This document shows, one piece after another, positions 1-46,594 of a stretch of DNA of 46,594 bases. The DNA comes from Minisyncoccota bacterium (GTDB taxonomy: Bacteria; Patescibacteriota; Minisyncoccia; Phycocordibacterales; JACOZG01). The stretch is from contig JAGVGK010000045.1 of assembly GCA_020057185.1 (NCBI GenBank), positions 1 through 46,594 of the forward strand, written 5' to 3'. Positions within the stretch are counted from its first letter, which is position 1; every line of letters starts with the position of its first letter. The notes beneath the pieces are model-generated. The model was not told where the DNA came from and searched no databases. It saw only the letters and a list, made by a program, of their open reading frames with translations. The translations under genes and the position numbers were made by a program.

Positions 1-116
1 AATCGCTCCGTTACCGGAGCGCTAATGAAGTGGCGAGAGAGTGTGGTATATTGAAATGATTAGTAATCGGGAAATTGCATTTCAGCCCAGAATTTACACG
101 ACCTAATTACCTCCCT

Positions 117-145
117 ATTATACACCCATCGGGTATAAAAGTCAA
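117..145 (-). promoter_or_regulatory. sigma70-type promoter TTGACT-N17-TATAAT firing out of the left edge of the window
   Basis: Minus strand reads ttgact-tttatacccgatgggtg-tataat; shares 16 identical nt (112-127) with the DGR target promoter (5148-5163). Confidence 0.6.
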
Positions 146-182
146 CCCGCCCGAACGACTGATATCGTTCAGTCAGGCGGGT
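145..182. repeat. REP-like inverted repeat / hairpin downstream of secF
   Basis: acccgcc...ggcgggt outer stem and gaacga...tcgttc inner stem. Confidence 0.55.
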
Positions 183-207
183 AGGCCAAAAGTGGCTTAT
201 AATATAG

Positions 208-1107
208 TTATTTTGAACGACTGGAAAATTTTTGCCAGACGACGAGGAGGGGTGAGGCGATGAAGATTGAGGAGTAGGTACCGACGAGGACACCGATTGC
301 CATCAGGAGGGAGAAGTCGCGGGTGGCGGACGCGCCGTAGAGGAAGAGGATGACGAGGACGAAAATGATGGTGAGGGAGGTGTTGATCGAACGGGAAAAA
401 GTTTGTGATAAACTCTGACCAACCGTCTCGGCGAAGTTCGGACTGATATTTTTTTTCAAATTCTCGCGAATCCGATCGAACACCACGATCGTATCGTGAA
501 CGGAAATTCCTAAAATTGTCAAAAGGCCAGTGAGAAAAAGCGCATCCGCTTCATAGCCACGCACCGCGCCGAGATAAGAAAAAACGCCCGTGGGGATAAT
601 CAAATCGTGGAGCAGTGCGATGAAAGCGACAATCCCATACTTCCACGAGCTCACGGGACGCGAAACTTTGCGGAAAGCGAAAGCGATAAAAAGAATAATT
701 AAAACCACGACCAGAATAATTGCCAGAATCCCCCGTCGCGCCAGTTCCTTCCCAATCGTCGGCCCGATTGAACTGAAGCGTTTCTCAGTCGGCGCTAATT
801 TATCCGCTCCGACCGGCAAGGCTTTTACCACCGTCACATGTTCGGCGTCGGTGAGCGTTTTCGAGCGAATAATAATGTCTTGGTCGCCAGCTAGTTGCAC
901 CGACATCGAGCCAAGATCAAGTTTGTTTAATGCCTCACGCACTTGATCAGCCGTCGGCCGATCACTTGAGTACGAAACTTCGAGAATCGAACCGCCGGTA
1001 AAATCAGTCCCGAGTTTGAGTCCATAATTCCAGAACGACCACAACGAAGCCACAATTAAAATACCTGAGAGTAAGAAGAAAAAATTTTTGTATTTAATGA
1101 CGAACAT
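208..1107 (-). CDS. secF: protein translocase subunit SecF
   Basis: LGTDFTGGS motif, IGPTIGKEL, HDTIVVFDRIREN, multiple TM helices; directly downstream of secD. Confidence 0.97.
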   Translation of the reverse strand: MFVIKYKNFFFLLSGILIVASLWSFWNYGLKLGTDFTGGSILEVSYSSDRPTADQVREALNKLDLGSMSVQLAGDQDIIIRSKTLTDAEHVTVVKALPVGADKLAPTEKRFSSIGPTIGKELARRGILAIILVVVLIILFIAFAFRKVSRPVSSWKYGIVAFIALLHDLIIPTGVFSYLGAVRGYEADALFLTGLLTILGISVHDTIVVFDRIRENLKKNISPNFAETVGQSLSQTFSRSINTSLTIIFVLVILFLYGASATRDFSLLMAIGVLVGTYSSIFIASPLLVVWQKFSSRSK

Positions 1108-1113
1108 AGTGAA

Positions 1114-1140
1114 TTAGCTATTAGCTTTTAGCTGTTAGGT
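1114..1140. repeat. heptamer tandem repeat (TTAGCTN)x3 plus partial unit in the secD-secF spacer
   Basis: ttagcta ttagctt ttagctg ttaggt. Confidence 0.7.
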
Positions 1141-2493
1141 AGAAAAACCGGAACCAAACAAGAAACGATTCAGCCGATTGGTGTGATGAACGCCGATCGC
1201 CAAGAGGAAAGTGCGAGTAATGCTAATCGCCGTCAACATACTAATCAACACACCGATCGCGAGCGTGAGGGCGAAACCGCGCACCAAACTCGTCCCGAAC
1301 CAAAAGAGAATCAGCGCAGAGATGATGGTCGCGAGATTAGAATCACGAATCGACGCCCACGCCCGTGAGAAGCCGTGACTGATCGCGTCGTGCATATTCT
1401 CGGTGTGACGCATCTCTTCCTTCAGGCGCGCGAAAATAAGAATATTCGCGTCCACCGCCATCCCGACCGAAAGAATGAAACCGGCCATGCCGGCGACGGT
1501 GAGCGTCACCGGCAGGAGTTTGAAAATTGCCAGCATCAGCGACACATAAATCCCGAGTGAGAGGACCGCGAGCACGCCGTTGATGCGATACCAGAGAATC
1601 ATAAACACCGCGACGAGAAGCAGGCCGATAATCCCCGCTCGCACCCCGCGATCAAGTGCTTCTTGGCCAAGCGTCGCGCCGATCGTCTCCGTCGAAACTA
1701 ATTTAATCGGCACGGGTAAAGCCCCGAGATTGAGATTGCGAACCAAGGTGCGCGCTTCTTCAACAGTAAAGTCACCCGAGATTTCAGCTCGACCATCCTT
1801 AATCTCCTCGCGCACAACTGGCGCGGAGAGAAGTTCGCCATCAAGATAAATACCAATGCGCTTATCCACATTCTCTTTCGTTAATTTGGCAAAAATATCG
1901 CCCCCCGTCTGATCGAACTCCACCGAAATGGTCGGGTTAATTGACTGACTGCTGAATTGCACTTGCGCCCGCTTGAGATATCGGCCAGTGAGCTCACTCG
2001 GAATGAAATCGGGATTTTCCGCCAGCAACGGATTCGGCGTAATCGCTCCGCCCTTCGCCATTTCCACCCGCGCCGTTTCGATCGCCTTCTTTATCGCTTC
2101 CTTCTCCGGCCCGTCCGGCCGTTCAATTTTGAATTCGAGGACTGGGGTAACACCGATCACTTTAAGGGCCTCTTCTACATCTGTCACGCCAGGTAATTCG
2201 ATGATCAAGCGGTGTGCCCCACTCCCGCCAATTCCAACTTGCTCAACTTGGATCAAAGGTTCGCGAACACCGAAAGTGTTCACCCGCCTTTCAACCACTT
2301 CGCGAAGCGAGGCCATCGCTTCGCCGACATCAACATCGGTTGGCAAAGCCGAGGTGTCGGCTTGATAGACCAAGTGACTTCCCTCGCGCAGGTCCAGACC
2401 GAGTTTGAATGGTCGAAGAGAAGACAGATCAAAATAGGTCAGCCCCAAGCCGAAGAGAATTAAGATCACTGCAATTATCCGCCGACGGGTCAT
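1135..2493 (-). CDS. secD: protein translocase subunit SecD
   Basis: LGLDLREG, RRVNTFGVREP, GALPVP, GMAVDANILIF motifs. Confidence 0.97.
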   Translation of the reverse strand: MTRRRIIAVILILFGLGLTYFDLSSLRPFKLGLDLREGSHLVYQADTSALPTDVDVGEAMASLREVVERRVNTFGVREPLIQVEQVGIGGSGAHRLIIELPGVTDVEEALKVIGVTPVLEFKIERPDGPEKEAIKKAIETARVEMAKGGAITPNPLLAENPDFIPSELTGRYLKRAQVQFSSQSINPTISVEFDQTGGDIFAKLTKENVDKRIGIYLDGELLSAPVVREEIKDGRAEISGDFTVEEARTLVRNLNLGALPVPIKLVSTETIGATLGQEALDRGVRAGIIGLLLVAVFMILWYRINGVLAVLSLGIYVSLMLAIFKLLPVTLTVAGMAGFILSVGMAVDANILIFARLKEEMRHTENMHDAISHGFSRAWASIRDSNLATIISALILFWFGTSLVRGFALTLAIGVLISMLTAISITRTFLLAIGVHHTNRLNRFLFGSGFST

Positions 2494-2531
2494 ATAATGT
2501 TATGGACGCTATTATAACTACTCGTCATAAT

Positions 2532-3524
2532 TTAGCAAATAGCATTCAAAATCTGGATTTTTAATTTGTAAGTATTTCCGTGATTAATTAACCCTAAATA
2601 AGACGCAATAGTTTCTCTTCTTTTTTCTTGTCGTTCGATATTTTTAAACATCCTTCGTCTTGTCGCCCGTCTCAACACTCGATGATCAGGAAAATGCACC
2701 CAGCCAAGGAAATCAATTCCCGAAGCGAGGGTTTTGATTGAAATTTTGTCTGGGTGTAAAACGAGTTTAAGATTCTGTAACAAAAAATAATTTAGTTCGG
2801 ATAAAATAATTAGGAGCCAGTTTTTATCTTGGCTCATCACCACAAAATCATCGGCGTAGCGCAAATAATATCTGGCCTTGATTTTATTTTTTACAAACTG
2901 ATCTAGTTGATTAAGATAAACATTGGCAAAGAGTTGAGAAGTTAAATTACCCAGAGGCAGTCCAACCCCATTTTGAGTAGAATGAAAACTTCGAATAATT
3001 TTAGATAAAAGAAATAGGGTATCGGCATCAAAAACATAATCTTTAATGATTTCAACCAAGGTGTCGTGATCAATCGAAGCAAAAAATTTCCGGACATCAC
3101 ATTTAAGCACCCAAACAGTTTTGGTGTGATTCTTTGAAACTTGGTGCGCCAAAGATCGAAAGCGGTCGAGCGCTTTATGCGTCCCCTTACCAAACCGACA
3201 AGAATACGAATCATAAATGAAAGTTCGATCAAAGAATGGATAAAGAATTCGATAGAGGGCGCGGTGAAGAAGTCTATCTCTGACACTAGCTTTGTGGATA
3301 CTCCTCGGTTTCGGATCCGAAACACGGAAAGCTTCATAATTGGCGTGCTGATAGGTTTTTGATTTGAGATCATTGTGAAGAGACAACAAATTATCCATTA
3401 GATTTAGCTCAAACATTTGAACATCATGACGAGACCGCTTCCCGCTCGCAAATTCTCGCCACGCTTCGAGAAGATTTTCGAGCGATATGATACGATCATA
3501 GCCATGACTAAAAATTATTCTCAT
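2532..3524 (-). CDS. DGR reverse transcriptase (~330 aa; ATG at 3524 preferred over the ORF-track start at 3572)
   Basis: KPRSIH, RDRLLHRAL, LKCDVRKFFASIDH, GLPLGNLTSQ (DGR-type SQ), RYADDFV, GIDFLGW; no maturase or endonuclease extension. Confidence 0.95.
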   Translation of the reverse strand: MRIIFSHGYDRIISLENLLEAWREFASGKRSRHDVQMFELNLMDNLLSLHNDLKSKTYQHANYEAFRVSDPKPRSIHKASVRDRLLHRALYRILYPFFDRTFIYDSYSCRFGKGTHKALDRFRSLAHQVSKNHTKTVWVLKCDVRKFFASIDHDTLVEIIKDYVFDADTLFLLSKIIRSFHSTQNGVGLPLGNLTSQLFANVYLNQLDQFVKNKIKARYYLRYADDFVVMSQDKNWLLIILSELNYFLLQNLKLVLHPDKISIKTLASGIDFLGWVHFPDHRVLRRATRRRMFKNIERQEKRRETIASYLGLINHGNTYKLKIQILNAIC

Positions 3525-3918
3525 GATGGTAATGTTACCCCCCCCGACGCTTTTGCCACTGCTCCAACACACAAAAGGTGCTTACCTAATATGGTATGGC
3601 TACTACCAGACATTACCGAAAACTCATCGACACTCTCTGGGCCAAAGAATTGACACATTGTTTGTAGAAATTATGGAAGCCATCGCCGCGGCTGGATTTT
3701 TATCACGGGAAGAGAAACCCCCTTATGTCCGACTGGCTATTCGCAAAACGGACACGCTAAAAGTATTACTGATGGTGTTGTGGGAAACTAAATCTCTTGA
3801 TAGCAAAAAATATATCGCTATTTCTCTGAAAATAAACGGGGTCGGAAAAATGCTCGGTGGTTGGAACGGACAACTCTTAAAACAAAACTCCCTCGGCAAT
3901 AAACCGAAGGAGAAATGA
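3523..3918 (+). CDS. avd: Avd-like four-helix-bundle accessory variability determinant (start could be 3523, 3526 or 3532)
   Basis: ~130 aa basic helical protein with LPKTHRHSLGQRID and GKMLGGW motifs; lies between TR and RT. Confidence 0.88.
   Translation: MMVMLPPPTLLPLLQHTKGAYLIWYGYYQTLPKTHRHSLGQRIDTLFVEIMEAIAAAGFLSREEKPPYVRLAIRKTDTLKVLLMVLWETKSLDSKKYIAISLKINGVGKMLGGWNGQLLKQNSLGNKPKEK
3879..3912 (-). terminator. putative intrinsic terminator of the TR RNA, embedded antisense in the 3' end of avd
   Basis: Minus strand ctccttcgg-tttattg-ccgagggag followed by ttttgtttt. Confidence 0.6.
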
Positions 3919-3926
3919 AGCGAGTA

Positions 3927-4049
3927 GCGAGCACAGCCGCGGGGTTGTTGACGTTCCAGTCGTTGTCGAGCCAGTTGTAGCTCCAGTTCCACCTGTCGCC
4001 GTTCCAGCAGAGGTAACGGACGTAGAGGTCGTCATCCGAGTTGCGGTTG
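3927..4049 (-). repeat. DGR template repeat (TR)
   Basis: 123-bp ungapped match to 4417-4539 (offset 490); 17 mismatches, all A in TR on the minus strand; 9 AAC codons in the VR reading frame. Confidence 0.97.
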
Positions 4050-4299
4050 CGTACAAGGTATCATCTATGCCACTGCCCCCAGTTTACTAAAATAGCAAAC
4101 CAAAAGCTGTATCGTATTCGTGATCGATAATCACTTAATACCCTGCACCAAGTAGCTTCATTTTTTGAAGTGTCTGCATACACCACTCTACCCAAAACCA
4201 TAGTCGTGAGTATTCTCGATGTATGGATACTGGGTTCGGTAGCGAGCAACCTTGATCGCCCGCATATTCACCTACTACCGCAACTATATTATCACAAAC

Positions 4300-4348
4300 A
4301 AAAAGAACCCCGCATCTTATCTGTGGTTAAACAGAAAAAATGCGGGGT
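4300..4348 (-). terminator. intrinsic terminator of the DGR target gene
   Basis: 18-bp inverted repeat 4307-4324 / 4331-4348 (2 mismatches) followed by a T-rich run on the minus strand. Confidence 0.75.
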
Positions 4349-4376
4349 CCGAGGACTAAGATCAAAGTGTCCAAGT

Positions 4377-4982
4377 TCAGTTTAGGACACAGTGACCGAG
4401 TCCACAGTGCGAACTTGCGAGCACAGCCGCGGGGTAGCTGACGCCCCAGTCGACGCCGAGCCAGTCGTAGCGCCAGAACCACCCGTCGCCGTACCAGCAG
4501 AGGAAACGGACGTAGAGGTCGCCATCCGAGTCGCGGTAGATAGTCCCCCAGAAGTAAACACGCTGGGTTTTCCATTCTTCGGGGATAAGCTCGGGATGCT
4601 TGAGTAGGAAGTCCAGCACATTGGCGTTCAGAACCCTCTGGCTCTTGAGTACCTCGCGTAGAACATCCCCCTTCATCCATTTGCCATCCTTCTGGTCGTC
4701 AGCGATATAAAGGGTGACGAGCGACTCTGTCCATTTGATAGGAACACCCTTCTGGTGTTCCTCCACCTTCCAACCCTCGGGCAGGAAGGGATCGGCGCAG
4801 CAGTCAATCACATGGTTGGCTTCCTTCGCCTCCCATATTCCCTTGAGGACATTGCGAACCCAAGCGAGATTGTCTCCCGTCGAGAGTTGCTTGACCAGCG
4901 CGGCATCCCATTTGCCCACTCGATTCATCGCCATTTCAAGCTCGTGCGCTTGACCGACACCCATTGTGAAGTCGTTAGACAT
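4377..4982 (-). CDS. DGR target protein (201 aa) with C-terminal variable region, probable C-type-lectin-like fold
   Basis: AGAAAGGAG Shine-Dalgarno before ATG at 4982; C-terminal YRDSDGDLYVRFLCWYGDGWFWRYDWLGVDWGVSYPAAVLA is encoded by the VR; fold is inferred from DGR precedent. Confidence 0.92.
   Translation of the reverse strand: MSNDFTMGVGQAHELEMAMNRVGKWDAALVKQLSTGDNLAWVRNVLKGIWEAKEANHVIDCCADPFLPEGWKVEEHQKGVPIKWTESLVTLYIADDQKDGKWMKGDVLREVLKSQRVLNANVLDFLLKHPELIPEEWKTQRVYFWGTIYRDSDGDLYVRFLCWYGDGWFWRYDWLGVDWGVSYPAAVLASSHCGLGHCVLN
4417..4539 (-). repeat. DGR variable repeat (VR)
   Basis: Copy of TR with 9 A>G, 7 A>T and 1 A>C changes; GC-rich invariant 3' end, then divergent IMH-like tail. 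Confidence 0.97.
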
Positions 4983-5152
4983 AGCTAACTTCTCCTTTCT
5001 GTCGTGAGACTTGTTCACTCGAACTCGTCTCGTCCCTTGTTTACGGCTTAGCACAATGCTTCGCCACAGCAGAGAAAGGCCTATAATCTAAGCCGTTTTC
5101 TGCTATGGCGAAACGCAAGTTGGGTATCAAAGAACTTCTCTATTCTTTCCCT

Positions 5153-5181
5153 ATTATACACCCGTCACTAACACTTGTCAA
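5153..5181 (-). promoter_or_regulatory. consensus sigma70 promoter of the DGR target gene
   Basis: TTGACA (5181-5176), 17-bp spacer, TATAAT (5158-5153). Confidence 0.8.
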
Positions 5182-5251
5182 TAGTCCGTAATGGTTCATA
5201 ATAAGTCATACTAATTGTCTCCAAATGCAAACTGTGCTAGAGTGGTCGGAT

Positions 5252-5488
5252 ATGGAAATCATTAAAACGATTTTGCCGTGGGTGCAGATTATTGTCGCCA
5301 TTGCCGTGGTCGTCGCCATTCTGCTTCAACGCAATGACGCCGCTTTGGGCGGGGTCTTCGGTGGTAGTGGTAGTGTCGCTCATACGAAACGAGGTTTGGA
5401 GCGCGGTCTCTTCGTCACCACGGTGGTTTTGGCGATCCTTTTTGTGATCACCGCGATTCTCTCTTTTCTCCTTCAAGCCACCGTTTAG
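5252..5488 (+). CDS. secG: preprotein translocase subunit SecG
   Basis: Two TM segments flanking ILLQ...LGGVFGG...TKRGLE; ATG at 5252 preferred. Confidence 0.93.
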   Translation: MEIIKTILPWVQIIVAIAVVVAILLQRNDAALGGVFGGSGSVAHTKRGLERGLFVTTVVLAILFVITAILSFLLQATV

Positions 5489-5500
5489 TTAGATGGTCTT

Positions 5501-7204
5501 ATGCCTTTAAAAGATAAAATTGCCCGCACGGTGAGCATGATGCCACCGCCACGGAAAAAGCTTTTTGTTATTTGTCTCGCCGTTTTTCTTGTCGGGATTT
5601 TGACTCTCTTGTGGCTCACGAATCAAGCTTGGCTCGTGTCGGTGCCGGTTAGTGGTAGTCAATATATTGAAGGCCTCGTGTCTACGCCCCGTTTCATCAA
5701 TCCTCTGCTCGCGAGTACCGCCGTGGAACGAGACCTCACGACTTTGGTTTATTCCGGTCTTCTCCGTAGTAGTGGCACCGGCGAATTTATTCCAGATTTA
5801 GCCGAATCGTATACCGTTTCGCCCGATGGTTTAACTTACAACTTCACTCTGCGACCCAACTTAGTCTGGCACGATGGCGAACCAGTCACGGCCGACGATA
5901 TAATCTTTACCATCACCAAAGCTAAGGATCCGGCAATTAGAAGTCCTCGGCGCGCCAGTTGGGAAGGCGTAGAAGTGGAAAAAATTGACGCTCAACATTT
6001 CGTTTTCAAATTGAAACAACCCTACGCTCTTTTTTTGGAAAATCTAACGCTCGGCATCCTCCCCGCACACCGGTGGCAGAAAATCACCACCGCCGGTTTC
6101 TCCTCCACCAATCTTAATCTCGAACCCGTCGGCACTGGCCCCTACCAAATTTCAAACATCAAACGCGACAGCGATAATTTGCCGTTAACTTATACACTTA
6201 CGCCCTTCTCTCATTTCGCCCTTGGTGAACCAAAAATTGCAAAAGTTATTATTCATTTCTATCTGAATGAAGAGGCACTCTTGGGGGCTTATAATCGGGG
6301 CGAGATTGACGCGATCAACGCGATTGATTCTCTCACCGTTCGCGCCCTCGAAAAAAATGGTGCCCGCGTTTTGACCACTACTCTCCCGCGCGTCTTCGGC
6401 ATCTTTTTCAACCAGAATCAGCAAAAACTTTTTACGCGACCGGAAGTTCGCGCCGCACTCGACGCGGCGGTTGATCGTCAAGCTCTGGTCGCGGAAGTTT
6501 TTAGTAATTATGCCAAGCCCCTCACTGGACCATTGCCACTCACTTTATTCCCGGAGGCAACTTCTAATCAAGCCACGACCAGTCCGGATGAAATTCTGAA
6601 GCGCGCCGGTTGGCAAAAAAATGTTACCAGTGGTAAATGGGAACTGCCGACCAAAAAGAAAGGCGAAGTTCCCCTCGCTTTGCGCTTCACCTTAACAACT
6701 TCCGACACACCAGAGCTCAAGGGGGTCGCCGAGTTGGTGAAGCAGAATTGGGAAGCGTTCGGTGCCACCGTTGATCTAAAAATCTTCGAATTGGGGGCGC
6801 TCAACGAGGTCATTATCCGACCGCGCGATTATGAGGCCCTCCTCTTCGGCGAAATTGTCGGCCGGAATCCTGATCTCTACTCCTTCTGGCACTCTGCTCA
6901 ACGACTTGATCCGGGTCTCAATATTGCCCTCTACACCAACATCACAGTTGACAAAATTCTAGATGAGATTAAAGTGGCTAGTACAACTGACCGCCGGGCT
7001 TCGGCTTATCAAGCTTTCGACACCGAAATTCGGAAGGATAAGCCAGCGGTTTTCCTCTACGCCCCTGATTTCTTGTATCTCGTTCCCCGATCAGTGGAGG
7101 GTATTAATTTAGGAATTATTAACACACCAGCCGAACGTTTCTTAGGTATTTATAAATGGTATATTAAGACCGATAAAGTTTGGCCAATTTTCGTAAATGA
7201 TTAA
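5501..7204 (+). CDS. peptide/nickel ABC transporter substrate-binding protein (SBP family 5)
   Basis: N-terminal TM, PDLAESY, WHDGEPVTADD, PVGTGPY motifs. Confidence 0.9.
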   Translation: MPLKDKIARTVSMMPPPRKKLFVICLAVFLVGILTLLWLTNQAWLVSVPVSGSQYIEGLVSTPRFINPLLASTAVERDLTTLVYSGLLRSSGTGEFIPDLAESYTVSPDGLTYNFTLRPNLVWHDGEPVTADDIIFTITKAKDPAIRSPRRASWEGVEVEKIDAQHFVFKLKQPYALFLENLTLGILPAHRWQKITTAGFSSTNLNLEPVGTGPYQISNIKRDSDNLPLTYTLTPFSHFALGEPKIAKVIIHFYLNEEALLGAYNRGEIDAINAIDSLTVRALEKNGARVLTTTLPRVFGIFFNQNQQKLFTRPEVRAALDAAVDRQALVAEVFSNYAKPLTGPLPLTLFPEATSNQATTSPDEILKRAGWQKNVTSGKWELPTKKKGEVPLALRFTLTTSDTPELKGVAELVKQNWEAFGATVDLKIFELGALNEVIIRPRDYEALLFGEIVGRNPDLYSFWHSAQRLDPGLNIALYTNITVDKILDEIKVASTTDRRASAYQAFDTEIRKDKPAVFLYAPDFLYLVPRSVEGINLGIINTPAERFLGIYKWYIKTDKVWPIFVND

Positions 7205-7211
7205 ATAAAAA

Positions 7212-8972
7212 ATGATGAGACCACCTCCTCGCCGACCACTACGACCGCGCGGCGACCAGTTAGAAAAGAAACCGATTCCCCCGCTCGCCCCGGGTGATAT
7301 TCGTATTATTCCGCTCGGCGGGGTCGAAGAGATCGGCAAAAATATGACCGCCATTGAAATGGACGGCGATATTATGGTGATTGACATCGGCTTCGCCTTC
7401 CCCGACGAGAATACGCCCGGAGTTGATTTCATCATTCCCGACACCACTTATCTCGAAGCGAACCGCGCGCGCGTCAAAGGGGTCGTTATCACGCACGGCC
7501 ACCTTGATCACACTGGCGGGATTTCTTATGTGATGCCGAAAATTGGCAATCCACCACTTTACACCAGGAACTTGACCGCCTTGATGATTAAAAAACGGCA
7601 AGAAGAATTTCCCCACCTCCCGCCCCTCGATATTATTGTCGTCGAAAAAGAGGAGCGAGTGAAGATTGGCAATTTCCGCGTCCACTTCTTCGGCGTCACG
7701 CACACCATTCCTGACTCGATGGGCGTAATTATTGAAACGCCTTACGGTCGGATTGTGAATCCGGGCGATTACAAACTCGACCTTGACACGGTAAACGGCA
7801 AACCGACGGAAGCGGAAGAAAAAGCTTATAGCATCTTCGATCAGGGCGAGACATTACTTTTGATGGCCGACTCGACCAACATTGAGAATCCGGGTTTCTC
7901 GCCACCCGAAAGTGAAGTGCACAAAAATCTTGAGACGATCATCAAGACCGTGAAGGGTCGGCTGATTATTGGAATGTTCGCCTCGCAATTTGAGCGAATT
8001 ATTAAAGTCCTAGAAATTGTGGAACGTTTAGGCCGGAAGATTGTCATCGAAGGTCGAAGTATGAAAACCAATGTGGAAGTCGCCCAGCTCGCGGGGATGT
8101 TAAAAATAAAAAAGGAAACGATTGTTCCCGTTCAAGAAGTAGATCAATATCCGCCAGAAAAGATCGTGGTCTTGGCGACCGGTGCGCAAGGCGAAGAATT
8201 CGCGGCGCTAATGCGGATGGCGACTAAGCAACATAAATATTTCCAATTTAAAAAAGGCGACACCGTCCTTCTCTCCTCTTCCATTATTCCGGGGAACGAA
8301 CGAACGGTGCAAAGATTGAAAGATAATATCGCGCGCCAAGGCGCGAAGATTGTTCACTACCGCACTTCCGAAGTTTATATTCACTCCTCCGGTCACGGTA
8401 ATCGCGGTGAGATCGAGTGGTTGCATCGGAAGATCAAACCGCATTTCTTCATTCCGATTCACGGTCATCATCAGAAGCTCCACGTCCACGCCGATCTGGC
8501 GCTAGAACTCGGCATGCCGGAAAAAAATATTGTCATTCCCGATAACGGCATGGTGATTGATATCACGGCGAAAGGAACGAAAATGCACGCGCTTAAAGAG
8601 ACCGTCTCAAGTCGGCTGGTGATGGTGGACGGTTCCGGCGCGGATAATGTAAAAGAAGTGGTGATTAAAGATCGGGTGATGCTCGCGCAAGAAGGCATCT
8701 TCGTTATCATTGCGATTATCAATCAGCAGACGGGTAAGGTGGTGAAGTCGCCCGACATCATCTCGCGCGGTTTCGTTTATCTGAAAGAATCTCAAGACTT
8801 ACTCCACTATGTTCGCCTAATGGTTAAACGGAAAATTGAAGACGCGACCTCGCGAATGAATCCGATCAACTTCGATTATGTGAAAAATATTCTCCGTGAA
8901 GAAATCGGCAAATATCTCTACCAAAAAACCCACTCCCGCCCGCTCGTCCTCCCCGTCTTGATTGAGGTGTAG
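7212..8972 (+). CDS. rnj: ribonuclease J
   Basis: PLGGVEEIGKNM, THGHLDHTGG metallo-beta-lactamase motif, HSSGH, PIHG. Confidence 0.95.
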   Translation: MMRPPPRRPLRPRGDQLEKKPIPPLAPGDIRIIPLGGVEEIGKNMTAIEMDGDIMVIDIGFAFPDENTPGVDFIIPDTTYLEANRARVKGVVITHGHLDHTGGISYVMPKIGNPPLYTRNLTALMIKKRQEEFPHLPPLDIIVVEKEERVKIGNFRVHFFGVTHTIPDSMGVIIETPYGRIVNPGDYKLDLDTVNGKPTEAEEKAYSIFDQGETLLLMADSTNIENPGFSPPESEVHKNLETIIKTVKGRLIIGMFASQFERIIKVLEIVERLGRKIVIEGRSMKTNVEVAQLAGMLKIKKETIVPVQEVDQYPPEKIVVLATGAQGEEFAALMRMATKQHKYFQFKKGDTVLLSSSIIPGNERTVQRLKDNIARQGAKIVHYRTSEVYIHSSGHGNRGEIEWLHRKIKPHFFIPIHGHHQKLHVHADLALELGMPEKNIVIPDNGMVIDITAKGTKMHALKETVSSRLVMVDGSGADNVKEVVIKDRVMLAQEGIFVIIAIINQQTGKVVKSPDIISRGFVYLKESQDLLHYVRLMVKRKIEDATSRMNPINFDYVKNILREEIGKYLYQKTHSRPLVLPVLIEV

Positions 8973-9012
8973 AGTGTATGCTATTTTAGAATTAGAAAGG
9001 AGATGATCAAAA

Positions 9013-9174
9013 ATGGTCACAAAGAAAAGTAAGAGCGATGAAAAATCAGTCCCCCTGGTTCCACCTCAAACGACTGACGAGCAAGCGCGCCATTGGAAAA
9101 TGCTAGATGACCAGGCAGCTAATAACGACGCTGAACGGGAAAGGATACGTGAACGAGAACTGGACAATGGTTAG
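9013..9174 (+). CDS. 53-aa charged orphan protein (absent from the ORF track)
   Basis: AGAAAGGAG at 8994-9002; ORF MVTKKSKSDEKSVPLVPPQTTDEQARHWKMLDDQAANNDAERERIRERELDNG; own terminator downstream. Confidence 0.6.
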   Translation: MVTKKSKSDEKSVPLVPPQTTDEQARHWKMLDDQAANNDAERERIRERELDNG

Positions 9175-9230
9175 TTGATGAACTGGTCAAGGCGCCGCCT
9201 TGACATGAGTGATGAGGAGGAGAAATTCGA

Positions 9231-9268
9231 GGGCGATCCGCCACGGTGGACCGCCCTTTATTTTTTTG
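9231..9268 (+). terminator. intrinsic terminator
   Basis: gggcgatccgcc-ac-ggtggaccgccc followed by tttattttttt. Confidence 0.7.
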
Positions 9269-9364
9269 TTTTTCAACTTATACCGTACTTACACGATCGG
9301 AGATGAATGGAATAATTTAGAATTTAATACAAAAATTATTTATTCAGGTATAATTGAGGGCACA

Positions 9365-10504
9365 ATGACCCGCCATATATTTTTCGCTGGGTTCTCACTT
9401 ACGCTTAGCGCCGCGCTCACTTATTATGTCAACTCCTCTTTCCTCGAGAGCCTCGTGGGAGAAAAGAAGATTGGTTTGATCTACGCGCTCTCGGCATTTA
9501 CCACCCTAATAATGATTCTCTTTGTCCCGTCGCTAGGACGAAGTTACGGCCTACTAAAACCAATCCGCTGGTTTGGACTCATCTTCTTCGGCAGTATTCT
9601 CACGCTAGCGGTTAGTCAGACGCCCATTGTGCAAATCCTTGCTTTCGTCGCCATCCACGCAATGGTAGTTTCTTTAGGCTTGTGGCTCGACCTTTATTTA
9701 GAAACCCTCTCTTCAGACAGCCGGACGGGGCGGATCCGAGGCGGGTATCTCACCGCCATCAATACTGCCGTGCTTATCTCACCCTACTTAAGTGGCACCA
9801 TCTTGGGACACTTCGGTAATTCTGGGGCTGATTATCGAATAATCTACGGGCTTTCTTGTCTAGCCACCCTGCCTTTCCTATATCAAATATTTTTTAAGCT
9901 CGCCCCTCAACCACTTCCTGCTACCATTTTTGGCTTACGGACTAAACTCCGCGACCGTAATCTGCGCAAAATTTTGGCCCTCGATTTCTTGCTCAATCTT
10001 TTCTACTTTTTTATGGTTATTTATCTCCCGCTTCACCTCATCCAAACGATCGGCTTCTCGTGGCAAAATGTTGGTTTAATTTTCACGATCATGCTTCTGC
10101 CATTTGTCTTAATTGAATATCCGCTTGGTTGGCTGGCGGATCAAAAATTTGGCGAGAAAGAAATTTTGAGCATCGGACTCGTTATCATTGCCATCTCCAC
10201 CATTCCCCTTGCTTTCTTAACTAGTCAAAGTTTGGCCGTCTGGGCACTCCTTCTCTTCGCCACCCGCGTTGGCGCCGCCACGATTGAATCAATGAAGGAA
10301 ACTTATTTATTTAAAAAAGTGACCGGTGGTGATATTGGCATCATCAGCTTGTCGCGACTAATGATTCCCTCGGCTTATCTCATCGGCTCCCTCGGGAGCA
10401 TCATCTTCCTGCTTTTCTTCCCCACCCCCTATCTCTTCCTCCTTCTTAGCGTCCTTCTTCTTCTCGGCCTCTCCTTCTCGCTCACGCTCGAAGATACGAG
10501 ATAA
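9365..10504 (+). CDS. MFS transporter (ATG at 9365 preferred)
   Basis: About 12 hydrophobic helices, GWLADQKFGEK MFS-type loop motif; TATAAT shortly upstream. Confidence 0.85.
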   Translation: MTRHIFFAGFSLTLSAALTYYVNSSFLESLVGEKKIGLIYALSAFTTLIMILFVPSLGRSYGLLKPIRWFGLIFFGSILTLAVSQTPIVQILAFVAIHAMVVSLGLWLDLYLETLSSDSRTGRIRGGYLTAINTAVLISPYLSGTILGHFGNSGADYRIIYGLSCLATLPFLYQIFFKLAPQPLPATIFGLRTKLRDRNLRKILALDFLLNLFYFFMVIYLPLHLIQTIGFSWQNVGLIFTIMLLPFVLIEYPLGWLADQKFGEKEILSIGLVIIAISTIPLAFLTSQSLAVWALLLFATRVGAATIESMKETYLFKKVTGGDIGIISLSRLMIPSAYLIGSLGSIIFLLFFPTPYLFLLLSVLLLLGLSFSLTLEDTR

Positions 10505-10528
10505 AGAAAGAATATGTGGATAAATAGG

Positions 10529-10621
10529 TTGACTTCCGATCCCGCTTTTGCTATACATAAAAGATTCTCACGAAAAAGACCCTTATGCGGTTCCGTCCGT
10601 ATCGGGGGCTTTTTCTTTTTT
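10529..10621 (+). ncRNA. candidate small RNA or empty expression cassette (promoter directly followed by terminator)
   Basis: TTGACT-N17-TATACA (10529-10557), then hairpin 10573-10614 and T-run; no ORF in between. Confidence 0.4.
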
Positions 10622-10736
10622 ACCGTTTACTGGATTTGCAAAATCGCCCTTTGCATAAACCAAGTTAAGAAATCAATATGATAAATAGCGCACGGTCGTG
10701 AATTATTTAGCATATCGCTTGAAAAATAAAAAGAGA

Positions 10737-10774
10737 TAAAAAAAGCGGGGTCGTTGGTTTGACGATCCCCGCTT
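10737..10774 (-). terminator. intrinsic terminator of ORF 10812-11255
   Basis: aagcggggtcgt...acgatccccgctt inverted repeat; A-run on the + strand gives the U-tract. Confidence 0.7.
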
Positions 10775-10811
10775 GGATACTTTGTCCAACACCGAGTGTT
10801 GGACATTTTCC

Positions 10812-11255
10812 TCACGCCACTTTTTTCTCTTTGAGATTCCAGCTCCGCAACATCCTCTGGCGAATCATCTTCGGCCGACTTTGTGAAGCATCAAGTGAAT
10901 TTCCATCAGCCGCGACGACTATATCATGAAAAAGGGTGGGTTCAAGCCCAAGCCATTCTCGACAAAGAGTAATGGCAAACAAAGAAGAGTTTGAGTATAC
11001 GGTCTTATGCTTCTTCTTTGCTTCTATTTCTCCGGCAAGATAGAGGGCAGTAATAGGACAACAATAGTAACGAACTAAGCGGGGTCTCCGATCTCGATAA
11101 GATCTAGGATAACGATGCCTCGGTCCGTAAAAACGGATCACTTGATGATCAAGGAACGGCCTCCACCTTTTTCTACCTTCTTTCGTCAAAACACGAAGGG
11201 CTCGGAAAAAACCGTCCAAATCCATCTTCTTGCTTGTCTTATCTCGTGACCTCAT
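10812..11255 (-). CDS. basic hypothetical protein (147 aa)
   Basis: AGAAGGGAG SD, TTGACA-N16-TATGAT promoter overlapping the helicase stop, own terminator. Confidence 0.65.
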   Translation of the reverse strand: MRSRDKTSKKMDLDGFFRALRVLTKEGRKRWRPFLDHQVIRFYGPRHRYPRSYRDRRPRLVRYYCCPITALYLAGEIEAKKKHKTVYSNSSLFAITLCREWLGLEPTLFHDIVVAADGNSLDASQSRPKMIRQRMLRSWNLKEKKVA

Positions 11256-11332
11256 CGGTCATCTCCCTTCTGAATTCTGGTTAAAGTTCAAGGTCCAAAC
11301 TATTTTTAATCATAGCCATCATTTATCTTTTG

Positions 11333-14311
11333 TCAACTTTTTTGCGACATCGCCCAGAGGGTGCAGAATTGGCAATCGGGTTGGTGACAACCGCGGTCGA
11401 GAAATTTGAGCGAGAGAATCTCGCTCGCGACTTGGCTAATCGTCACCGCGAGCGCTTCGGTGTCTTCATGAGTCACCGTAAAACACTCCCGCCGATATTT
11501 ATTATTTGTCGGTTCGAGAAAATCTAACATCCCCTCGACCATTTTATATTTCCCATTATCCCAACGATCAAGCAGAAGTTTATAGAAAACAAGTTGGCGC
11601 CGATAGTCATCCGTCTTGCGCGGGCGACCGGTTTTATAATCCACGATGCGCACGGTGGTCTCATCCAGCGGTTCAATTTTATCAAGCTGACCAGTCAAAC
11701 GGAGGCGTTGGCTCTGATGGCGGGAAACTGGATCAAGCAACACTCCACGAATCGAGAGCTCGTTGACCAGTGGCGTCACAAAAGTTTTTCGATAGTGATG
11801 ATAATAACCAGTCAATGCTTTCGTCCCTCGTTCTAAGACAAGTTTCTGATCTAAAACTGATAATGGTTCGCAGGCTAAATGAGTTTGGAAAGATTTGAGA
11901 AGTAAATTTTTTCCAGACTTTTTATTTTTGCGATAAGCTTCGAAAAAATCAAACAACGCGCCGTGCATCGCCGTCCCGTAAATTAGACGACGATCTTTAA
12001 CTTTAACCAACCGCAAAAGATTTTGGAAATAATAGCGGAGCGGACAGCGCAGATAATTATTAAGCCCCGTCGCCGAGAGTCCTTGCCGATGGAAAAGTTG
12101 GCGCAGATATTCGCGATGGCGGAGACCCAAACCGCGTTGTGGGCGAGGCAAGAAATCGTGGCGGGCAACTTTTTCTTCGATCGCCGGTAAATATTCCAGT
12201 AAACTTTTATCAATCTCTTCAATAAACTGACTGGGCAATTGCCGACGATCATTATCGCCCCGTTCCGAATAACTAATCGTCACGCCGTGTCGCGCCCGCG
12301 TCAGTGCCACATAGAAAAGTCGCCGTTCATCCTCTTCGCGATCATCAATCACGAGTGGCAGAGTGACGCCCCGAGTTGGCAAGAGAAAAAGATTATGTCG
12401 CCGGCGATTACCGAAATGACCGTCATAAGCTTTGATGAGATAAACATAATCCCATTCGAGCCCCTTGGCGCGATGAACCGTGGAAACTTGAATCCCATTC
12501 AATCCAATGGTGGTTGGCTTGCCGAGCGACGCGCCGTGAGTTGTGAGCGTCGCCAAATGTTCGAGAAATTGTTCAAGCGAATATTTCGGCTGTGTGGCAA
12601 CTAATGACTTCAACTCATCAAAGAAACTATGCAGACGACTTAATTTCTCCACCGCTTGCGGGTGTTTGAGTAGGGCCGTAAGGAAACCGGACTCGTTCAC
12701 CACCGCACCGAAAAGTTCTGGGAGATTCTGATTCCGGCTCATTTTCTGCCAGCGTTCGAGCGATTGATAAAACTGATAAATAATCGCGGGCTGTTTCAGC
12801 CCCAGCCGTTTCAAATTCTTGAAATCGCGAATTAGCCAATAGAGATTCATCCGTTTCGTTCGCACTTCTTCGCTCAAACGATAAAGATCGAGCGCCTCAA
12901 GACCGAAAAAATCGAAATGAAAAATAGTGATTAGATATTGATCATCGCCGAAATAGTGAATCGCCTTGAACAGCGTGATAAGTTTTTGAATATCAATGTC
13001 CGTCAGCACATCGGAATTCGTCGCCACTTGATAGGGCAAATTAGCGCGCTCTAATTCTTCAATGATCGCCGTCGCATCGCGATTGTCGCGATAAAGAATG
13101 GCTAATTCGGCTGGTGGCGTCCCCTGTTTAATCCGTGATTTTAATTCGCCAATAAGAAAGTCAAGTTCGTAAGTCGCATCGGGCGCGGTATAAATTCTAA
13201 TTAGTTCTTTATTTTTTATCGGCTGATTTCGCGCTTTGGCCAATAGTTTAACTCGACTAGCTTCGGGAATTGACTGACTGGTAAGAATTACACTGCGCGC
13301 GGCGTCGAGAATTGCCTGCGTCGAACGATAATTGTCCGTCAAGGTAATCAAACGGGCCCGCGGATACAAGCGACGAAAATAATTGAAGTTATCCAACGAC
13401 GCGCCTTGAAATTGAAAAATCGCCTGCTTGTCGTCACCAACAATAAAAATGTTTGGCGACTCGTGGAAACTGGCGAGTAATTCGAGCAAACGATTCTGGG
13501 ATTGATTAGCGTCTTGATGTTCATCCGCCAAAAGATATTGATATTCTTCTTGCAACGACAAACGGAAATCTTCATCTTGCTCGACCACCCGAATCACTTC
13601 CATCACCATATCGCTGAAGTCATAAAGCTTTTTTTCTTTCAACGCTATTTCGTAACGACGATACAGAATTCCCAACTCGCGATTTTTGAAAAGTTGAGTT
13701 TGCTTCGAATGATACTTCCCGCGAATTTTACCAGCATACTTTCCTTTCTCGTGTCGAAGATCGGAAATATTTTCAAACTCGGTAATCATTCGATTAACAA
13801 TTAAAGTGAAATCCCGCGGTGAAAGATTTTCCTTTTTCAATCGCTCAATCGCCTGCAACGCCGAGGTGAGATAATGATAGGGATCATTCCACGGCTTGAG
13901 GAAAGCGAGCCGACTCTGATTGATGACGCCTTCCATAATTTTCAGCTGATCCACTTGATTGGCCGGTCGCGCTCCGACGATACTCGGAAAATGTTCGGGA
14001 TAACGATTAATCAGTTCATTGCAAAAACCGTGGAAGGTGTGAATCGCCACGCGATAAGCCCGACTGCCGATGATCTCCACCAGTCGCTCGCGCATCGAGT
14101 GCACGCCAGAATTGGTGAAGGTTAAGGCGAGAATACTATCCGGACTCGTGTCAGTGAGACGCAAGATGTTGGCAATGCGTAGCGTCAGCACTTGCGTTTT
14201 CCCCGTCCCCGGTCCCGCCACGACCATCACCGGTCCGTCAATTGTGTCGACGACCTCCCGCTGGGCGAGATTGAGTTGCTTATATAGTGCCTTGAATTTG
14301 GTCGATGTCAT
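11333..14311 (-). CDS. UvrD/PcrA-family ATP-dependent helicase with C-terminal PD-(D/E)XK nuclease domain
   Basis: AGPGTGKT, DEHQD, VGDDKQAIF, NYRS, STVHRAKGLE, ERRLFYVALTRA; C-terminal GQLDKIE...IVDYKTG and Cys cluster. Confidence 0.92.
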   Translation of the reverse strand: MTSTKFKALYKQLNLAQREVVDTIDGPVMVVAGPGTGKTQVLTLRIANILRLTDTSPDSILALTFTNSGVHSMRERLVEIIGSRAYRVAIHTFHGFCNELINRYPEHFPSIVGARPANQVDQLKIMEGVINQSRLAFLKPWNDPYHYLTSALQAIERLKKENLSPRDFTLIVNRMITEFENISDLRHEKGKYAGKIRGKYHSKQTQLFKNRELGILYRRYEIALKEKKLYDFSDMVMEVIRVVEQDEDFRLSLQEEYQYLLADEHQDANQSQNRLLELLASFHESPNIFIVGDDKQAIFQFQGASLDNFNYFRRLYPRARLITLTDNYRSTQAILDAARSVILTSQSIPEASRVKLLAKARNQPIKNKELIRIYTAPDATYELDFLIGELKSRIKQGTPPAELAILYRDNRDATAIIEELERANLPYQVATNSDVLTDIDIQKLITLFKAIHYFGDDQYLITIFHFDFFGLEALDLYRLSEEVRTKRMNLYWLIRDFKNLKRLGLKQPAIIYQFYQSLERWQKMSRNQNLPELFGAVVNESGFLTALLKHPQAVEKLSRLHSFFDELKSLVATQPKYSLEQFLEHLATLTTHGASLGKPTTIGLNGIQVSTVHRAKGLEWDYVYLIKAYDGHFGNRRRHNLFLLPTRGVTLPLVIDDREEDERRLFYVALTRARHGVTISYSERGDNDRRQLPSQFIEEIDKSLLEYLPAIEEKVARHDFLPRPQRGLGLRHREYLRQLFHRQGLSATGLNNYLRCPLRYYFQNLLRLVKVKDRRLIYGTAMHGALFDFFEAYRKNKKSGKNLLLKSFQTHLACEPLSVLDQKLVLERGTKALTGYYHHYRKTFVTPLVNELSIRGVLLDPVSRHQSQRLRLTGQLDKIEPLDETTVRIVDYKTGRPRKTDDYRRQLVFYKLLLDRWDNGKYKMVEGMLDFLEPTNNKYRRECFTVTHEDTEALAVTISQVASEILSLKFLDRGCHQPDCQFCTLWAMSQKS

Positions 14312-14339
14312 GCTCCCGATTATATGCTACAATCAAAAA

Positions 14340-14792
14340 ATGCTCCACCAACAAATTAAAGAGGATGTGAAGAAGGCGATGCTGGAAAAGAATCCGCTGA
14401 AGTTGAATACGATTCGTGGGCTGGTCGCCGCTTGTACGAATGAATTAGTCGCGACCAAACGAAAACCGGATGTAATGTTGAAAGATAATGAAGTGATAGC
14501 GGTCATCCGTCGAGGCATGAAGCAACGACAAGATTCGATTGAACAATTCACCGCCGGTGGGCGGAAGGATTTAGTTAAACAAGAAACGACCGAATTGGAA
14601 ATTCTAAAAACTTATCTTCCCCCCGAACTCTCGATTAAAGTAATTGAAAAATCCGTCCGCGCGAAAATGGCGGAATTAAAAATCAAGGATAAAAAAGACA
14701 TCGGCAAACTCACCGGCGCCGTGATGAAAGACTTGAAAGGCGAAGCCGACGGCACGACCGTCAAGAAAGTGATTGAGAGTTTGCTGGGATAA
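14340..14792 (+). CDS. GatB/YqeY domain protein
   Basis: KQRQDSIEQF..GGR.DL, YLPPELS, GEADG motifs; ATG at 14340. Confidence 0.9.
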   Translation: MLHQQIKEDVKKAMLEKNPLKLNTIRGLVAACTNELVATKRKPDVMLKDNEVIAVIRRGMKQRQDSIEQFTAGGRKDLVKQETTELEILKTYLPPELSIKVIEKSVRAKMAELKIKDKKDIGKLTGAVMKDLKGEADGTTVKKVIESLLG

Positions 14793-14794
14793 AA

Positions 14795-15598
14795 TTAATC
14801 AATCTCGTAGCGGAGAGTGACAGTGACGATGACATCTTGCGAGCCGGGTTCGATGGTTGGGGCGGGCAGAGGTGCATCCATCGCCGTGCTATCAAGCGAC
14901 ATCACTCGAGCGTTATAATACTTCTCATTGTAAGATTGTTCGCCTTCATCAATCCCGAGCAAGCGGCCAACGCTGAAACCGCCGGCCTTCGCGACAAGCT
15001 TCGCCTTCTCTCGCGCTTGAGCAATCGCCTTGGCACGCGCTTCATTCTCAACGGCGACGGGATCATCAATGGTGAAATTAAGTTGCGAAACATTATTCGC
15101 CCCCTTCTCGACGACACCCGAGAGAATCGCGCCAATCTTGGCGAAGTCTCGCACTTTCACCGCAACACTTTGCGTCACCGTATAACCGACAATCGAAGGC
15201 GGCGGACAAACAGTGTTTTTACCAAGCGAACGGTAAAGCACGGGGGCGCAATAAGTATTCTGATAACGGGGCGCAAGATTATACTGCTCGGTTTTGATAT
15301 CTTTATCGGCGACCCCTTGATCTTTCAAGAAAGAATTAATTTTGTTGCCACGCTCGGTGTTGTCATGATTAAGCGTCGCAATATCCGTCCCCCCTTCATT
15401 AATAATACTAAACGAAAACATTGCCACATCCGGTCGCGCCACCACTTTGCCCTCACCAGTCACTGCGAAACTGCGGAAAGCCGAGGGCTGGATCGAACGA
15501 GAATAAGTCCGCGCCAAACTCCAAATCGAACCGCCAACGAGAAGCACGGCAATAATAATCGCCCAACCGAGAAATATCTTTATTTTATCTGAAGCCAT
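14795..15598 (-). CDS. SIMPL (DUF541) domain protein
   Basis: VTGEGKVVARPDVA, GANNVSQLNF, IEPGSQDV motifs; N-terminal TM. Confidence 0.9.
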   Translation of the reverse strand: MASDKIKIFLGWAIIIAVLLVGGSIWSLARTYSRSIQPSAFRSFAVTGEGKVVARPDVAMFSFSIINEGGTDIATLNHDNTERGNKINSFLKDQGVADKDIKTEQYNLAPRYQNTYCAPVLYRSLGKNTVCPPPSIVGYTVTQSVAVKVRDFAKIGAILSGVVEKGANNVSQLNFTIDDPVAVENEARAKAIAQAREKAKLVAKAGGFSVGRLLGIDEGEQSYNEKYYNARVMSLDSTAMDAPLPAPTIEPGSQDVIVTVTLRYEID

Positions 15599-15649
15599 AT
15601 AAAATAATATTTATTAAGTTAATAATATCTCATCATACGCTAAAACCAA

Positions 15650-16537
15650 CTAATTTACCACCCCTAGCGCCACCATTTCTTGGCCCGGGCGAGAGATGGT
15701 CTCATCGGTGTAGCCGAGTACTATCGCGTTTTGGTTGGCAAATAATTCTTCCCCGCCTTCAATCCGAGCAATCAAATCCCCTTTTTTAATCACCTGCCCG
15801 GGCTCAACCAACATTTGGATGGGACCGGAAATTATCGGCTTGGGTTCATCGGAATAATTAAATATTTTACCCGTCGATCCAACACTCGATGTTGGAGTAT
15901 CATTAACATCGAGTGTTTTATTTTCGGCAATTAAACCAAAATGACAAAGAATCCGCAAAATTGCGTTAACACCAATTCTGACATTCTTCTCATCCACAAT
16001 ATAAGCGCCGCCGAGTTCGAGTGTTAGCGCGGGAATACCGATTTTTGTTAAACTGCCAGAGAGTGTCTGATTTAAAGTTTTGCTAATTTCTTGCACTGTC
16101 ACCAAGCCAGCCGAAAGAGCCATTCGGCTCAACCGAGCATGAAAATCGGGCAACATACTATTCCGATCATCGATTAGAGTGTAGGGAATAGAATTAATCC
16201 AATCATTATGAAGATCGAGAACCAAATCCGGTTTCGTTTCGATAATTGTTTGCCAAACATTGTGTACAATTTTTTGACCTAATGTGCCATCAACTTGTCC
16301 GGGAAACAAACGATTAAGATCCTCACCGGTCTCCGGCAATTCTCTAACTTTTTTATCCGCGCCGGTCTCGTTGACTAGGGGCAAAGCGTGTAAAGAACCT
16401 TTAACCAATTCCACCTTTTCTAATTCGGCAAATAATTTTTTGATTACGGCACCACCACCCGGTTCATCACCGTGAAGCGTGCCTGTGAGCCAAACCACTG
16501 GTCCATCAACCTTAGATTTTTTTTCTAGATAGGTCAT
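15650..16537 (-). CDS. succinylglutamate desuccinylase/aspartoacylase-family (M14-like) hydrolase
   Basis: HGDE, DLNRLFPG, LDLH, TLELG motifs. Confidence 0.88.
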   Translation of the reverse strand: MTYLEKKSKVDGPVVWLTGTLHGDEPGGGAVIKKLFAELEKVELVKGSLHALPLVNETGADKKVRELPETGEDLNRLFPGQVDGTLGQKIVHNVWQTIIETKPDLVLDLHNDWINSIPYTLIDDRNSMLPDFHARLSRMALSAGLVTVQEISKTLNQTLSGSLTKIGIPALTLELGGAYIVDEKNVRIGVNAILRILCHFGLIAENKTLDVNDTPTSSVGSTGKIFNYSDEPKPIISGPIQMLVEPGQVIKKGDLIARIEGGEELFANQNAIVLGYTDETISRPGQEMVALGVVN

Positions 16538-17555
16538 AACACAATTTTTTCACCAACCCCGGGCCTTCGTAAATCAGGCCGGTGATTAGCTGAATCAAAT
16601 CCGCGCCGGCCGAGAATTTGGCTTGTGCATCGGCCGGTGACATCACACCGCCACAACCGATAATGGTGAATTTTTTACCATAGTGCTCACGCGTTTGCCG
16701 AATTAAAGAAGTGGACAAATCGCGACACGGCTTGCCACTTAGACCGCCAACATATTGCGCCGGCGCTTCATCGCGAAAGTCGAGCGCCGAATAATCTTTA
16801 TTCAAATTACCGATAATTACACCGGCCAAATTATAATCAGCGATTACCTGCAAAAGATTATTAAAATCTGCCCACAGCAAATTGATCGGCATCTTCACAT
16901 AAATCGGTTTCGCACACGGAATCTTTTTCACCGCTTCTAATAATTTTTTGAGTAAGACTGATGTGGTGAAAGTCTCACCGCCGAAAGCGTTGGGGCAAGA
17001 AATATTCAAAGTGTAATAATCGCCGACCTTATGCGCGAGACAATGTTTGAGACTGGCGCAATAATCTTCTATTCCCGCTTCCACCTCGGCCGCTTGAGTA
17101 TCGTTAGTCCGCGCTAAGCTAATCCCAACAACAAAATCTGGCGTTCGCGTTCGCTTCTCCAAACGCGCGACAATCACCTCGACGCCTTCATTGCGTAAAC
17201 CTTTGCTAACCAAAATGCTTCGCGAGTGAGGCAAGCGCCGCAGGCGCGGTGGCGGATTACCCTCACACAGTCGCGCTGTCACCGAACCGACTTCCGCTCC
17301 ACCCAAACCGATCGCTGGTAAAATTTGCGTCAAGCGCGCGTTGTAATCAAAACCAGCCGACAAAATAAACGGCGTCCGATAAGTATTGCCATCTACTGTC
17401 CGGCTAATATCCGGTCCGCGATAATTGTAAATAGCGCTCACCGCTGACCGCGTCAGCGAATTACTTCCCAGCCACTCACCCAACGAAGTCATCCAGTTGT
17501 GAACTCGCTCTGGATCAAAACGAAAAAGAATCGGCTTGAGTATTTTTGAATACAA
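16512..17555 (-). CDS. pyrD: quinone-dependent dihydroorotate dehydrogenase (class 2)
   Basis: DPERVH, SAGFD, GNPPPRL, NISCPN, GGLSG, IIGCGG, LIQLITGLIYEGP. Confidence 0.92.
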   Translation of the reverse strand: MYSKILKPILFRFDPERVHNWMTSLGEWLGSNSLTRSAVSAIYNYRGPDISRTVDGNTYRTPFILSAGFDYNARLTQILPAIGLGGAEVGSVTARLCEGNPPPRLRRLPHSRSILVSKGLRNEGVEVIVARLEKRTRTPDFVVGISLARTNDTQAAEVEAGIEDYCASLKHCLAHKVGDYYTLNISCPNAFGGETFTTSVLLKKLLEAVKKIPCAKPIYVKMPINLLWADFNNLLQVIADYNLAGVIIGNLNKDYSALDFRDEAPAQYVGGLSGKPCRDLSTSLIRQTREHYGKKFTIIGCGGVMSPADAQAKFSAGADLIQLITGLIYEGPGLVKKLCYDLSRKKI

Positions 17556-17564
17556 TTTAATAAT

Positions 17565-18008
17565 TTAATCGCGAGATAAAAATTGATCGAGACCCCAATA
17601 TCGCCCCGCCCGAATACTGGCAAAAGAGAGAAGCAAAAGCGCGTAGACAATGTGTTCATCCACGAGCCAAGCGTGGGCGTTAGGATAAGGGAAGGGACCA
17701 GCGGCAAAATAATAAAGAAGCATCAGCGCCACGCCAAGCAACGAACTTAAGCGCACAAACAAACCGAGAATCAACGAAAGACCGAGAATCGTCAAGCCCC
17801 ACTCATTGAGAAAATTAACGATCGGCAAAATCGTTGGATTCAGAAACAATTGATAAAAATTAGGAAAAGTTTTTGCCACCCCAATATAACCCGCCGCCGA
17901 CCAAGTCGAATCGAGCACTTTAGTAATCCCAGCGTAGAAAAACAAAATACCAAGCGCCACCCGCGTTAATAATAATGTCACCCGCGCCGACAAATTTAAG
18001 CTATTCAT
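17565..18008 (-). CDS. DoxX-family membrane protein (ATG at 18008 preferred)
   Basis: RVALGILFFYAGITK, E..GL.LILGLFVR, AGRYWGLD. Confidence 0.85.
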   Translation of the reverse strand: MNSLNLSARVTLLLTRVALGILFFYAGITKVLDSTWSAAGYIGVAKTFPNFYQLFLNPTILPIVNFLNEWGLTILGLSLILGLFVRLSSLLGVALMLLYYFAAGPFPYPNAHAWLVDEHIVYALLLLSFASIRAGRYWGLDQFLSRD

Positions 18009-18064
18009 ATACCGACTATTATAATCCAAAACTAGTTTCGTTGCGAGCCACATATCCAAAATCC

Positions 18065-18134
18065 TTGACTTTTAAACCCAGTTATGATAACCTTATGGGC
18101 AGAATCGTGAGGTAAGTCAGAATCGCGTGATTCT
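18065..18134 (+). promoter_or_regulatory. promoter and structured leader, copy 1 (homologous to 26364-26439)
   Basis: TTGACT-N17-TAACCT then ggcagaatcgt...atcgcgtgattct; leader 32/37 identical to copy 2. Confidence 0.7.
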
Positions 18135-18181
18135 CAGCTGAACCTTAAATTGAACGAGAAACGAAAACAAGGAGACCGAAA

Positions 18182-18388
18182 ATGTATGAGGTACAGAGAC
18201 GCATTCTCATTCTCAACGCCATGGAAGTGCAAATACACGCGTTGAGGGGAATCGTAGCGGCGGCAAATGTAGTTGTTGATGCACCAGGGACAACAAAATT
18301 TGAAGAGGAGGAATCATTCGCGCGGGATCTGATCATGGTAGGAAGGGGTGTTGTTAGTATGCTCCAGAAATGTGAGGCCCAAAAATAG
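18182..18388 (+). CDS. 68-aa orphan protein
   Basis: AAGGAG SD; bracketed by a promoter/leader and terminator that are duplicated at 26.4-26.7 kb. Confidence 0.65.
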   Translation: MYEVQRRILILNAMEVQIHALRGIVAAANVVVDAPGTTKFEEEESFARDLIMVGRGVVSMLQKCEAQK

Positions 18389-18414
18389 CGAAAACCCCCA
18401 GTGTTGACACAAAC

Positions 18415-18454
18415 AAAGCGCACGGCCTTCATGGGTAGGTGCGCTTTTTTCTTT
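18415..18454 (+). terminator. intrinsic terminator, copy 1
   Basis: aaagcgcac...gtgcgctttttt; 35/40 identical to 26706-26745. Confidence 0.8.
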
Positions 18455-18537
18455 GCCAAATTTCCCAAAGTTTGTCTATACCATAAAAAACACGGTCGTA
18501 GAATTTATGAGATACTAAAAAATCAAGTGGTTTTAAG

Positions 18538-20322
18538 TTATCGGCGCGAGCGGGCGCGGTCTATCTCGGTCAGATATTGTTTGCGGAGGCGGACACTCTT
18601 CGGTGTGATTTCTAAATATTCATCTTCCGCCATCGTCTCGAGCCCGCGTTCGATACTCAACTCGAAAGGTGGAACGAGATCAATCGCTTCATCCAAACCG
18701 GACGCGCGCATATTGCTTAACTGTTTGCCCTTGGTCGGATTGACCGTCATTTCTTCGCCCTTCGCGGTATTGCCAATCACCATTCCCTCATACACTTCAG
18801 TGGTCGGCGCGATGTAGAGCACTCCGCGATCTTGCAAATTCCAAAGCGCGAAACCGAGCGCCTTGCCCCCCGCCATCGAGATCATCGAGCCCACGGCGCG
18901 CCGACGAATCTCCCCGGCGTAAGGACGGAAACCGAGCACGCGTGAGGATATAATCCCCTCGCCCTTAGTATCAATTACAAATTGGTTTCGATAACCAAGC
19001 AAGCCACGGGTCGGTCCGACGAAAGTGAGCCGAAGAATTTCACCCGTCGGCCGAATATCTTGCACCACAAAACTGCGCAAACCCAATCGTTCAATAATTG
19101 TGCCTTGATATTCACTCGGCGTATCCACAATCACTTCTTCAAACGGTTCTTGCTTCACCCCATCCACTTCGCGAATAATGACTTGCGGTTGCGATACCTG
19201 CACTTCATAACCTTCGCGACGAATTGTCTCAAGCAAAATCGCGATGTGAAGTTCACCCCGACCATAGACGCGAAAACGCTCCGTGGAATTAAAATCAATT
19301 CGCAGACCAACATTAACTTCGAGCTCGCGCTCGAGGCGCTCGCGCAATTGTCGGGAGGTCACATATTTTCCCTCTTGCCCCGCGAATGGAGAATCATTAA
19401 CAAAAAAATCAAGGACAATCGTTGGCTCGTCAATCGCGATGGCGGGTAAGGGTTGAGCGTCGGGGTTAGTCGTCACGGTCTCACCGATGTCAATGTCTGA
19501 TAGGCCAGCGATGAGCACAATGTCACCAGCTTGGGCTTCGTCGGTCCCTACTCGTTGCAAACCACTGAAAGTAAAAATTTTAGTCAGTTGACCAGTACGC
19601 GTCGCGCCGTCGGGCTTCTTGACCCAAACCTTCGCCCCCGCTTTTACCACCCCTTCATAAACCCGCGCGACTGCGAGCCGACCGAGGAAATTATCGTAAG
19701 CGAGATTAAAAGGTTGAAGTCGGAGTGGTTGGTCAGCCGTTGAGTTAAACGAAGCAACAGGCACATATTCGAGAATCACATCCAGTAGCGGAGTGAGATC
19801 AGTGGACTCATCCGTGAGTGCGCGTTTGGCAATACCGGTTCGGCCAACCGCGTAAACCACCGGGAAATCAGCTTGCATATCAGTCGCACCAAGCTCGAAG
19901 AAAAGTTCCAACACTTCCTCATGACAGCGCGCCGGATCGGCGGCCGGTTTATCAATTTTATTAATCACGACGATTGGTTTCAATCCAAGCTCAAGTGATT
20001 TTTTCAAAACGAAACGAGTTTGAGGCATCGGTCCCTCTTGGGCATCCACAACGAGCAACACCGCATCCACCGACCGCAGGACTCGCTCTACTTCCGAGCC
20101 GAAGTCGGCGTGACCGGGCGTATCCACAATATTTATTTTTGTCCCCTTGTAGGTAACCGCGGCATTCTTGGCATAGATCGTAATCCCGCGTTCTTGCTCC
20201 AACGCGTTCGAATCCATCGTTACCCCTTCGCCCACCGCTTGTGTCTGGCGCAATAAAGCATCGGTCAAGGTGGTCTTGCCGTGGTCCACATGAGCGATAA
20301 TCGCGATATTTCTAATTTCCAT
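18538..20322 (-). CDS. typA: translational GTPase TypA/BipA
   Basis: RNIAIIAHVDHGKTTL, DTPGHADF, GRGELH, YEGMVIG, EITPKSVRLRK. Confidence 0.97.
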   Translation of the reverse strand: MEIRNIAIIAHVDHGKTTLTDALLRQTQAVGEGVTMDSNALEQERGITIYAKNAAVTYKGTKINIVDTPGHADFGSEVERVLRSVDAVLLVVDAQEGPMPQTRFVLKKSLELGLKPIVVINKIDKPAADPARCHEEVLELFFELGATDMQADFPVVYAVGRTGIAKRALTDESTDLTPLLDVILEYVPVASFNSTADQPLRLQPFNLAYDNFLGRLAVARVYEGVVKAGAKVWVKKPDGATRTGQLTKIFTFSGLQRVGTDEAQAGDIVLIAGLSDIDIGETVTTNPDAQPLPAIAIDEPTIVLDFFVNDSPFAGQEGKYVTSRQLRERLERELEVNVGLRIDFNSTERFRVYGRGELHIAILLETIRREGYEVQVSQPQVIIREVDGVKQEPFEEVIVDTPSEYQGTIIERLGLRSFVVQDIRPTGEILRLTFVGPTRGLLGYRNQFVIDTKGEGIISSRVLGFRPYAGEIRRRAVGSMISMAGGKALGFALWNLQDRGVLYIAPTTEVYEGMVIGNTAKGEEMTVNPTKGKQLSNMRASGLDEAIDLVPPFELSIERGLETMAEDEYLEITPKSVRLRKQYLTEIDRARSRR

Positions 20323-20346
20323 AATAAAAATTATGTTTTTGAAAAT

Positions 20347-20598
20347 TTATTTATAAACATCTTTTCTGTGACCAATTTTCAAAATAACAATCGAGTCATC
20401 TTGAACATCAAATAAAATTCTATAGTCACCAGCCCGGAAACGAAAAGACCCAAAATGAAAATCCTGTAATTTATCGGCGAAACGAAGTGGGTTTGATTGT
20501 GAAGTATAAAGAATTAGCTTCTCGTTAATTCGTTTCTGAATATTCTTGTCGAGTTTTTTAAGCTGACGAAAAACTGAAGGAGCGAAAACAATCCTCAT
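20347..20598 (-). CDS. RelE/ParE-family type II toxin
   Basis: 83 aa, FRFRAGDYRILF and KIGHRKDVYK motifs. Confidence 0.9.
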   Translation of the reverse strand: MRIVFAPSVFRQLKKLDKNIQKRINEKLILYTSQSNPLRFADKLQDFHFGSFRFRAGDYRILFDVQDDSIVILKIGHRKDVYK

Positions 20599-20600
20599 GT

Positions 20601-20813
20601 TTATAAGCGTAAATGTTCCAAGGCTTTCTCCATAGTAACAAATTTGCCCTCACGGACTTCTTGGCGAGCGCGAGCGATATCTTTGGGCAGTTTTTTGGAT
20701 TGCGCCATCTGAAGATCTTCTCTCATTCGTTCATATTCCTCGATCGGCAAAACTACCACGCCTTTTTGCTTGGCCACTCGCTCAAGAGAAAGAGTAATAT
20801 TCCCTGATGCCAT
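20601..20813 (-). CDS. putative antitoxin
   Basis: 70 aa directly upstream of the toxin; VVLPIEEYERMREDL resembles Phd/YefM-like antitoxins. Confidence 0.75.
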   Translation of the reverse strand: MASGNITLSLERVAKQKGVVVLPIEEYERMREDLQMAQSKKLPKDIARARQEVREGKFVTMEKALEHLRL

Positions 20814-20857
20814 GGGTTCTATCTTATCACACTTAGTTTTTTATTTCAAGCCGTTCA

Positions 20858-20902
20858 TGTCAAGGCACCGCCTTGCCAATGGTCACGCCTTGCCAATGGT
20901 CA
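20858..20902. repeat. CAAGG-N5-CCTTG palindrome with a 17-bp tandem duplication
   Basis: caaggcaccgccttg at 20861-20875; cgccttgccaatggtca at 20869-20885 and 20886-20902. Confidence 0.75.
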
Positions 20903-21008
20903 ACGCATCTCGTTTGTTATTAATTGGGCACATAAAAAACCACGCTATAAGTTTCGCTCTGACAACAACTTGCTATCGGAACACTGACAGTTCAATATAT
21001 CGGGAGTA

Positions 21009-21536
21009 ATGAAACCAGAACACTTTGGTCAATTAATGAGACAATATTTGTCGCCGATTTATAATTTTGCCTATCGGCTGACTAATAGCGCCGATTTGGC
21101 TAATGATATTACTCAAGAAACCTTTATCAAAGTGTGGCAGAACCTCAAACAATTTAATGAGGCTAAAAGCTTCAAACCATGGCTCTTCACGATTGCTCGC
21201 CACACGGCGATTGATTGGTTGCGAAAACGTAAAATGATTCCTTTCTCTGATTTGAGAAACCAAGAAGACGGGGGAAATAATTTTGAGAATAATATTCCTG
21301 ACGAGCTTCCTCTGCCTGATGAATTATTCCGGCGAGCGGAACTCATTTCCCTTCTCGAACAGGCGCTCGCTGAACTGCCGATCAACGATCGAACAATTAT
21401 TCTCCTACATCAAACCGAAAAGCTAACTTTCGCCGAAATCGCCGAGATTCTTAATCAGCCCATGAACACGGTCAAGAGCCGTTATCGCCGGGCGCGCGTG
21501 GCTCTTCGACAATTTTTGATAATTGCACCAAAATAG
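21009..21536 (+). CDS. ECF-family RNA polymerase sigma factor
   Basis: DITQETFIKVW, FKPWLFTIARH region 2; EIAEILNQPMNTVKSRYRRAR region 4. Confidence 0.93.
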   Translation: MKPEHFGQLMRQYLSPIYNFAYRLTNSADLANDITQETFIKVWQNLKQFNEAKSFKPWLFTIARHTAIDWLRKRKMIPFSDLRNQEDGGNNFENNIPDELPLPDELFRRAELISLLEQALAELPINDRTIILLHQTEKLTFAEIAEILNQPMNTVKSRYRRARVALRQFLIIAPK

Positions 21537-21558
21537 TCATCGCTCTCGTATACTTGAT

Positions 21559-21939
21559 ATGGATCAAATATTTAAACACTTGAAGATCATCGCGCCACCG
21601 AGTAATCTCGAGCGAATAATTTTGACCCGCGTGAGCTTTATTGTCCGACGACGATTTGCTTTTCGCGGACTCCTCGCTTTGGGAGCGTTCAGTGGCGTCA
21701 TTTGGTCTTTGCCCTTAATCGGTGTGGCAATTACTGAATCAGGTTTTTATTCTTATCTTTCTCTTTTTATTTCGGACAGTGGTTTGGCTTTAACTTACTG
21801 GCGAGAACTCTCGCTCACCCTCGTTGAATCAATCCCGCTTTTCACTCTAATCATCTTTTTTGGTTTAGTCACTTTCTTCTTCTGGATCATCCCTCGAGTG
21901 GTTGATGACGCGCAATTGGTTTTATCACCAGTTAATTAA
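21559..21939 (+). CDS. membrane protein, putative anti-sigma factor
   Basis: Immediately downstream of the ECF sigma gene; hydrophobic segments; ATG at 21559 preferred. Confidence 0.65.
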   Translation: MDQIFKHLKIIAPPSNLERIILTRVSFIVRRRFAFRGLLALGAFSGVIWSLPLIGVAITESGFYSYLSLFISDSGLALTYWRELSLTLVESIPLFTLIIFFGLVTFFFWIIPRVVDDAQLVLSPVN

Positions 21940-21949
21940 TCAACTAATT

Positions 21950-22393
21950 ATGAACTACAAAGATTCAACGCAATCAAAAAAGTTTCGGGGTATCGTGATT
22001 GGTTTTGGCATCGCCACTTTTACTCTTTTAGTTTTTCGAGCGGGGATTGTGGTTGGTTATCGGAAAGCTCATTTCTCGGCTCGGCTCGGTGATAATTACT
22101 CCCGTGCTTTTGGCAATCGACCAACGGACTTTCCTTTTGGGATGATGGCGAGTGACCTGCCGGGCGGACATGGCACCGTGGGGAAAATTGTCGGAATCAC
22201 CTTACCAACCTTCGTCGTCGCGAGTCCTGATAATGTCGAGAAAATCGTTTTGATCAAAGCGGATACGATCATTCGCCGTTGGCGTGATACGATCGCTTCT
22301 TCTTCACTCATTATCAACGATTCTGTCGTCGTTTTAGGAACGCCTAATGACCAGGGCGAAATCGAAGCGCGATTAATCCGAACTATAAAATGA
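21950..22393 (+). CDS. membrane-anchored hypothetical protein
   Basis: N-terminal TM and beta-rich C-terminus; its stop overlaps the next start. Confidence 0.7.
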   Translation: MNYKDSTQSKKFRGIVIGFGIATFTLLVFRAGIVVGYRKAHFSARLGDNYSRAFGNRPTDFPFGMMASDLPGGHGTVGKIVGITLPTFVVASPDNVEKIVLIKADTIIRRWRDTIASSSLIINDSVVVLGTPNDQGEIEARLIRTIK

Positions 22394-24012
22394 AAAAATA
22401 TTTTCAAGCCCATAAGTTTATCAGTACGCTAATTATTTTGGTGCTAATCGTGGCTGGTTGGCGAATCGTGAGAGCTTGGAGTGGAACTGGAAACGAAACA
22501 AGATATGTGTTTGCCAAAGTGGAACGCGGGGATCTCATTTCTTCGGTCACCGGCACGGGGCAAGTCTCGACCTCCAATCAAATTGAGTTGAAAAGTAAGG
22601 TCTCGGGTGATGTGGTTTACATTGGAGCGGTTAATGGTCAAGCGGTCGGCGTCGGCGCGCTAATTGTGAAGCTCGATGATCGCGACGCGCAAAAAGCCGT
22701 TCGGGATGCCGAAGTTAATTTGGCCAGCACGAAATTAGCTTTAGAAAAGACCAAACTGCAACAAGACCAACAATTGCGCGGTGATATCCTAAATAAAAAT
22801 TACGAAGATGGTCTGGCTATTTTAGCCAATCTCTACGGCGAGTTTGCCACCACTTTGGATGCTTTGGACAAAATTTTCTTCGACACTGACTTGTCAGACA
22901 ATCAAGACAAAAATAATATCGAGTATTATGCAAATTACAACAAAGCTTTCGCCGATGTGCCTCAACACCTCGAACAATTATATCAGGCGACTAAAGTGTT
23001 ATATCAACAAAGTCTGGCTGATTATCAATTGGCGAAAAGAGGTAGTGGCAACGATCGTGCCGAGGCGATTCAAAGTGCCTATGACTTAACAGTTAAAACC
23101 GCCGAGCTGATTAAGACCGGCCGAGATGTTGTCCGTAATCTGGAGGATCGTCTGACTGACTCGGGTGCCGTTCACACTAAACAAACAACCATCACCAGTC
23201 ATTCAACCGATCTTACTACTTATGCGACGGCGATCGATGATTATTTAAAAGATTTACTTATCATCAATAATACAATCAACAGCCAACGCGACACTGTGGA
23301 AACATACCCACTTGATAGCCAAGCCCAAGAATTGACGATTAAACAACGGGAGAATTCACTCCTAGATGCTCGAGAAAACCTCGCTGACTATTCCATCCGT
23401 GCGCCATTCAGTGGATTAATTACCAAACTAGATATTAAGAAGACCGATTCGGTGAGCAACGGCACAATTATTGGCACGCTTGTCACCAGACAAAAAATTG
23501 CGGAGATTTCTCTCAACGAAGTGGACGCCGTGAAAATTAAAGTTGGTAATAAAGTCACCCTCACTTTCGACGCCGTGGAAGGTTTAAGCCTCACGGGCGT
23601 GGTTCAAGAAATAGATTTACTTGGCACCATTACGCAAGGTGTCGTTACTTACAATGTTAAAATTAGTTTTGACCTTCAGCCCAGTGGCAATGAACAGGTC
23701 AAACCCGGCATGAGCGCGAGCGCCGAGATTATCACGGAAGTTAAACAAAATATTCTGACGGTGCCCAACAGCGCAGTTAAAGTTAGTGGCCAAACAAATT
23801 ATGTGGAAATGTTTGATCAGCCACGTTTATCTTCACTCACTCCACCCCGCCGACAATCAGTCGAGATCGGCGTTGCCAATGACGATAGTACGGAAATTAC
23901 GAGCGGGTTGAAAGAAGGCGACGAGATCGTGATTCGGACCATTACGGCTCAAACGACACCGACGACTAGCGCCGCGCCGAGCATCTTCGGTGGAAGCGGT
24001 AACCGACGCTGA
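22390..24012 (+). CDS. efflux periplasmic adaptor (MacA/HlyD-like membrane fusion protein)
   Basis: VERGDL..SVTGTG, IRAPFSG, KPGMSA, EITSGLKEGD; long helical hairpin. Confidence 0.9.
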   Translation: MKKYFQAHKFISTLIILVLIVAGWRIVRAWSGTGNETRYVFAKVERGDLISSVTGTGQVSTSNQIELKSKVSGDVVYIGAVNGQAVGVGALIVKLDDRDAQKAVRDAEVNLASTKLALEKTKLQQDQQLRGDILNKNYEDGLAILANLYGEFATTLDALDKIFFDTDLSDNQDKNNIEYYANYNKAFADVPQHLEQLYQATKVLYQQSLADYQLAKRGSGNDRAEAIQSAYDLTVKTAELIKTGRDVVRNLEDRLTDSGAVHTKQTTITSHSTDLTTYATAIDDYLKDLLIINNTINSQRDTVETYPLDSQAQELTIKQRENSLLDARENLADYSIRAPFSGLITKLDIKKTDSVSNGTIIGTLVTRQKIAEISLNEVDAVKIKVGNKVTLTFDAVEGLSLTGVVQEIDLLGTITQGVVTYNVKISFDLQPSGNEQVKPGMSASAEIITEVKQNILTVPNSAVKVSGQTNYVEMFDQPRLSSLTPPRRQSVEIGVANDDSTEITSGLKEGDEIVIRTITAQTTPTTSAAPSIFGGSGNRR

Positions 24013-24027
24013 TTAAAAGTATCAACT

Positions 24028-24702
24028 ATGATCGAGATAAAGAATATTACTAAGACCTATCGCGACGGCGACATTAGTTTCCAAGCTCTCGACAATGTTA
24101 GTTTTCAAATCAAGGATGGAGAATTCGTCGCGATTATGGGACCGTCCGGCTCGGGCAAATCAACCTTGATGCATATTCTCGGCGCGCTCGATACGCCCAC
24201 CAGCGGTACTTATTTGCTCGATGGTCAAGATGTTTCCACGCTCTCGGATAATGAACTCGCCGACATTCGCCAAGATAAAATTGGCTTCGTCTTCCAATCA
24301 TTCAATCTCTTGCCAAGAACCACCGTGTTGCGTAATGTGATGTTGCCCTTGATCTATGAAGGTGTACGGGGCGAGGAGCGGAAGCGACGAGCCGAGGTCG
24401 CCCTACGGGCGGCGGGACTCGATGCGACACATTGGTCTCATCTCTCTAATCAATTGTCCGGCGGTCAAATCCAGCGGGTGGCGATCGCGCGGGCGCTTGT
24501 TAACAATCCAACCCTCATCCTCGCCGATGAACCGACGGGAAATCTTGATTCGAAAACCGGCGAGATTGTCTTAAGTACTTTCCAAAAATTAAATACTGAA
24601 CACGGTCGCACGATCGTCCTCATCACTCATGAACGCGAGGTCGCCGAATATGCCAAACGAATTATTTTTATTAAAGATGGTACCCTCGTCAAACAATTAT
24701 GA
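24028..24702 (+). CDS. MacB/LolD-type ABC ATP-binding protein
   Basis: GPSGSGKST, LSGGQIQRVAIARAL, ILADEPTGNLD. Confidence 0.95.
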   Translation: MIEIKNITKTYRDGDISFQALDNVSFQIKDGEFVAIMGPSGSGKSTLMHILGALDTPTSGTYLLDGQDVSTLSDNELADIRQDKIGFVFQSFNLLPRTTVLRNVMLPLIYEGVRGEERKRRAEVALRAAGLDATHWSHLSNQLSGGQIQRVAIARALVNNPTLILADEPTGNLDSKTGEIVLSTFQKLNTEHGRTIVLITHEREVAEYAKRIIFIKDGTLVKQL

Positions 24703-25910
24703 ACCCTTTTGACTTGCTTCAAGAAACTTATCTCTCCCTCTCGGCCAACAAAGTTCGGTCCGCCTTAACAATTCTCGGCATCGTCATCGGTATCAGTTCG
24801 GTGATCGCGATGGTCTCGATCGGCCAGGGCGCCAAAGCGCAAATTCAATCGAGCATCGAAGGTCTCGGTTCGAATCTGCTAACTATCTTGCCGGGAGTAG
24901 TTCAACCCGGTCGAGGGATTGTCTCTTCGGGTCGAGGGTCGGCGCAAACATTGGAAAATAAAGACCTCCCGGTTCTTGATTCAATTGAGGGGATTGAATC
25001 AGTCTCACCTGAACTCTCGCGCCGTTTCCAAATCACCGCCGGCACGGGCAACAACACCAACACGACCGTCAACGGCGTTCTGCCGACTTACGCCTCAGTT
25101 CGTAACTTAACAATCGCCGAGGGTACCTTCATCAGTGAGAGTAATATCCACAGTCTCGGCCGACAAGTGGTACTCGGCGCGACTGTTGCCACCGATCTTT
25201 TCGGTGACACTCCCCCGCTCGGTAAAACAATTAAAATTAATAAAACTAATTTCCGAATCGTTGGTCTTCTAACCAAGAAGGGTGGCGCGGGTTTCTCGGG
25301 TCCCGACGATATGGTCATCGTGCCTCTGACCACGATGCAGAAAATTTTGGCGGGCGTGGATTATTTATCCACCATCTCCATCAGCGTCACCGATAAAAAT
25401 CGGATGAATGAAGTCCGCGACGCGGTGAGTGACGCCTTGCTTACTCGCCATCGGGTGGCCGAGGCCGACTTCTCAATTATTTCCCAAGAAGATATTCTCG
25501 GCACCTTGTCGCAAGTGGTGGACACCTTCACCATCTTCCTCGCTTCGATCGCCGGCATCTCGCTCGTTGTCGGCGGGATTGGGATTATGAATATGATGCT
25601 CACCACTGTCACCGAACGCACGCGAGAGATCGGTTTGCGTAAAGCGATTGGCGCGAAGCGCCGAGACATCAATCGGCAATTCTTAGTCGAAGCGGTCGCC
25701 TTAACCTTCATCGGTGGGTTTTTGGGAGTTATTCTCGGCTGGCTGATCGCCGCAACCGTCACTTATCTCGGCTTGATTCAAACCCAAGTATCTCTAATGT
25801 CCGTCCTCTTGGCCTTCGGCGTCTCCACCGCCATTGGCATTATCTTCGGCTATTATCCCGCCCAACGCGCCGCTCGACTAAATCCAATCGATGCGCTAAG
25901 ATATGAATAA
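24699..25910 (+). CDS. MacB-type ABC permease
   Basis: RSALTILGIVIG, GGIGIMNMM, ERTREIGLRKAIGA, PIDALRYE. Confidence 0.95.
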   Translation: MNPFDLLQETYLSLSANKVRSALTILGIVIGISSVIAMVSIGQGAKAQIQSSIEGLGSNLLTILPGVVQPGRGIVSSGRGSAQTLENKDLPVLDSIEGIESVSPELSRRFQITAGTGNNTNTTVNGVLPTYASVRNLTIAEGTFISESNIHSLGRQVVLGATVATDLFGDTPPLGKTIKINKTNFRIVGLLTKKGGAGFSGPDDMVIVPLTTMQKILAGVDYLSTISISVTDKNRMNEVRDAVSDALLTRHRVAEADFSIISQEDILGTLSQVVDTFTIFLASIAGISLVVGGIGIMNMMLTTVTERTREIGLRKAIGAKRRDINRQFLVEAVALTFIGGFLGVILGWLIAATVTYLGLIQTQVSLMSVLLAFGVSTAIGIIFGYYPAQRAARLNPIDALRYE

Positions 25911-25936
25911 TTATTAGTTAAGGAAAAATAATTTTT

Positions 25937-26353
25937 ATGAAGAAAATAATTGTTCTGGTTATCGTTATCCTGTTCGTTGGCTTCTTTTGGTTCAAAGGGC
26001 AAGACACTATCGCGCCAACACCAGTACCAACCGAAGGGACGCTCACCACGGCACCCGCGCCAGTCGTCCCAACCACAGCCGTCAAAGAGTTCACGGTCAT
26101 TGGCAGTAACTTCACCTTCACACCCAACACGATAGAAGTGAAGCCGGGCGACACAGTTAAAATCACTTTCCAAAGTGCGACCGGTTTCCACGACCTAACC
26201 CTTGACGAATTTGCGGTCGCGACTAAACAACTTAAGGCCGGCGAATCGGAAACGGTACAATTTGTCGCCGATAAAACCGGCTCGTTCGAATACTACTGTT
26301 CCGTCGGCAATCACCGCGCGATGGGAATGAAGGGTACCCTGACGGTGAAATAA
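25937..26353 (+). CDS. cupredoxin-domain (plastocyanin-like) exported protein
   Basis: Signal/TM, Pro/Thr linker, H...YYCSVGNHRAMGM type-1 copper ligands. Confidence 0.9.
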   Translation: MKKIIVLVIVILFVGFFWFKGQDTIAPTPVPTEGTLTTAPAPVVPTTAVKEFTVIGSNFTFTPNTIEVKPGDTVKITFQSATGFHDLTLDEFAVATKQLKAGESETVQFVADKTGSFEYYCSVGNHRAMGMKGTLTVK

Positions 26354-26363
26354 TCTTACGGGG

Positions 26364-26439
26364 TTGACTTTCAGACCCAATTATAATAACCTAATGGGCA
26401 GAGGCAGAATCGTAAGGCAAGTCGAGATCGCGTGATTCT
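26364..26439 (+). promoter_or_regulatory. promoter and structured leader, copy 2
   Basis: TTGACT-N17-TAACCT and leader homologous to 18065-18134, with a duplicated ggcaga. Confidence 0.7.
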
Positions 26440-26478
26440 TGACGAGATTTTGAAGGAAATTAAAAAAGGAGAATGGGC

Positions 26479-26679
26479 ATGTTACTTGTGGGTCTTCTGG
26501 TGGTTTCGATTGGTTCTTCCATGCTTGGCGCCAGTATTGAACATGATAGTCTAATGAAACGATACCCTCATTTCGACTGGAGGGAAGGTGCTGGGTATAG
26601 CCCATTTATGTTTTGGTTCGGAGTACTCGGTATTTTTGCGGGAGTATTTGTTGCCTTCATTCCTCAATTGTTTAACTAA
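26479..26679 (+). CDS. small two-TM orphan membrane protein (start 26479 or 26473)
   Basis: AAAGGAG SD 7 nt before ATG 26479; two hydrophobic segments. Confidence 0.65.
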   Translation: MLLVGLLVVSIGSSMLGASIEHDSLMKRYPHFDWREGAGYSPFMFWFGVLGIFAGVFVAFIPQLFN

Positions 26680-26705
26680 CTGGAAGTGGACGAGTGGCTT
26701 AGTAT

Positions 26706-26745
26706 AAAGCGCACGACCTTCGCGGGTCCGTGCGCTTTTTTCTTT
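26706..26745 (+). terminator. intrinsic terminator, copy 2
   Basis: aaagcgcacg...cgtgcgctttttt. Confidence 0.8.
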
Positions 26746-26831
26746 ACTCTTTAATTTCTACTCTTAAACTATTTACGGTCGTAAAAATCTTAAGAGTTAA
26801 CTTTTTATTGATTATAGTATAGGATAACTGA

Positions 26832-27479
26832 ATGAGAATTAATCGTTATCTGGCACTCAAAAAATACGCCACCCGTCGCGGGGCGGATAAGTTGATCGAG
26901 GTGGGGTTGGTAACGATCAACGGCCGGGTGGCGAAAATCGGTGAGACGGTCACCGAAACTGATTGGGTGGAAGTGAGGCAAGCGAAAAAACCGAAAACTT
27001 ACACTTATCTCGCCTATCACAAACCGTGTGGTGAAGTGACCAGTTCACCACTGCCCGGACTCTTCCCCATCGGCCGACTCGACAAAGATTCCAGTGGTTT
27101 GCTTCTCCTCACTGACGATGGCCGAATCACTGATCGCCTCCTCAATCCCGAGCATACTCACGAGAAAGAATATGTCGTGACCGCGAGAGAACCATTGCGC
27201 TCAAACTTCGCTCGACAAATGTCGGGCGGGGTTCTCATCGGTGATTACACAACCCGACCCTGCCAAGTGGAAACAATTAACGATTACACTTTCCGAATTA
27301 TTTTAACCGAGGGCAAAAAACATCAAATCAGACAAATGTGTTCGGCGCTAAGCGTGACGGTCACCGATCTAACTCGCACGCGCATTATGAATCTTCGACT
27401 CGGTCACCTTACCGCGGGCACCCATCGTCCCCTCACCGCGCCGGAATTATCCACCCTTCTCAAAAGTCTCGGGTTGTGA
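26832..27479 (+). CDS. RsuA/RluB/RluF-family pseudouridine synthase
   Basis: S4 domain MRINRYLA, IGRLDKDSSGLLLLT, LTEGKKHQIR. Confidence 0.93.
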   Translation: MRINRYLALKKYATRRGADKLIEVGLVTINGRVAKIGETVTETDWVEVRQAKKPKTYTYLAYHKPCGEVTSSPLPGLFPIGRLDKDSSGLLLLTDDGRITDRLLNPEHTHEKEYVVTAREPLRSNFARQMSGGVLIGDYTTRPCQVETINDYTFRIILTEGKKHQIRQMCSALSVTVTDLTRTRIMNLRLGHLTAGTHRPLTAPELSTLLKSLGL

Positions 27480-27489
27480 GTAAAAACAT

Positions 27490-27693
27490 TTAAAATCCGT
27501 TAAGCGCGTTAGTATAATTGCTCAAGAACGACGGGATGACAAAAGCCAGAGCAATTAATGGCAGAACCAAACCAAGAATCGTCACCCAGATAATGACGAG
27601 AAAATATTTTCGTGTTTTCTCTACTGACCGATAAATCGTGTCCAGTTTGATCTCTTGTTCCGCCAACTTTTTTTGTATTTCTTGATCCATCAC
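27490..27693 (-). CDS. small single-TM hypothetical protein
   Basis: Coiled N-terminus plus one TM; TATAAT just upstream of the start. Confidence 0.75.
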   Translation of the reverse strand: MMDQEIQKKLAEQEIKLDTIYRSVEKTRKYFLVIIWVTILGLVLPLIALAFVIPSFLSNYTNALNGF

Positions 27694-27711
27694 TAGATTA
27701 TAGCGCCTTTT

Positions 27712-28554
27712 CTAAGTTTTGGCTTTGAGTCGTTTTCGACTTTCCGATGTTTGCAGATAATTTTTTGGGGAAACCACACTTCGGCCAATTTCTTTTTCGG
27801 TTTGTTTTCGGGCATTGCCCGCCACCCTTCCCCCTCTCTCGGCCACTTGTTTATTTTTTACAAAAGTATCTGGCTTTTCTTGTTGCGAAATTTCAGTGGT
27901 CACCCGCTCGCCTAGCATATTGAAAATCAATTCCAAGTCATCCATATGGTCACGCAAATTTTGCCGTTTCAGTCCTTTCAGCTTTTTATATTCACTCGGA
28001 GTGACACCGAAGGTAGCTTTGGAAATTTCGGCGGTCAAAATTTCATATTCTTTTTGTTCTTTGACACCCCGTTTTTGCCATTCATCCGTTAATTCTTCAC
28101 GAATCACAATCCCGCGCATTCTTTTTTCTATCCAGCTTTCAGAATAACCCTTAAGTTTATAGAGCAGTTTGGTTCTTTTAGCAGCCAACTCTGGGTCTTC
28201 AATTTCTTGCACTCGTTCATAGCCGACCTTAGCCAACCAAAGTTTGAACGGTTCAGCTTTAGGGGATGGGATGGATTGGATAATGCGGAAAATACCTTCG
28301 GTGTTGGCGCAATCGGTTTCATAATTTTTGCCGTCAGAGGCCGGTAATTTCAGTTGGTGACAAAATGTCACCAACTCACTTCCCTCTTCTCTTAACCTTT
28401 GAACGAGCTTATTCCAATATTTTCTAGCCGTATAATCATTTTCTTGATCAGTTAATGCTTGGACCACATCCACCACCGAAAACCACCATTGGTTTTTATA
28501 AATAGTTTTTCTAATTTCCCTTCCCTTAAACAAAGTAATCTTTGTCGTTTCCAT
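27712..28554 (-). CDS. Bro-N domain (phage antirepressor-like) DNA-binding protein
   Basis: WWFSVVDVVQAL, RIIQSIPSPKAEPFKLWLA, NLRDHM motifs. Confidence 0.85.
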   Translation of the reverse strand: METTKITLFKGREIRKTIYKNQWWFSVVDVVQALTDQENDYTARKYWNKLVQRLREEGSELVTFCHQLKLPASDGKNYETDCANTEGIFRIIQSIPSPKAEPFKLWLAKVGYERVQEIEDPELAAKRTKLLYKLKGYSESWIEKRMRGIVIREELTDEWQKRGVKEQKEYEILTAEISKATFGVTPSEYKKLKGLKRQNLRDHMDDLELIFNMLGERVTTEISQQEKPDTFVKNKQVAERGGRVAGNARKQTEKEIGRSVVSPKNYLQTSESRKRLKAKT

Positions 28555-28583
28555 AACTAATTATAGCACTTTTTTGCCTTCCC

Positions 28584-30356
28584 CTACGCGAGGAAACCGC
28601 CAGCTTGAATCTCCCATAATTTTTTATACAAACCGCCGGTGTGAGACAACAACTCTTGATGCGTCCCGGTAGAAACAACCTGACCATCTTCCACCACCAC
28701 GATGCGATCCATTTTCATTATCGTCGAGAGACGATGAGCGATCACAATTACGGTTTTCCCTTCCATCAATTGTCGAAGCGCATCTTGAATCAAGGCTTCA
28801 GATTCCGAATCAAGGCTAGAGGTCGCTTCATCGAGTACAAGAATAGGGGCGTTCTTAAGAATCGCGCGTGCAATCGCCACTCGTTGACGTTCTCCGCCAG
28901 ATAATTTGACTCCCCGCTCGCCCACATAAGTGTTAAAGCCTTCCGGATATTGGCTAATAAATTCGTAGCAATGCGCTTTCTTCGCCGCCTCAATTACTTC
29001 CTCATCGGTCGCCCCGCGTTTGCCATATCTGATATTCTCCATCAGCGAGCGATGAAATAAAATTGGTTCTTGCGGGACTAACGAGATGGCCTCGCGCAAA
29101 CTCTCTTGAGTAACAGCCGAAATATTTTGCTGATCAACATAAACTCCCCCACTTTCCACATCAAAAAACCGAAAAAGTAATTTAATAATCGTCGTCTTGC
29201 CGGCGCCCGACGGACCGACTAAAGCCACCTTTTCTCGACTATTGATAAGCAAATTAAAATCTTTGAGCACCGCTCGAGTTTGGCGAAAACTGAAAATAAC
29301 CTCGCGAAATTCCACCTGCCCAAGACTCACCTTAAGCCTCGGCGCGTTTGGTTTATTGATAATCTCGTGCGGTCGATTCATTATCTCCACCATCTCAGTC
29401 GCATCAGCAAAAGCTTCATACATGTGACGAATAACCCCGCCCAGATTCCATAATTTATCAAAGGCATTAATTAAATAAGCTTGGATCAAAGCGAAATCAC
29501 CGATGGTAATCAAACCATCCCGCCAAAAAATAATCCCCAAATAAATAAGGACGATTTCGATGCCAATCATAAATAGACCTTGAATCATGTTGACCAACTC
29601 ATCGAGACGCCAAGTCGTCAGCCGTAGATGCATCAAGGAATCGACAACACACTGAAAAATTGAAAGCTCTTCTTTAATCCCCGTAAAAAGCTTGACCGTG
29701 GTGTCGTTAGTCACCGAGTCCGAAAGTACGCCGGTCATTTCTGAATCTTTTTCCGCCGTAAGAATGTTATATTTCAGTTTCCAGCGCGCGATAATAAACT
29801 GGATGGTCATTAGAATAATTACCCAAATCAGAAAAACTGCTCCTAACCAAAAACTGCGGTAAAAAAGAACGATCAAAATTCCGGTCAGAGAAACCACGAG
29901 GGGCAAGAGATCGTAGGTGACTCGATCAGCAAATTGTTCGAAGGCGCGGGAGAGACGGTTGATTTTACGCACCAATGATCCCGCAAAGTTATTTACAAAA
30001 AAAGTGTAAGAATGACCAAGTAGGTAAGTGAAGGCGGTTTGAGTTAAATCTCTCATCACCCGAGGTTGTAAATAAACATTAGCAAATTGCCCAATTCGCC
30101 GAGCGAGCCAGCTGATAAATTGTAAAATTAAAATCGAGAAAAGAATCGAGAAAAGGATCTCCGCCACCGCATTAGTCGGGACCGCCGCTGAAGCCAGAAC
30201 ATCGAAAAGACGCTTGTAATATAGCGGGATTATAATTCCCCCCACCGAGACGCTGGCGGTAAAAAATAAAGACAGAAACAACGCCAATTTATACCGCGCT
30301 GAATGACGCCAAAATATTTTCAGCACCGGCCTAATAACTAATTTTCTTTGACTCAT
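28584..30356 (-). CDS. ABC exporter, fused permease and ATPase
   Basis: N-terminal TM domain; GPSGAGKT, LSGGERQR, LDEATSSLD. Confidence 0.95.
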   Translation of the reverse strand: MSQRKLVIRPVLKIFWRHSARYKLALFLSLFFTASVSVGGIIIPLYYKRLFDVLASAAVPTNAVAEILFSILFSILILQFISWLARRIGQFANVYLQPRVMRDLTQTAFTYLLGHSYTFFVNNFAGSLVRKINRLSRAFEQFADRVTYDLLPLVVSLTGILIVLFYRSFWLGAVFLIWVIILMTIQFIIARWKLKYNILTAEKDSEMTGVLSDSVTNDTTVKLFTGIKEELSIFQCVVDSLMHLRLTTWRLDELVNMIQGLFMIGIEIVLIYLGIIFWRDGLITIGDFALIQAYLINAFDKLWNLGGVIRHMYEAFADATEMVEIMNRPHEIINKPNAPRLKVSLGQVEFREVIFSFRQTRAVLKDFNLLINSREKVALVGPSGAGKTTIIKLLFRFFDVESGGVYVDQQNISAVTQESLREAISLVPQEPILFHRSLMENIRYGKRGATDEEVIEAAKKAHCYEFISQYPEGFNTYVGERGVKLSGGERQRVAIARAILKNAPILVLDEATSSLDSESEALIQDALRQLMEGKTVIVIAHRLSTIMKMDRIVVVEDGQVVSTGTHQELLSHTGGLYKKLWEIQAGGFLA

Positions 30357-30375
30357 TTTTTGAAGTTATTAAAAA

Positions 30376-30942
30376 TTAACTAACCTGCCACGCCTTCAGC
30401 CAATCGAGGGGGTAGAGAAGCATCACGATATTGATCAGGAGATTATCACGAATAAAATACGCCAGCATTATTTCGAAAGTGATGATGAGTGCGATGGAGA
30501 GTGACACACGAATTCGCGACGCGAGGAAAAAACCAATCATCATCGCCAGAATATCGGAAACTGAATTGATGACACTATCGCCGAAATAATCGAGTGAGAT
30601 TGTCACTTCCCGATAACGGTTAATGATGAAATCAGAATTTTCAAGAATTTCCCAAGCCCCCTCAAGCGTGATCGCCATCAAGAGACGGAGTGGGACCGGC
30701 AAACGCGGAAACAGTAACTTGAATAGAAGATAGAAGGCAAAACCATGAACAATGTGAGTGAACGAATACCAATCCGAGAGGTGTTGAGAATTCTCGGAAC
30801 TAAAAACGACACCATGCCAAAGTCGGACAAATCCGCACTTACACCACGGCACTTGTCCCATCAAGTAGAGAATAAGAGCCGTTAGTGAAACTAGTCCAAT
30901 GCTGATCAATACATAGTATCGAGGTGAAATTCTTCGATCCAT
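30376..30942 (-). CDS. DUF2585 (UPF0314) membrane protein
   Basis: C.CG.V.LWHG...SSENSQHLSDWYSFTHIVHG, WEILENS, GDSVINS. Confidence 0.88.
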   Translation of the reverse strand: MDRRISPRYYVLISIGLVSLTALILYLMGQVPWCKCGFVRLWHGVVFSSENSQHLSDWYSFTHIVHGFAFYLLFKLLFPRLPVPLRLLMAITLEGAWEILENSDFIINRYREVTISLDYFGDSVINSVSDILAMMIGFFLASRIRVSLSIALIITFEIMLAYFIRDNLLINIVMLLYPLDWLKAWQVS

Positions 30943-30972
30943 TACTAAATCATAGCATTTCCTGACAAAATT

Positions 30973-31016
30973 AAAAAAATACCCCGCCGTGACTTAGTCA
31001 GAGGGCGGGGCTTTTT
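30973..31016 (-). terminator. intrinsic terminator after csrA
   Basis: ccccgcc...ggcgggg stem with tgact/agtca inner stem; A-run on the + strand. Confidence 0.7.
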
Positions 31017-31018
31017 AC

Positions 31019-31252
31019 TCAAGACGCGATCGGCGGAATCACAGATGAATCAGATGGTATGGATGGTACGGGAGATGATGCTTGCTGATTCTCGCACTTG
31101 ATCGCATCATAAACTTCTTTACGATGGACTTGGATATGTCGGGGAGCGTTGATACCGAGACGCACTTTGTCGCCTCTGATATCAACGATGGTAATTTCCA
31201 CATCATCCCCAATCATAATGGTCTCATCGCGTTGCCTTGAAAGAACTAACAC
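31019..31252 (-). CDS. csrA: carbon storage regulator CsrA/RsmA
   Basis: [48 protein letters not shown]; GTG start with AGAAAGGGG SD. Confidence 0.95.
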
Positions 31253-31334
31253 GGTTCACCCCTTTCTGGGATTCCATTCCCAAGAATTCCTAAGAACCAT
31301 CCTCTTTCGAAAGTAGCAAATAATCAATATTTTG

Positions 31335-32756
31335 TCAAAAATTTTTCCCTAAATCCAGTATTTCATCAATTCTGATTTGGGCGACAAATTCGGGCACATG
31401 CGAAACGAGAATCATTGCTCCTTGATATTTATCGAGCGCCGACGCGATTAACGGCAGGTGACGGAAGTTGATGTGGTTGGTTGGCTCGTCGAGAATGAGC
31501 AAACCGGGGCGTTCCAAAACCAGTCGCGCGAAAGCCACCAACCCTTTCTGCCCTTCCGAGAGACAGCCGATCTTACTCTTGATTACTTCACCATTAATCA
31601 AGAAGCCGGCGGCGATGCTCCGCATCGCCTGGTCACTCTTATCCGCCATCACCGCCATTAAAGATTCATAAACGGTGTCGTCGAAATTAAGGGTGGAAAA
31701 ATCTTGGCGATAATAACCAACTCTCACTCCCGTCGCGATCATCGCGCCTTTAGCTTTTCCGCGCACCACGGCTTCGAGTAAAGTACTCTTGCCAATACCA
31801 TTAGGTCCAGCGAGTAAAAGATGTTGCCCCCGCCGAAGTGAGACGCCAGAAATATTTATCACCTCACCGACCAAATCATCCTGAACCGGAATCGTGAACG
31901 GCCGAATCGTCTTGTCTTCTCGCCGAACATCCACTTGACTCTCCTCCATCTCGGCGGCATCGGCTCGCATCCGCTTGGCCAAGAGACGCAGACGACCACC
32001 CTTCATGGCGAAAAAGTTGGCCTTCTCCTTCTTGGCAATCGCCTCTTTCGCCAGCCGGGCATTCTGACTATTCTCCTTCGCCACCCGCGCCGCAATTTGC
32101 GTCACCACATCGAAATAATTACCGGCGTACGGCTCAATTTTCCGCGTGTAAATATCGAGATAGAGGACCGAGTCGGTAAATTTGTTTAAGAAATCGGCAT
32201 CATGCGAAATGACCATCACTGTTTTCGGATAATCAATCAAGAATTTGGTCAGATGAAGAATCCCCGCCCGATCAAGATTGTTGGTCGGCTCGTCGAGTAA
32301 GAGTAAATCAGGATCTTGGATTAAAGCCGAAGCCAGTAACAGTCGCCCCTGCTCACCTCCCGAAAAAGATTTCATCACTCGATCATGAACCTTCTTATGT
32401 TCTTTCAAATTCACCACCTCCAGCACGGCGTCAATGCGCGGATCAAGATCGTAAATTTTGGTGGCGAAACATTTTGCAAAAAATTCCCGCACCGTGAGCG
32501 TCAACTGTTCCCGAGGAATCACTTGACATGACAAAGCGATCGTCAAACCATTAACAACATTCACCTTACCCGATTCCGGTTTCAAACCGCCAGCGATGAG
32601 CTGGAAGACCGTGCTTTTACCGGCACCATTTTGCCCCATCAAGGTCACCTTCATCCCGCGCCGAACCGAGAAATTAACCTCGTCTAAAATGGGCTGATTC
32701 GCCCCGTGCTCGAAGGAAACATTCTCGAAAGAAATAATACTTTCCGCTTTTGCCAT
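31335..32756 (-). CDS. ABC-F family ATP-binding protein
   Basis: Two ABC domains (GQNGAGKST, GPNGIGKST), LDEPTN twice, no TM. Confidence 0.92.
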   Translation of the reverse strand: MAKAESIISFENVSFEHGANQPILDEVNFSVRRGMKVTLMGQNGAGKSTVFQLIAGGLKPESGKVNVVNGLTIALSCQVIPREQLTLTVREFFAKCFATKIYDLDPRIDAVLEVVNLKEHKKVHDRVMKSFSGGEQGRLLLASALIQDPDLLLLDEPTNNLDRAGILHLTKFLIDYPKTVMVISHDADFLNKFTDSVLYLDIYTRKIEPYAGNYFDVVTQIAARVAKENSQNARLAKEAIAKKEKANFFAMKGGRLRLLAKRMRADAAEMEESQVDVRREDKTIRPFTIPVQDDLVGEVINISGVSLRRGQHLLLAGPNGIGKSTLLEAVVRGKAKGAMIATGVRVGYYRQDFSTLNFDDTVYESLMAVMADKSDQAMRSIAAGFLINGEVIKSKIGCLSEGQKGLVAFARLVLERPGLLILDEPTNHINFRHLPLIASALDKYQGAMILVSHVPEFVAQIRIDEILDLGKNF

Positions 32757-32757
32757 A

Positions 32758-33042
32758 TTATATTTGTTGGAACGATTTTAAAAAACGGATAAAGGTTTTG
32801 CCGTAAGGAGACGAGGTATGTTCAACAAATTTACCACGATAATTTTTATTGATCAGCCCTGCTTGATGGAGCCGTCTGGTGTGCTCGCCAATTGTTTTTT
32901 CGTTAACTCGGAGCGTCTCCGTAATCTCTTCCAGGGTTATCCCCTCGCGTTTCGCGACCAAAAGCAGGATCTCAATCCGATGATGATTAGCAACACCCTT
33001 AAAATGCCTCTCCATTTGTTTGGCAGTTTTAATTTTCCCCAT
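32758..33042 (-). CDS. ArsR-like winged-helix regulator (ATG at 33042 preferred)
   Basis: FKGVANHHRIEILLL, HTRRLHQAGLI. Confidence 0.8.
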   Translation of the reverse strand: MGKIKTAKQMERHFKGVANHHRIEILLLVAKREGITLEEITETLRVNEKTIGEHTRRLHQAGLINKNYRGKFVEHTSSPYGKTFIRFLKSFQQI

Positions 33043-33130
33043 GTTTCCATTATACACGACAACCCAATATTCTCAAGTTTATAAGGATGTTATTTTGTAG
33101 AATTTGTAGAAAATAACAATTGGGAGGAAA

Positions 33131-33202
33131 TTAGCGAATCCCAGTATCACAAGTGATGTCGGCTGTGACGTAGCCACTCTGACCGACGACGACCTCTACC
33201 GG
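33131..33202 (-). pseudogene. out-of-frame C-terminal remnant (PVEVVVGQSGYVTADITCDTGIR*) of the upstream gene
   Basis: 24 open codons in a different frame, overlapping the stop of 33196-33660. Confidence 0.55.
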
Positions 33203-33660
33203 CGAATGCCGGAACTGATTGGCGGCGCAGTAACTCCGGCAAACATAATAGGAATCTCTAGCGCATCATCGTGTTCTGGCAAACCCGAGGGGTTGTCTTT
33301 TTTCAAAATCAGAAAACCGCGATTGCTATAGGTATTTTTATCTACCGTGAATGTAAGGGTCGCCTCAAACGGGACGAAGCCTGTCGTCATCCAGTCACCC
33401 TTGGCCTGCGCGATACCTTGGGCAATAATCAATCCATCCCAATTGGTAAGGACGACTGGAAAGCTCGCTTCAAAATACCAATTGCCCCGCGCTTCTCCCG
33501 TAATGGTAAGCGGACTCGAGATGGTCTGATTGAGGCGCGGAGAATCAACTCGGATAATCTTCGCTTGACCAGGTTGGTCGCTCGGTCTCGTTAGCTTCCA
33601 GGACACACCCAAAACCGCGATGACCAAAATGATAATAATTATCGGTAATGTTTTTTTCAT
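33196..33660 (-). CDS. exported Gmad2-like immunoglobulin-domain protein, probably truncated by an internal deletion
   Basis: Signal/TM; GEARGNWYFEASFPV, WMTTGFVPF, LKKDNPSGLP. Confidence 0.8.
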   Translation of the reverse strand: MKKTLPIIIIILVIAVLGVSWKLTRPSDQPGQAKIIRVDSPRLNQTISSPLTITGEARGNWYFEASFPVVLTNWDGLIIAQGIAQAKGDWMTTGFVPFEATLTFTVDKNTYSNRGFLILKKDNPSGLPEHDDALEIPIMFAGVTAPPISSGIRR

Positions 33661-33672
33661 AAAGATATTTTA

Positions 33673-34587
33673 TCATAATTTTGGCTGGTAGGTAGAAGTG
33701 AATTTAATTCTTTGTGATTCTGTTTTCTCTATTTTTTTATCTTTTATTGTGACCTTAAGCATGAGCCCCGATCGCGTGTCCGTCGAAAAATTCTGATCGA
33801 AAACGAAATTACCAAGACTATACGCGATGTAACCATCTTTGTATTTCTCCACTTCTTGCGCCACATGCGGATGATGACCAATCACCAAGTTAGCGCCGGC
33901 ATCGATCACGGCGTGCGCCAACGCTTCTTGCTTCTGATTATGTTTCGTCTCGTATTCATTCCCCCAATGGAACGACACGATGACCAGATCGGCGAGCGTT
34001 TTCGCTTTAGCAATATCTGGAATGATTTGTTTCAGATCCGAAAAGGCGACGGCCGGTTTCGAACTTTCTTTCATAATGCCTGCCGGCGCGAGATCGGTGT
34101 AAGCCAAGAACGCGACTTTAGTCCCCTTCACTTCTCTCACGAGTGGCTGGTGAGCTTCGGCGTAATCAATTCCCCCACCGATATAATCAATTCCATTATT
34201 TCTTAAAATATTTAAAGTGGCGTTGAAAGCGTCACGCCCATAATCCCAGAGGTGATTATTAGCCAGAGATAAAACATCGAAGCCCGCGCCAGTGAGACCG
34301 GCAACCGCACGCGGGTCGACGCGGAAAGAATAAATACTGCCAATCTTCACCCCCTTACTTGAGATCGGTCCCTCAAGATTGCCGATCAGCAAATCCGCTT
34401 CGGCTAAAGTGTCTTTGATTTCTAGAAACGGATACTGCCAATCATTCTTTTTCTCCATCAACCGCCCCACTCCGCGCGAGAGCATAATGTCGCCGACGAA
34501 AACGAGCGTGGCCGGTGGCGCAACTTTCTCGCTCTCGAAATTTACCACTGACCCAACCAGCATTAGCAAAAGCAAACCTAATTTCAT
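33673..34587 (-). CDS. CapA/PGA_cap metallophosphoesterase-family protein
   Basis: VGDIML, GNLEGP, LANNH, HWGNEY, GHHPHV, YSLGNF. Confidence 0.92.
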   Translation of the reverse strand: MKLGLLLLMLVGSVVNFESEKVAPPATLVFVGDIMLSRGVGRLMEKKNDWQYPFLEIKDTLAEADLLIGNLEGPISSKGVKIGSIYSFRVDPRAVAGLTGAGFDVLSLANNHLWDYGRDAFNATLNILRNNGIDYIGGGIDYAEAHQPLVREVKGTKVAFLAYTDLAPAGIMKESSKPAVAFSDLKQIIPDIAKAKTLADLVIVSFHWGNEYETKHNQKQEALAHAVIDAGANLVIGHHPHVAQEVEKYKDGYIAYSLGNFVFDQNFSTDTRSGLMLKVTIKDKKIEKTESQRIKFTSTYQPKL

Positions 34588-34595
34588 AAAAATCT

Positions 34596-35571
34596 TTAGC
34601 TAATATATTTTCGACTAAGCGAGATGGAGAAATAGCCTAAACCAATAAAAATGAAGCCAAGAATCACCAGTAAAATCGGCCAACTAATCGAATCGGCAAA
34701 ATGTTCATTCGTGATATAGATAAAGTGAGCAACCAAAAACAGCACGCTAATCAATAACACCAAACGACTCCGAATGACAAAAATCGCCAGCGCCATTCCG
34801 CCAATCGTTAGCCCGAAGAAGAGTAATTTCCAAAGATCAAACTCGAAAACACGAGTAAAAGCGGCAACAAAAAAACCAACGCTGCCCAGGAAATTAAGAA
34901 CGGAGACTAAATACCGATTCCATCCTGAACGCCAAGAGTAGGCGAGCAAAAGATAACTTAAACCCACGATCATTGTCAGATAAGCGTACAAATCCTGAAA
35001 CTGATAGAAAGCGCCACCAACCATGGACTCAACCAAGAGATAGATCAGAGCAGTGCCGTTGGCGAGGGCGAAAAAAGTGAGCACCACATTCCGGTGATAA
35101 AAATTAAGCAAAAGATAAAAAAGAAAAATGAAACCGAAAACAATCGTCACTGGCCAAAGCGAAATAAAATTGTAGTCGAATTCATAGAGGGTCACCAACG
35201 CGCCACCGGGAATGAGGAAGCCGGCCAGCCCATGCCAGACTTCCCCGAGATGGCTGGCCGACTTGGTGCGTAAAAAGAAAGAGCCAATTCCTGCTAAAAT
35301 TAAACCGAGAATCAAGGTGACGAAAATCCGCCCGCTGGCGCCGAGATCCTCCCAGATTTGCGCGATGAAAAAGATGAGCCCAAGCAAAGCGACCGCGCCA
35401 CCGAGGATATAAAATAATTTCGTGAGCGAAAAGCGGGATTCATTAAAGGTTCGACCTTTCCCCCCCCAAGGTCGAACCTTGACTAGGGAGCCGATTCACA
35501 ATCTCCTCCCGACTAATCTCACCGGTCAACACTTTAGCTGATAATTCTTGCAATAATTCTTGATTAGTCAT
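34596..35571 (-). pseudogene. DUF2157-like multi-TM membrane protein, frameshifted by one base at a G8 tract
   Basis: ATG 35571 gives 42 aa ending at TAA 35445-35443; removing one G from G8 (35460-35467) joins it in frame to ORF 34596-35387. Confidence 0.75.
35446..35480. repeat. perfect 13-bp inverted repeat (REP-like doublet) with a homopolymer loop
   Basis: aaggttcgacctt-tcccccccc-aaggtcgaacctt. Confidence 0.9.
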
Positions 35572-35586
35572 AATTATTTTGGATTA

Positions 35587-36156
35587 TTACATTTTTAATT
35601 CGCCCACGACCCAACCAATAAACTTGAAATTGTTATCCGAATAATAACGATCATTAGCGCCCAGCAAATCAAGCCGGTGACGCTTGCTCCCCTTGGTCAG
35701 ATAATAACCGTACTGGAACGACCCACCAAAGAAGGGAAAAAATTCCGAGCCACGGTTGTAACCATTATCGATCGAAACCCCGTCGGGTGAAGTGAGCAGT
35801 CCACTCAAACGCAAGCTTTCGGCTTCAGTAAAAGTAATCTCTCGACTCTCATTATTTTTCGTATCATGAACAAACAAACGGGGAAGATACCGGCCGTTTG
35901 CCAAAACGGCTGTTTGAGTCACCAGTCCCCCATTTTCCACTTGGTATAAACTATTGAGAAAAGCGTTACAATTTTGTGGATAATCTGGATAATACTGATA
36001 ATCGCCCGACCCATTATCACAAGTCGCATAGACGAAATTATATTGCGTCGAGAGGAAAACACCGGGCAGATAAACACTCACCGCCAATCCGATAATCAGC
36101 AGGATTGGCAACATAAAAGCCAAAATCACCACAATATTTTTCTTGATGAAGATCAT
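35587..36156 (-). CDS. membrane-anchored hypothetical protein
   Basis: N-terminal TM, YNFVYA, LTSPDG, FKFIGWV; tandem with the DUF2157-like gene. Confidence 0.8.
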   Translation of the reverse strand: MIFIKKNIVVILAFMLPILLIIGLAVSVYLPGVFLSTQYNFVYATCDNGSGDYQYYPDYPQNCNAFLNSLYQVENGGLVTQTAVLANGRYLPRLFVHDTKNNESREITFTEAESLRLSGLLTSPDGVSIDNGYNRGSEFFPFFGGSFQYGYYLTKGSKRHRLDLLGANDRYYSDNNFKFIGWVVGELKM

Positions 36157-36183
36157 CCTTTAATTTTATGCTAAAATCGAGTA

Positions 36184-37155
36184 ATGCACAACACCGTTGT
36201 CAAACAAGGGCCTATGGTCTTCTTGAAGGATGTGTTGGTGATGGAATTGGTTGCTTTTGCTCTTCTCTTCTTCGCCTCGTTCGTGAAAAATTATGAACTG
36301 CTCTACCAAGAGTGGAACTTAACTCAATATCTTCGTTATGACATTTTTATCCTGATTGGGGCTTCTCTCTTTCAATTATTCTATCTCACCACCTTATTCA
36401 TCAACTGGTATTTCTTATCTTTCGAAATTAGCGCCAAAGAAATTACCAAAAAGTCCGGTCTCTTCTTCCGGCGACAAAAATCAGTCAGCTTGGCCGATGT
36501 GGTGACGATTGAAACTTATCAATCATTTTTTGATCGCCGAATCAATCACGCGACCATCATTATTGAACATCGCGATGGTCGCGTTACCAAAATAAGAAAT
36601 GTGGCCGATTGGGATGAAAATGTGAAAATTATCAAGCGCGCCGTCGCAAACCTGACCGATCATCAATCGGCGCCCGACATTCAAACTCTGCTCCAACAAG
36701 GCGAAGGCGCAAACTTGGAATTCAAAGCTTCTCTCCGCTATGACCTTCGCAAAAATGAAGTGAGCAAAGAAATCGAACGAGCGATTATGAAAGCCGTGGT
36801 CGGTTTCCTCAACGCTGACGGCGGAACAATTCTCATTGGCGTCAACGATACTGGCACGGTTTGCGGACTGAAGAATGATTATCAAAGTCTATCCAAGAAA
36901 AACCGTGATGGCTTCGAGAATCATTTCGCCACTTTGCTAAAAACAATAGTCGGTCTCCCCTTCGCTAAATATGTGCAAACTTATTTTGATAATATTGCCG
37001 GTGAAGATGTTTGTCACATCCGAGTGCACGCCGGCCACAAACCCGCTTATTTAAAAAATAATAATCGAGAAGAATTCTTCGTCCGCGTCGGCAATTCCAC
37101 CCAGCCCTTCTCAATGAGCGACACCGCCGATTACATCAAAACGCATTTTGTTTAA
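36184..37155 (+). CDS. 2-TM + bacterial PH-like (bPH_2) + Schlafen/AlbA_2 domain protein
   Basis: GEGANLEFKASLRYD, GFLNADGGTILIGVND, FFVRVGNST; KSGLFFRRQKSV.L..V segment typical of bPH_2. Confidence 0.82.
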   Translation: MHNTVVKQGPMVFLKDVLVMELVAFALLFFASFVKNYELLYQEWNLTQYLRYDIFILIGASLFQLFYLTTLFINWYFLSFEISAKEITKKSGLFFRRQKSVSLADVVTIETYQSFFDRRINHATIIIEHRDGRVTKIRNVADWDENVKIIKRAVANLTDHQSAPDIQTLLQQGEGANLEFKASLRYDLRKNEVSKEIERAIMKAVVGFLNADGGTILIGVNDTGTVCGLKNDYQSLSKKNRDGFENHFATLLKTIVGLPFAKYVQTYFDNIAGEDVCHIRVHAGHKPAYLKNNNREEFFVRVGNSTQPFSMSDTADYIKTHFV

Positions 37156-37175
37156 ATCCGTGTTCAAGCCAAAAA

Positions 37176-37853
37176 TCACCAAGCGATTTTTTCACCCAAT
37201 TTCCAAAATTGTCCAGATTCTTTGACGGTGGTCACTAATTGAAAAATATCGTTGGCGGCTTGTTCCGGTTCACGATCCGGCTTTTCTGTCTCAGTTGAGA
37301 CCGAGTAACCCATATCAGTCTTTACCCAGCCCGGCGCCAATGAGGAAACAACCATGCCTCGAGTTTGCAATCGGAAAGCTAAGTGGCGTGTATACATATT
37401 CAAGGCAACTTTGGCGAGACGATAACCGATAACTGATTCGTCATCAATCGGAATAGACATTGCTCCATATCCGGAATCGATATTCACAATCTGGCTACCT
37501 TTGAAAAATAACGGCAGCAGGCGTTCCGTCAGATCAATTACTCCGACTAGATTAATTTCCAAAGTTTTTCTAATTTTAATCGGATCAGCAACGATATCAT
37601 TGGTATCGAGAAGAACGCCAGCATTATTAATCAGCGCATCAAGAGGAAACGCGAGATCAATAATTTGGCTCGCGACCTTCGCCACGCTCGATGAATCACC
37701 CTGATCATATTGAATGGAAATTAGATCAGGGTGATTCATATCAATTGGCGAATTAAGATAAGTGCCAATTACTCGCCAGCCTTCAGCTAAAAATTTCTTG
37801 ACCGTGGCTAATCCGATTCCCCGACTAGCGCCAGTGATAATTACCGTTTTCAT
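37176..37853 (-). CDS. short-chain dehydrogenase/reductase
   Basis: TGASRGIG, LINNAG, YRLAK, PGWVKTDM. Confidence 0.93.
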   Translation of the reverse strand: MKTVIITGASRGIGLATVKKFLAEGWRVIGTYLNSPIDMNHPDLISIQYDQGDSSSVAKVASQIIDLAFPLDALINNAGVLLDTNDIVADPIKIRKTLEINLVGVIDLTERLLPLFFKGSQIVNIDSGYGAMSIPIDDESVIGYRLAKVALNMYTRHLAFRLQTRGMVVSSLAPGWVKTDMGYSVSTETEKPDREPEQAANDIFQLVTTVKESGQFWKLGEKIAW

Positions 37854-37969
37854 ACTACTAATAATAGCAAAAATTATCCCTCTGTTCCAGCTTCATTAAT
37901 ATCAAAACACATTTTGGTTAAACATTCATCTGAATATCCGTTTTTGCTTTATTCTCCTATTCGCGCGAA

Positions 37970-38383
37970 TTAGAGAAGAGATTTTATTTTTGTTTGGATT
38001 GCAGTTAAAATACTTTCAGAAATTTTAAAATTATGGTCGGTTTTATAATTATGACCCCATAGTTTATCTTCAAAAATGACACCCAGAAATTCCCTAGCTT
38101 TTGCATAGCGGGGAATAAAATGGCCGTGTAAGTGTCTCATTTCATTGCCGAGAAAGGAATAATTAAACCAATCAGGACTAAAAGCTTTCGTCACAGCATT
38201 TTTAAGATCATCAAGAATTACAAATAGTTCTTTCTGTTCTTCAGAAGTCGCCTCGGTTAGATCCAAAGCCTTTTCTCTTTTGCACCATACAATACACCGC
38301 CCGAGATAACTTTGATTCTCATTAATGTATATAGACCAAAGTGCGTAATCCTTAATCAAAAATTTTGAGTAATCATCTGTCAT
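37970..38383 (-). CDS. HIT-family hydrolase
   Basis: HLHGHFIPRY histidine triad, NYSFLGN. Confidence 0.88.
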   Translation of the reverse strand: MTDDYSKFLIKDYALWSIYINENQSYLGRCIVWCKREKALDLTEATSEEQKELFVILDDLKNAVTKAFSPDWFNYSFLGNEMRHLHGHFIPRYAKAREFLGVIFEDKLWGHNYKTDHNFKISESILTAIQTKIKSLL

Positions 38384-38398
38384 ATATTTTCTATCATA

Positions 38399-39703
38399 CT
38401 AAACATTCGAGCCGGCGACAAAGCCGGTGGTCCAACAAAGTTGGAGACTATAACCACCAGACGGTCGAGCGATATTCAAAATATCGCCGATAAGATAAAG
38501 TCTGGGGACAATCCGAGATTCCATCGTTTTGAAATTAACTTCCTCGAGGGCTACGCCTCCCGCCGAGATAATCGCTTTATTCGCCCCCAAGAGACCCTTA
38601 ACTCGAAGGGGTATGGCTTTAAGAAGAGCCACCAGTTTGAGCCGATCCGCCCGACGAACGCTATGATTCGGCGTGGCACCATCAATCCCCGCGAGATCAA
38701 GCATCGGCTCAACGAGGGCGGAAGGTATTAATTTCCCGAGCACATTCTTAATTTTTTTATTTGATTCCACTGTAAGCAAAGTTTGTAATTTATCCCGAAG
38801 CGCCACAGTATCAAGTTTGGGGAAAAGATCGAGGTGAATCGTGACTTGACTGTGCGTCAGAAGCTCACCGATCGCCTGGCTCAAATTAAGAATCGTCGGA
38901 CCACTCACGCCGAAATGAGTAAAGAGGAGTTTACCCAAGTGGGTGCTCTGCTTCTGCCCATCCGCAAACACGGTTAGCTTGATATCCGACAAAGTCACCC
39001 CACCGAGTCGCTTGACCCACGGATCGGCGAGTGCGAGAGGCACGAGTGCGAAATTATTCTCAACGACAGTATGACCGAGTCGCTTCAGCCACTCGAAACC
39101 TTCACCGGTCGAACCCGTCTCGGGGTGCGATGTTCCACCGGTGGCCACTACGCAAGCTCGAGCCGCGATCTTCTCTCCCCCCTTAAGAGTAAGACTAAAC
39201 TGTCCCAGCGCGACATTTTTCTCGATCTTCGAAACTTCACTTTTTGTCTTTACTGTCACTCCGCCCGCTTTCAAAAATTGAACCAGCACATCCCAAACCG
39301 ATTGCGCTCGATTAGACTTCGGAAACATTCGGCCGTCATTCTCTTCTTTCAAGACGAGACCACGCTGGGCAAAAAAATCCAACACCTCTCTCACCGCGAA
39401 CTGCGCGAACGCCGAGAAGAGAAATTGCCCGCTCTGACGATACTGCGCGAGCATTGTCCGCACCGCGGGTTTATTATTCGTGAGATTACATCGGCCACCG
39501 CCGGTGATGAGAAGTTTCCGCCCAAGCGTTTCATTCTTCTCCAAGAGGAGAACGGCGCGCCCGCGCTCACCGGCCCGACCCGCCGCCATCATCCCCGCCG
39601 GACCACCACCAATCACCACGACCTCCCAAACAGCGCGCGAAAAATTCGGCAAAGAAAAACCACTCGCCAAGCCATCTCGGGAGCGGTTTTCCTTATATAC
39701 CAT
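38399..39703 (-). CDS. HI0933/YhiN-family flavoprotein (start codon uncertain)
   Basis: IGGGPAG, KLLITGGGRCNLTN, LLFTHFGVSGP, GGYSLQ. Confidence 0.9.
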   Translation of the reverse strand: MVYKENRSRDGLASGFSLPNFSRAVWEVVVIGGGPAGMMAAGRAGERGRAVLLLEKNETLGRKLLITGGGRCNLTNNKPAVRTMLAQYRQSGQFLFSAFAQFAVREVLDFFAQRGLVLKEENDGRMFPKSNRAQSVWDVLVQFLKAGGVTVKTKSEVSKIEKNVALGQFSLTLKGGEKIAARACVVATGGTSHPETGSTGEGFEWLKRLGHTVVENNFALVPLALADPWVKRLGGVTLSDIKLTVFADGQKQSTHLGKLLFTHFGVSGPTILNLSQAIGELLTHSQVTIHLDLFPKLDTVALRDKLQTLLTVESNKKIKNVLGKLIPSALVEPMLDLAGIDGATPNHSVRRADRLKLVALLKAIPLRVKGLLGANKAIISAGGVALEEVNFKTMESRIVPRLYLIGDILNIARPSGGYSLQLCWTTGFVAGSNV

Positions 39704-39713
39704 TCGACTAAAG

Positions 39714-39911
39714 TTAGGCGCGTGTGACATTCGTCGCGGCGGGGCCTTTTTCCCCATTGACGACATCAAAGGTCACGGCATCGCCCTCCTTGAGTTCCTC
39801 GAAAGTGACACCCTTCACTTCGGAAGAGTGAAAGAACAGGTCCTTCTCTTCGCCCTCGCGAGAGATGAAGCCGAATCCTTTGGTGGTCAGGGTCTTGATT
39901 GTTCCGTTCAT
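39714..39911 (-). CDS. cold-shock domain protein
   Basis: KGFGFI (RNP1), DLFFH (RNP2), GEKGPAA. Confidence 0.95.
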   Translation of the reverse strand: MNGTIKTLTTKGFGFISREGEEKDLFFHSSEVKGVTFEELKEGDAVTFDVVNGEKGPAATNVTRA

Positions 39912-39963
39912 ATGATTATGACTTAACTATTATTAACTGCTTATAATCGAACACTCTACTCTA

Positions 39964-40842
39964 TCATAGTCCATAATATTTGAACAGGGCCTTAACCCCG
40001 GCAAGGTTCTCGGCCCATTCAATCGCCTGATGAGTTTTAAGTTCGACCGTGAGCGCTGGAATGCCGATAGACGCCAGCCAGCCCTCCGCGTCGCCGGTCA
40101 CATCATAAGCGTCAAACGATTTGACCGCTGGATAACCTGACGCCTGCGCGTAGGCCGTCATAATCGCCAGTGTCCCCGGTAGAATATCGCCTTCGCACTT
40201 CGACGCATATACCGCGCCGGCTTGACTGTGCCAAAAGATTACCGCCGACGACTTGTTGGTTAACACAAAATCGCGAATTGCCACGGCTTCCGGTTCGGAG
40301 AACGGCGCCGAGCCGGCCTTAACCGACTGACCACGCCACATACTCTGCGGTTGCCACTGACAATCGAAGTTGCGATTGAGATCGACCGTGTGCGCGTTGA
40401 ATCGGCCGGGCGACTGATCGCCGGTCGTCGGCACATCCGCCAGCACGAAGCGACCTTCTTTACCAATTACTTTATACACGCCGTCGGGATTCGCCGACGG
40501 GATGACAGTGACCTTCAAATTGTCGGGAATGACCGCCGGATTATCTCGGAGATAATCCATAAATTTATACGCGAGCAGAACACTGTTCCACTCATAACCG
40601 CCGTGAATCCCGCCGATAAACACCAATTGAGTTTTTCCTTTTCCATAAGTGGTCGCCGAAATCGCGCGACCTTCCACCGATTGACCAATCACGCTCGTCT
40701 CCGGACCAAGCTTTTTTACTTTTACCACTGGTGTAATCACGACTGGCAGAGGCTCTGGTTCAACTTTATTTTGCCAGTTAATAAACAAATACAAACCACT
40801 CACCAACAAAACGATGATGAGAACGACGACAAAGAATCGCAT
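39964..40842 (-). CDS. membrane-anchored M14 zinc carboxypeptidase (paralog B)
   Basis: GGIHGGYE, NPDG, VDLNRNF, SEPE, WHS, TVEL. Confidence 0.9.
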   Translation of the reverse strand: MRFFVVVLIIVLLVSGLYLFINWQNKVEPEPLPVVITPVVKVKKLGPETSVIGQSVEGRAISATTYGKGKTQLVFIGGIHGGYEWNSVLLAYKFMDYLRDNPAVIPDNLKVTVIPSANPDGVYKVIGKEGRFVLADVPTTGDQSPGRFNAHTVDLNRNFDCQWQPQSMWRGQSVKAGSAPFSEPEAVAIRDFVLTNKSSAVIFWHSQAGAVYASKCEGDILPGTLAIMTAYAQASGYPAVKSFDAYDVTGDAEGWLASIGIPALTVELKTHQAIEWAENLAGVKALFKYYGL

Positions 40843-41780
40843 TATTTTGCGTAGTACTCCAGCAGAGCTTTTATTCCCGCCAGGTTTTTATCCCATTCCA
40901 CATCATCATGTGTCGCAAGCAGAACGCTGATCGCCGGGATGTTATTTTTGGCTAACCAATTTACCAGATCACCAGTGATGTCATAGAAATTAAATTTTTC
41001 GTAGGCGGGATAACCGGAAGCTTGAGCATAAGTGTTAGTGATAGTTTTCGTTTCCGGCAAAATACCGCTTTGACAACTGGAGGAGAAAACTCCGCCGGCA
41101 GCACTGTACCAAGCCACCACCGCATTCGGTCTTAGGGCCTCAATATAATTTTTAAGCGCCAAACTTTCGGGTTCAGAAAATACGACACTCCCGCCACTCA
41201 CGGTTTTATTTTGCCACTTACTCGTGGCCTGCCAATCACAATCGAAGTTGCGGTTGAGATCTACTTTGTTGGCGTTGAAGCGACCGGCGGTCACGACCGC
41301 GATCGACGGCGATACATCAGCTTTAGTAAATTGACTCGTGGTGGTACCGACCACCTTATTTAGTCCATCAGGATTTAGCACCGGAATAACCGTCACGGCA
41401 ACTTGAGCCGGAATCGTCTCTAGATTACTCTTCAAATAATCTATCAACTTGTAAGCGAGAAGGGCAGTATTCCACGAATAGCCACCATGGATCCCGCCGA
41501 TAAACAGAATTTTTGTCGCGCCCGTGCCGTAGTTATAAGCCGTGATCGCGCGCCCCTCCACTGATTGACCAATCACTATTTCACCAGTCTGATTGTCAAT
41601 TAGTGTAGTCGGCGGCGTACTGCTAGCGAGCGGGACGACTGGCGGTGGAGTCGTGTCGATTACTTCAGGTGGTGTCGCGTTCGGTAAAACCACCGAATTA
41701 TTAGACGACCACTGGGTCAACCAATACGCGCCTAGACCAATCAGAATCACTATTACCAAGACAATAATCAGATTTTTCAT
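40842..41780 (-). CDS. membrane-anchored M14 carboxypeptidase homolog (paralog A) with degenerate catalytic motifs
   Basis: GGIHGGYS, NPDG, VDLNRNF, SEPE, WYS, SVLL. Confidence 0.85.
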   Translation of the reverse strand: MKNLIIVLVIVILIGLGAYWLTQWSSNNSVVLPNATPPEVIDTTPPPVVPLASSTPPTTLIDNQTGEIVIGQSVEGRAITAYNYGTGATKILFIGGIHGGYSWNTALLAYKLIDYLKSNLETIPAQVAVTVIPVLNPDGLNKVVGTTTSQFTKADVSPSIAVVTAGRFNANKVDLNRNFDCDWQATSKWQNKTVSGGSVVFSEPESLALKNYIEALRPNAVVAWYSAAGGVFSSSCQSGILPETKTITNTYAQASGYPAYEKFNFYDITGDLVNWLAKNNIPAISVLLATHDDVEWDKNLAGIKALLEYYAK

Positions 41781-41855
41781 ATTTTTTATAAAATTACCTA
41801 TTAATTACTTACTAATGCCTAATTTAGTGTAGCAAAATTTTCTTGACAACCCTAA

Positions 41856-41926
41856 CTGCCGGCCAGGGACTCGAACCCCAATACCATCCTCCAGAGGGAT
41901 GTGTCCTACCATTAGACGAGCCGGCA
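41856..41926 (-). tRNA. tRNA-Gln (anticodon CTG)
   Basis: tgccggc acceptor stem, catcc-ctCTGga-ggatg anticodon arm, ggttcgagtcc T-arm; CCA not encoded. Confidence 0.95.
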
Positions 41927-42032
41927 AAGGCACGCCCCCCACTCTAGCAAAAATAATATCGTTGTGCTATAAGAAGGAAGGAGTTGTTTAATTAGTTCTT
42001 CAGAAACCAGAAACTCCAGAAAGGAGAAACGA

Positions 42033-42437
42033 ATGATTACCGAGGTTAGTTGGGCCATAATTGGAAAGCGTGAAATATTGATCACTTGGGAAGTGGGCGC
42101 TAGGGGGTGGTCATTGCCCGGGGGGATAGCCAACCCATGTGAAAGCTCACAAGCCGCCTTGCTTCGCGGGTTAAACGAACGATTCGTTGATTTGCGGGTA
42201 AATGGTTCGCCAGTGGTTTGGCAACGTTTCGAACCTTCCACTGGTAATCCTAAGAGAATCACGATCTTTCTGGTGGAAACTGGTGAGGTGGTAATACCCA
42301 ATCCAAAGAAAGTTGCTGATAGCCGGTGGATCTATCCCATCACCGCCAAGCAACATAAACTTCCTGATGAAGCAGTCGAAGCACTTCATCAGCTCCAAGA
42401 ATTACGCCGTCACCATCCGCCAAAAATTCTCGAGTGA
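42033..42437 (+). CDS. NUDIX-fold protein with a degenerate Nudix box
   Basis: WSLPGG-X5-E-X7-RGLNER; AGAAAGGAG SD; own terminator. Confidence 0.6.
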   Translation: MITEVSWAIIGKREILITWEVGARGWSLPGGIANPCESSQAALLRGLNERFVDLRVNGSPVVWQRFEPSTGNPKRITIFLVETGEVVIPNPKKVADSRWIYPITAKQHKLPDEAVEALHQLQELRRHHPPKILE

Positions 42438-42452
42438 GAATTGAGCTACCAG

Positions 42453-42500
42453 AGACCCGCCACTTCGCCGATAGGCGAACGAGCGGGTCTTTTATTTTTT
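42453..42500 (+). terminator. intrinsic terminator between the NUDIX-like gene and convergent pyrG
   Basis: agacccgc...ttcgcc-gata-ggcgaa...gcgggtct followed by a T-run. Confidence 0.7.
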
Positions 42501-44159
42501 AGCACCGGCCGATTTTAAGAAAGCAACAAAAAGTGGGTGCGGGTGCAATGGTGTAGATTTGAATTCGGGATGAAACTGGGTACCGAGAAAGAAAGGGTGT
42601 TGGGCTTTCGGCAATTCCACAATTTCCATCAGTCGGCCGTCGGGCGAACGACCGGAAAAAACGAGCCCAGCTTTTTCTAGCGTCACCACATAATCTGGAT
42701 TAACTTCATAACGATGGCGGTGGCGTTCATGAATAAGCTTGTAGCCGTTAGCTTGTAGCTTGTAGCTGGAGTCGACATACGCATCAAATGCGGTCGTACC
42801 GTGCTTCAACTCACAAGGGTAAGCGCCTAAACGCATCGTCCCGCCATAATCAGCTTGGGCGATCTTCTCTCGCTGTTCCGGTAAAACATCAATCACTGGC
42901 GCGGGCGTCTTCGGATTAATTTCGGTCGTGTGCGCTCGCTTAAGTCCCGCCACATGGCGTGCATATTCCACCACCGCGAGTTGCATACCGTAACAAAGTC
43001 CAAAAAATGGAATTCCCTTTTCGCGCGCGAATTTAATCACCGCAATTTTCCCCTCCACGCCTCGCTCGCCGAAACCGCCCGGGACAAGCAAACCGTCATA
43101 ATTTTTTAATTCGGCCAACTTATCTATTTTTTTGTCCTCGTAGTCCCCCGCGTCCAACCAATCGAGAATCAACTTCCGCCCCAGAATACCCGCGGCGTGC
43201 TTGAGCGATTCAATAATCGAGATATAGACATCCGAGAGAACATAGTCACCGGTTTTGAAATATTTTCCCACCACGCCGATTCTCAATTCTTTGGTTGAGG
43301 TTTTCATTCGTTCCACCATTTGTCGCCAATCCTTCAGATCCTCTTGACGCGGACGCAAGCGCAGAAGTTTCAAAACCGTCGTGCTCAAACCATCCTTCTC
43401 GAAGTTGAGCGGAATGTCGTAAATATTATCCACATCCGGCGCGGAAATAATATTCTTCACTGGCACATTACAAGAGAAAGCAAGTTTGTCTTTGCGCTTC
43501 TGATCAAGCGGTCGATCGCTCCGCGCGATAATAATATCGGGATGAATACCATAAGAATTAATCGCCCGCACCGCGTATTGCGTCGGCTTGGTCTTCATCT
43601 CGCCGACCTTGTTGGGAATCGGCAGATAACTAACGAGGACGAAAAGAACATCGTTCGGGTGCTTCAACTTGAGTACGCGCGCCGCTTCGAAAAAGATGCT
43701 GTTTTGATATTCACCCACCGTTCCGCCGATTTCAATAATCGAAATATCCGCCTTCGTCTTGTCGGTCGAGCGCTTGATTCGGCGGAGAATTTCCTCCGAG
43801 ATATACGGTACGGGATCAACACACTTCCCGCCGTAGCCGAGTGCGCGTTCCTTATCAATCACATATTTATAAACCATCCCCGAGGTCATATAGTTTTCGG
43901 CCGGGACACTCACATCGAGAAAGCGTTCGTAATTGCCCATATCCTGATCACATTCGAGGCCCGAATCCAAAACAAAAACTTCCCCGTGTTCAATCGGGTT
44001 CATTGTCCCGGCATCCACATTGAGATACGGATCAATCTTGAGTGGATTAATCTTAAAACCGCGCGCCGAGAGAATCTTACCCAGCGACGAAGTGGTGACG
44101 CCCTTGCCCACTCCGGACATCACCCCTCCAATTACGAAAATGTATTTGTGGCGGGTCAC
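42492..44159 (-). CDS. pyrG: CTP synthase
   Basis: GGVMSGVGKG, KTKPTQ, GLCYGMQ, ERHRHRYEVN, QFHPE. Confidence 0.97.
   Translation of the reverse strand: MTRHKYIFVIGGVMSGVGKGVTTSSLGKILSARGFKINPLKIDPYLNVDAGTMNPIEHGEVFVLDSGLECDQDMGNYERFLDVSVPAENYMTSGMVYKYVIDKERALGYGGKCVDPVPYISEEILRRIKRSTDKTKADISIIEIGGTVGEYQNSIFFEAARVLKLKHPNDVLFVLVSYLPIPNKVGEMKTKPTQYAVRAINSYGIHPDIIIARSDRPLDQKRKDKLAFSCNVPVKNIISAPDVDNIYDIPLNFEKDGLSTTVLKLLRLRPRQEDLKDWRQMVERMKTSTKELRIGVVGKYFKTGDYVLSDVYISIIESLKHAAGILGRKLILDWLDAGDYEDKKIDKLAELKNYDGLLVPGGFGERGVEGKIAVIKFAREKGIPFFGLCYGMQLAVVEYARHVAGLKRAHTTEINPKTPAPVIDVLPEQREKIAQADYGGTMRLGAYPCELKHGTTAFDAYVDSSYKLQANGYKLIHERHRHRYEVNPDYVVTLEKAGLVFSGRSPDGRLMEIVELPKAQHPFFLGTQFHPEFKSTPLHPHPLFVAFLKSAGAKK
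42735..42769. repeat. five degenerate TAGCTTG heptamers inside pyrG
   Basis: aagcttg tagccgt tagcttg tagcttg tagctgg. Confidence 0.75.
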
Positions 44160-44169
44160 AGTAATAAAA

Positions 44170-45087
44170 TCAAATCCTTAGATGTTTACGGATGGCTAAG
44201 ACACTCGCCAAGACACTGATAAAAAGTCCAGAAACAATCAAGACCAAGGTCAAGAAGGTGAAATGCTCGAGATAGTAAGTCGCCAAATTAATACTCGCCG
44301 CCACGCCGGCCGTGGCGTTATGAAGCCAGATCGCCGTGGGGTAAAGAAGAAATAGGGCGAGCAAAGAAGCAAAGAGTCCGGCGATCAAACCTTCAACAAT
44401 GAAGGGTCCGCGGATATAGGGATTGTTGGCGCCAACCAAACGCATCACCGAAATTTCTTCCCGCGAGACATAGATCGCGAGCGAGACGGTATTGAAAGTG
44501 ACGATTAGTGAAATGAAAATGAGGAAGAGGGCGATCGCCAAACTCACTCGCTGGGTGGTGTCAATAATGGCCGAGAGCGCATCGACGCTCGTCTTCTTGA
44601 AGTTGATTTGGTAAATAATACTTTGCCCGCCCGCTGCTAGCGCGCTATCATCATAAAGAAAACTGGCAATGCTCTCATACTGGGACGGGTCGGTCGCTTC
44701 GATATTAAGTCGCGCGCCGAGCGGATTACCAACCTCTTGAAGCGACTGCATAATCAAAGCGTTGTCTTGATTGCGAGTTTTGAAATCATTAAACTCTTCC
44801 TCCCGCGACCGATAAGTGACTTGCTTGACTCCCGGCCGAGCTTGAAGCGTTTTTTGGAAAGCGAGGACTGCCTCTTCCGTCGCCGTGGGTTGGAAAGAGA
44901 CGCTAATATCCACCTTGGCTTTAATCTCGTCGAGTGAAGCGGAGAGGAAGGCTTGCCCTAGAAGTAGCCCGCCAATGGTAAAGAGTGTCACCGTCAAGAC
45001 AATCACTGACGAGAGCGACACCAAGCCACTGCGCCAAAAATTGACGAACCCCGATTTGATAATGCGTTTAATGTTAGCGAGCCACAT
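44170..45087 (-). CDS. ftsX: cell division permease FtsX
   Basis: 4 TM; EISVMRLVGANNPYIRGPFIVEG. Confidence 0.9.
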   Translation of the reverse strand: MWLANIKRIIKSGFVNFWRSGLVSLSSVIVLTVTLFTIGGLLLGQAFLSASLDEIKAKVDISVSFQPTATEEAVLAFQKTLQARPGVKQVTYRSREEEFNDFKTRNQDNALIMQSLQEVGNPLGARLNIEATDPSQYESIASFLYDDSALAAGGQSIIYQINFKKTSVDALSAIIDTTQRVSLAIALFLIFISLIVTFNTVSLAIYVSREEISVMRLVGANNPYIRGPFIVEGLIAGLFASLLALFLLYPTAIWLHNATAGVAASINLATYYLEHFTFLTLVLIVSGLFISVLASVLAIRKHLRI

Positions 45088-45102
45088 ATTTAGATTATCT
45101 AA

Positions 45103-45711
45103 TCATTTTATAAACCTGAAGGTGGAAAGGATCTCGGGGAACGGGGAAGAATTCACATCCTTAATTACCAGCATTGACGACCCATTCAATCGGACAGCAA
45201 TCACATGACCGGGTCCGTTGTAACCACTGTATTGACTATCTACCTCGATAGCCGGTTTCCCTGCAAAAGTAATGTCTTTTACAATAATTTGACCCGACTG
45301 CCATTCGGGAATGTTTATATATTTTTCAATCCATTCACGAGATGCCGTAGTCGTAGCATTTACAGAAAAAGACAACAGGATGGGTTCACAACACAGAGCA
45401 AGATCTTCGTTTTTGGCGTCTAGGGCAATATGAACTTCGTCAGAATCAGAGGGGGCTGGTATTAATTTATTTCTGTTCACATTAGAGATTTTGTTGTCCT
45501 TGTCAAAAGTAAAAGCGATGCGTTCCGCCGGATACTTAAACTCAAACCCATATTTATCATTTCGATAAGTTTTCCAGTTTTCTATTCCCTCTCCTTCGGG
45601 GAGGGCGGAGGGTGGGGTGTTTTTGTTTTTCCACACCGCATACCCGCCACCAACTAAAACCGCGAGGATGATAATGAGAGCGATGGGCGAGAAACCTTTA
45701 TTTTTTAACAT
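45103..45711 (-). CDS. membrane-anchored exported protein with WKTYRNDKYGFEFKYP and ILSTFRF terminal motifs (PsbP-like fold suspected)
   Basis: KGFSPI pilin-like N-terminus plus TM; paralog at 45958-46494. Confidence 0.8.
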   Translation of the reverse strand: MLKNKGFSPIALIIILAVLVGGGYAVWKNKNTPPSALPEGEGIENWKTYRNDKYGFEFKYPAERIAFTFDKDNKISNVNRNKLIPAPSDSDEVHIALDAKNEDLALCCEPILLSFSVNATTTASREWIEKYINIPEWQSGQIIVKDITFAGKPAIEVDSQYSGYNGPGHVIAVRLNGSSMLVIKDVNSSPFPEILSTFRFIK

Positions 45712-45757
45712 AGATTAATTATAGCATACAGACACTTATCCCCCAACCACTCCCTTT

Positions 45758-45860
45758 ATTGTCATCAGCGACTATACTGAAAAGTACAAACGACTTCGGT
45801 CCTCCCCGCAAGGGGTAAAATGAGAATCAGGCGGGTAATTGCCTGATTTTTATTTTATTT
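45758..45860 (+). ncRNA. candidate structured ncRNA with its own terminator
   Basis: tact-GAAA-agta, gac-TTCG-gtc and cccc-GCAA-gggg hairpins in series, then aatcaggc...gcctgatt and T-run. Confidence 0.55.
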
Positions 45861-45957
45861 TAAAATATACCATAACATCACGATCGTGTTATTGCAGTAT
45901 AATTTCACCACGCAAGATTCTGAAAATCTTTTTGCATAAGAACAAAAGTGTCCTTAT

Positions 45958-46494
45958 TTATTTCGTAAACCGAAAGGTGGAGAGGATTTGGTCTCTTATT
46001 TCCTTATCTTTTTCTACATCATCGACAACCTCACCCTCGTTTCTTTTCATTACCTCATCGCCATAATAAATTAAAATCAAATGGGTGCCGTCGTCTGAAA
46101 AGATTGAGTAACCAAATGTACATCCCGCATCACAACCAATAGATTCCATATAAGGAATTCCACTTGCTCCAGCTTAGATCAGTTTTCCATTTATCAATAA
46201 ACCCGGCGTTTTCTGCATATTTTTTTAACTCAATATAAGAAGAAAAGGATTTTTGAGCATCTAGCCTCACCAACAACAAGGTCGGAGAATATGGGCTACT
46301 ACTCACTTCTTGATTTCTAGTCCCCAAACATAATAATAAGGGTTCTGATTGGTTAGACATCTTTGCTCTATCTTCTTGCTGTGGACGACATGGTTCAAAA
46401 ACAGTTGGATACTTAAACTCAAACCCGTACTTGTCATTCCGATAAGTTTTCCAAGTAGCGGTGTCAACACTAATACTTATGTCATCTAAATTTA
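45958..46494 (-). pseudogene. broken paralog of 45103-45711 (no start or signal peptide; frameshift near 46150-46175)
   Basis: DTATWKTYRNDKYGFEFKYP is in frame with ORF 46130-46360; C-terminal QILSTFRFTK is in another frame (45958-46149); in-frame TAA upstream. Confidence 0.75.
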
Positions 46495-46594
46495 GGAGTT
46501 AAGCAACCTTTCGTGTTGTTTTTCCCTGATTGATTTTGGCCAAAACAAAAGAAACGAGAGTTTGTTTTTGATGTAAGCGGAGACCCCGATGGAG

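Follow-up and report, generated by a model that had tools for sequence, protein, structure and literature searches.

To our knowledge, the mechanism of DGRs has been worked out for one phage element only, in which RNA located downstream of the template repeat (TR) binds the reverse transcriptase (RT) together with Avd and also provides the primer. In the Bordetella phages BPP-1 and BMP-1, genes are arranged in the order mtd-avd-TR-brt, the target is a tail fibre, and the folded RNA lies mostly downstream of TR, with segments flanking TR that pair across it. CPR form the most DGR-rich bacterial lineage, and have avd inverted into this downstream space. In retron msr-msd, the template is preceded on its 5' side by the structured non-coding part, and an upstream segment is joined through an inverted repeat to one just 3' of the template, near the point where reverse transcription begins.

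For CPR, the text of Wu et al. 2018 (PMC5758913) names the arrangement TR-(avd)-RT with a reverse-strand avd architecture B3, and reports it in 90% of the CPR set of that study; B3 is equivalent to the DGR clade 2 of Roux et al. 2021 (PMC8144416). A structured RNA placed beside TR, on the TR strand, is presented as the RT-10 motif in Weinberg et al. 2017 (PMC5737381), and corresponds to RF03022 Phage_DGR; as outlined there, it is found between TR and RT. For the one studied DGR, the preprint of Handa et al. states that cDNA synthesis depends on RNA from both flanks of TR; the region analysed, as presented, was limited to 40 nt before TR and 100 nt after it.

The locus described here is contained in a window of 46,594 nucleotides (the whole stretch of DNA that was analysed). 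It is a genuine, complete DGR, of a type common in ultra-small CPR bacteria. A DGR-type RT, adenine-only differences between TR and the variable repeat (VR), an Avd homologue and a single target with a C-terminal VR were all found, in agreement with the class proposed in a preliminary description of this DNA; the CPR context proposed at the same time fits RT relatives filed under Patescibacteria record titles and a genome size of 0.78 Mb. Gene order, inverted avd and gene content are equal to those of the CPR B3 DGRs (Wu et al. 2018, PMC5758913), and a short target devoid of transmembrane or known domain is likewise mentioned, in the text on clade 2, by Roux et al. 2021 (PMC8144416). The inverted avd is already known for CPR DGRs, and the element is a further example of a known DGR kind, with ordinary gene content. 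In contrast, a leader RNA of ~230 nt, as predicted below, is not mentioned in the passages of these two papers cited here (PMC5758913, PMC8144416).

With BPP-1/BMP-1, the element shares adenine-specific TR-to-VR transfer, a TR rich in AAC whose adenines occupy codon positions 1-2, a VR at the target 3' end, a GC-rich shared 3' end, Avd, the RT active-site motifs, and RNA segments flanking TR that pair across it. It differs by its avd, on the opposite strand and between TR and RT, by a folded RNA mostly upstream of TR, and by its target, a 201-aa protein without membrane segment. Compared to RF03022 as described by Weinberg et al. 2017 (PMC5737381), the RNA is upstream of TR, differs in size and sequence, and has no detectable similarity. 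The topology of the leader RNA is like that of retron msr-msd, but the RT does not belong to the retron clade and its product would rewrite a gene.

Genes and layout of the cassette

Features are summarized in Table 1. The cassette is flanked by secDF and secG, and is cellular, not phage-borne. Its order is target/VR - leader RNA - TR - (avd, opposite strand) - RT, with RT, TR and target on the minus strand and avd on the plus strand. TR is therefore upstream of RT with a reverse-strand avd in between, as in B3, and the same holds for 4/4 cassettes of this genome, in which avd has an identical position and strand; this arrangement is kept in relatives.

Table 1. Features of the cassette, by increasing position in the window
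Feature	Position	Strand	Remarks
DGR RT gene	2532-3524	-	330 aa from ATG at 3524, stop included; ORF, Pfam, PDB, tree
avd homologue	3523-3918	+	131 aa; divergent from RT, starts overlap; profile matches
Stem-loop directly after TR, then U-run (TTTTGTTTTA)	3888-3912	-	terminator-like match
Long-range duplex, 3' strand (GCUUCAUUU)	3913-3921	-	predicted to pair with 4155-4163; brackets TR
Template repeat (TR)	3927-4049	-	29 adenines, 9 AAC codons; repeat search and alignment
Leader RNA, 3' domain	4053-4146	-	predicted; P4 closing hairpins P5 and P6; helices 7-9 of A2, 9-12 of A6
P4, 10-bp closing helix	4137-4146 with 4053-4062	-	ends 4 nt before TR
Hairpins P5, P6	4120-4134, 4075-4107	-	inside P4
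A-run (conserved, single-stranded) and 5' duplex strand (4155-4163), then near-invariant ACUUGG	4147-4169	-	A3, A6 invariant columns
Leader RNA, 5' domain	4177-4279	-	predicted; P1, P2, P3; RNAalifold and helices 1-5 of A2
Three-part stem P3	4177-4225	-	leader 5' domain
P1	4278-4279/4232-4233 and 4269-4272/4238-4241	-	leader 5' domain
Hairpin P2	4242-4263	-	leader 5' domain
Extended -10 promoter TG-n-TAATAT	4286-4294	-	6-7 nt upstream of first conserved G of the RNA
Target-gene terminator hairpin and T-run	4307-4348	-	DNA fold
Imperfect inverted repeat	4353-4403	-	starts 14 nt after VR, spans target stop codon
Target gene	4377-4982	-	201 aa; N-terminal helices and compact C-terminal domain
Variable repeat (VR)	4417-4539	-	target codons 149-188
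Palindromic 5' UTR hairpin of target gene	5060-5112	-	self-BLAST
Target-gene promoter TTGACA-17-TATAAT	5153-5181	-	sigma-70 consensus 12/12

The RT matched Pfam RVT_1 (E 8e-24). A motif 4 of the form [ILV]GxxxSQ marks DGR RTs, and the ORF does contain the intact YADD and LGNLTSQ motifs that had been noted beforehand, aligned to YMDD and IGSLTSQ of 8ub7, which we take to be the Bordetella bRT; both proteins have [LI]G[NS]LTSQLFANVY and YxDD in common. 8ub7 was also the best PDB sequence match (160 bits, E 7e-46), the best group II RT reaching 76 bits and a retron RT 34 bits. The NCBIfam retron model scored 60 bits, and identity to the RT of Bordetella phage BMP-1 was 33.6% (E 6e-45). In a quick maximum likelihood tree (IQ-TREE), with no retron RT included and the split RT C28 left out, the RT joined 5 known DGR RTs and was separated from 4 group II RTs (SH-aLRT 100), so that the phylogenetic check suggested by the preliminary description speaks for the DGR class. 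The branch in question separates 14 CPR RTs and the 5 known DGR RTs from the 4 group II RTs and the RT of Pseudomonas phage phi3; within it, the window RT falls among Patescibacteria RTs (SH-aLRT 97).

The gene adjoining RT is Avd-like, as reported earlier. Its product matched NCBIfam DivGenRetAVD over 102/104 model positions (E 7.6e-16), at 58.3 bits for a curated cut-off of 80, and Pfam bAvd at 38.7 bits for a cut-off of 40, while a search of its sequence against PDB gave 0 matches. The 3' end of avd is antisense to the stem-loop following TR. No RT promoter was identified within avd, where one would be needed if this stem-loop terminates transcription. Both the inversion of avd and the presence of structured RNA in the TR-VR spacer had been overlooked in the preliminary description.

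The target had no match in Pfam and 0 in a PDB sequence search, and is without hydrophobic or membrane segment (maximum Kyte-Doolittle 19-residue mean 0.95). In DGRs, the fold that presents VR is of the C-type lectin (or Ig) kind. Comparison of the AF2 model of the target (pLDDT 90.1) to PDB with Foldseek gave nothing at E<=0.001, the best value being 0.15, and alignment to structures with VIA-align gave a best Z of 4.6, which is below the tool's reliable level. Most of the 50 listed VIA-align structures were C-type lectin-like domains, among them TvpA (2y3c) and Mtd (1yu0), both at Z 3.3, and a Nanoarchaeota variable protein (5ioo, Z 2.8), and all were below this level. The modelled C-terminal domain looks like a C-type lectin fold, with low scores.

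Position 5181, at which the preliminary description ended the element, corresponds to the -35 hexamer of the target-gene promoter. The palindromic hairpin of the 5' UTR is partly conserved, with blastn matches in the loci of 6 relatives. At the other end of the gene, the terminator region gave in Rfam a sub-threshold terminator-type alignment only (Pseudomon-1, E 0.29), and a G/C-rich stem with a T-run is found ahead of the RNA promoter in relatives.

The leader RNA

Nowhere is the locus better conserved than in the "spacer" separating target and TR. Comparative alignments showed this spacer to correspond to a predicted multi-helix RNA of ~230 nt, on the strand of TR and RT, with a putative promoter of its own. 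The pattern TGnTAnnnT of this promoter is found at equal distance in 16/29 aligned relatives; the promoter is missed by a -35/-10 scan, because such a scan requires a -35 hexamer. The structure to be scored was built by hand, from RNAalifold helices and two candidate helices, and then tested. A global RNAalifold of a 723-column alignment was rejected for its implausible long-range pairs through TR.

In alignment A2 (21 sequences, 69 pairs), 96.4% of the cells were paired, as compared with 83.1% after shuffling and 40-49% after sliding, and 47 pairs were changed on both sides; 0/500 shuffles came up to this. A4, made of 26 new, independent matches, was 96.5% paired with 28/33 pairs covarying, and A6 (23 new sequences and the window, MAFFT only) was 92.7% paired with 56/68 pairs covarying. 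When the complement was scored, the 96.4% and 92.7% became 80.6% and 78.9%; G-U pairs account for ~17% of cells.

The 5' domain scored 151 bits with the covariance model R1, and is further supported by the independent matches of A4. For the 3' domain, helices 7-9 of A2 were 96-98% paired, with 9/10, 4/6 and 5/6 covarying pairs, respectively. The 3' strand of the long-range duplex begins 5 nt after TR. In A2 (helix 6) this duplex was 94.1% paired with 2/9 pairs covarying, being mostly invariant in close relatives; in A6 (helix 8) it was 86.0% paired, and 7/9 pairs were changed on both sides, the fourth pair being often mismatched in distant relatives (9/24 cells unpaired). The stem-loop after TR was 97.6% paired in A2 (helix 10; 2/6 pairs covary) and corresponds to helices 13-14 of A6. 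It overlaps the C-terminus of avd (KQNS) on the other strand, so that conservation of stem-loop and U-run is confounded by coding. The stem-loop has the appearance of an intrinsic terminator, and its position resembles that of the "Avd-binding stem-loop" of other DGRs, as presented in the preprint of Handa et al.

The leader RNA is absent from the Rfam 15 library. RF03022 Phage_DGR gave no match at E<=1 in the 2400-5300 region, and none at E<=0.1 in any of the four cassettes of this genome, for a control match of 104.7 bits in Bordetella phage BMP-1. We found no description of the leader RNA in the literature searched, which did not extend to Paul et al. 2017 or to supplements; the preprint of Handa et al. 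came nearest.

We then come to the distribution of the RNA. It was recognised from the wide matching of 4146-4280 in contigs of relatives: this stretch was the most widely matched one in Logan contigs (4 runs), in which no piece spanning the locus was found. No public run was found to contain the organism (best share of words 0.13, contigs only). Of the 29 loci found with the RNA, 20 also carry avd and/or RT, arranged as here, and another 5 carry TR/target. RT and/or avd were present next to phylum-level RNA matches in 11/11 of those fetched, and 13/15 loci found by RT alone have the RNA at the expected place. At the genome level, RT occurs in 27/34 RNA-bearing genomes versus 71/200 overall. 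By this distribution, the predicted RNA is DGR-linked across Patescibacteria. In three genomes (G034, G093 and G145), RNA, TR and target are found with no RT at E<=1e-30, which indicates that a cassette can persist without its RT.

The genome itself contains three more cassettes (four in all), and the fourth (C44) gave no R1 match at E<=1. In one of the three additional cassettes, a (GA)15 tract marks the point at which RT is broken, and six other genomes show the same feature. Programmed frameshifting of a uniform kind at (GA)n was rejected, since both shift signs occur (3/7 and 4/7).

As to the role of this RNA, we tentatively suggest that TR in Patescibacteria may be part of an undescribed RNA family of ~400 nt, in which the scaffold would be permuted relative to Bordetella, priming would take place beside the duplex, with its upstream strand as a possible primer, and synthesis would halt at P4; we regard this as plausible, yet somewhat short of an even chance. 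That the long-range duplex connects the leader with the bases just 3' of TR, the necessary starting point of cDNA synthesis, that P4 abuts the TR 5' end, and that the RNA was found only with DGR parts, all argue against a different role, in which the leader would be cis-regulatory (for example, a ligand- or protein-sensing leader governing transcription into TR and RT, or antisense regulation of avd) and not a scaffold for RT and Avd. Such a role would fit a riboswitch-leader-like element at the transcript 5' end, with its own promoter and a terminator-like stem-loop after TR, and the A-run/GAAG could pair locally with an upstream CUUC (A3, unscored), giving two alternative folds. We nevertheless consider it unlikely, the one studied DGR requiring RNA on both sides of TR for cDNA synthesis according to the preprint of Handa et al.

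The TR/VR footprint and the state of the element

A repeat search returned one direct repeat pair, 3927-4047 / 4417-4537 (121 nt, 87% identity). Read on the minus strand, TR and VR align without gaps over 123 nt, and the adenine-only mismatches announced in the preliminary description were recovered exactly: 17/17 are at a TR A (9 A>G, 7 A>T, 1 A>C), for 0/94 at non-A positions, in a TR composed of 29 A, 41 C, 33 G and 20 T. Since the outermost mismatch (4048) is followed by one matching base before homology ends, a count of 16/16 in the 121-nt core is equally fair. In the target frame, 29/29 TR adenines are in codon position 1 (11) or 2 (18), within 20 codons. As also claimed earlier, no A-substituted codon can reach a stop, and the DNA variant space is 4^29 = 2.9e17; the protein variant space is 1.2e17. 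VR is single in the genome, and its 40 codons precede a 13-residue C-terminal tail of the target. Among 88 homologous targets, the A-templated VR codons had an entropy of 2.46 bits, versus 0.79 for other VR codons.

The 3'-most 19 nt are identical in TR and VR, A-free, GC-rich and IMH-like, and homology ends abruptly beyond. In studied DGRs, a hairpin or cruciform follows the IMH. The inverted repeat situated after VR is a candidate for such a structure, and the region 4290-4440 as a whole has a fold z of -4.78 (DNA fold).

The absence of changes at the 94 non-A positions argues for recent retrohoming, and places the 95% upper bound of divergence since the last homing at ~3.1%. Together with the intact RT and avd ORFs and the entropy of A-templated codons, it indirectly suggests that the element is active, or was so very recently. 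Could the cassette be a relic, with a VR written by past retrohoming and no longer diversifying in the present population? Decay does occur among such cassettes, as seen with the three related genomes that keep RNA, TR and target without RT, and with one paralogous RT of the same genome that is out of frame. In the window, however, RT and avd are intact with catalytic motifs kept, the promoter is preserved together with the RNA helices and the IMH-like end, and TR and VR differ at no non-A position, so that we judge a relic to be improbable. An ordinary duplication or gene conversion with a coincidental adenine bias has nothing in its favour beyond the existence of the repeat, and can be dismissed in view of the probability that 17 random mismatches all fall on 29 A (P = 1.7e-13, hypergeometric), of the same bias in 3 paralogous cassettes (18/19, 13/14 and 11/11), and of the adjoining DGR RT and Avd.

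Proposed retrohoming and significance

In the scheme that we propose, a transcript of ~400 nt, running from about 4280 to about 3880, would be the DGR RNA, and RT and Avd would bind its folded parts. cDNA synthesis may start at the TR 3' end, at a putative priming site beside the long-range duplex, with misincorporation opposite adenines taking place during this synthesis, which would stop near P4. The cDNA would replace VR, homing being guided by the shared GC-rich 3' end, and the last such event was probably recent. The large 5' domain would have the scaffold role held in BPP-1 by the downstream spacer RNA, the downstream side being here taken up by the antisense avd gene. We consider the reading as a whole, that of a chromosomal Patescibacteria-type DGR between secDF and secG, with a leader RNA and the proposed retrohoming steps, to be quite probable.

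As a DGR, the locus is one more example among thousands, and its value is in the RNA. With a covarying structure, a covariance model and boundaries, RNP assembly in CPR becomes testable, and these three would also help DGR finders to detect TRs, as well as orphan cassettes, in the genomes of CPR. The (GA)n interruption found in one RT sub-lineage, if it reflects phase variation, would be an on/off switch for hypermutation. Finally, if the suggested role of the ~400-nt RNA is true, it would represent a second, independent solution to template choice and self-priming by DGR RT-Avd.

The retroelement and its adenine footprint

On the minus strand, the cassette reads target gene with variable repeat (VR), a 367-nt interval, template repeat (TR), antisense avd and reverse transcriptase (RT). 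A repeat search in the first 9 kb gave a single strong direct repeat (3927-4047 / 4417-4537, 121 nt, 87% identity), and homology in the extended ungapped alignment stopped abruptly at 3927/4417 and 4049/4539. At the outer boundary, position 4048 is a mismatch with just one matching base beyond it, and a count of 16 out of 16 over the 121-nt core is equally valid. Read on the minus strand, that of the ORF holding the VR, the TR contains 29 adenines, and all 17 TR/VR mismatches fall on them (9 A>G, 7 A>T, 1 A>C; hypergeometric chance 1.7e-13), with 0 differences at the 94 non-A positions. The adenines occupy codon position 1 (11 cases) or 2 (18 cases) across 20 codons, AAC occurs nine times, no stop codon is reachable by substitution at an adenine, and the theoretical VR space is 2.9e17 DNA or 1.2e17 protein variants. 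Every number of the preliminary description was confirmed. Since the TR matches nothing but the VR in the 783-kb genome, this diversity-generating retroelement (DGR) has one target.

The RT ORF matches Pfam RVT_1. Among solved structures its best match is 8ub7 (E 7e-46, 160 bits), followed by a group II intron RT at 76 bits and, far lower, a retron RT at 34 bits. We take 8ub7 to be the Bordetella phage bRT, which its entry title does not state; the alignment places LGNLTSQLFANVY against IGSLTSQLFANVY and YADD against YMDD. Among phage records, the Bordetella phage BMP-1 RT is 33.6% identical (tblastn, E 6e-45). A maximum likelihood tree (quick search) was built from 24 RTs, namely 14 from CPR bacteria (3 of them from the source genome, the split C28 RT described below being excluded), 5 from known DGRs, 4 from plasmid group II introns and that of Pseudomonas phage phi3, with no retron RT. 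A branch with SH-aLRT 100 separates all CPR and known DGR RTs from the group II RTs, and the CPR RTs form one group (SH-aLRT 97). The grouping with known DGR RTs, rather than with group II enzymes, favours the DGR class, which had been rightly assigned from the sequence.

The avd homologue scores under curated thresholds (NCBIfam DivGenRetAVD, E 7.6e-16, 58 bits for 80; Pfam bAvd, 38.7 bits for 40). It diverges from the RT gene, and the start codons overlap (RT ATG 3524-3522, minus; avd ATG 3523-3525, plus), so that each gene must harbour the promoter of its neighbour, unless RT expression relies on read-through from the TR RNA. The same overlap is seen in two of the paralogous cassettes described below (C15 and C28), while a 43-nt gap separates the starts in C44. 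GC content within the cassette is very uneven: RT 37.6%, avd 43.7%, leader RNA 44.2%, target 56.3% and TR 60.2%, for 46.5% over the window.

The target protein has no match in Pfam or among PDB sequences and no hydrophobic segment. Its homologues, about 190 aa long, number at least 285 and are all "hypothetical", the named sources being all CPR lineages and the closest, 77% identical, a Vogelbacteria MAG. In an alignment of 88 homologues, mean entropy is 2.46 bits at those VR codons for which the TR codon of the window contains an A (2.79 for AAC), for 0.79 bits at other VR codons and 1.47 bits in the non-VR protein. The AlphaFold model is confident (pLDDT 90.1). Foldseek returned nothing significant with it, and an all-against-all structural search returned mostly C-type lectin-like domains, including TvpA, Mtd and a Nanoarchaeota DGR variable protein, at Z 2.8-4.6, below the tool's reliable level. 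The likely candidate for the fold is a compact, divergent C-type lectin. Between promoter and start codon of the target gene, its 5' UTR contains a long palindromic hairpin (5060-5112, minus), stretches of which match upstream of target genes in six relatives' loci (blastn; L012, L017, L018, L020, L025, L033); it may be a conserved leader element.

With zero non-A differences, no more than about 3.1% neutral divergence (95% bound) would have accumulated after the last homing. No public sequencing run containing the source organism was found (best share of sampled words, 0.13), and the four runs mapped were assembled contigs of relatives. Because 17 of 29 adenines but 0 of 94 other positions have changed, all parts are intact, and the family is hypervariable at templated codons, the DGR is probably active, recently or currently.

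Features of the cassette (window coordinates unless a contig is named)
Feature	Position	Strand	Remark
Target gene promoter	5181-5153	minus	12/12 consensus match
Target gene	4377-4982	minus	201-aa ORF; VR = codons 149-188
Extended -10 promoter	4294-4286	minus	
Helices P1-P3	4279-4177	minus	
A-run	4169-4164	minus	
AAAUGAAGC	4163-4155	minus	5' strand of long-range duplex
ACUUGG, within UACUUGGU	4154-4147	minus	nearly invariant
Helix P4 closing P5 and P6	4146-4053	minus	
TR	4049-3927	minus	
UACUC	3926-3922	minus	
GCUUCAUUU	3921-3913	minus	3' strand of long-range duplex
9-bp stem-loop (U-run follows)	3912-3888	minus	
avd homologue	3523-3918	plus	131-aa ORF; NCBIfam/Pfam matches
RT gene	2532-3524	minus	ORF, 330 aa from ATG
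Further complete-looking cassette	C15:7801-10359		target/VR - RNA - TR - (avd) - RT
Further complete-looking cassette	C44:6067-8633		target/VR - RNA - TR - (avd) - RT
Further complete-looking cassette	C28:26142-29196		target/VR - RNA - TR - (avd) - RT

A structured RNA upstream of the template repeat

In the mapping of relatives' contigs, the deepest and most widely matched stretch of the window was 4146-4280, a non-genic segment between the target terminator and the TR. When 200 sampled genomes of the same order were searched by BLAST with 4050-4416, 34 genomes from many families matched. Nucleotide identity was 66-86%, apart from a few matches shorter than 40 nt that reached 92-100%; the RTs of the matched loci are only 57-66% identical in protein. 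Among 29 fetched loci, 20 had avd and/or RT with order and orientation conserved, and 5 more had a TR and a target-like gene; with the queries used, the element stood alone in the last 4, some on short contigs.

The 29 copies align into a multi-helix structure with compensatory changes in 40 of 54 predicted pairs. A fixed structure (P1-P6 and two candidate helices) was then scored by pair counting on three alignments. In 21 full cassettes (A2), 96.4% of the cells over 69 pairs were paired, and 47 of the 69 pairs had changes on both sides; shuffled controls gave 83.1% (0/500 as high) and slid controls 40-49%. In 26 hits of the covariance model R1 (137 positions, 33 pairs), all from outside model building (A4), 96.5% were paired over 33 pairs (slid, 37-47%), with both-side changes in 28. 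In 23 further sequences plus the window (A6), drawn from phylum-level and RT-seeded loci and aligned by MAFFT only, 92.7% were paired over 68 pairs (slid, 43-49%), with both-side changes in 56. About 17% of paired cells are G-U, and the paired fraction drops to 80.6% (A2) and 78.9% (A6) on the opposite strand, so the folded strand is the minus strand, in the sense of TR and RT.

In 16 of 29 sequences, 6-7 nt separate the end of the promoter motif (TGnTAnnnT) from the first conserved G; in many cases the motif comes directly after a preceding G/C-rich stem and T-run. The complementary 9-nt segments bracket P4-P6 and the TR. Their duplex is nearly invariant in close relatives (94% paired, 2 of 9 pairs covarying); in the more diverse set 86% of cells are paired, with both-side changes in 7 of 9 pairs and a fourth position often unpaired. 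The stem-loop and U-run following the TR score as an intrinsic terminator and overlap, on the other strand, the final avd codons, including a conserved KQNS. This Avd C-terminus (3886-3900) lies opposite the U-run, and both are conserved together in relatives (GAGUUUUGUUUU; A2 and A6); the opposite-strand RNA signal may constrain this protein sequence, or be constrained by it.

Distribution of the leader RNA and paralogous cassettes

Across the phylum, R1 gave full-length hits (E<=1e-3) in 18 of 150 sampled genomes, and RT and/or avd accompanied the RNA in all 11 loci fetched. Conversely, when loci of a named genome collection were seeded by RT, 13 of 15 had the RNA on the same strand as the RT, upstream at the expected distance; of the two without it, one has no upstream DNA. 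In the order-level sample, RT was present in 27 of the 34 leader-RNA genomes, for 71 of 200 overall. Support is strong for the leader RNA being structured and for its being a DGR component. Three of the seven exceptions (G034, G093, G145) have leader RNA, TR and target with VR (loci L020, L013 and L016) but lack both avd and RT within 1.5 kb and, at E<=1e-30, any RT homologue genome-wide; G093 is a single contig rated 100% complete. These orphan cassettes are either relics or served by something that this RT query missed.

Searching the source genome with the RT gave four loci, that of the window and three on contigs C15, C44 and C28. The layout of these three is that of the window cassette, with avd on the opposite strand in each, and their TR/VR mismatches show the same adenine bias (18/19, 13/14 and 11/11, respectively). 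Identity to the window RT is 59%, 49% and 43-49%, and target length 226, 277 and 358 aa. R1 scores 151 bits on the window copy, 119 on C15 and 40 (E 1e-6) on C28; it has no hit in C44 at E<=1, where a diverged P2-like hairpin is seen by eye at the corresponding place of the alignment. Four cassettes are many for 0.78 Mb, but up to six RT matches occur in sampled relatives.

The C28 RT (C28:26142-27232; loci L008/L042) is split in two ORFs exactly at a (GA)15 run (C28:26638-26667), the sole dinucleotide run of at least 6 units in the genome; loss of one GA unit or gain of two would restore one ORF. Six further genomes of the order (G151, G099, G176, G085, G081, G112) have GA runs of 13-23 nt at the corresponding RT site, just before motif 4. 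The halves are in different frames in 7/7, a count biased by the choice of split-looking RTs; neither half contains stops, and the shift is of one sign in 3 and of the other in 4. Among 23 single-piece RT loci, 21 were scorable at the site, all without a run longer than 10 nt. The run is a candidate slipped-strand ON/OFF switch of the DGR RT, the alternatives being decay and an assembly artefact. Literature pairing "diversity-generating retroelement" with "phase-variable" concerned, by its titles, gut phages and invertons.

Known DGR RNAs and a proposed mechanism

In BPP-1, the RT-10 motif sits between TR and brt, in the account of Weinberg et al. 2017 (PMC5737381). Rfam 15 lists it as RF03022 Phage_DGR, which scored 104.7 bits on the BMP-1 control and had no hit at E<=0.1 in the four cassettes of the source genome; against 2400-5300, Rfam gave nothing at E<=1 but a terminator-type alignment. 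The preprint of Handa et al. (10.1101/2023.10.23.563531) assigns to the BPP-1 downstream spacer an Avd-binding stem-loop, the priming adenosine, a strand that base-pairs with RNA preceding the TR ("cPRT stop"), the single-stranded "thumb ring" and a stem-loop that binds RT, and reports similar stem-loops and upstream/downstream pairings predicted in 207 of 278 DGRs, CPR included. As described there, those predictions covered just the 40 nt before and the 100 nt after the TR, whereas the 5' duplex strand of the window lies 106 nt upstream and P1-P3 further, both outside that range. A literature search, with Paul et al. 2017 and supplements beyond its reach, found no description of such a leader, which may be new.

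We propose that the DGR RNA extends from about 4280 to about 3880. Since antisense avd fills the space 3' of the TR, the scaffold binding RT, and perhaps Avd, would have moved, or always lain, 5' of the template. The long-range duplex would bring the leader beside the required start of cDNA synthesis at the TR 3' end; at the opposite, 5' end of the TR, P4 may serve as a stop. By our own comparison, this topology would be closer to that of retron RNA than to BPP-1 RNA. One primer candidate is the A of UACUC, just ahead of the 3' duplex strand, which would be the positional counterpart of Sp A56, located two nucleotides ahead of the duplex strand in BPP-1; another is a nucleotide within the invariant ACUUGG after the 5' duplex strand. 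A rival reading of the RNA, as a regulatory leader, is considered unlikely.

The cassette neighbours secF, secD, secG, a solute-binding protein gene and RNase J in a 0.78-Mb genome, and its nearest RT relatives are on contigs titled Patescibacteria, Yanofskybacteria, Paceibacterota, Moraniibacteriota and similar. Architecture B3, as defined in Wu et al. 2018 (PMC5758913), is "TR-(avd)-RT", exactly the layout of the window cassette, and Roux et al. 2021 (PMC8144416) describe a cell-encoded DGR clade that is restricted to Patescibacteria and has targets without transmembrane or known domains. Given this definition and this context, the inverted avd is a known norm of the lineage. The element is ordinary for its lineage, and the leader RNA is what is added.

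Follow-up and report, generated by a model that had tools for sequence, protein, structure and literature searches.

A probable free-standing template RNA with an upstream clamp strand in a B3-type DGR of a Minisyncoccota bacterium

The element described here lies in a 46,594-nucleotide stretch of DNA from a Minisyncoccota bacterium (contig JAGVGK010000045.1; the window) and is an ordinary CPR-type DGR of the catalogued architecture B3, in which a target gene with its VR is followed by TR, a reversed avd and the reverse transcriptase (RT) gene. This gene layout is already in print; what is new relative to it is a probable priming domain which, judged from conservation and covariation, stands in front of the template and not behind it. 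The element is probably organised in four transcription units, including a free-standing RNA of ~400 nt with a clamp strand upstream of TR. A more far-reaching form of this model is put forward tentatively and, taken in its entirety, is rather doubtful: the RNA of B3 DGRs would be circularly permuted, self-contained within ~400 nt and cis-primed 5′ of the template (at ~G4149), and a G/C run would reset RT promoter spacing and Avd reading frame together, thereby making hypermutation phase-variable.

The target gene, VR, TR and RT are on the minus strand, and avd, placed between TR and RT, is on the plus strand, an arrangement that the original prediction had read correctly from the window. The longest ORF of the target gene spans 4377..5054 (first ATG at 4982), and its product has no Pfam match and no PDB sequence match. 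VR (4417..4537, read from 4537 to 4417) lies in the 3′ end of this ORF, which ends at 4377, and was delimited by self-BLAST against TR (121 nt, 86.8% identity; alignment A1); the two repeats differ at 16 positions, 16/16 of them at TR adenines. By homology TR occupies 3927..4049 (from 4049 or 4047 to 3927), and the clamp helices described below, which bracket it, end at 4051 and 3927. The RT gene (2532..3524, stop included; ORF list and homology) runs from an ATG at 3524-3522 to a stop at 2534-2532. The avd ORF spans 3523..3918 on the plus strand when counted from its first in-frame ATG, with further in-frame ATGs at 3526 and 3532 and an Avd domain from about residue 11. Its stop (3916-3918) is 8 nt from the last TR/VR-homologous base (3927), and at its other end the avd ATG (3523) and the RT ATG overlap in a CATG at 3522-3525, so that they have 2 nt in common; both distances agree with the original prediction.

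The RT belongs to the DGR clade. It matches RVT_1 (E 8e-24) and aligns over 321 aa with BPP-1 bRT at 34% identity (E 2e-54), the two having an LG.LTSQLFANVY block in common; the LG.LTSQ block is a hallmark of DGRs. Among solved structures it is closest to 8ub7_A (E 7e-46), which scores much higher than group II intron and retron RTs, and the score against retron models is far below their cutoff. A failure of the ORF at 3523-3918 to match any Avd profile had been named in advance as grounds for abandoning the inverted architecture, and two matches were found, both below cutoff: NCBIfam NF033474 DivGenRetAVD (E 7.6e-16, profile positions 1-102 of 104; 58.3 bits against a curated 80) and Pfam PF22296 bAvd (E 1.5e-9; 38.7 bits, with the cutoff at 40). 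Precomputed PF22296 annotation is carried by 120/120 avd homologues among the matches listed. Similarity to BPP-1 Avd itself is weak by hhalign (probability 20.8%, 18 columns aligned), and no PDB sequence was matched by the avd product, whether searched by itself or as a profile of 35 sequences.

In 73 of 80 related loci avd stands immediately upstream of RT and on the other strand, the remaining seven having at most 163 nt upstream of the RT match, so that avd is reversed in all 73 relatives with enough flank; this is the survey of avd orientation beside homologous RTs that had been suggested. In 53 loci and the window, TR has the same orientation as RT and ends beside the avd stop, most commonly at a distance of 6 nt. 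The available text of Wu et al. 2018 (Nucleic Acids Res 46:11, PMC5758913) defines architecture B3 as TR-(avd)-RT, the avd being reversed, which is the core order of the window, and reports it for 90% of CPR DGRs. The layout is not unusual; it is, as described there, the norm in CPR. Overlap of the two starts in a CATG is not a conserved feature: an in-frame ATG upstream of the C run is present in only 26/72 sequences and at variable positions. The conserved, promoter-proximal avd ATG is the one at 3504, from which avd overlaps RT by 21 nt, and the CATG common to both genes is probably a matter of chance.

All promoters, transcription starts and terminators given below are consensus-based assignments. 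Downstream of the target-gene stop lies a terminator-like hairpin on the minus strand (4296..4348; arms 4348-4340 and 4315-4307, T-tract 4306-4296) which was read from the sequence and does not appear in the terminator scan list because its loop exceeds 8 nt; a hairpin and T-run likewise precede the DGR-RNA promoter in the 48-row alignment. This promoter is a conserved TGnTAnnnT block, in the window the extended −10 element TGTGATAAT (4288..4296, minus strand), from which a start near 4281-4279 is inferred. In 38/48 loci, against 10.7 expected from shuffles, the block immediately precedes the conserved 5′ end of the RNA. Together with a hairpin and U-tract behind TR, it points to a separate template RNA of ~400 nt, running from ~4280 to 3878.

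The 5′ domain of the proposed RNA (4051..4280, minus strand) is predicted by RNAalifold on alignment A5 to form helices at ~4262-4255/4250-4242, at 4225-4221/4181-4177 (with inner pairs 4212-4203/4198-4189), at 4134-4130/4124-4120, at 4109-4100/4082-4071 and at 4148-4137/4062-4051. Across 48 sequences and 68 pairs, 91.9% of cells are paired, compared with 73.9% in shuffles (0/500 of which reach the observed share) and 40-54% with slid partners, and cells changed on both sides number 624 against 172 in shuffles; these counts refer to a structure predicted from the same alignment, whose 48 sequences all come from a single RT clade (58-66% identity). The window sequence forms almost all of the predicted 5′-domain pairs, and folded alone its RNA gives z = −3.94. 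A search of 3300-4700 against Rfam, with E up to 1, returned no family, only two sub-threshold chance matches.

At the centre of the proposed structure is the clamp strand (4137..4162, minus strand). Its 5′ half (4162-4149) pairs with 3927-3914, the linker, which starts from the final base of TR/VR homology, and its 3′ half (4148-4137) pairs with 4062-4051, a segment ending 1 nt before TR. The first of these helices (helix 7) has 12 pairs, 8 of them changed on both sides, is paired in 88.9% of cells and forms 11/12 pairs with one mismatch in the window; the second (helix 8) also has 12 pairs, 11 changed on both sides, with 96.8% paired and 12/12 formed in the window. The two helices are contiguous at 4149/4148, and their ends coincide with the limits of TR/VR homology, bracketing TR exactly. 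With clamp helices on both of its flanks, TR would be held out as a loop, and because the clamp strand is upstream of TR the RNA looks like a circular permutation of the BPP-1 DGR RNA. By analogy with BPP-1, we propose that the clamp strand is the equivalent of the primer strand and stop strand combined. Other pairings compete with helix 7: its UGAAG can also form a local hairpin (CUUCA-A5-UGAAG), and in the minimum-energy fold of the window the linker is paired with the 5′ end of the RNA and not with the clamp strand.

Behind TR, the 3′ module (3878..3926, minus strand) consists of the linker (3926-3913), a 10-bp stem-loop (3912-3888) and a U-tract (3887-3878), and overlaps, on the other strand, the avd stop and the last ~12 avd codons. 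It is called terminator-like by the scan tool. A hairpin followed by a T-tract is present after TR in 50/69 sequences, against 656/11,516 background windows, and a covariance model of the module (R1) gave 68 matches in 618 kb, of which 61 were on-site. The stem is 7-10 bp long and starts 14 nt after TR, and 7/7 of its alifold pairs covary. A stem-loop directly 3′ of TR is the Avd-binding element in BPP-1, and the sequence of the window contains a putative counterpart; Handa et al. (bioRxiv 10.1101/2023.10.23.563531) report, in the part of the preprint available, that an Avd-binding stem-loop is predicted in 207/278 DGRs. The U-tract may not end transcription, in which case the stem-loop is perhaps only an Avd-binding element. 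Two other pairings were discarded. One, between the linker and the 3′ arm of the stem-loop, was judged by eye on alignments A3 and A5, where L023, L037 and L060 differ in the arms and have the same linker. The other, between a TR segment GGAACG...CAAC and antisense avd, was dropped; the TR adenines of this segment are copied into VR, and it is therefore not 3′ of the initiation site.

The original prediction had held that any priming spacer 3′ of TR must be antisense avd. The strand that pairs with the TR flanks was found upstream of TR, and constraint at the RNA level extends over only ~50 nt 3′ of it, so this claim is not borne out; beyond the stem-loop, a BPP-1-type 3′ spacer (primer strand, stop strand and RT-binding elements) was not recognised. 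Hairpin-plus-U terminators can leak, and if this one does, the TR transcript could read through it in the manner of BPP-1, the ~400 nt of antisense avd serving both as priming spacer and as 5′ leader of the RT mRNA. TR and RT are indeed co-oriented with only avd between them, and the BPP-1 spacer lies 3′ of TR. Such a transcript is nevertheless improbable. Synonymous entropy along avd is near expectation except at codons 120-123, RNAalifold found no conserved structure past the hairpin (231 nt, 61 sequences; hairpin only), and complementarity of antisense avd to the region upstream of TR or to the TR 3′ end was no better within a locus than between loci (p = 0.30 and 0.73), a weak test in that the duplex energies are large. 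Seven loci carry inserts of 20-45 nt, variable in length, between the U-tract and the avd core. Moreover, the conserved hairpin and U-tract come straight after TR, RT has a −10 box of its own at leaderless spacing, and the covarying upstream strand already pairs both TR flanks. A second possibility accepts the 5′ helices as real and denies them a role as primer: they would serve only to fold the TR RNA, to stabilise or regulate it, or to bring in RT-Avd, and priming would take another route, for instance the 3′ end of the RNA itself, a nick or target DNA. The structure does rest on covariation, the linker has the competing pairings described above, and hairpins H1-H6 are without BPP-1 counterparts. 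We consider this unlikely, given that the two helices adjoin on a single strand, enclose TR with nucleotide precision and preserve the 5′-to-3′ order of primer and stop in BPP-1, and that the template-side order of TR, paired linker and stem-loop is also that of BPP-1.

The claim that the promoter of each gene must lie inside the other gene agrees with the candidate promoters that were found. On the RT strand, a −10 box TAACAT (3532..3537, read 3537 to 3532, minus strand) is followed after 7 nt by the RT ATG. A TANNNT box lies 5-9 nt before the RT start in 28/68 loci, against 5.4 in shuffles, and exactly 7 nt before it in 23 of those 28; a canonical −10 box at the RT start is thus confined to only 28/68 loci. 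The predicted leaderless RT mRNA is plausible, since 13/37 long ORFs of the window have the same −10-then-ATG geometry; an SD-like motif was found at only 5/37. The spacing between the −35-like and −10 elements of the RT promoter is 15-16 nt in the window, and its mode is 18 nt in relatives.

On the avd strand, a leaderless-type promoter and start (3488..3506, plus strand) are embedded in RT codons 7-12: TG at 3488-3489, TACGAT at 3491-3496, 7 nt and ATG at 3504-3506. Geometry of the type TANNNT-N7-ATG is found there in 52/72 sequences, 49 with 7 nt and 42 with the TG, and the avd leader ATG stands at +20 of the RT start in 48 sequences. RT His7 is CAT in 52/55, and RT His7, Asp11 and Ile12 are constrained at synonymous sites, in agreement with an embedded avd promoter. 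Within avd, for which a test of excess synonymous conservation at both ends had been suggested, the constrained codons are 120-123 near the 3′ end, with synonymous entropy ratios of 0.17, 0.51, 0.0 and 0.45. Part of the conservation of the avd promoter is protein-driven, because its elements also encode conserved RT residues. In the window, ATG 3504 and the avd body are in different frames (+1); in the relative P0135 the same leader is in frame. A TTG at Leu10/11 was rejected as a universal avd start, many loci having TTA or CTA, and 10/72 having no start-like codon.

A run of C8 on the plus strand and G8 on the RT strand (3538..3545) separates the leader ATG of avd from the Avd core and adjoins the RT −10 box on its upstream side; it thus falls within the spacer of the RT promoter and within avd codons 12-14. 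A G run of 7-14 nt, its length differing between species, is present in 72/74 sequences, and 68 of the 70 G/C runs of at least 8 nt in 571,591 nt of loci are at the avd/RT junction. The conserved leaderless-type avd ATG is open up to the run in 51/52 sequences and in frame with the core in only 12, the reading frame of avd being random across the run. For this reason the run is a candidate slippage switch; the frames would fit switching, and on the sequence comparison the run probably acts as a slippage-prone switch. G-run length is not significantly compensated by the rest of the promoter spacer (Spearman rho −0.26, p = 0.07). A literature search found no paper tying DGRs to homopolymer tracts or phase variation, and nothing relevant on slipped-strand, leaderless or permuted forms of DGRs.

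The chief competitor of a switch, with a chance somewhat short of even, is that the run is a fixed spacer or structural element of the RT promoter, that Avd starts downstream of it (at TTG, GTG or another codon) and that it does not matter in which frame the upstream ATG lies. L006 has G10 runs immediately before −10 boxes with no avd opposite, a start-like codon follows within 15 codons of the run in 29/72 sequences, the Avd HMM match begins after the run, and homopolymer lengths in metagenome-assembled genomes may be wrong. Set against this, 10/72 sequences have no in-frame ATG, GTG or TTG near the N-terminus, a start just after a C run cannot have an SD-like sequence before it, and the conserved ATG is open to the run in 51/52 sequences but in frame in so few of them; the run itself varies from 7 to 14 nt, and a dinucleotide repeat takes its place at the same spot in L045 and in proteins P0212/P0213. 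It could also be supposed that the copy in the window is decaying and the element inactive, with avd out of frame with its conserved start: ATG 3504 is in the +1 frame relative to the avd body, and the −35-like to −10 spacing is 15-16 nt where relatives mostly have 18. This is very improbable, as RT, avd and the target have intact ORFs, in-frame avd ATGs are available at 3523, 3526 and 3532, all RNA helices are intact, 40/52 relatives are in the same out-of-frame state, and the 16 adenine-specific TR/VR differences show past activity.

In the organisation that we favour, the target gene would form the first unit and be ended by its own hairpin terminator. The DGR RNA, the second unit, would start from the extended −10 promoter at ~4280 and end at 3878 with the stem-loop and U-tract, over the avd 3′ end. 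Strand 4162-4137 would make the two adjacent helices with the linker and with the segment before TR, and cDNA synthesis, by analogy with BPP-1, would be cis-primed near G4149, start at ~3928/3927 and stop near 4050. RT and avd would be expressed as the third and fourth units, each from a leaderless mRNA; their promoters would overlap and the mRNAs diverge, the starts at 3524 and 3504 each lying 21 nt inside the transcript of the other. The G/C run would act on both as a slippage-prone switch.

Most CPR DGRs are built on the B3 layout, and a large part of the known DGRs is found in CPR genomes, whereas the mechanistic work has all been done on BPP-1, with its spacer behind TR. Should the strand for priming and stop lie upstream of TR in B3 elements, the start and stop of cDNA become directly testable in them. 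The minimal RNA for reconstitution or engineering would then be defined to the nucleotide, at ~400 nt and with natural ends, and the DGR RNP would tolerate circular permutation of its RNA. A homopolymer common to RT and Avd would give a small genome a simple on/off control of a mutator.

Among known systems the closest are the CPR B3 DGRs of Wu et al. 2018 (PMC5758913), which, in the text available, have the same order of TR, reversed avd and RT, a single adjacent upstream target and a CPR/Patescibacteria host. Set beside them as they are described there, the window shows no difference in gene order and is one more member. The same available text describes no 5′ structured RNA, no terminator-like 3′ module, no overlapping leaderless promoters and no G run, and the word "spacer" occurs in it 0 times.

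The G/C run resembles phase-variable tracts in that it is 7-14 nt long, lies between a −35-like and a −10 element and inside a reading frame, and differs in length between relatives. Poly-G/C tracts of this kind make promoters and genes phase-variable in Neisseria, Haemophilus, Bordetella (fim) and Campylobacter. In contrast to these, one run would here act on two divergent genes, and its variation is known between species only.

In retron msr-msd RNA the priming nucleotide precedes the template on its 5′ side and is carried to the template 3′ end by a long-range helix that joins the two flanks. The DGR RNA would be alike in both respects, in the position of its proposed priming nucleotide and in the long-range helix that moves it there. 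The RT of the window is of the DGR type and not of the retron type, and it has an Avd partner and a VR target. In the part of their preprint available, Handa et al. (bioRxiv 10.1101/2023.10.23.563531) themselves liken 2′-OH priming to retrons.

The BPP-1 DGR is described in the same source with the order mtd-VR, avd, TR, spacer and brt, and the spacer in its RNP forms a primer duplex beside a stop duplex, followed by the template-side Avd-binding stem-loop. The window differs from it in that avd is reversed and takes the place of the BPP-1 spacer, the two-duplex strand lies ~90 nt upstream of TR and not downstream, the RNA apparently has its own promoter and terminator where BPP-1 has an avd-TR-brt operon, extra hairpins are present at the 5′ end, and its Avd is only weakly similar to bAvd. 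Common to both are an Avd-family partner and adenine-specific TR/VR differences and, as far as the BPP-1 structure is set out in that source, a single strand that would form two adjacent duplexes with TR looped out between them, and a stem-loop straight after the template-side strand.

The RT gene occupies the minus strand from an ATG at 3524–3522 to a stop codon at 2534–2532, as read directly from the sequence, and avd, an ORF of 131 codons, occupies 3523–3918 of the plus strand. As originally described, the two start codons overlap in a common CATG (3522–3525), a TAACAT (3537→3532) sits 7 nt upstream of the RT ATG, and a gap of 8 nt separates the last homologous base of the template repeat (TR) from the avd stop codon (3916–3918). 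The identity of avd is supported by matches to the Avd models NF033474 (E 7.6e-16, whole profile length) and PF22296 (E 1.5e-9), both with scores under the curated cutoffs. The RT is 34% identical to bRT of the Bordetella phage BPP-1 (E 2e-54), and its closest solved structure is 8ub7_A (E 7e-46). TR (4049→3927) and the variable repeat (VR, 4537→4417) differ at 16 positions, all 16 at TR adenines. Directly downstream of the RT gene (208–2493), two minus-strand ORFs, 1135–2493 (452 aa) and 208–1107 (299 aa), look like SecD and SecF when their translations are inspected by eye, which would place the DGR amid housekeeping genes, without adjoining phage genes on that side.

An alignment of 32 RT homologues was used to retrieve CPR/Patescibacteria loci, and 584 of 599 candidates are relatives, the best 80 of which were analysed. 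The inverted orientation described for the window recurs among them: by tblastn, 73 of the 80 best-ranked loci have avd immediately upstream of RT and on the other strand, and the remaining seven have flanks of at most 163 nt. Self-BLAST yields TR/VR pairs with adenine-specific mismatches in 53 loci and the window, and in all of these TR is co-oriented with RT and its end adjoins the avd stop codon, most commonly at a distance of 6 nt. This layout matches architecture B3, TR-(avd)-RT, as defined by Wu et al. 2018 (PMC5758913), and is therefore already catalogued: the layout is not special, and the locus is a further member of a known architecture. Six loci labelled uncultured Gammaproteobacteria or Azotimanducaceae (L029, L037, L040, L042, L067 and L076) carry the same Patescibacteria-type cassette, with RT identities of 60–63%; faulty binning, wrong labels or transfer may account for this.

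The proposal that each gene's promoter lies inside the other is supported by the geometry of −10 boxes and start codons on both strands. On the RT strand, 28 of 68 loci have a TANNNT ending 5–9 nt ahead of the start codon, compared with 5.4 after shuffling, and the spacing is exactly 7 nt in 23 of those 28. On the avd strand, 52 of 72 sequences contain TANNNT-N7-ATG; the spacing is 7 nt in 49, an extended TG is present in 42, and the ATG occupies position +20 relative to the RT start in 48. In the window these plus-strand elements are TG 3488–3489, TACGAT 3491–3496 and ATG 3504. Opposite this ATG, in antisense, lies the codon of RT His7, a CAT in 52 of 55 sequences (ratio 0.31), and Asp11 and Ile12, overlying the avd −10 box, are likewise constrained; RT synonymous ratios fall below 0.65 in 6 of 233 informative columns, three of them within the first 12 codons. 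It is ATG 3504, however, that is the conserved avd start, giving an overlap of 21 nt, and the CATG at 3522–3525 is not conserved. Of the 37 window ORFs that are 150 aa or longer, 13 show the same −10-to-start geometry, frequently in the form TGCTATAAT-N7-ATG, and only five have a Shine–Dalgarno-like motif; on these patterns, leaderless starts appear common in this organism. TGnTAnAAT is seen about 7 nt before the ATG of many genes that lack a Shine–Dalgarno-like motif, for example ORFs 27712–28554, 30376–30942, 45103–45711 and 33196–33660.

A C8 run (3538–3545) separates ATG 3504 from the Avd core; read on the RT strand it is a G8, immediately ahead of the RT −10 box. At this junction, 72 of 74 sequences carry a G run of 7–14 nt, with 10 the commonest length, and of the 70 G/C runs that reach 8 nt or more in the 571,591 nt of loci, 68 are at the avd/RT junction. 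The other two are in the related locus L006, directly upstream of −10-like boxes by a second, avd-less DGR. This second DGR, downstream of the first, consists of VR2, TR2 and an RT 35% identical to that of the window (L006 features at 3404–3413, 5009–5151, 5253–5262, 5791–5933 and 5988–7028), and one of the G10 runs of L006 stands in the series TTGCCA, 18 nt including the G10, TATAAT, 6 nt, ATG. Locus L045 has a (GT)n/(CA)n dinucleotide repeat (about 155–190) in place of the run, and the homologous Avd proteins P0212 and P0213 have HTHTHT at this position.

The leaderless-type avd ATG is open as far as the run in 51 of 52 sequences and is in the Avd-core frame in only 12 of the 52; each of the remaining two frames is about as frequent or more so (21 and 19 sequences). 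Within the Avd-core frame, an ATG lies upstream of the run in 26 of 72 sequences, only GTG/TTG in seven, a start-like codon solely downstream of the run in 29, and no start-like codon at all in ten. The window's avd leader, MTKNYSHDGNVTPP (ORF 3417..3653), is out of frame; the homologue P0135 has this same leader in frame. A tentative reading, to which we give somewhat less than an even chance, takes the run for a switch prone to slippage, whether of DNA, RNA polymerase or ribosome; such a switch would act on RT promoter spacing and Avd frame at once. Its main rival holds that the run is a fixed promoter element and that Avd starts downstream of it. From a −35-like xTGGCA to the last base of the run, the distance is 15–22 nt (mode 18), and it shows no significant compensation with run length. 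The window has one other G/C run of at least 7 nt, at 35460–35467 (C8 as read on the plus strand, G8 on that of the gene). This run forms part of the loop of a perfect 13-bp hairpin and splits a membrane-protein gene (35443–35571, 34596–35474) into a 42-codon N-terminal ORF and a body of at least 263 codons that remains open across the run in a different frame. It could be a second frameshift-prone site of this genome.

On the 3′ side of TR, a priming spacer made of antisense avd had been proposed, and tests of synonymous constraint, structure and complementarity do not bear this out. The mean ratio of avd synonymous-codon entropy is 0.88 (64 sequences), and the constraint looked for at the avd ends is present at codons 120–123 only (0.17, 0.51, 0.0 and 0.45), with values near expectation elsewhere. 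Opposite these codons, the TR strand carries a stem-loop (3912–3888) followed by UUUUGUUUU (3887–3878), together scored as terminator-like by a terminator scan. By our own criteria the same hairpin and T-tract occur in 50 of 69 sequences versus 656 of 11,516 background windows, and a covariance model of the stem-loop matches on-site in 61 sources and seven times elsewhere in 618 kb. Its pairs covary, with a count over 48 sequences that is biased because these were chosen for having a hairpin. RNAalifold finds no further structure beyond the hairpin (231 nt, 61 sequences), and complementarity of antisense avd to the TR flanks is no better within loci than between them. In L030, L034, L012, L015, L051, L031 and L060, an extra 20–45 nt separates the post-TR U-tract from the avd core, suggesting that the hairpin/U-tract module travels with TR and not with avd; the Avd C-terminal tail is lengthened in these loci (alignment A4 of related loci, columns 127–160). 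Weak matches to the covariance model (E 0.07–0.14) in L007 (3183–3230), L062 (3183–3229) and L002 (3207–3247) sit about 50 nt downstream of VR, so that the hairpin after the target gene resembles the post-TR hairpin.

Upstream of TR, the VR–TR gap is strongly conserved and spans 257–431 nt, typically about 350 nt, in 48 sequences (369 nt in the window). RNAalifold predicts 12 helices from these sequences (alignment A5). With both the structure and the pair counts taken from this one alignment, 91.9% of cells are paired, compared with 73.9% after shuffling (0 of 500 reach the observed value) and 40–54% after sliding; 624 cells are changed on both sides (shuffled 172, slid 97–188), and the covariation score is 0.555 (shuffled 0.228, slid 0.11–0.19). 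Helix 8 pairs 4148–4137 with 4062–4051 (12 pairs, 11 covarying), its 3′ strand stopping 1 nt short of TR/VR homology, and helix 7 pairs 4162–4149 with 3927–3914 (12 pairs, 8 covarying), its 3′ strand starting on the last homologous TR base. The window forms 12/12 and 11/12 of these pairs respectively, one position being a compensatory C–G. Since the 5′ strands of the two helices are contiguous, a single strand would clamp both TR flanks, with TR extruded as a loop. Immediately past the hairpin and T-run of the target gene is a conserved extended −10 box (TGTGATAAT, 4296→4288, in the window), found in 38 of 48 loci versus 10.7 expected and located 7–8 nt upstream of a conserved 5′ block, GGUAGUAGG. 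Taken with the hairpin and U-tract on the 3′ side, this box predicts that the RNA is a free-standing species of about 400 nt, which matches no Rfam family.

The layout (Wu et al. 2018) and the post-TR stem-loop (Handa et al., bioRxiv 10.1101/2023.10.23.563531) are already published. A full-text literature search, covering the main text of Handa et al., returned nothing relevant on DGR RNAs that are permuted or primed from a 5′ domain, on leaderless starts of DGR genes, or on control of DGRs by homopolymers; the Handa supplements or Paul et al. 2017 may bear on the matter. The main text of Handa et al. does not contain 'permut', 'antisense' or 'opposite', and describes an analysis limited, around TR, to 40 nt on the upstream and 100 nt on the downstream side.

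According to that main text, BPP-1 has an Avd-binding stem-loop immediately 3′ of TR, and such a stem-loop is predicted in 207 of 278 Avd-containing DGRs, including CPR members; the post-TR stem-loop of the window fits this predicted element and differs from that of BPP-1 in its added U-tract. The BPP-1 spacer is described there as forming two adjacent duplexes, a primer duplex with the TR 3′ end, priming at Sp A56, and a stop duplex with a segment upstream of TR. These share their 5′-to-3′ order with helices 7 and 8, and the Avd stem-loop follows the template-side strand, as the post-TR stem-loop does here. With this arrangement, the CPR RNA resembles a BPP-1 RNA that has been circularly permuted, the opening falling between the Avd stem-loop and the primer strand. 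If the analogy holds, cDNA would be primed near G4149, copying would begin at 3928/3927 and synthesis would end near 4050. Against this reading, the minimum-energy fold of the window (z = −3.94) forms competing pairings, in which the linker pairs with the RNA 5′ end and a local CUUCA/UGAAG hairpin replaces helix 7, and the pair-counted structure derives from its own test alignment. The comparative evidence suggests that the known DGR mechanism exists here in a new variant, with much weaker, inferential support for its functional part and good support for its RNA structure.

Follow-up and report, generated by a model that had tools for sequence, protein, structure and literature searches.

The question raised by this locus is where the template RNA of a DGR begins and ends, and from which side of the template it would be primed. 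We addressed it in the window, i.e. the whole 46,594-nt stretch of DNA analysed here, and by comparison with related units. We propose, with a probability of about 0.6, that the TR belongs to a self-contained RNA gene of ~400 nt in which a structured leader comes first, as in a circularly permuted form of the Bordetella phage DGR RNA. The genes and repeats of the locus are the following:

4377..4982, minus strand: DGR target gene, an ORF that holds the VR (4417-4537)
3927..4047, minus strand: template repeat (TR), 121 nt, aligned to the VR
3523..3918, plus strand: avd (Pfam bAvd, E 1.5e-9, 38.7 bits for a curated cut-off of 40 bits)
2532..3524, minus strand: DGR reverse transcriptase (RT) gene, ATG at 3524-3522 (Pfam RVT_1, E 8e-24)
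3545-3538 and 3537-3532, minus strand: poly-G tract and adjoining -10-like TAACAT, the hexamer ending 7 nt before the RT ATG

An adenine-specific TR/VR pair and an RT gene adjoining the TR identify the locus as a DGR. The TR (4047-3927) and the VR (4537-4417) are 87% identical and all of their mismatches (16/16 in the window) lie at TR adenines, as do 1785 of 1891 over 109 relatives having a VR. No Pfam family matched the target gene. The gene order, which is target, TR, antisense avd and RT, matches architecture B3, TR-(avd)-RT, and the reverse orientation of avd is also that of B3 in CPR bacteria. In the passages of Wu et al. 2018 concerned (PMC5758913), B3 represents 90% of the CPR collection and components on different strands are stated to need at least two transcription units; this account covers genes and repeats, and these passages mention no TR-RNA promoter, structured leader or terminator.

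The earlier note was written as if avd shared the strand of the TR. Both the ORF and the Pfam match place avd on the plus strand, where it converges with the TR RNA and diverges from the RT gene, and the terminator hairpin described below therefore falls inside the last codons of avd. Among relatives, avd is antisense to the TR in 114/150 units, and none of the 150 carries it on the strand of the TR. The poly-G tract and TAACAT upstream of the RT gene form a possible separate promoter with a slippery repeat; a -10-like hexamer ending 7 nt before the RT ATG was found in 26/73 loci.

The comparison rests on 150 scored units, 94 of which were gathered by a pattern fixing the leader motif and 56 by BLAST. 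The 3′ element was placed by a position-weight scan that assigned 150/160 units, and the unassigned ones that were inspected are truncated or degenerate. The alignments were built by MAFFT or a profile HMM, with no fitting to structure. Leader matches occur in 85/401 genomes of the same order; in a sample spanning the phylum, they occur in 18/401 genomes, of which 15 represent other classes. A second TR-RNA unit lies in the genome of the window (contig C15). An exact-pattern scan returned at least 118 contigs, with titles that, among the matches listed, are almost all those of Patescibacteria-group assemblies. A large part of the DGRs of ultra-small Patescibacteria belongs to this family of TR-RNA units.

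We first consider the 5′ end of the putative RNA gene, where two elements follow one another:

hairpin 4347-4308 and T-run 4307-4296, minus strand: end of the target-gene transcript, read from the letters
4286..4294, minus strand: extended -10, with TG at 4294-4293, one base and TAATAT at 4291-4286, from the letters and conservation

A sigma-70 extended -10 promoter consists of a TG, one base and a TAnnnT hexamer, and can dispense with a -35 element. Such an element had been described just past the target-gene terminator, and we recovered it within 1-2 nt of that placement, directly past the hairpin and T-run. Its hexamer keeps A2 and T6 in 154/158 units, the TG extension is present in 87/158 (8% in shuffles), and in 117/158 the distance from the end of the hexamer to model position 1 is 5-6 nt. 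No -35 signal was seen at the TR-RNA promoter in the 158 units compared, and a promoter scan of the window that required a -35 does not list the site at 4286-4294. By conservation, the site thus has the features of a predicted sigma-70 extended -10 promoter, and transcription would start ~7 nt past it, near 4279. As for the target gene, the loop of its hairpin exceeds the length limit of our terminator scan, and a G+C-rich hairpin followed by a T-run stands at the same place in the related units inspected.

Downstream of this promoter lies the leader, whose elements are all on the minus strand:

4051..4279: structured 5′ domain of the TR RNA (~230 nt), by covariation
4279-4232: helices P1 and P1a
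4225-4177: helices P2 and P2a
4163-4149: part of the conserved single strand of the leader
4154-4149: near-invariant linker UACUUG, after the proposed primer strand
4148-4137 with 4062-4051: helix P3 (12 bp), which encloses P3a (4134-4120) and P3b

The sole ORF of the leader (4279-4051) encodes 62 aa (4061-4249). We rejected a coding reading because the helices covary, because the loops carry insertions of many lengths and because this ORF has no Pfam match. RNAalifold applied to 30 sequences returned 55 pairs, 42 of them with compensatory changes. Across the 150 units, 95.7% of cells pair, compared with 82.0% in shuffles and 40-55% with slid partners; double changes were observed at 60/73 pairs, and none of 500 shuffles reached any of the five measures. 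As judged by covariation, the flanks of the TR in related DGRs are thus structurally conserved, a kind of check that the earlier note had named. Its non-coding leader of ~235 nt is borne out at ~230 nt. The leader hairpin that it drew holds in part: the arms 4263-4254 and 4251-4242 are present and covary, and the enclosing GGUAG/CUACC helix gives way to GGUG 4272-4269 with UACC 4241-4238, plus GG 4279-4278 with CC 4233-4232. We preferred the GGUG/UACC helix because its U-A becomes C-G in 43 units. A single-sequence fold in which the 5′ end pairs with the start of the TR was set aside because this pairing is not conserved.

P3 occupies a particular position, as it ends 0-6 nt before the TR and as TR/VR homology begins -3 to +7 nt from its end in 106/109 units. 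Double changes were found at 10 of its 12 pairs. A cmscan of positions 2400-5400 against Rfam 15 (E <=1) returned nothing over the leader or the TR flanks, including RT-10 and the other RT-associated motifs, described as structured RNAs adjoining reverse transcriptase genes (Weinberg et al. 2017, PMC5737381, in the part concerned). The sole match at this threshold was Pseudomon-1, at 21.9 bits for a threshold of 50, and it lies over the target-gene terminator.

At the other end of the putative RNA gene, we characterized the following element:

3879..3912, minus strand: hairpin 3912-3888 and U-tract 3887-3879, predicted intrinsic terminator and likely counterpart of the Avd stem-loop

An intrinsic terminator has a G+C-rich stem, a short loop and a U-tract directly after the stem. 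Here, the hairpin has 10 pairs (9-10 bp), six of them G-C, with a loop of 5, and the U-tract reads UUUUGUUUU (TTTTGTTTT). A 9-bp hairpin at 3888-3912 with a T-rich tail ~15 nt past the TR had already been pointed out, and it is indeed there: it starts 14 nt past the TR here and 14-20 nt past it in relatives. A terminator-like hairpin and U-tract pass strict criteria in 130/150 units (median -13.7 kcal/mol); stems are mostly of 9-10 bp, the next 9 nt hold 7-8 T in 123/145 scorable units, and the stem pairs covary over the 150 units. The element thus has the features of an intrinsic (Rho-independent) terminator, and termination at this site is predicted. In a single-sequence test, the region showed 3 terminator-like sites for 3.3 +/- 1.8 in shuffles. 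Taken from one sequence, such predicted promoter and terminator signals are unconvincing alone, and it is the comparison across relatives that settles the matter.

This hairpin could also be read as an Avd-binding stem-loop alone, in a transcript that runs through antisense avd into the RT gene and whose spacer functions would reside in antisense-avd RNA. Such a reading has its merits, as in the phage Avd binds the stem-loop directly 3′ of the TR and a spacer comes next, as the RT gene lies downstream on the strand of the TR in 93 units, and as intrinsic terminators seldom act completely; some transcripts may indeed read through into the RT gene. We consider it improbable as the main account, given the conservation of the U-tract and the behaviour of avd. 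Over the whole gene, the codon entropy of avd is 1.50 bits at third positions versus 0.90 and 0.61 at the first two, and it drops at third positions only under the U-tract and the flank motif, so that synonymous sites appear unconstrained along the gene body. The spacing between the U-tract and avd also varies through insertions. Moreover, 13 units retain the leader and the 3′ element with no avd within 450 nt downstream. In five such avd-less units, TR/VR substitutions fall at adenines in 9/9, 16/25, 23/24, 10/10 and 20/22 cases, and RT homologues are found elsewhere in 3/5 genomes with avd-less units. Finally, the partner of the TR-proximal helix, P3, is upstream of the TR and not in the would-be spacer. 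From the 13 avd-less units and the free third positions of avd, it follows that RNA-level constraint ends at the U-tract and, therefore, that only ~45 nt remain 3′ of the TR, in agreement with the length given in the earlier note. Altogether, the conserved -10, the covarying leader and the terminator found in ~150 relatives support its proposal of a free-standing TR RNA of ~400 nt.

For a duplex over the 3′ edge of the TR, two segments, both on the minus strand, emerged as candidates:

4155..4163: leader segment AAAUGAAGC, proposed primer strand, best 7-bp leader-by-flank window
3913..3921: 3′ flank motif GCUUCAUUU, complementary to 4163-4155; its antisense carries the TGA stop of avd

These motifs rank at the top of all 7-bp leader-by-flank windows, with 0.92 paired. 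The nearest other partner considered for the 3′ flank, AGGUGAA in the first block of the leader (0.911 vs 0.922), was set aside, its GGUG being already engaged in a covarying helix. TR/VR homology ends 7 nt before TCAUUU in 62/109 units and 2-11 nt before it in 97/109. The predicted initiation site lies 3-4 nt past the end of the homology, which speaks against the model. The leader probably supplies the primer strand, complementary to the flank motif.

Covariation of this 9-bp candidate duplex is modest, with compensatory changes at 3/9 pairs. Taken alone, the helix pairs in 95.1% of cases (91.9% in shuffles) and counts 27 double-change cells, for 7.2 in shuffles (0/500 reach this number). Pairs with double changes number 3 for 1.9 in shuffles (88/500 reach), and pair types 10 for 9.5 (254/500 reach). 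The last pair is A-U in 92 units, C-G in 8, U-A in 7 and U-G in 4; of the units whose leader strand ends in C, only 8/31 have a G opposite it in the flank. The U of AAAUGAAG is replaced by A or C in 9/63 units, and its changes are uncompensated in 7/56 BLAST-derived units (4 A-A, 3 C-A). The leader side of these counts is biased, since 94/150 units were gathered by the pattern fixing its motif. In addition, an exact complement of UGAAG lies upstream, such that a competing local hairpin is possible in 124/149 units, and the insertions of some units sit in its loop. Both the local hairpin and the long-range helix are possible pairings for UGAAG.

These figures bear on a second alternative, in which the TR RNA is self-contained and its leader merely docks RT-Avd or stabilises the RNA; priming would occur elsewhere, at nicked target DNA or at another RNA 3′ end, and the complementarity between AAAUGAAG and CUUCAUUU would be incidental or serve folding. 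The long-range helix does vary little, being made mostly of invariant bases, two of its five measures are not above shuffles, and the local hairpin offers another partner. Besides, the stop of avd falls on the TCA of the CUUCAUUU motif in 65/114 units, which could account for part of the conservation of the motif. Against this, the flank motif and the hairpin persist in units without avd, three pairs, among them the terminal one, show compensatory changes, and the helix is separated by 6 nt from P3 and by 3-4 nt from the TR end. We regard this alternative as unlikely, although it is the most probable of the three considered.

The same two pairings of UGAAG are mutually exclusive and could form a switch. 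Together with the multi-helix fold and its invariant single-stranded stretches, this might evoke a separate regulatory RNA, i.e. a riboswitch-like sensor or attenuator of TR or RT expression that acts outside the reverse-transcription RNP. It seems very improbable to us, as the leader was seen solely fused to TRs (a TR-like sequence and the flank motif come right after P3 in 150/150 scored units), as it accompanies the TR even where no gene follows and as it matches no Rfam family.

Returning to a self-contained and permuted TR RNA, the conserved layout suggests that priming takes place from the part of the RNA that precedes the template, not from a part that follows it. From this anatomy, we infer the transcript ends, the protein contacts and the site and chemistry of priming as follows. 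The transcript would comprise the folded leader of ~230 nt and the 121-nt TR, and would stop near 3880 at the hairpin and U-tract, within the 3′ end of the convergent avd gene. P3 would act as the stop duplex, with both strands upstream of the TR. The template:primer duplex would be formed by AAAUGAAG-N of the leader, 6 nt before P3, with N′-CUUCAUUU just 3′ of the TR, and cDNA would be primed from the 2′-OH at the 3′ end of the leader strand and then run back through the TR. The 3′ hairpin would serve both as terminator and as Avd-binding stem-loop.

We tentatively extend this model, at odds somewhat short of even, to a joint reading in which a Patescibacterial permuted DGR RNA combines a retron-like topology, a UGAAG/CUUCA priming switch, a terminator used as Avd handle, and an RT-Avd pair serving several TR RNA genes in trans. 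The primer nucleotide would be the base after UGAAG, ~115 nt upstream of the TR, and its 2′-OH would be offered once the leader strand pairs with CUUCAUUU. The identical CUUCA inside the leader would compete for UGAAG and act as a built-in switch gating priming. Within a genome, several free-standing TR RNA genes could share a single RT-Avd pair acting in trans.

The closest described system is the DGR RNA of phage BPP-1, which, according to the text of Handa et al. (bioRxiv 10.1101/2023.10.23.563531), consists of a 3′ segment of avd, the TR and a 140-nt spacer, Sp. Primer strand, stop strand, thumb ring and RT-binding stem-loop are all located in Sp, downstream of the TR, and Avd binds the stem-loop directly 3′ of the TR (bioRxiv 10.1101/2023.10.23.563531). 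As far as this text goes, both RNAs have a duplex at the 5′ edge of the TR and, directly 3′ of this repeat, a stem-loop of 9-11 bp (Avd binding being assigned here by analogy). A short duplex covers the 3′ edge of the TR in the phage and, as a candidate, here; its partner strand lies a few nt 5′ of a stop-duplex strand. In both, an RT of ~330 aa would work with Avd, here a Pfam match just below the curated cut-off, and both show adenine-specific TR/VR differences. They differ in that the RNA studied here appears to end ~45 nt past the TR, with the counterpart strands in the 230-nt upstream leader. A functional downstream spacer of ~140 nt finds no equivalent here, in view of the U-tract, the free antisense avd and the avd-less units. 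The partner strand of the 5′-edge duplex (P3) is upstream here and downstream of the TR in the phage; the linker joining the primer-like and stop-like elements counts 6 invariant nt here and 2 nt in the phage; and P1 and P2 have no counterpart named in the phage account. The order of elements corresponds to a permutation of that described for the phage RNA. The different priming geometry suggested in the earlier note fits these observations, as the TR-abutting helix and the flank-complementary segment are both in the leader.

The conservation claimed in distant taxa was based on folding, for each TR, 40 nt on its upstream side and 100 nt on its downstream side (Handa et al., bioRxiv 10.1101/2023.10.23.563531), and this survey, as described in its main text, could therefore not have seen the leader. 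The same text cites Table S3 and Fig. S18 for predicted elements, which may bear on our claim; our literature search, which covered the main text of Handa et al., found no published description of this leader. A free-standing TR transcript has a precedent in the cyanobacterial DGR TR sRNAs of Trichodesmium (265 nt) and Nodularia, reported from measurements as discrete and abundant (PMC6596454, in the part concerned). Compared by description, these belong to another phylum, and a conserved 5′ domain does not appear in this part of their account.

The proposed layout also recalls retrons by topological analogy. The msr-msd RNA is a single small RNA that carries a structured 5′ part and then the template, and priming occurs from a 2′-OH on the 5′ part, beside a duplex with the 3′ end of the template region. 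A structured 5′ part followed by the template is also what we observed here. Unlike in retrons, the RT is of the DGR type and comes with Avd and a TR/VR pair, no branching G was identified, and a product that homes into a gene, instead of persisting as msDNA, is expected. Given the TR/VR pair and Avd, we favour a DGR over a retron.

What is understood of DGR reverse transcription comes from one phage element, whose helper RNA lies entirely behind the template. This Patescibacterial family seems to place the helper RNA before the template; the whole would form a compact ~400-nt RNA gene whose ends are defined, and we provide a covariation-backed model of an RNA family absent from Rfam. If our reading is true, the RNP architecture would tolerate circular permutation, and the permuted form would connect the priming topologies of DGRs and retrons. 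Promoter, leader, template and terminator would then make up a small self-contained cassette, possibly re-usable with RT and Avd supplied in trans.

We read the template repeat (TR) RNA of this diversity-generating retroelement (DGR) as a self-contained, leader-first unit, in which promoter, leader, TR and a 3′ hairpin with its U-tract follow one another, and we give this reading a probability of about 85%. On rereading the minus strand, the coordinates and descriptions of elements in the earlier note proved right to within 1-2 nt. The locus comprises the following features (forward-strand coordinates):

4982-4377, minus: target gene of 201 codons, with the variable repeat (VR) at its 3′ end
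4347-4308, minus: hairpin after the target gene, followed by a T-run (4307-4296)
4294-4286, minus: extended -10 element, with TG (4294-4293), one base and TAATAT (4291-4286)
between the -10 element and the TR, minus: leader of ~230 nt without a credible ORF
4279-4232, minus: leader helix P1 with hairpin P1a
4225-4177, minus: leader helix P2 with P2a
between P2 and P3, minus: conserved, largely single-stranded stretch
4148-4137 with 4062-4051, minus: leader helix P3 (12 bp), enclosing two hairpins and two invariant single strands
4047-3927, minus: TR, compared with the VR at 4537-4417
3912-3888, minus: 3′ hairpin, 14 nt past the TR (10 pairs, 6 of them G-C; loop of 5)
3887-3879, minus: TTTTGTTTT (U-tract), directly after the 3′ hairpin
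3523-3918, plus: avd (Pfam bAvd, E 1.5e-9; 38.7 bits, slightly under the 40-bit cut-off)
3545-3538, minus: poly-G, followed by TAACAT (3537-3532)
3524-2532, minus: reverse transcriptase (RT) gene (RVT_1, E 8e-24), with its ATG at 3524-3522

In the window, TR and VR are 87% identical and all of their differences (16/16) fall at TR adenines. Since avd lies on the plus strand, it is convergent with the TR and divergent from the RT gene, and the 3′ hairpin sits in its last ten codons. This gene layout is that of the published architecture B3, TR-(avd)-RT, which makes up 90% of the CPR set of Wu et al. 2018 according to the available text of that paper (PMC5758913). The target gene has a perfect promoter (5153-5181, minus; TTGACA, 17 nt, TATAAT; 12/12) and a 5′ untranslated stretch of ~170 nt with a small hairpin (5094-5078); a second, similar promoter is found near position 120 (~110-140, minus), in the same flanking GGGTGTATAATAGGGA-like context.

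Taken alone, the site in the window is statistically unremarkable. By scan, the region has 3 terminator-like sites (3.3 ± 1.8 in shuffles), and the TAATAT -10 is absent from the list of a promoter scan that demands a -35.

The TR-RNA unit is conserved far outside this genome. First, the same 783-kb genome holds a second complete DGR (contig C15, ~7800-10330, minus; loci L003 and L004) with the same layout of homologous TR-RNA unit, antisense avd and RT; its leader is 69% identical to that of the window, its target gene and TR differ, and 18/19 of its TR/VR mismatches are at adenines. Second, a sample of 401 genomes of the same order contains 85 with BLAST matches to window 3860-4300, and in a phylum-wide sample, also of 401, the leader alone has matches in 18, of which 15 belong to other classes. 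The exact two-part leader pattern occurs in at least 118 contigs of a species-level genome collection; among the 80 matches listed, nearly all are Patescibacteria or Parcubacteria-group assemblies, and a few bear other automatic labels. In a viral collection the pattern was found in one contig only (locus L193, 22.9 kb), which is a copy carried by a phage or else a mis-binned contig of Patescibacteria. Altogether, 189 loci yielded 173 full-length leaders, 160 of them non-identical, and 150 of these 160 also carry the flank motif, a short conserved sequence just 3′ of the TR.

The earlier note had proposed that the RNA has its own promoter, and the relatives bear this out. In 158 units the upstream sequence is long enough for a hexamer search. 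The highest-scoring hexamer at the expected place has the conserved A2 and T6 in 154 of them, and on average 4.84 of its 6 positions agree with TATAAT (3.79 in shuffles). A TG stands before it in 87 units (8% in shuffles), and in 117 the leader model starts 5-6 nt after its end. In the -35 region, these 158 units do no better than shuffled sequence. At the sequence level, this pattern is the signature of an extended -10 promoter, and it places the predicted transcript start at the conserved GG (4279-4278) or 1-2 nt before.

The leader had also been described as structured, which agrees with covariation among the relatives. The RNAalifold consensus of 30 leaders, aligned structure-blind with MAFFT, has 55 pairs, 42 of them with compensatory changes. 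When this consensus and two 3′ helices are mapped onto an alignment of 150 whole units, 95.7% of cells pair (82.0% in shuffles, 40-55% with slid partners) and double changes occur at 60/73 pairs; none of the five pairing measures was reached by any of 500 shuffles. The hairpin singled out earlier is real and belongs to P1/P1a, and the helix that encloses it in the consensus fold is GGUG/UACC, not the proposed GGUAG/CUACC. The end of P3 directly adjoins the TR, and in 106 of the 109 units with a VR the start of TR/VR homology falls between -3 and +7 nt relative to where the leader model ends. No Rfam family matches the leader.

The proposed terminator past the TR recurs as well. After the flank motif, 130/150 units have a single hairpin abutting a T-rich run (-8 kcal/mol or better, at least 7 pairs, T-run at most 2 nt from the stem, with 6 or more T among the 9 nt that follow), and several of the 20 others fail because of the crude locating of the T-run. 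These hairpins have a median energy of -13.7 kcal/mol and, for the most part, stems of 9-10 bp and loops of 4-5 nt, and the stem covaries (helices 12-14 of the 150-unit alignment). The avd gene lies on the opposite strand in 114/150 units and on the same strand in none, 23 loci being too short to judge. Three findings assign the 3′ element to the TR RNA rather than to avd: 13 units keep it without avd within 450 nt; avd third codon positions are free along the whole gene (entropy of 0.90, 0.61 and 1.50 bits at positions 1, 2 and 3 among 85 genes) and constrained only in the codons under the U-tract and flank motif; and the codons across the stem, which encode the tail of the protein, show no conservation at any of their three positions. 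From this evidence, the minus strand is constrained at the nucleotide level as far as the U-tract and no further, in line with the short 3′ part reported earlier.

Units without avd or RT downstream (L016, L031, L042, L047, L059, L064 and seven others) keep promoter, leader, TR and terminator. Six of the 13 avd-less units also lack RT, and in the five of these in which TR and VR were compared, 9/9, 16/25, 23/24, 10/10 and 20/22 VR-TR substitutions are at adenines. In 3/5 genomes whose TR unit has neither avd nor RT beside it, RT homologues lie on other contigs or ~14 kb away, and none was found with this query in G034 and G293, two genomes that are 99-100% complete by marker genes; such units are either served in trans or relics.

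Read in the avd direction, the hairpin in plus-strand 3888-3927 has no T-run after it, so transcripts of avd may continue in antisense through the TR and leader; they could then collide with the convergent TR-RNA transcripts or pair with them into double-stranded RNA. At 3522-3525, the palindrome CATG contains the start codons of both avd and RT, overlapping on opposite strands, so that the upstream region of each gene lies inside the other. Upstream of the RT gene, 26/73 loci have a TAnnnT hexamer that ends 7 nt before the ATG, and in 28 loci the hexamer directly follows a poly-G tract. This is only suggestive of a separate RT promoter, whose mRNA would be leaderless or nearly so; the poly-G would then lie upstream of the -10-like hexamer, where a promoter has its spacer. 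Between the divergent starts of avd and RT, 89/93 loci have a simple-sequence repeat, which is poly-G of 7-13 in 80 loci and consists of (GT)n, (CT)n, (CTGG)n, (ACTG)n, (TTGG)n or 7-nt units in the other 9; the window's minus-strand poly-G (3538-3545) is a poly-C in avd codons 6-8, and 36 of the 89 loci have an in-frame avd start upstream of the repeat. The repeat resembles a slipped-strand on/off switch that acts on Avd, on the spacer of the RT promoter, or on both.

In the Bordetella phage RNA, as the available text of Handa et al. describes it (bioRxiv 10.1101/2023.10.23.563531), the TR is followed first by an Avd-binding stem-loop, next by a primer strand that pairs over the 3′ edge of the TR and whose last nucleotide, an adenosine, primes through its 2′-OH, two nt on by one strand of a stop duplex whose partner lies just upstream of the TR, and last by a small stem-loop with adenosines, the thumb ring and an RT-binding stem-loop. 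The patescibacterial unit runs P1, P2, AAAUGAAG-N, the 6-nt linker UACUUG (kept in 142/149 units), P3 5′ strand, P3a hairpin, A-rich invariant strand, P3b hairpin, second invariant strand, P3 3′ strand, TR, 3-4 nt, N′-CUUCAUUU, hairpin and U-tract. This would be the phage order opened between the Avd stem-loop and the primer strand, with the old ends rejoined; the partner in the TR-proximal duplex lies upstream in the patescibacterial units, whereas it lies downstream in the phage.

The leader motif is complementary to the flank over 9 bp, the best of all 7-bp leader-by-flank windows (0.922). Across the 150 units, 95.1% of cells in this helix pair (91.9% in shuffles, 40-59% with slid partners) and 27 are double-change cells versus 7.2 in shuffles (0/500); compensatory changes turn A-U into G-C in 2 units and G-C into A-U in 4, and the terminal pair is A-U in 92, C-G in 8, U-A in 7, U-G in 4 and G-U in 3. 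By analogy with the phage, the two strands would form the template:primer duplex, the terminal leader base (A in 105/150 units) would be the priming nucleotide, and the base 5′ of the flank strand would be the first template base, 3-4 nt past the point where TR/VR homology usually ends. There is hardly any variation at six of the nine pairs, and on two of the five measures the helix does not exceed shuffles (88/500 and 254/500 reach its values). The central U changes uncompensated in 7/56 BLAST-found units, the leader C at the last pair faces G in only 8/31 units, and the 94 pattern-found units were selected for the leader motif. Moreover, in 124/149 units the UGAAG of the leader motif has an upstream CUUCA as a possible local partner (12 units are without any complement), and local and long-range pairings may alternate as a possible switch. 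We consider the chances of this specific permuted-priming model to be about even.

In the available portions of the literature, DGR parts on different strands need separate transcripts (PMC5758913), discrete TR small RNAs are seen in cyanobacteria (PMC6596454), and a stem-loop just 3′ of the TR is predicted in numerous DGRs, those of CPR bacteria among them, on the basis of 40 nt upstream and 100 nt downstream of the TR (10.1101/2023.10.23.563531), windows that cannot contain this leader. In the texts returned by a full-text search, we found no description of the leader, of its promoter and terminator, or of the permuted arrangement.

Follow-up and report, generated by a model that had tools for sequence, protein, structure and literature searches.

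Class-specific palindromes in a Minisyncoccota genome as predicted binding sites of a family of small PaaX-like proteins

Two described systems resemble the one reported here. The operator of the Escherichia coli regulator PaaX is given as TGATTC-N27-GAATCA, and PaaX is described as a repressor of its own promoter, Px, where it impedes RNA polymerase (PMC9493321). REP palindromes are reported to delimit single-copy RAYT genes in inverted orientation, each gene with its own REP class; they are extragenic, form mosaic arrays of different palindromic units (BIMEs), differ in abundance between species, and usually exceed 100 copies per genome (PMC2817692). No description of the gene–site system presented below was found in the literature searched.

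The window analyzed here is a stretch of 46,594 nucleotides from a Minisyncoccota bacterium (GCA_020057185.1, JAGVGK010000045.1:1-46594; genome G000). A sequence-only reading of this DNA had reported five intergenic palindromes with a constant core and differing arms, each beyond a terminator, and all five were recovered where it had placed them (Table 1), with recounted arm complementarity (11/18, 15/19, 12/18, 15/18, and 15/21, left to right) identical to its figures. The core ACGRTCGT is present in four of the five, that of site 9296 ending in CGG, and the left arms at 9296, 18495, and 45883 carry TATACC 13–19 bp left of the centre. A hairpin with a T-run ends 22–72 nt to the left of all five centres (40 nt at site 18495), and site 10695 has terminator-like hairpins both 72 nt left and 39 nt right of its centre; the hairpin preceding site 45883, read on the minus strand, lies within the leader of gene 45103-45711. 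No further family members were found in the window beyond these five.

Table 1. Palindromic sites and terminator-like elements in the window.
Feature	Coordinates	Strand	Remarks
Terminator-like hairpin and T-run before site 9296	9231..9268	+	Intrinsic type; T-run ends 25 nt from centre
Orphan class-B site	9274..9319	.	Centre 9296/9297; one core defect, ACGA/TCGG
Terminator-like hairpin and T-run of MFS-type gene, left of site 10695	10591..10621	+	
Orphan class-D site	10673..10718	.	Centre 10695/10696; convergent gap, between two facing terminators
Terminator-like hairpin and T-run of gene 10812-11255 (minus strand), right of site 10695	10737..10773	-	39 nt from centre
Terminator of small unit 18065-18455	18418..18454	+	Homologous to the 26709 terminator, 87.5% identity over 40 nt
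Orphan class-E site	18473..18518	.	Centre 18495/18496; flanked by a small plus-strand unit's terminator and by the stop of a BipA-like gene
Terminator of small unit 26365-26745, before site 26778	26709..26745	+	Kept in G004
Orphan class-F site	26756..26801	.	Centre 26778/26779; pseudouridine-synthase gene 53 nt downstream
Hairpin with T-runs on both strands, left of site 45883	45825..45861	.	
Orphan class-B site	45861..45906	.	Centre 45883/45884; divergent-looking gap

The constancy of the core and the variability of the arms were borne out across the genome, where 53 curated quasi-palindromes of ∼46 bp, all outside real genes, have the centre ACGRYCGT in common and fall into eight outer-arm classes (A, 12 copies; B, 8; C, 6; D, 9; E, 7; F, 4; G, 3; and H, 4). 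The class-defining arms lie 13–20 bp on either side of the centre with 24–26 bp between them, and the 8-nt stretches that separate arm from centre are class-specific and often non-complementary. In seven classes, two direct copies 583–672 bp apart enclose a single gene, and the seven enclosed genes are paralogs of one another (∼185 aa), with 21–51 nt between the stop codon and the centre of the downstream site. A profile search located eight such paralogs in the genome, all on contigs other than the window; the eighth, which directly follows a class-A site, is truncated where contig C2 ends. Similar proteins go with similar arms, a co-variation of protein and site: the B and C proteins are 73% identical and the arms of both classes read TATACC. 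As the window contains no such gene, its sites are orphan copies, belonging from left to right to classes B, D, E, F, and B, with 33, 40, 35, 36, and 38 of 46 positions, respectively, identical to the flanking site of the corresponding gene; site 10695 has no mismatch to the D pattern in either half-site.

All three paralogs tested match PaaX_M (PF20803) at 66.8–71.8 bits against a cut-off of 24 (E-values of 1e-18 to 5e-20). The best fold match is PaaX of E. coli W (8a39; E 1.4e-5 over 186 columns), followed by a Jannaschia protein (3l09) and by Rv0674 (3kfw), in which a winged helix likewise precedes a Cas2-like middle domain. In an AF2 model (pLDDT 76), the N-terminal half aligns to the winged helices of PadR, MarR, and LmrR, and the second domain separately matches Cas2. 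No match to PF07848 was obtained at E 0.01 in Pfam, nor to the C-terminal ligand domain PaaX_C (PF08223), and ∼45 residues follow the Cas2-like domain. The eight paralogs are thus a winged helix joined to the PaaX middle domain, which is Cas2-like, with the ligand domain of PaaX missing (hereafter, mini-PaaX). They differ from PaaX in length (∼185 compared with 305 aa in the solved chain) and score far under the cut-off of the TIGR02277 equivalog (39.7 and 25.3 bits vs. 264.55). With CRISPR Cas2 they have the fold of the second domain in common: the NCBIfam cas2 model gives a partial match (28.7 bits against a cut-off of 24.5, residues 107-145 only), the PADLOC Cas2 models are matched by all seven members over ∼36–40 positions, and the Pfam Cas2 score is under its cut-off. 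Cas2 is a stand-alone protein of ∼90 aa encoded beside cas1 and an array, whereas mini-PaaX has two domains, the winged helix being extra, and the single Cas1 match in the genome lies on contig C30, which carries none of the eight paralogs.

The sites occur far above the chance level estimated from shuffled sequence. There are 13 matches to ACGRTCGT in the window on both strands (nine places) where 3.3 are expected, a count reached by none of 100 shuffles; of these places, four (485, 23051, 24610, and the 25062/14754 type) fall in coding DNA, lack arms, and represent chance. Genome-wide, 42 perfect ACGRYCGT centres have at least 5/8 complementary positions at 13–20 bp from the centre, compared with 1.7 in Markov shuffles, and at a threshold of at least 7/8 there are 19, compared with 0, 0, 0, 0, and 1. 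The extended core CACGRYCGTG occurs 29 times in this genome, 24 times in a genome of the same genus (G004), and 1–10 times in each of 25 other family genomes, a 3- to 10-fold difference that looks like a lineage-specific burst and counts against an operator reading.

The same arrangement is found in other genomes. G004 has 10 paralogs, nine of them with own-class sites on both flanks. Among the best 80 of 460 related CPR loci, a perfect ACGRYCGT lies within 140 bp upstream in 38, downstream in 41, and on both sides in 36, with arms that are locus-specific and common to both copies of a locus; the common 32-mer of the two flanks has a median of 26/32 matches (78 loci), as opposed to 19/32 for mismatched loci. 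The site–gene–site layout recurs across Parcubacteria. G003 has neither paralogs nor class-A or class-F sites. The A, B, C, E, F, and H units are syntenic in G000 and G004, and the D unit lies at one and the same place in G000, G002, and G005, so that its absence from G004 reflects loss, not a jump. Orthologous orphan sites in G000 and G004 are 76–93% identical over 46 bp, mostly above their non-coding flanks; the lowest, at 76%, are two class-D sites in G004, which has no D gene, and their core or arms are damaged. Sites without a cognate gene (B2-type in G000, and D-type and one G-type in G004) are a further observation that runs against an operator reading.

Placement beyond terminators, claimed earlier for the five window sites, also holds genome-wide: orphan copies are mostly 22–53 nt past intrinsic terminators, convergent gaps included. 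Some form arrays (D-A-H, E-A, F-E-A, and B-A) with 39–68 bp from centre to centre. A composite D-A(-H) module is present at four unrelated loci of G000, with homology beginning right after the T-run, and site 9296 is 43/46 identical, core defect included, to a non-orthologous site in G004. The mosaic and the 9296 variant together imply that sites have been copied as DNA modules rather than having evolved in place, which counts against an operator reading. Differences at orthologous positions include the spot of site 26778, where G004 has class B instead of F, and the region downstream of uvrB, where G004 has an entire class-I unit in the position of a lone A site of G000. Loci with sites are found near contig ends (<900 bp) in 12 of 42 cases, compared with 10.6% expected (p 0.001). 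The neighbors are housekeeping genes, ORFs without any family (24/61), and three toxin-antitoxin toxins, and the lack of a common function among flanking genes counts against an operator reading, as does the position of about one third of orphan loci (8 or 9 of 27, by crude ORF calls) between convergent genes, with no promoter.

Among the interpretations offered by the sequence-only reading, a binding site for a dimeric protein is the one supported; each arm class pairs one-to-one with a bracketed, PaaX-like winged-helix paralog. The palindromes are probably duplex-DNA binding sites of the mini-PaaX family, those in the window being orphan copies; a site bound by a regulator is the most likely reading, ahead of a recombination site. 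That the sites act as duplex DNA is supported by their weak hairpin potential. The pairing of class with gene, the family and fold of the proteins, their phylogenetic spread, and the placement of the sites are shown by the sequence data; that the proteins bind, how their dimers are arranged, that they repress, and what the orphan copies do is inferred along the following lines. A dimer would be placed on the dyad of the site, with two winged helices reading the class-specific arms ∼13–20 bp from the centre, an arrangement like that of the PaaX operator in E. coli, and a conserved Cas2-like dimer core over the invariant ACGRYCGT. The copy upstream of the protein's own gene would cover the promoter, the -10 element lying within the gene-proximal arm or immediately past it, 5–14 nt before the ATG. 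In all 17 own-gene upstream regions examined (eight from G000 and nine from G004, read by eye with no chance test), a TAnnnT hexamer located within the proximal arm or directly beyond it ends at this distance. Because the upstream site overlaps the paralog's own promoter, binding would occlude RNA polymerase, and the position of this copy over a near-leaderless promoter suggests autorepression, as is described for PaaX (PMC9493321). Simple autorepression needs no downstream copy at every paralog gene, and the presence of one sits uneasily with an operator. Orphan copies followed by a gene (about two thirds of loci) would serve as repressor or operator sites for the next promoter, and those between convergent genes could act as a roadblock or insulator.

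In both PaaX and mini-PaaX, the site is a long, two-part palindrome with inverted distal hexamers ∼2.5 turns apart (N27, 39 bp in all, for the PaaX operator as described in PMC9493321, and 24–26 bp between the arms here). Unlike PaaX, mini-PaaX is encoded by eight to ten paralogs in a genome of 0.8 Mb, and every paralog has arms of its own; the sites have an invariant 8-bp centre; all genes are bracketed by two sites, with orphan copies and mosaics past terminators; and there are no aromatic-catabolism genes near the system.

Several explanations without a dedicated regulator were weighed against this binding-site interpretation. Tyrosine-recombinase core sites have constant recombinase-binding arms around a variable crossover region of 6–8 bp. 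The palindromes resemble loxP, FRT, and dif in having a pair of inverted arms on either side of an 8-bp centre (13 + 8 + 13 bp, or 34 bp, in class A), the half-site variants of class B are found in different pairings, and small unrelated ORFs with their own terminators adjoin sites and differ between species (e.g., window 26354-26745 compared with G004, and the segment to the left of the D unit, compared among G000, G002, and G005). Here, however, the centre is invariant and the arms vary among eight classes, the reverse of those sites. The genome has no dedicated recombinase for them, containing one Xer-like gene of the tyrosine Phage_integrase family (contig C30) and no serine recombinase or resolvase. 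For integron attC sites, which have an R''/L''-L'/R' structure with a GTTRRRY end and an IntI integrase nearby, that Phage_integrase gene is the single integrase candidate seen. The recombination or insertion sites proposed earlier gained no support from comparison with G004 either: 16 of 24 site-bearing intervals are collinear, four lie at contig ends, and no synteny breakpoint or rearrangement junction falls at a site; indels in site gaps do not exceed in size those of the other gaps of ≥60 bp (Mann-Whitney p 0.53), and the 1,115-bp D-unit indel does not have site cores at both bounds. The remaining four intervals, scored as rearranged, were rejected as true breaks and are paralog-assignment artefacts. 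It is thus extremely unlikely that these are lox/FRT/dif-type (13-8-13) or attC-like sites for insertion or exchange of small gene cassettes. That they are RNA elements, i.e., transcribed mRNA-end hairpins acting as stabilizers or auxiliary terminators and possibly bound by a Cas2-like RNA-binding or RNase module, is very unlikely. Their positions directly after paralog stop codons and after terminators, the almost complete 20-bp hairpin of class D (site 10695), and the RNase activity named in the structure titles of some fold-matched Cas2 and VapD proteins would fit, but it is sequence rather than pairing that is conserved (the stretches from arm to centre being an example), folding of two of the five window sites does not surpass that of shuffled sequence (at least as good in 119 and 118 of 200 shuffles), the T-run is before the site, not after it, and an N-terminal winged helix is a duplex-DNA-binder domain. 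The proposed hairpin substrate is a weak reading, the median single-strand DNA energy being -4.2 kcal/mol, with z above -1 at 22 of 53 sites. Back-to-back -10 elements, also suggested earlier, are partly borne out as a by-product: the proximal arm carries the -10-like hexamer of the gene's own promoter in classes B, D, E, and G, but the arms of other classes and lineages do not resemble -10 elements. In classes B and E, the arm sequence is TGGTATAAT or TGGTATACT, and promoter-like matches overlie three window sites: CTTACA-17-AATAAT with TG inside site 9296; TTAAGA-17-TATAGT, whose first hexamer is the right arm of site 26778; and, on the minus strand, ATAACA-17-TATATT with TG inside site 45883, which also has TATAAT in its right arm. 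Plain bidirectional promoters, symmetric without a dedicated protein, are nonetheless highly improbable: the centre rather than the arms is best conserved, left and right arms co-vary by class, -10-like arms are lacking in classes A, F, and H and in most other lineages, about one third of orphan loci are convergent, and the one-to-one link with paralog genes is left unexplained.

An unlikely reading is that the palindromes, singly or in D-A-H mosaics, are REP/BIME-like selfish repeats, non-autonomous mobile DNA copied to new extragenic positions with the aid of mini-PaaX in a RAYT-like part or by RAYT-like HUH enzymes of the genome in trans, with any regulation secondary. As with RAYT genes in the published account (PMC2817692), a single-copy gene is flanked by its own palindromes, each with a private class, and the copies are extragenic (past terminators and between convergent genes), form mosaics, and differ in abundance between species. 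The copied D-A(-H) module, the 9296 variant, the class switch from F to B, the uvrB-downstream difference, the burst in G000 and G004, the excess near contig ends, and eight Y1_Tnp matches in the genome all point the same way. On the other side, the Y1 genes are on other contigs or at least ∼880 bp from any site, so that the HUH nuclease sought beside the sites is not adjacent, and the flanked gene is PaaX-like rather than an HUH/Y1 transposase; it belongs to a repressor family in which the Cas2-like domain is described as the dimerization module (PMC9493321). The flanking copies are direct rather than inverted as around RAYT genes, the site strings lack a GTAG-type head (REPs form a stable imperfect hairpin with a conserved GTAG/CGTC head), single-strand hairpins are weak, and there are 3–12 copies per class, in contrast to the >100 per genome given for REPs (PMC2817692). 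The mini-PaaX units moreover stay syntenic between species, the missing D unit of G004 being a loss, and orthologous orphan sites are conserved.

Binding by mini-PaaX regulators remains the preferred interpretation of the palindromes. A combined model, which we consider distinctly improbable, is that mini-PaaX and its palindromes form a vertically inherited replicator pair analogous to RAYTs and REPINs but built on a non-HUH, Cas2-fold binder, with protein-dependent copying of sites, single or in D-A-H mosaics, to new post-terminator places and a conserved Cas2-like dimer that nicks or marks the invariant ACGRYCGT. If this were the case, the eight to ten private specificities would represent competing or co-existing replicator lineages, rather than a regulatory network.

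The five palindromes of the window are very probably cognate sites of the mini-PaaX paralogs, a family of ~185-aa proteins (a winged helix followed by the Cas2-like middle domain of PaaX) in the source genome, G000 (782,866 bases, 46 contigs, 46% G+C), whose relatives are Parcubacteria-type CPR bacteria according to record titles. Direct reading of the sequence found the palindromes where the sequence-only reading had placed them, and a recount of arm complementarity reproduced its figures exactly (see table). The octamer ACGRTCGT is also enriched over shuffled background, occurring 13 times in the window on both strands vs. 3.3 expected (a count reached in none of 100 shuffles), and its occurrences within coding DNA have no arms. 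In the alignment of genome-wide matches, the central pair is R-Y (AT, GT/AC, or GC), and the flanks are constrained as class-specific half-sites of 20–22 bp, which take in the 8 nt that separate arm from centre. Requiring a perfect ACGRYCGT and at least 5/8 complementary positions 13–20 bp from the centre, 42 sites are present genome-wide vs. 1.7 in Markov shuffles, and a stricter arm filter leaves 19 sites vs. 0–1. The site census, seeded with gene-flanking copies at a threshold of at least 29/46 identities, gave 57 places; five scoring 29–30 and without the centre were removed, and one noticed in the aligned genome-wide matches was added. The 53 curated sites comprise classes A (12), B (8), C (6), D (9), E (7), F (4), G (3), and H (4), and exactly five of them lie in the window.

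Seven of these classes include two sites of the same class that lie 583–672 bp apart and enclose one gene (179–212 codons as called; ORFs are our longest-ORF calls throughout), and the seven genes are paralogs. A profile built from them has eight matches in the six-frame translation of the genome, none of which is on the window contig (C12); the eighth is incomplete, lying at the end of contig C2 directly after a class-A site. The two copies flanking each gene are direct repeats of an internally quasi-symmetric site, with the centre 21–51 nt from the stop and 23–52 nt from the start.

Each of the three paralogs tested matches Pfam PaaX_M, the Cas2-like middle domain of PaaX (1e-18 to 5e-20), with the Pfam Cas2 score under cut-off, a partial match to the NCBIfam PaaX model far under cut-off, and no PaaX_C domain found. 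The NCBIfam cas2 model matches over 40 residues, just over its cut-off, which explains the Cas2 labels of such genes in databases. Searching the PDB by sequence gave no relevant match, and structural matches came from a fold search: the AlphaFold2 model of a paralog (pLDDT 76) has E. coli W PaaX as its top match (8a39; E 1.4e-5), followed by 3l09 and 3kfw, and its single domains match PadR/MarR-type winged helices and Cas2. A homodimer prediction for the class-F paralog (7-row alignment) scored 0.30 against a mark of 0.42 and was given no weight in either direction. The single Cas1 match of the genome lies away from every paralog, ~170 bp from a contig end, where the assembly may have truncated a CRISPR-Cas locus. 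A literature search, with subscription journals and supplements outside its scope, found neither the family nor its sites described, and the publications on PaaX-like proteins that it gave, judged from titles and abstract openings, include none concerning CPR.

A TAnnnT hexamer ends 5–14 nt before the ATG in all 17 own-gene upstream regions inspected (eight in G000 and nine in G004, of the same genus; identified by eye, without chance comparison). It lies within the gene-proximal arm of the site in classes B, B2, D, E, G, and I (e.g., TGGTATAAT), and just past the arm in classes A, F, H, and C. From this arrangement, the paralog mRNAs would have little or no leader, with the promoter covered by the site. 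According to a review, E. coli PaaX binds TGATTC-N27-GAATCA and represses the promoter of its own gene by obstructing RNA polymerase, and no PaaX-DNA structure is known (PMC9493321). By analogy, the overlap of hexamer and site is consistent with autorepression as in PaaX. The joint reading that we favor, and consider reasonably probable, is that a mini-PaaX dimer would bind duplex DNA and repress its own gene, and that orphan copies (sites located away from a paralog gene) would act as operators or roadblocks at unit boundaries.

Among comparison genomes that are few and related, the class-A/F pattern occurs in 9 of 41 (counting G000), including four of the five other genomes of the genus, and its reversed control has no match in all 41. 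Pairs of F sites ~620–640 bp apart occur again in G002 and G004 of the same genus, and in G024 of another; G004 encodes 10 paralogs, nine with own-class sites on both sides, and G003 has no paralog and no A/F site. The decamer CACGRYCGTG is present 29 times in G000, 24 times in G004, and 1–10 times in each of 25 other genomes of the family. With one genome per species, 460 relatives of the paralogs were found. Among the best 80 of these 460 loci, a perfect ACGRYCGT lies within 140 bp upstream in 38, downstream in 41, on both sides in 36, and on either side in 43, and the arms are private to a locus and common to its two copies. When the centre is ignored, the two flanks at 78 loci share a 32-mer with a median of 26/32 matches (10th percentile 22.7), vs. 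19/32 for flanks of different loci (90th percentile 20.5); further centres at related loci are CCGGTCGG, GCGGTCGC, CCGGCCGG, and GCTATAGC.

The palindromes had been described as lying just beyond terminators, and this placement holds for orphan copies across the genome: a hairpin and T-run pointing at the site, with its end at most 120 nt away, accompanies 28 of 38 orphan sites, mostly at a distance of 22–53 nt (by hand count from the same table, 19 of 27 orphan loci), vs. 6/15 own-gene copies and 34/246 control intergenic midpoints. The same measure in G004, with a stricter site definition and a genome copy without at least one contig, gives 7/16 orphan sites, 4/11 own-gene copies, and 48/337 controls. 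Based on crude ORF calls, roughly one orphan locus in three lies in a convergent-gene gap, window 10695 and 18495 among them, and the remainder have a gene start 24–153 nt off. Sites of different classes also form arrays at a spacing of 39–68 bp, and a D-A(-H) mosaic is found at four unrelated loci of G000, with homology starting directly past the T-run. Of the 42 site loci, 12 are found no more than 900 bp from the end of a contig, vs. 10.6% expected (p 0.001).

No theme unites the genes neighboring the sites, among which are those for RNase J, RNase R, SMC, FtsZ, MreB, UvrB, several tRNA synthetases, and BipA; 24 of 61 neighboring ORFs are without any family, while three are toxin-antitoxin toxins. 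The small flanking ORFs were rejected as families (paralogs aside, a single pair shares 54 residues), as was the terminator family GCGCACGRCC...GTGCGC as a general partner of the sites (two copies in G000, both in the window). Rfam matches in the window are limited to tRNA-Gln, and none of the candidate RNAs proposed beside the sites reaches the gathering score of any family. A look for expression data returned no sequencing run covering window 9001–19000.

Two small stand-alone units in the window have a common promoter/leader (79% over 76 nt), which contains ...ATGGGCAGA..ATCGT.AGG.AAGTC..GATCGCGTGATTCT, as well as terminators that are 87.5% identical over 40 nt, and enclose unrelated ORFs. 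In G004, the same leader and terminator surround a third ORF (83 aa, Cys-rich). The leader matches no Rfam family, and the units look like a cassette frame with exchangeable ORFs. A 107-aa ORF on the minus strand has no family match, overlaps the first, plus-strand unit, and is probably not a gene. Between site 45883 and the neighboring minus-strand gene, a ~170-nt stretch has a hairpin that shows T-runs on both strands; read from the minus strand, this hairpin could be a leader/attenuator of that gene and not the terminator of a plus-strand RNA.

Coordinates of the features discussed in the text (sites by centre; z, single-stranded folding)
Feature	Genome, contig	Position	Detail
Site	G000 C12	9296	class B; arms 11/18; z 0.38
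Site	G000 C12	10695	class D; arms 15/19; z -1.25
Site	G000 C12	18495	class E; arms 12/18; z 0.38
Site	G000 C12	26778	class F; arms 15/18; z -2.12
Site	G000 C12	45883	class B; arms 15/21; z -0.73
Small unit	G000 C12	18065-18455	plus strand
Small unit	G000 C12	26365-26745	
Enclosed ORF	G000 C12	18182-18388	68 aa
Enclosed ORF	G000 C12	~26473-26679	68 aa, hydrophobic
Doubtful ORF	G000 C12	18145-18468	minus strand, TTG start
Hairpin stretch	G000 C12	45712-45860	
Gene	G000 C12	45103-45711	minus strand
Census addition	G000 C32	9854	
Census removal	G000 C3	22913	
Census removal	G000 C28	19693	
Census removal	G000 C29	22244	
Census removal	G000 C31	41193	
Census removal	G000 C36	455	
Cas1 match	G000 C30	30399-30740	
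Y1_Tnp match	G000 C14	930-1385	
Y1_Tnp match	G000 C22	13767-14456	
Y1_Tnp match	G000 C24	7143-7844	
Y1_Tnp match	G000 C35	3339-4010	
Y1_Tnp match	G000 C2	173-724	
Y1_Tnp match	G000 C28	12196-12915	
Y1_Tnp match	G000 C1	26854-27531	
Y1_Tnp match	G000 C41	1375-1635	
Solo site	G000 C16	19980	class A
Interval with site-gene-site unit	G004 C1	89232-90237	class I
Locus with insertion (L010)	G004 C8	~4800-11000	orthologous to window 8972-11333
Piece left of D unit	G000 C5	6918-7326	
Piece left of D unit	G002 L178	2333-2901	
Piece left of D unit	G005 L179	170-763	

The flanks of 40 of the 53 sites map collinearly to G004, where the interval holds a site in 19 of the 40 (our scan), of identical class in 15 and in one more confirmed by orthologous-site comparison. 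For window sites 9296, 10695, and 18495, G004 holds no counterpart, and 45883 has no collinear flanks there. The spot of the class-F site 26778 is occupied in G004 by a class-B site that is 43/46 identical to window 9296 (core defect included), while in G001 and G002 only 24 and 17 bp, respectively, separate the two genes. Orthologous orphan sites of G000 and G004 are 76–93% identical, the two D sites of G004 being lowest. G004 is without a D ortholog, and the D unit of G000 lies within a 1,115-bp segment absent from G004; because G002 and G005 carry this unit at the same locus, its absence from G004 represents a loss. The D half-site pattern has 18 matches in G000 (none at 2 mismatches) and 10 in the D-less G004 (eight at 2 mismatches), a comparison biased by the derivation of the pattern from G000, and it also matches in G001, where the search found no close D ortholog.

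Other differences among these genomes were observed around the sites. Directly downstream of uvrB, a solo class-A site in G000 corresponds to a site-gene-site unit in G004 of class I, which is absent from G000. Beside the place of sites 9296 and 10695, G004 has a 5-kb insertion, a local duplication containing a second MFS-type paralog and a C-terminal fragment of a 992-aa gene. What lies between the D unit and the conserved gene to its left differs in each of three species (G000, G002, and G005), and is each time a small ORF followed by a terminator of its own. In the duplicate C units of G004, homology stops at the outer edges of both sites, but this was not counted as evidence for a discrete mobile unit, because neutral flanks could not be recognized at 76% identity in any case.

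The sequence-only reading had also considered a recombination site or a hairpin substrate. Recombination is disfavored by the gene content of G000, with one Phage_integrase-family gene, no resolvase, and, as candidate HUH nucleases in 0.78 Mb, eight Y1_Tnp matches (one IS200-type, 151 aa; seven RAYT-like, 183–239 aa, with HFH and YIHLNP motifs), none adjacent to a site. Synteny breakpoints are likewise not enriched: site-bearing intervals are collinear (16), “rearranged” (4, each explained by mis-assigned D, G, or H paralogs), or at contig ends (4), vs. 336, 53, and 23 for site-free intervals, and indel size at sites does not differ from that at other gaps 60 bp or longer (p 0.53). The hairpins are weak: folded as single-stranded DNA, the 53 sites have a median of -4.2 kcal/mol, with z below -2 in 18 and above -1 in 22, and the five window sites range from -1.3 to -5.6 kcal/mol.

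The main rival explanation is a selfish dispersal of the palindromes like that of REP/BIME elements, and is considered rather improbable. The modular copying of sites, the lineage-specific burst, and the copies in convergent gaps argue in favor of such dispersal. The protein family of the cognate genes, the low copy number of the sites, the weakness of their hairpins, and the synteny of the units argue against it.

Ultra-small CPR bacteria are thought to possess very few regulators. In this 0.78-Mb genome, ~1% of genes belong to one family of predicted site-specific DNA binders, each with a private 46-bp site around a common 8-bp centre. The window contributes a full one-genome census of orphan copies, their post-terminator placement, the mosaic arrays, and a same-genus comparison. 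The proposed reading indicates that dispersed palindromes in CPR genomes are traceable to a cognate gene on another contig. If it is true, the family would offer a ready-made set of orthogonal repressor-operator pairs, a natural series on the change of winged-helix specificity with the protein core and site centre fixed, and an initial approach to what delimits transcription units in these genomes.

Follow-up and report, generated by a model that had tools for sequence, protein, structure and literature searches.

Two units with a common frame

The window, by which we mean the whole stretch of 46,594 nt analysed here, comes from a groundwater-type bacterium with a tiny, 0.78-Mb Patescibacteria genome, whose relatives are titled Candidatus Vogelbacteria. 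On its forward strand, 8.3 kb apart, lie two short units in which similar non-coding parts enclose different open reading frames (ORFs). Unit A (18065-18454) sits between a doxX-like gene on the left (17565-18059, reverse strand; Pfam DoxX, E 1.5e-8) and typA/bipA on the right (18538-20322, reverse strand; Pfam GTP_EFTU and BipA_C), which is convergent with the unit and whose orthologues are 84-97% identical in all five congeners. Unit B (26364-26745) has as its left neighbour a cupredoxin-like gene (25937-26353; Pfam Copper-bind and Cupredoxin_1) and as its right neighbour an rluB-like pseudouridine synthase gene (26832-27479; Pfam PseudoU_synth_2 and S4), both on the forward strand; rluB orthologues occur in four of the five congeners. 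Every element that an earlier note on this DNA had described is present, and its central observation, that promoter, leader, Shine-Dalgarno (SD) sequence and terminator are shared while the ORFs are dissimilar, is borne out by the alignments.

Each unit opens with TTGACT-N17-TAACCT (18065-18093 in A, with TG at -15/-14; 26364-26392 in B), the two elements being identical at 25 of 29 positions (z 8.0 against shuffles). We infer that this is a promoter from the -35 element, the spacing and the occurrence of 30 similar sites (TTGAC-N15-17-TGnTAnnnT) in the genome; the assignment goes no further than this because a generic sigma-70 and terminator scanner called neither the unit promoters nor the unit terminators, and because TAACCT matches TATAAT at three of six positions. 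The leader that follows (z 7.2) has a 37-nt core (GGCAGAATCGT..ATCGCGTGATTCT) with 32 of 37 positions identical by our own count, and AAGGAG serves as the SD of both ORFs (18169-18174 in A, 7 nt before the ATG; 26466-26471 in B). The intrinsic terminators (18415-18454 in A, 26706-26745 in B) are identical at 35 of 40 positions (z 9.6), and each fold is followed by U6 (A, -18.3 kcal/mol, z -4.8; B, -20.1 kcal/mol, z -4.5); both stems are bulged. The terminator pattern occurs just twice in the window and likewise in the whole genome. In unit A the terminator belongs to a 3' module (18393-18454) that also contains a hairpin remnant, CAACAC..GTGTTGAC, and this module is 81% identical over 58 nt, by BLAST, to that of a unit in the related genome G004. 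The transcription start, 3' end and translation of the units are likewise predictions.

The ORFs, which we call cargo, are of a different kind in the two units. ORF A (18182-18388) encodes 68 aa, soluble and helical as predicted by eye; ORF B (26473-26679) encodes 68 aa with two hydrophobic segments, again by eye, or 66 aa from an ATG at 26479, the likelier start given its 7-nt distance from the SD and the 66-aa length of the database protein. No similarity between them was found by BLASTP (E 0.84) or by DNA alignment (z -0.1). A run of 68 open codons has a chance probability of 0.014 for A and 0.031 for B. Both cargoes are nearly orphan, and their codon usage is atypical. Neither matches a Pfam family, and none of the 15 cargoes scanned reaches a family cut-off; both are absent from all 30 other genomes of the family, and each finds only itself in a word-indexed set of 5.8 billion proteins. 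Among 1.84 billion representatives, cargo A has one relative of 58 aa, at 46% identity. Codon-usage scores of the four cargoes of this genome range from 0.007 to 0.091 (native genes, mean 0.295, sd 0.129), and frame 0 is not the best-scoring frame for two of the four. Such scores are at the low end of the native distribution and intermediate between those of coding and non-coding sequence.

Beyond the terminators, by 37 and 29 nt, respectively, both units are followed by ACGGTCGT (18492-18499 and 26775-26782) at the centre of a palindrome: CATAAA..ACGGTCGT..TTTATG next to A (18482-18509, arm family c) and CTCTTAA..ACGGTCGT..TTAAGAG next to B (26761-26796, arm family b; RNA fold z -2.7). The earlier note had counted this palindrome as part of the cassette. 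It belongs instead to a separate, genome-wide repeat that adjoins both units by happenstance. The genome holds 47 ACG(GT/AC)CGT cores, 15 of them with at least 11 of 18 flanking positions complementary, and at least 23 intergenic copies of the repeat in arm families a-d, mostly beside ordinary genes unrelated to the units; 21 of 23 copies inspected lie outside any ORF of at least 90 aa. Moreover, the palindrome is not conserved in the orthologous unit of G004.

The leader RNA

The unit leaders match none of the RNA families in Rfam 15: at gathering score, the whole window returned tRNA only, and at E up to 5 the leaders of three unit loci were without any match. A 21-nt leader pattern has only two occurrences in the window, with none expected by chance. 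Covariance-model matches locate the motif at 18094-18160 in unit A (68.3-69.8 bits), also supported by folding and covariation, and at 26399-26465 in unit B (65.4-70.7 bits), where the leader as a whole spans 26393-26465 and, compared with A, has GGCAGA (6 nt) duplicated. In unit A, a 5' single strand precedes a first helix, P1 (GAGGU/ACCUU), an internal loop and a second helix, P2, capped by AUCGCGUGAU. The leader RNA as a whole covers about 65 nt, with P1, a conserved internal loop and P2 with an AUCGYGUGAU cap; after it, the linker is rich in A and the SD is strong.

Covariation supports the prediction that the leader is a real structured 5'-UTR RNA. Across 16 leader sequences, in an alignment fitted to the model and made of mutually related sequences, 92.5% of cells pair and 8 of 12 base pairs show double changes, with a covariation score matched by 0 of 500 shuffles; slid controls pair at 29-53%. 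One alternative pairing gave no double changes and did no better than shuffles. Since G-U pairs are frequent, the sense strand is indicated, and the unpaired nucleotides are conserved as well. Position and strand are constant: in 18 of 20 cases the leader is followed, after 10-30 nt, by an SD and ORF in the same orientation. We found no expression platform, and the SD is unpaired in predicted folds. Variants without the hairpin exist at the typA site of G005 and at one place in this genome (C27:7120), and the leader hairpin is therefore dispensable for some units.

As an analogy of mechanism only, the leader recalls the IRE/IRP regulons, in which one protein binds a single conserved hairpin that recurs in the UTRs of mRNAs otherwise unrelated. 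Here too unrelated messages would share a hairpin, one that has an internal loop and whose apical loop is invariant, but it is not homologous, it lies in a bacterial 5' UTR, and its binding factor is putative. Another likeness is to the orphan cis-regulatory RNA motifs that comparative genomics has uncovered upstream of hypothetical genes (for example, Weinberg et al. 2017, PMC5737381). The leader shares with them a short, covariation-supported 5'-UTR structure, conserved loops, diverse downstream genes and a narrow taxonomic range; it differs in being outside Rfam 15, in that the downstream genes are all small and unrelated, in having no expression platform, and in that promoter and terminator are conserved alongside the motif.

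Units in related genomes

The earlier note had proposed a conserved chassis whose cargo is not fixed, and the wider distribution agrees with this. The covariance model finds four leader copies in this genome and 18 matches, one of them weak (E 0.0098), in 9 of 31 genomes of the family, with two more in metagenome contigs; it finds none in a further 150 genomes of the order. None of 14 pattern matches in viral contigs passes the leader model, and the 3' module has no viral match. The leader is the sole part of the unit conserved across genera; the terminator and 3' hairpin are also found after small ORFs that have no leader. In 18 of 20 leader copies an ORF of 43-134 aa follows the SD and occupies the interval before the terminator, the two exceptions (L020 and L042) having no downstream ORF of 30 aa or more. 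No pair among 18 cargo ORFs is alike at E < 0.05. Neither of the outcomes that the earlier note had named as refuting its reading was therefore observed: more than the two copies first seen exist, with no resemblance among their ORFs, and the cargo is not fixed across relatives.

The syntenic loci, two of which the earlier note had suggested comparing, bear on this directly. Four intergenic sites between core genes were examined (rpsI-grpE, cupredoxin-rluB, typA-doxX and the site after xer), in genomes that are metagenome-assembled, G004 with 6% contamination. What congeners have there is the frame around some other cargo, a different insert, or an empty site. At rpsI-grpE, 8 different downstream ORFs stand behind 8 leader copies in 6 lineages, and the interval possibly holds two units in each of G004 and G005. 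At the rluB site, this genome (G000) has the two-TM cargo and G004 a Zn-ribbon cargo; G001 and G002 are empty. At the typA site, unit A is matched by another cargo in G005, by an unrelated 170-aa ORF in G004 and by an empty site in G002, where about 35 bp separate the start of the doxX-like gene from the stop of typA. After xer, this genome has a 48-aa cargo, G005 one of more than 110 aa, and G001 none. Within one Patescibacteria family the frame recurs, variably present, at intergenic hot spots flanked by core genes; the cargo differs in every genome and is mostly orphan. That related species keep the frame at equivalent positions but fill it with different genes suggests an exchange of small accessory genes at these loci.

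The closest pair, G000 and G004, indicates that cargo is replaced and does not merely drift. Their four-fold sites are identical at 82 of 160 positions (51%), a yardstick weakened by indels, and the terminators of their units at the rluB site are identical at 40 of 40 positions, yet the cargoes there are unalignable (DNA alignment score -32, against -37.3 +/- 6.5 for shuffles) and differ in length (66-68 aa and 81 aa). Very fast evolution in situ is excluded for this pair only, because elsewhere the conserved arms are short and divergence is saturated. Further, homologues of two other cargoes stand behind different leaders in other genera, one at 60% identity and one, at another locus, at 45%, and cargo would accordingly be older than the frame and separable from it.

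The genome's sole tyrosine recombinase (PF00589) lies on another contig, with one unit (C30) directly downstream of it. It has an XerC/D-type domain make-up and is 79-88% identical in four of five congeners, with or without units, including genomes whose adjacent site is empty. Empty-site junctions show neither a boundary motif resembling a recombination site nor a target-site duplication, and we found no integrase and, at these boundaries, no attC-like site. The earlier suggestion of a dedicated gene-cassette system is not supported by these findings.

Origin of the units and probable exchange of cargo

With moderate confidence, we regard A and B as copies of a lineage-specific, autonomous, moron-like small-gene module in a cellular chromosome, with a new leader RNA. 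The module would consist of a sigma-70-type promoter, the leader RNA, a linker and SD, one short ORF, and a 3' hairpin with terminator. Function of the promoter, leader and terminator, together with recombination among copies, may keep the frame similar. Cargo turnover probably proceeds by homologous recombination with DNA of the population, needing no dedicated recombinase, and crossovers could fall either within the conserved parts, leader and terminator, or within the core genes on either side; the recombination itself is deduced solely from mosaic patterns. The leader may be a cis-acting post-transcriptional element that a common trans factor, more probably a protein than a metabolite, recognises; the accessory small proteins would then be under common control. 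A bolder version, possible but rather doubtful, is that the portable chassis is a landing pad whose conserved ends act as homology arms, so that small genes from the population, or newly arisen ones, are swapped in by homologous recombination and pass through the shared leader under one post-transcriptional regulator. If true, this would amount to an integron-like function without an integrase in ultra-small genomes.

It is unlikely, in our estimate, that the units are instead a vertically inherited regulon with ORFs that evolve at an extreme rate or originate de novo at their sites, a "nursery" where selection keeps the frame and merely requires the reading frame from leader to terminator to be open. 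The orphan state of cargoes A and B in the family and in the large protein set, the lack of Pfam families among the 15 cargoes scanned, the intermediate codon scores and the presence of units at the same sites in several lineages would all suit such a nursery; it fits poorly with a closest-pair cargo that is less alike than neutral sites and of different length, with the 46% identity of cargo A to a distant relative, and with the two cargoes that have homologues in other genera. The low codon signal, the two leader copies without an ORF and the conservation of the leader alone across genera could also mean that the units yield non-coding transcripts, or that only the leader is functional and the ORFs are incidental. 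We consider this very improbable, given that a strong, correctly spaced SD and an ORF running from leader to terminator accompany 18 of the 20 copies, that open frames as long as those of A and B are unlikely by chance, and that cargo A and two others (C27 and L018) have protein-level homologues. Least credible, and already disfavoured, is that a segment with one small gene was simply duplicated and its coding part then diverged: the two units do lie close together on one strand, with ORFs of 68 codons each and very similar flanks, but those non-coding flanks are 86-88% identical while the ORFs are dissimilar, one soluble and the other with two hydrophobic segments, and 16 further unrelated cargoes occupy the same frame elsewhere.

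A true site-specific cassette system of the integron or pdif type, with the palindrome or hairpins as sites for a tyrosine recombinase, is improbable as well. Discrete modules, variable cargo, empty sites in relatives, a palindrome with a conserved 8-bp centre beside both units, a unit next to the sole recombinase and possibly paired units in the rpsI-grpE interval of G004 and G005 would be expected of it. Yet the palindrome is mostly found away from units, is not conserved in the orthologous unit of G004 and occurs once per unit; boundary motif and target duplication are absent; the XerC/D-type recombinase is kept even in congeners with an empty site beside it; and each unit has its own promoter.

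Among known systems, the moron-like module that we favour resembles its namesake. Phage morons are autonomous promoter-ORF-terminator units inserted between conserved genes, and the units described here are similarly self-contained, carry variable accessory cargo and lie between genes that are adjacent in relatives, as the empty sites in G002 (typA-doxX), G001 and G002 (cupredoxin-rluB) and G001 (after xer) indicate. They differ in that their neighbours are cellular core genes (DoxX, TypA, cupredoxin, RluB, S9, GrpE and Xer), in sharing a structured, conserved leader RNA and a 3' module, and in that no copy was found among viral contigs. Integron gene cassettes are promoterless and are expressed from Pc; they are bounded by an attC site, whose inverted repeats have conserved outer core sites, and lie next to attI and an IntI-type tyrosine recombinase. 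The likeness lies in a variable ORF within a repeated non-coding frame, in sites empty or filled, and in an imperfect palindrome 3' of the ORF; however, the units have no IntI, attI or Pc, and each has its own inferred promoter and terminator and is scattered, not part of a single array. The palindrome, moreover, is part of a genome-wide repeat and conserves its centre while its arms vary, the reverse of attC.

In this respect the ACGGTCGT repeat is closer to REP/BIME elements, which are repeated extragenic palindromes. It too comprises dozens of intergenic imperfect palindromes near gene ends, in sub-families and sometimes in arrays of two or three, with the difference that it conserves the centre (ACG-GT/AC/AT-CGT) and varies in the arms. 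In the copy beside unit B, the right arm TTAAGA coincides with the -35 element of a promoter-like site for rluB (TTAAGA-17-TATAGT, 26790-26818).

Frame and cargo of units A and B

On reading and aligning both regions of contig C12 (the window) in the Minisyncoccota genome G000 of a Patescibacteria (CPR) organism (782,866 bp in 46 contigs, 46% G+C, 98.8% complete), we found every element that the earlier note had listed for units A (18065-18454) and B (26364-26745). Each unit opens on the (+) strand with a promoter-like element, TTGACT-N17-TAACCT (18065-18093 in A and 26364-26392 in B; 25/29 positions identical, z 8.0 against shuffles), and continues with a leader whose core, identical at 32/37 positions, has an ATC-GCGT-GAT top (whole segment 38/53, z 7.2 against shuffles). 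An AAGGAG SD then precedes a (+)-strand cargo ORF of 68 codons (18182-18388 and 26473-26679); the start of ORF B is probably 26479, as judged from SD spacing and a 66-aa database protein. The terminators (18415-18454 and 26706-26745, (+)) are identical at 35/40 positions (z 9.6 against shuffles), fold at -18.3 (A) and -20.1 kcal/mol (B) (z -4.8 and -4.5) with U6 next in both, and are followed after 37 nt (A) and 29 nt (B) by ACGGTCGT. Between the ORFs there is no DNA similarity (z -0.1 against shuffles), and their proteins align at a BLASTP E of 0.84. Within the window there are exactly two matches to the leader pattern and two to the terminator pattern, where chance predicts none, and the terminator pattern occurs nowhere else in G000. 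A generic consensus promoter/terminator scan recovered neither the promoters nor the terminators of the two units; the promoters were missed because TAACCT agrees with TATAAT at only 3/6 positions.

By Pfam, the neighbours of unit A are DoxX and TypA/BipA, those of unit B are a cupredoxin and an RluB-like pseudouridine synthase, and between the two pairs lie a ParE/Phd pair, an ECF sigma factor and an HlyD/ABC/MacB-type operon. The ParE toxin / Phd-YefM antitoxin pair (20347-20813, (-)) is immediately upstream of typA, with ParE at E 1.3e-10 and Phd below the Pfam cut-off, and the block at 21009-25910 (+) encodes the ECF sigma factor, two ORFs without a Pfam family and an HlyD / ABC / MacB-FtsX transporter. 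Together they occupy ~6.5 kb from typA to rluB in G000, with a gap alike in its congener G003; typA and cupredoxin-rluB adjoin directly in the congeners G001 and G002, and the block is therefore an indel within the genus.

A structured leader RNA of one family

With the ATCGCGTGAT top as a lead, two further leader copies were located in G000 (C27:11564-11630 and C30:20183-20249). A first covariance model, made from the four G000 copies, detected 16 copies in 8/61 relatives, every one in the same family. The second model, R2, was built from those 16 copies and gave 18 matches, one of them weak (E 0.0098), in 9/31 family genomes (genera g1, g6 and g11); under stricter filters, 150 genomes from elsewhere in the order gave no leader match. 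A strict leader pattern yielded only two records in genome contigs and two in metagenome contigs, and both of these metagenome contigs were also matched by the leader model. Rfam 15 has no match on the leaders, and the portions of the literature open to our search held no description of the motif. A weak Rfam Atu_C9 match over terminator B (22.9 bits against a cut-off of 40) we read as terminator likeness.

The leader consists of a 5' single strand (RGYRGAA), a stem P1 (GAGGU/ACCUU), an internal loop (UAR / UGRA) and a stem P2 with a nearly invariant AUCGYGUGAU cap. In the alignment of 16 sequences, 92.5% of cells are paired and 8/12 pairs show compensatory double changes, a covariation case somewhat overstated because the alignment was fitted to the model; its score was reached by 0/500 shuffles, and pairing in slid registers is only 29-53%. 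From the many G-U pairs, it is the sense RNA strand that carries the structure. The leader is a new, lineage-specific structured RNA motif.

An alternative pairing of the 5' AGAAUC with the 3' arm of P2 was rejected (70.7% pairing, 0 double changes, no better than shuffles); a leader variant in the congener G005 does form an AGAAUC-type alternative hairpin, after an internal deletion. Since the SD is unpaired in the predicted folds and the alternative pairing is unsupported, we see no riboswitch-type expression platform. The lack of this platform, together with the invariant loops and covarying stems, points to recognition of the leader by a trans-acting factor.

Promoters of the type TTGAC-N15-17-TGnTAnnnT occur at 30 sites in G000, several of them with hairpin leaders of other kinds and small ORFs downstream, and the ATCGCGTGAT leader is therefore one class in a general small-gene pattern of the organism. 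Small genes of G000 generally seem to carry structured leaders. Other hairpin-leader classes with the same promoter type stand before small ORFs at C1:8380, C16:16886, C30:11946, C22:5696 and C32:8775, and at C3:18549, C5:1406 and C16:20396; one class starts RGCAGTCAAYG.. and another GGATGGTTGG... At C16:27185-27213, close to the contig end, a near-identical unit promoter (TTGACTTTTAAACCTAGATATGCTAACCT) is found directly 3' of a tRNA-like sequence, with a different leader next.

Cargo differences at core-gene sites

In 18/20 leader copies an A-rich linker leads to an SD and an ORF of 43-134 aa; the other two (extracted loci L020 and L042) have a tiny ORF or none at the cargo position. 3' of that position both carry an ORF of 300-332 aa with a Cys-rich N-terminal stretch (L042 502-1500, L020 1724-2626), for which a reading as IS transposases was withdrawn, as nothing exceeded the Pfam cut-off and their mutual likeness is bare (E 0.01). 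Pairwise comparison of 18 cargoes gave no pair at E < 0.05, and a Pfam scan of 15 gave no family above cut-off. Neither cargo A nor cargo B was found in the 30 other family genomes, and among 5.8 billion proteins each matches only itself. When 1.84 billion representatives were searched in full with HMMER, cargo A had a sole match, the 58-aa P0003 (46% identical, pairwise E 1e-14); P0003 did not turn up in 400 further genomes from the order, and no viral relative of it was found. With a relative at this identity, cargo A appears to be a genuine protein under constraint. The four G000 cargoes have codon scores (0.007-0.091) at the low end of the native-gene distribution (0.295 +/- 0.129), which fits foreign or young genes. 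The cargo of locus L018 (genus g6) shares 60% identity with G000:C1:8485-8793, and the C27 cargo 45% with a gene of another genome, G015, that occupies a different locus; each of these homologues has another leader.

At the doxX-typA and cupredoxin-rluB sites, which the earlier note had singled out for comparison, congeners have both empty sites and other cargo. Between cupredoxin and rluB, G004 carries the same promoter, the same leader 5' half and a terminator identical at 40/40 positions around a Zn-ribbon cargo of 81 aa; in G001 and G002 the gap is only ~17-30 bp, and G003 has other content. The typA-doxX site is empty in G002; in G005 its unit lacks the leader hairpin and has a cargo of ~95 aa, and in G004 the site has an unrelated ORF of ~170 aa without a leader. 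Downstream of the Xer-like gene, the cargo is 48 aa in G000 and >110 aa, behind a variant leader, in G005, and the site is empty in G001. At the fourth site, where gene order in G000 is rplM-rpsI-[unit]-grpE-dnaK, rpsI is followed by a leader copy in G000, G002, G003, G004, G005 and the metagenome contig L041, and grpE is directly preceded by one in G000, G004, G005 and L041; the site totals 8 leader copies in 6 lineages, with a different downstream ORF every time. Further small accessory genes share this hot spot (L012 1560-2170 (-), L017 400-940 (-)): judged by eye, one in G004 is an AT-rich ORF of ~65 aa with a membrane-bound look, and one in G003 resembles a PemK/MazF-type toxin. Across the four core-gene sites, in a small genus sample of up to six genomes and one metagenome contig, cargo differs in each unit-bearing genome and the frame is almost unchanged.

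Cargo at one site could differ through replacement of the segment or through point divergence in place. For G000 and G004, 82/160 four-fold degenerate sites of rluB and cupredoxin are identical (51%); the cargo DNA at the rluB site scores -32 against -37.3 +/- 6.5 for shuffles and is of unequal length, and likeness ends within the leader hairpin and returns exactly at the terminator. That the cargo is unalignable between a truncated leader match and an intact terminator favours segment replacement over point divergence, on a yardstick weakened by indels in unconstrained DNA and saturated for pairs more distant than these two. Of the exchanged or fast-evolving cargo on a conserved chassis that the earlier note had proposed, site comparison upholds the exchange, cargo being not fixed; no cassette machinery is evident. 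Where unit junctions were compared with empty sites, neither a target duplication nor a common boundary motif was seen. Replacement would most economically proceed by homologous recombination in the conserved frame or in the core genes on either side. G000 does have one tyrosine recombinase, with XerC/D-type domains, kept in 4/5 congeners; its gene adjoins the C30 unit, and the corresponding position in G001 is an empty site. For viral carriage, a relaxed leader pattern occurs in 14 viral contigs, model R2 matches 0/14 of these, and the 3'-module pattern has 0 matches in viral contigs. On balance, we lean towards units that would be autonomous, moron-like small-gene modules on a lineage-specific frame.

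The Xer-like locus (C30:20000-23720; ~4000-7720 in the extracted contig L090) has on one side the leader unit and a DnaA-box-like TTATCCACA stretch and on the other four ORFs without a Pfam family, two of them ending in the shared 3' module; it is possibly an origin-proximal accessory islet. The Xer-like matches at G003:C4:192-1079 and G005:C59:1265-2155 contain one in-frame TAA each.

Candidate-phyla-radiation bacteria have very small genomes, and to our knowledge almost nothing is known of their gene regulation and gene gain. The leader is a new searchable RNA motif that flags small accessory proteins overlooked by gene callers and absent from family databases. Should cargo indeed be exchanged through the conserved frame, cassette-like gene flux would have a simple route that needs no recombinase; the frame would also give ready-made native expression parts for organisms currently without genetic tools. 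If cargo is not so exchanged, a new lineage-specific leader RNA and accessory-gene hot spots remain, which is useful but ordinary.

The 3' module and palindromes

The earlier note had counted the ACGGTCGT palindrome as part of the unit, an assignment we abandon: it is widespread in G000 and missing from the orthologous unit of G004. G000 has 47 ACG(GT/AC)CGT cores, 15 of them with at least 11/18 complementary flanking positions. The copies are intergenic in the window (18482-18509, 26761-26796 and 10692-10699) and on C8, C16, C24, C26, C29, C32, C33, C34, C40 and C45; 21/23 inspected lie outside ORFs of at least 90 aa, most roughly 20-120 nt from a gene end. Their arms, variable yet complementary, form four families, with a family-c copy beside A and a family-b copy beside B, and some copies form arrays of two or three with a related CACGATCGTG core; Rfam has no match on these arrays. 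The orientation of the GT/AC centre is independent of gene strand. rluB has a promoter-like site whose -35 is supplied by the right arm of the palindrome beside unit B. By eye, spacing or conservation pattern misfits a promoter pair, an ECF-sigma promoter, a CRP-like site, parS or dif.

In many cases a hairpin, GTCAACAC-TCG-GTGTTGAC, lies 5' of the terminator. By BLAST, a 61-nt 3' module is present in 18/31 family genomes and at 8 places in G000, many matches spanning the palindrome only, and in G000 it also lies 3' of small ORFs without a leader. The palindrome (G)TC(C/A)AACAC-NNN-GTGTTG(G/A)AC has 14 copies in G000, is conserved across genera and is present in 18/31 family genomes. Copies of CAACAC..GTGTTG lie at 10787-10801 and 15880-15894 in the window and on C4, C16, C27, C30, C31, C40 and C41, often just 5' of intrinsic terminators and once within a coding region (C16:16333); the element may be of a REP-like or an uptake-sequence-like kind. 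Another terminator hairpin that recurs, CCCCGTTAGAGGT-NNN-ACCTCTAACGGGG, directly adjoins the -35 of the next unit promoter on C27 (L009 ~1570-1610), in the C6:8389 region of G000 and at L042 ~290-330.
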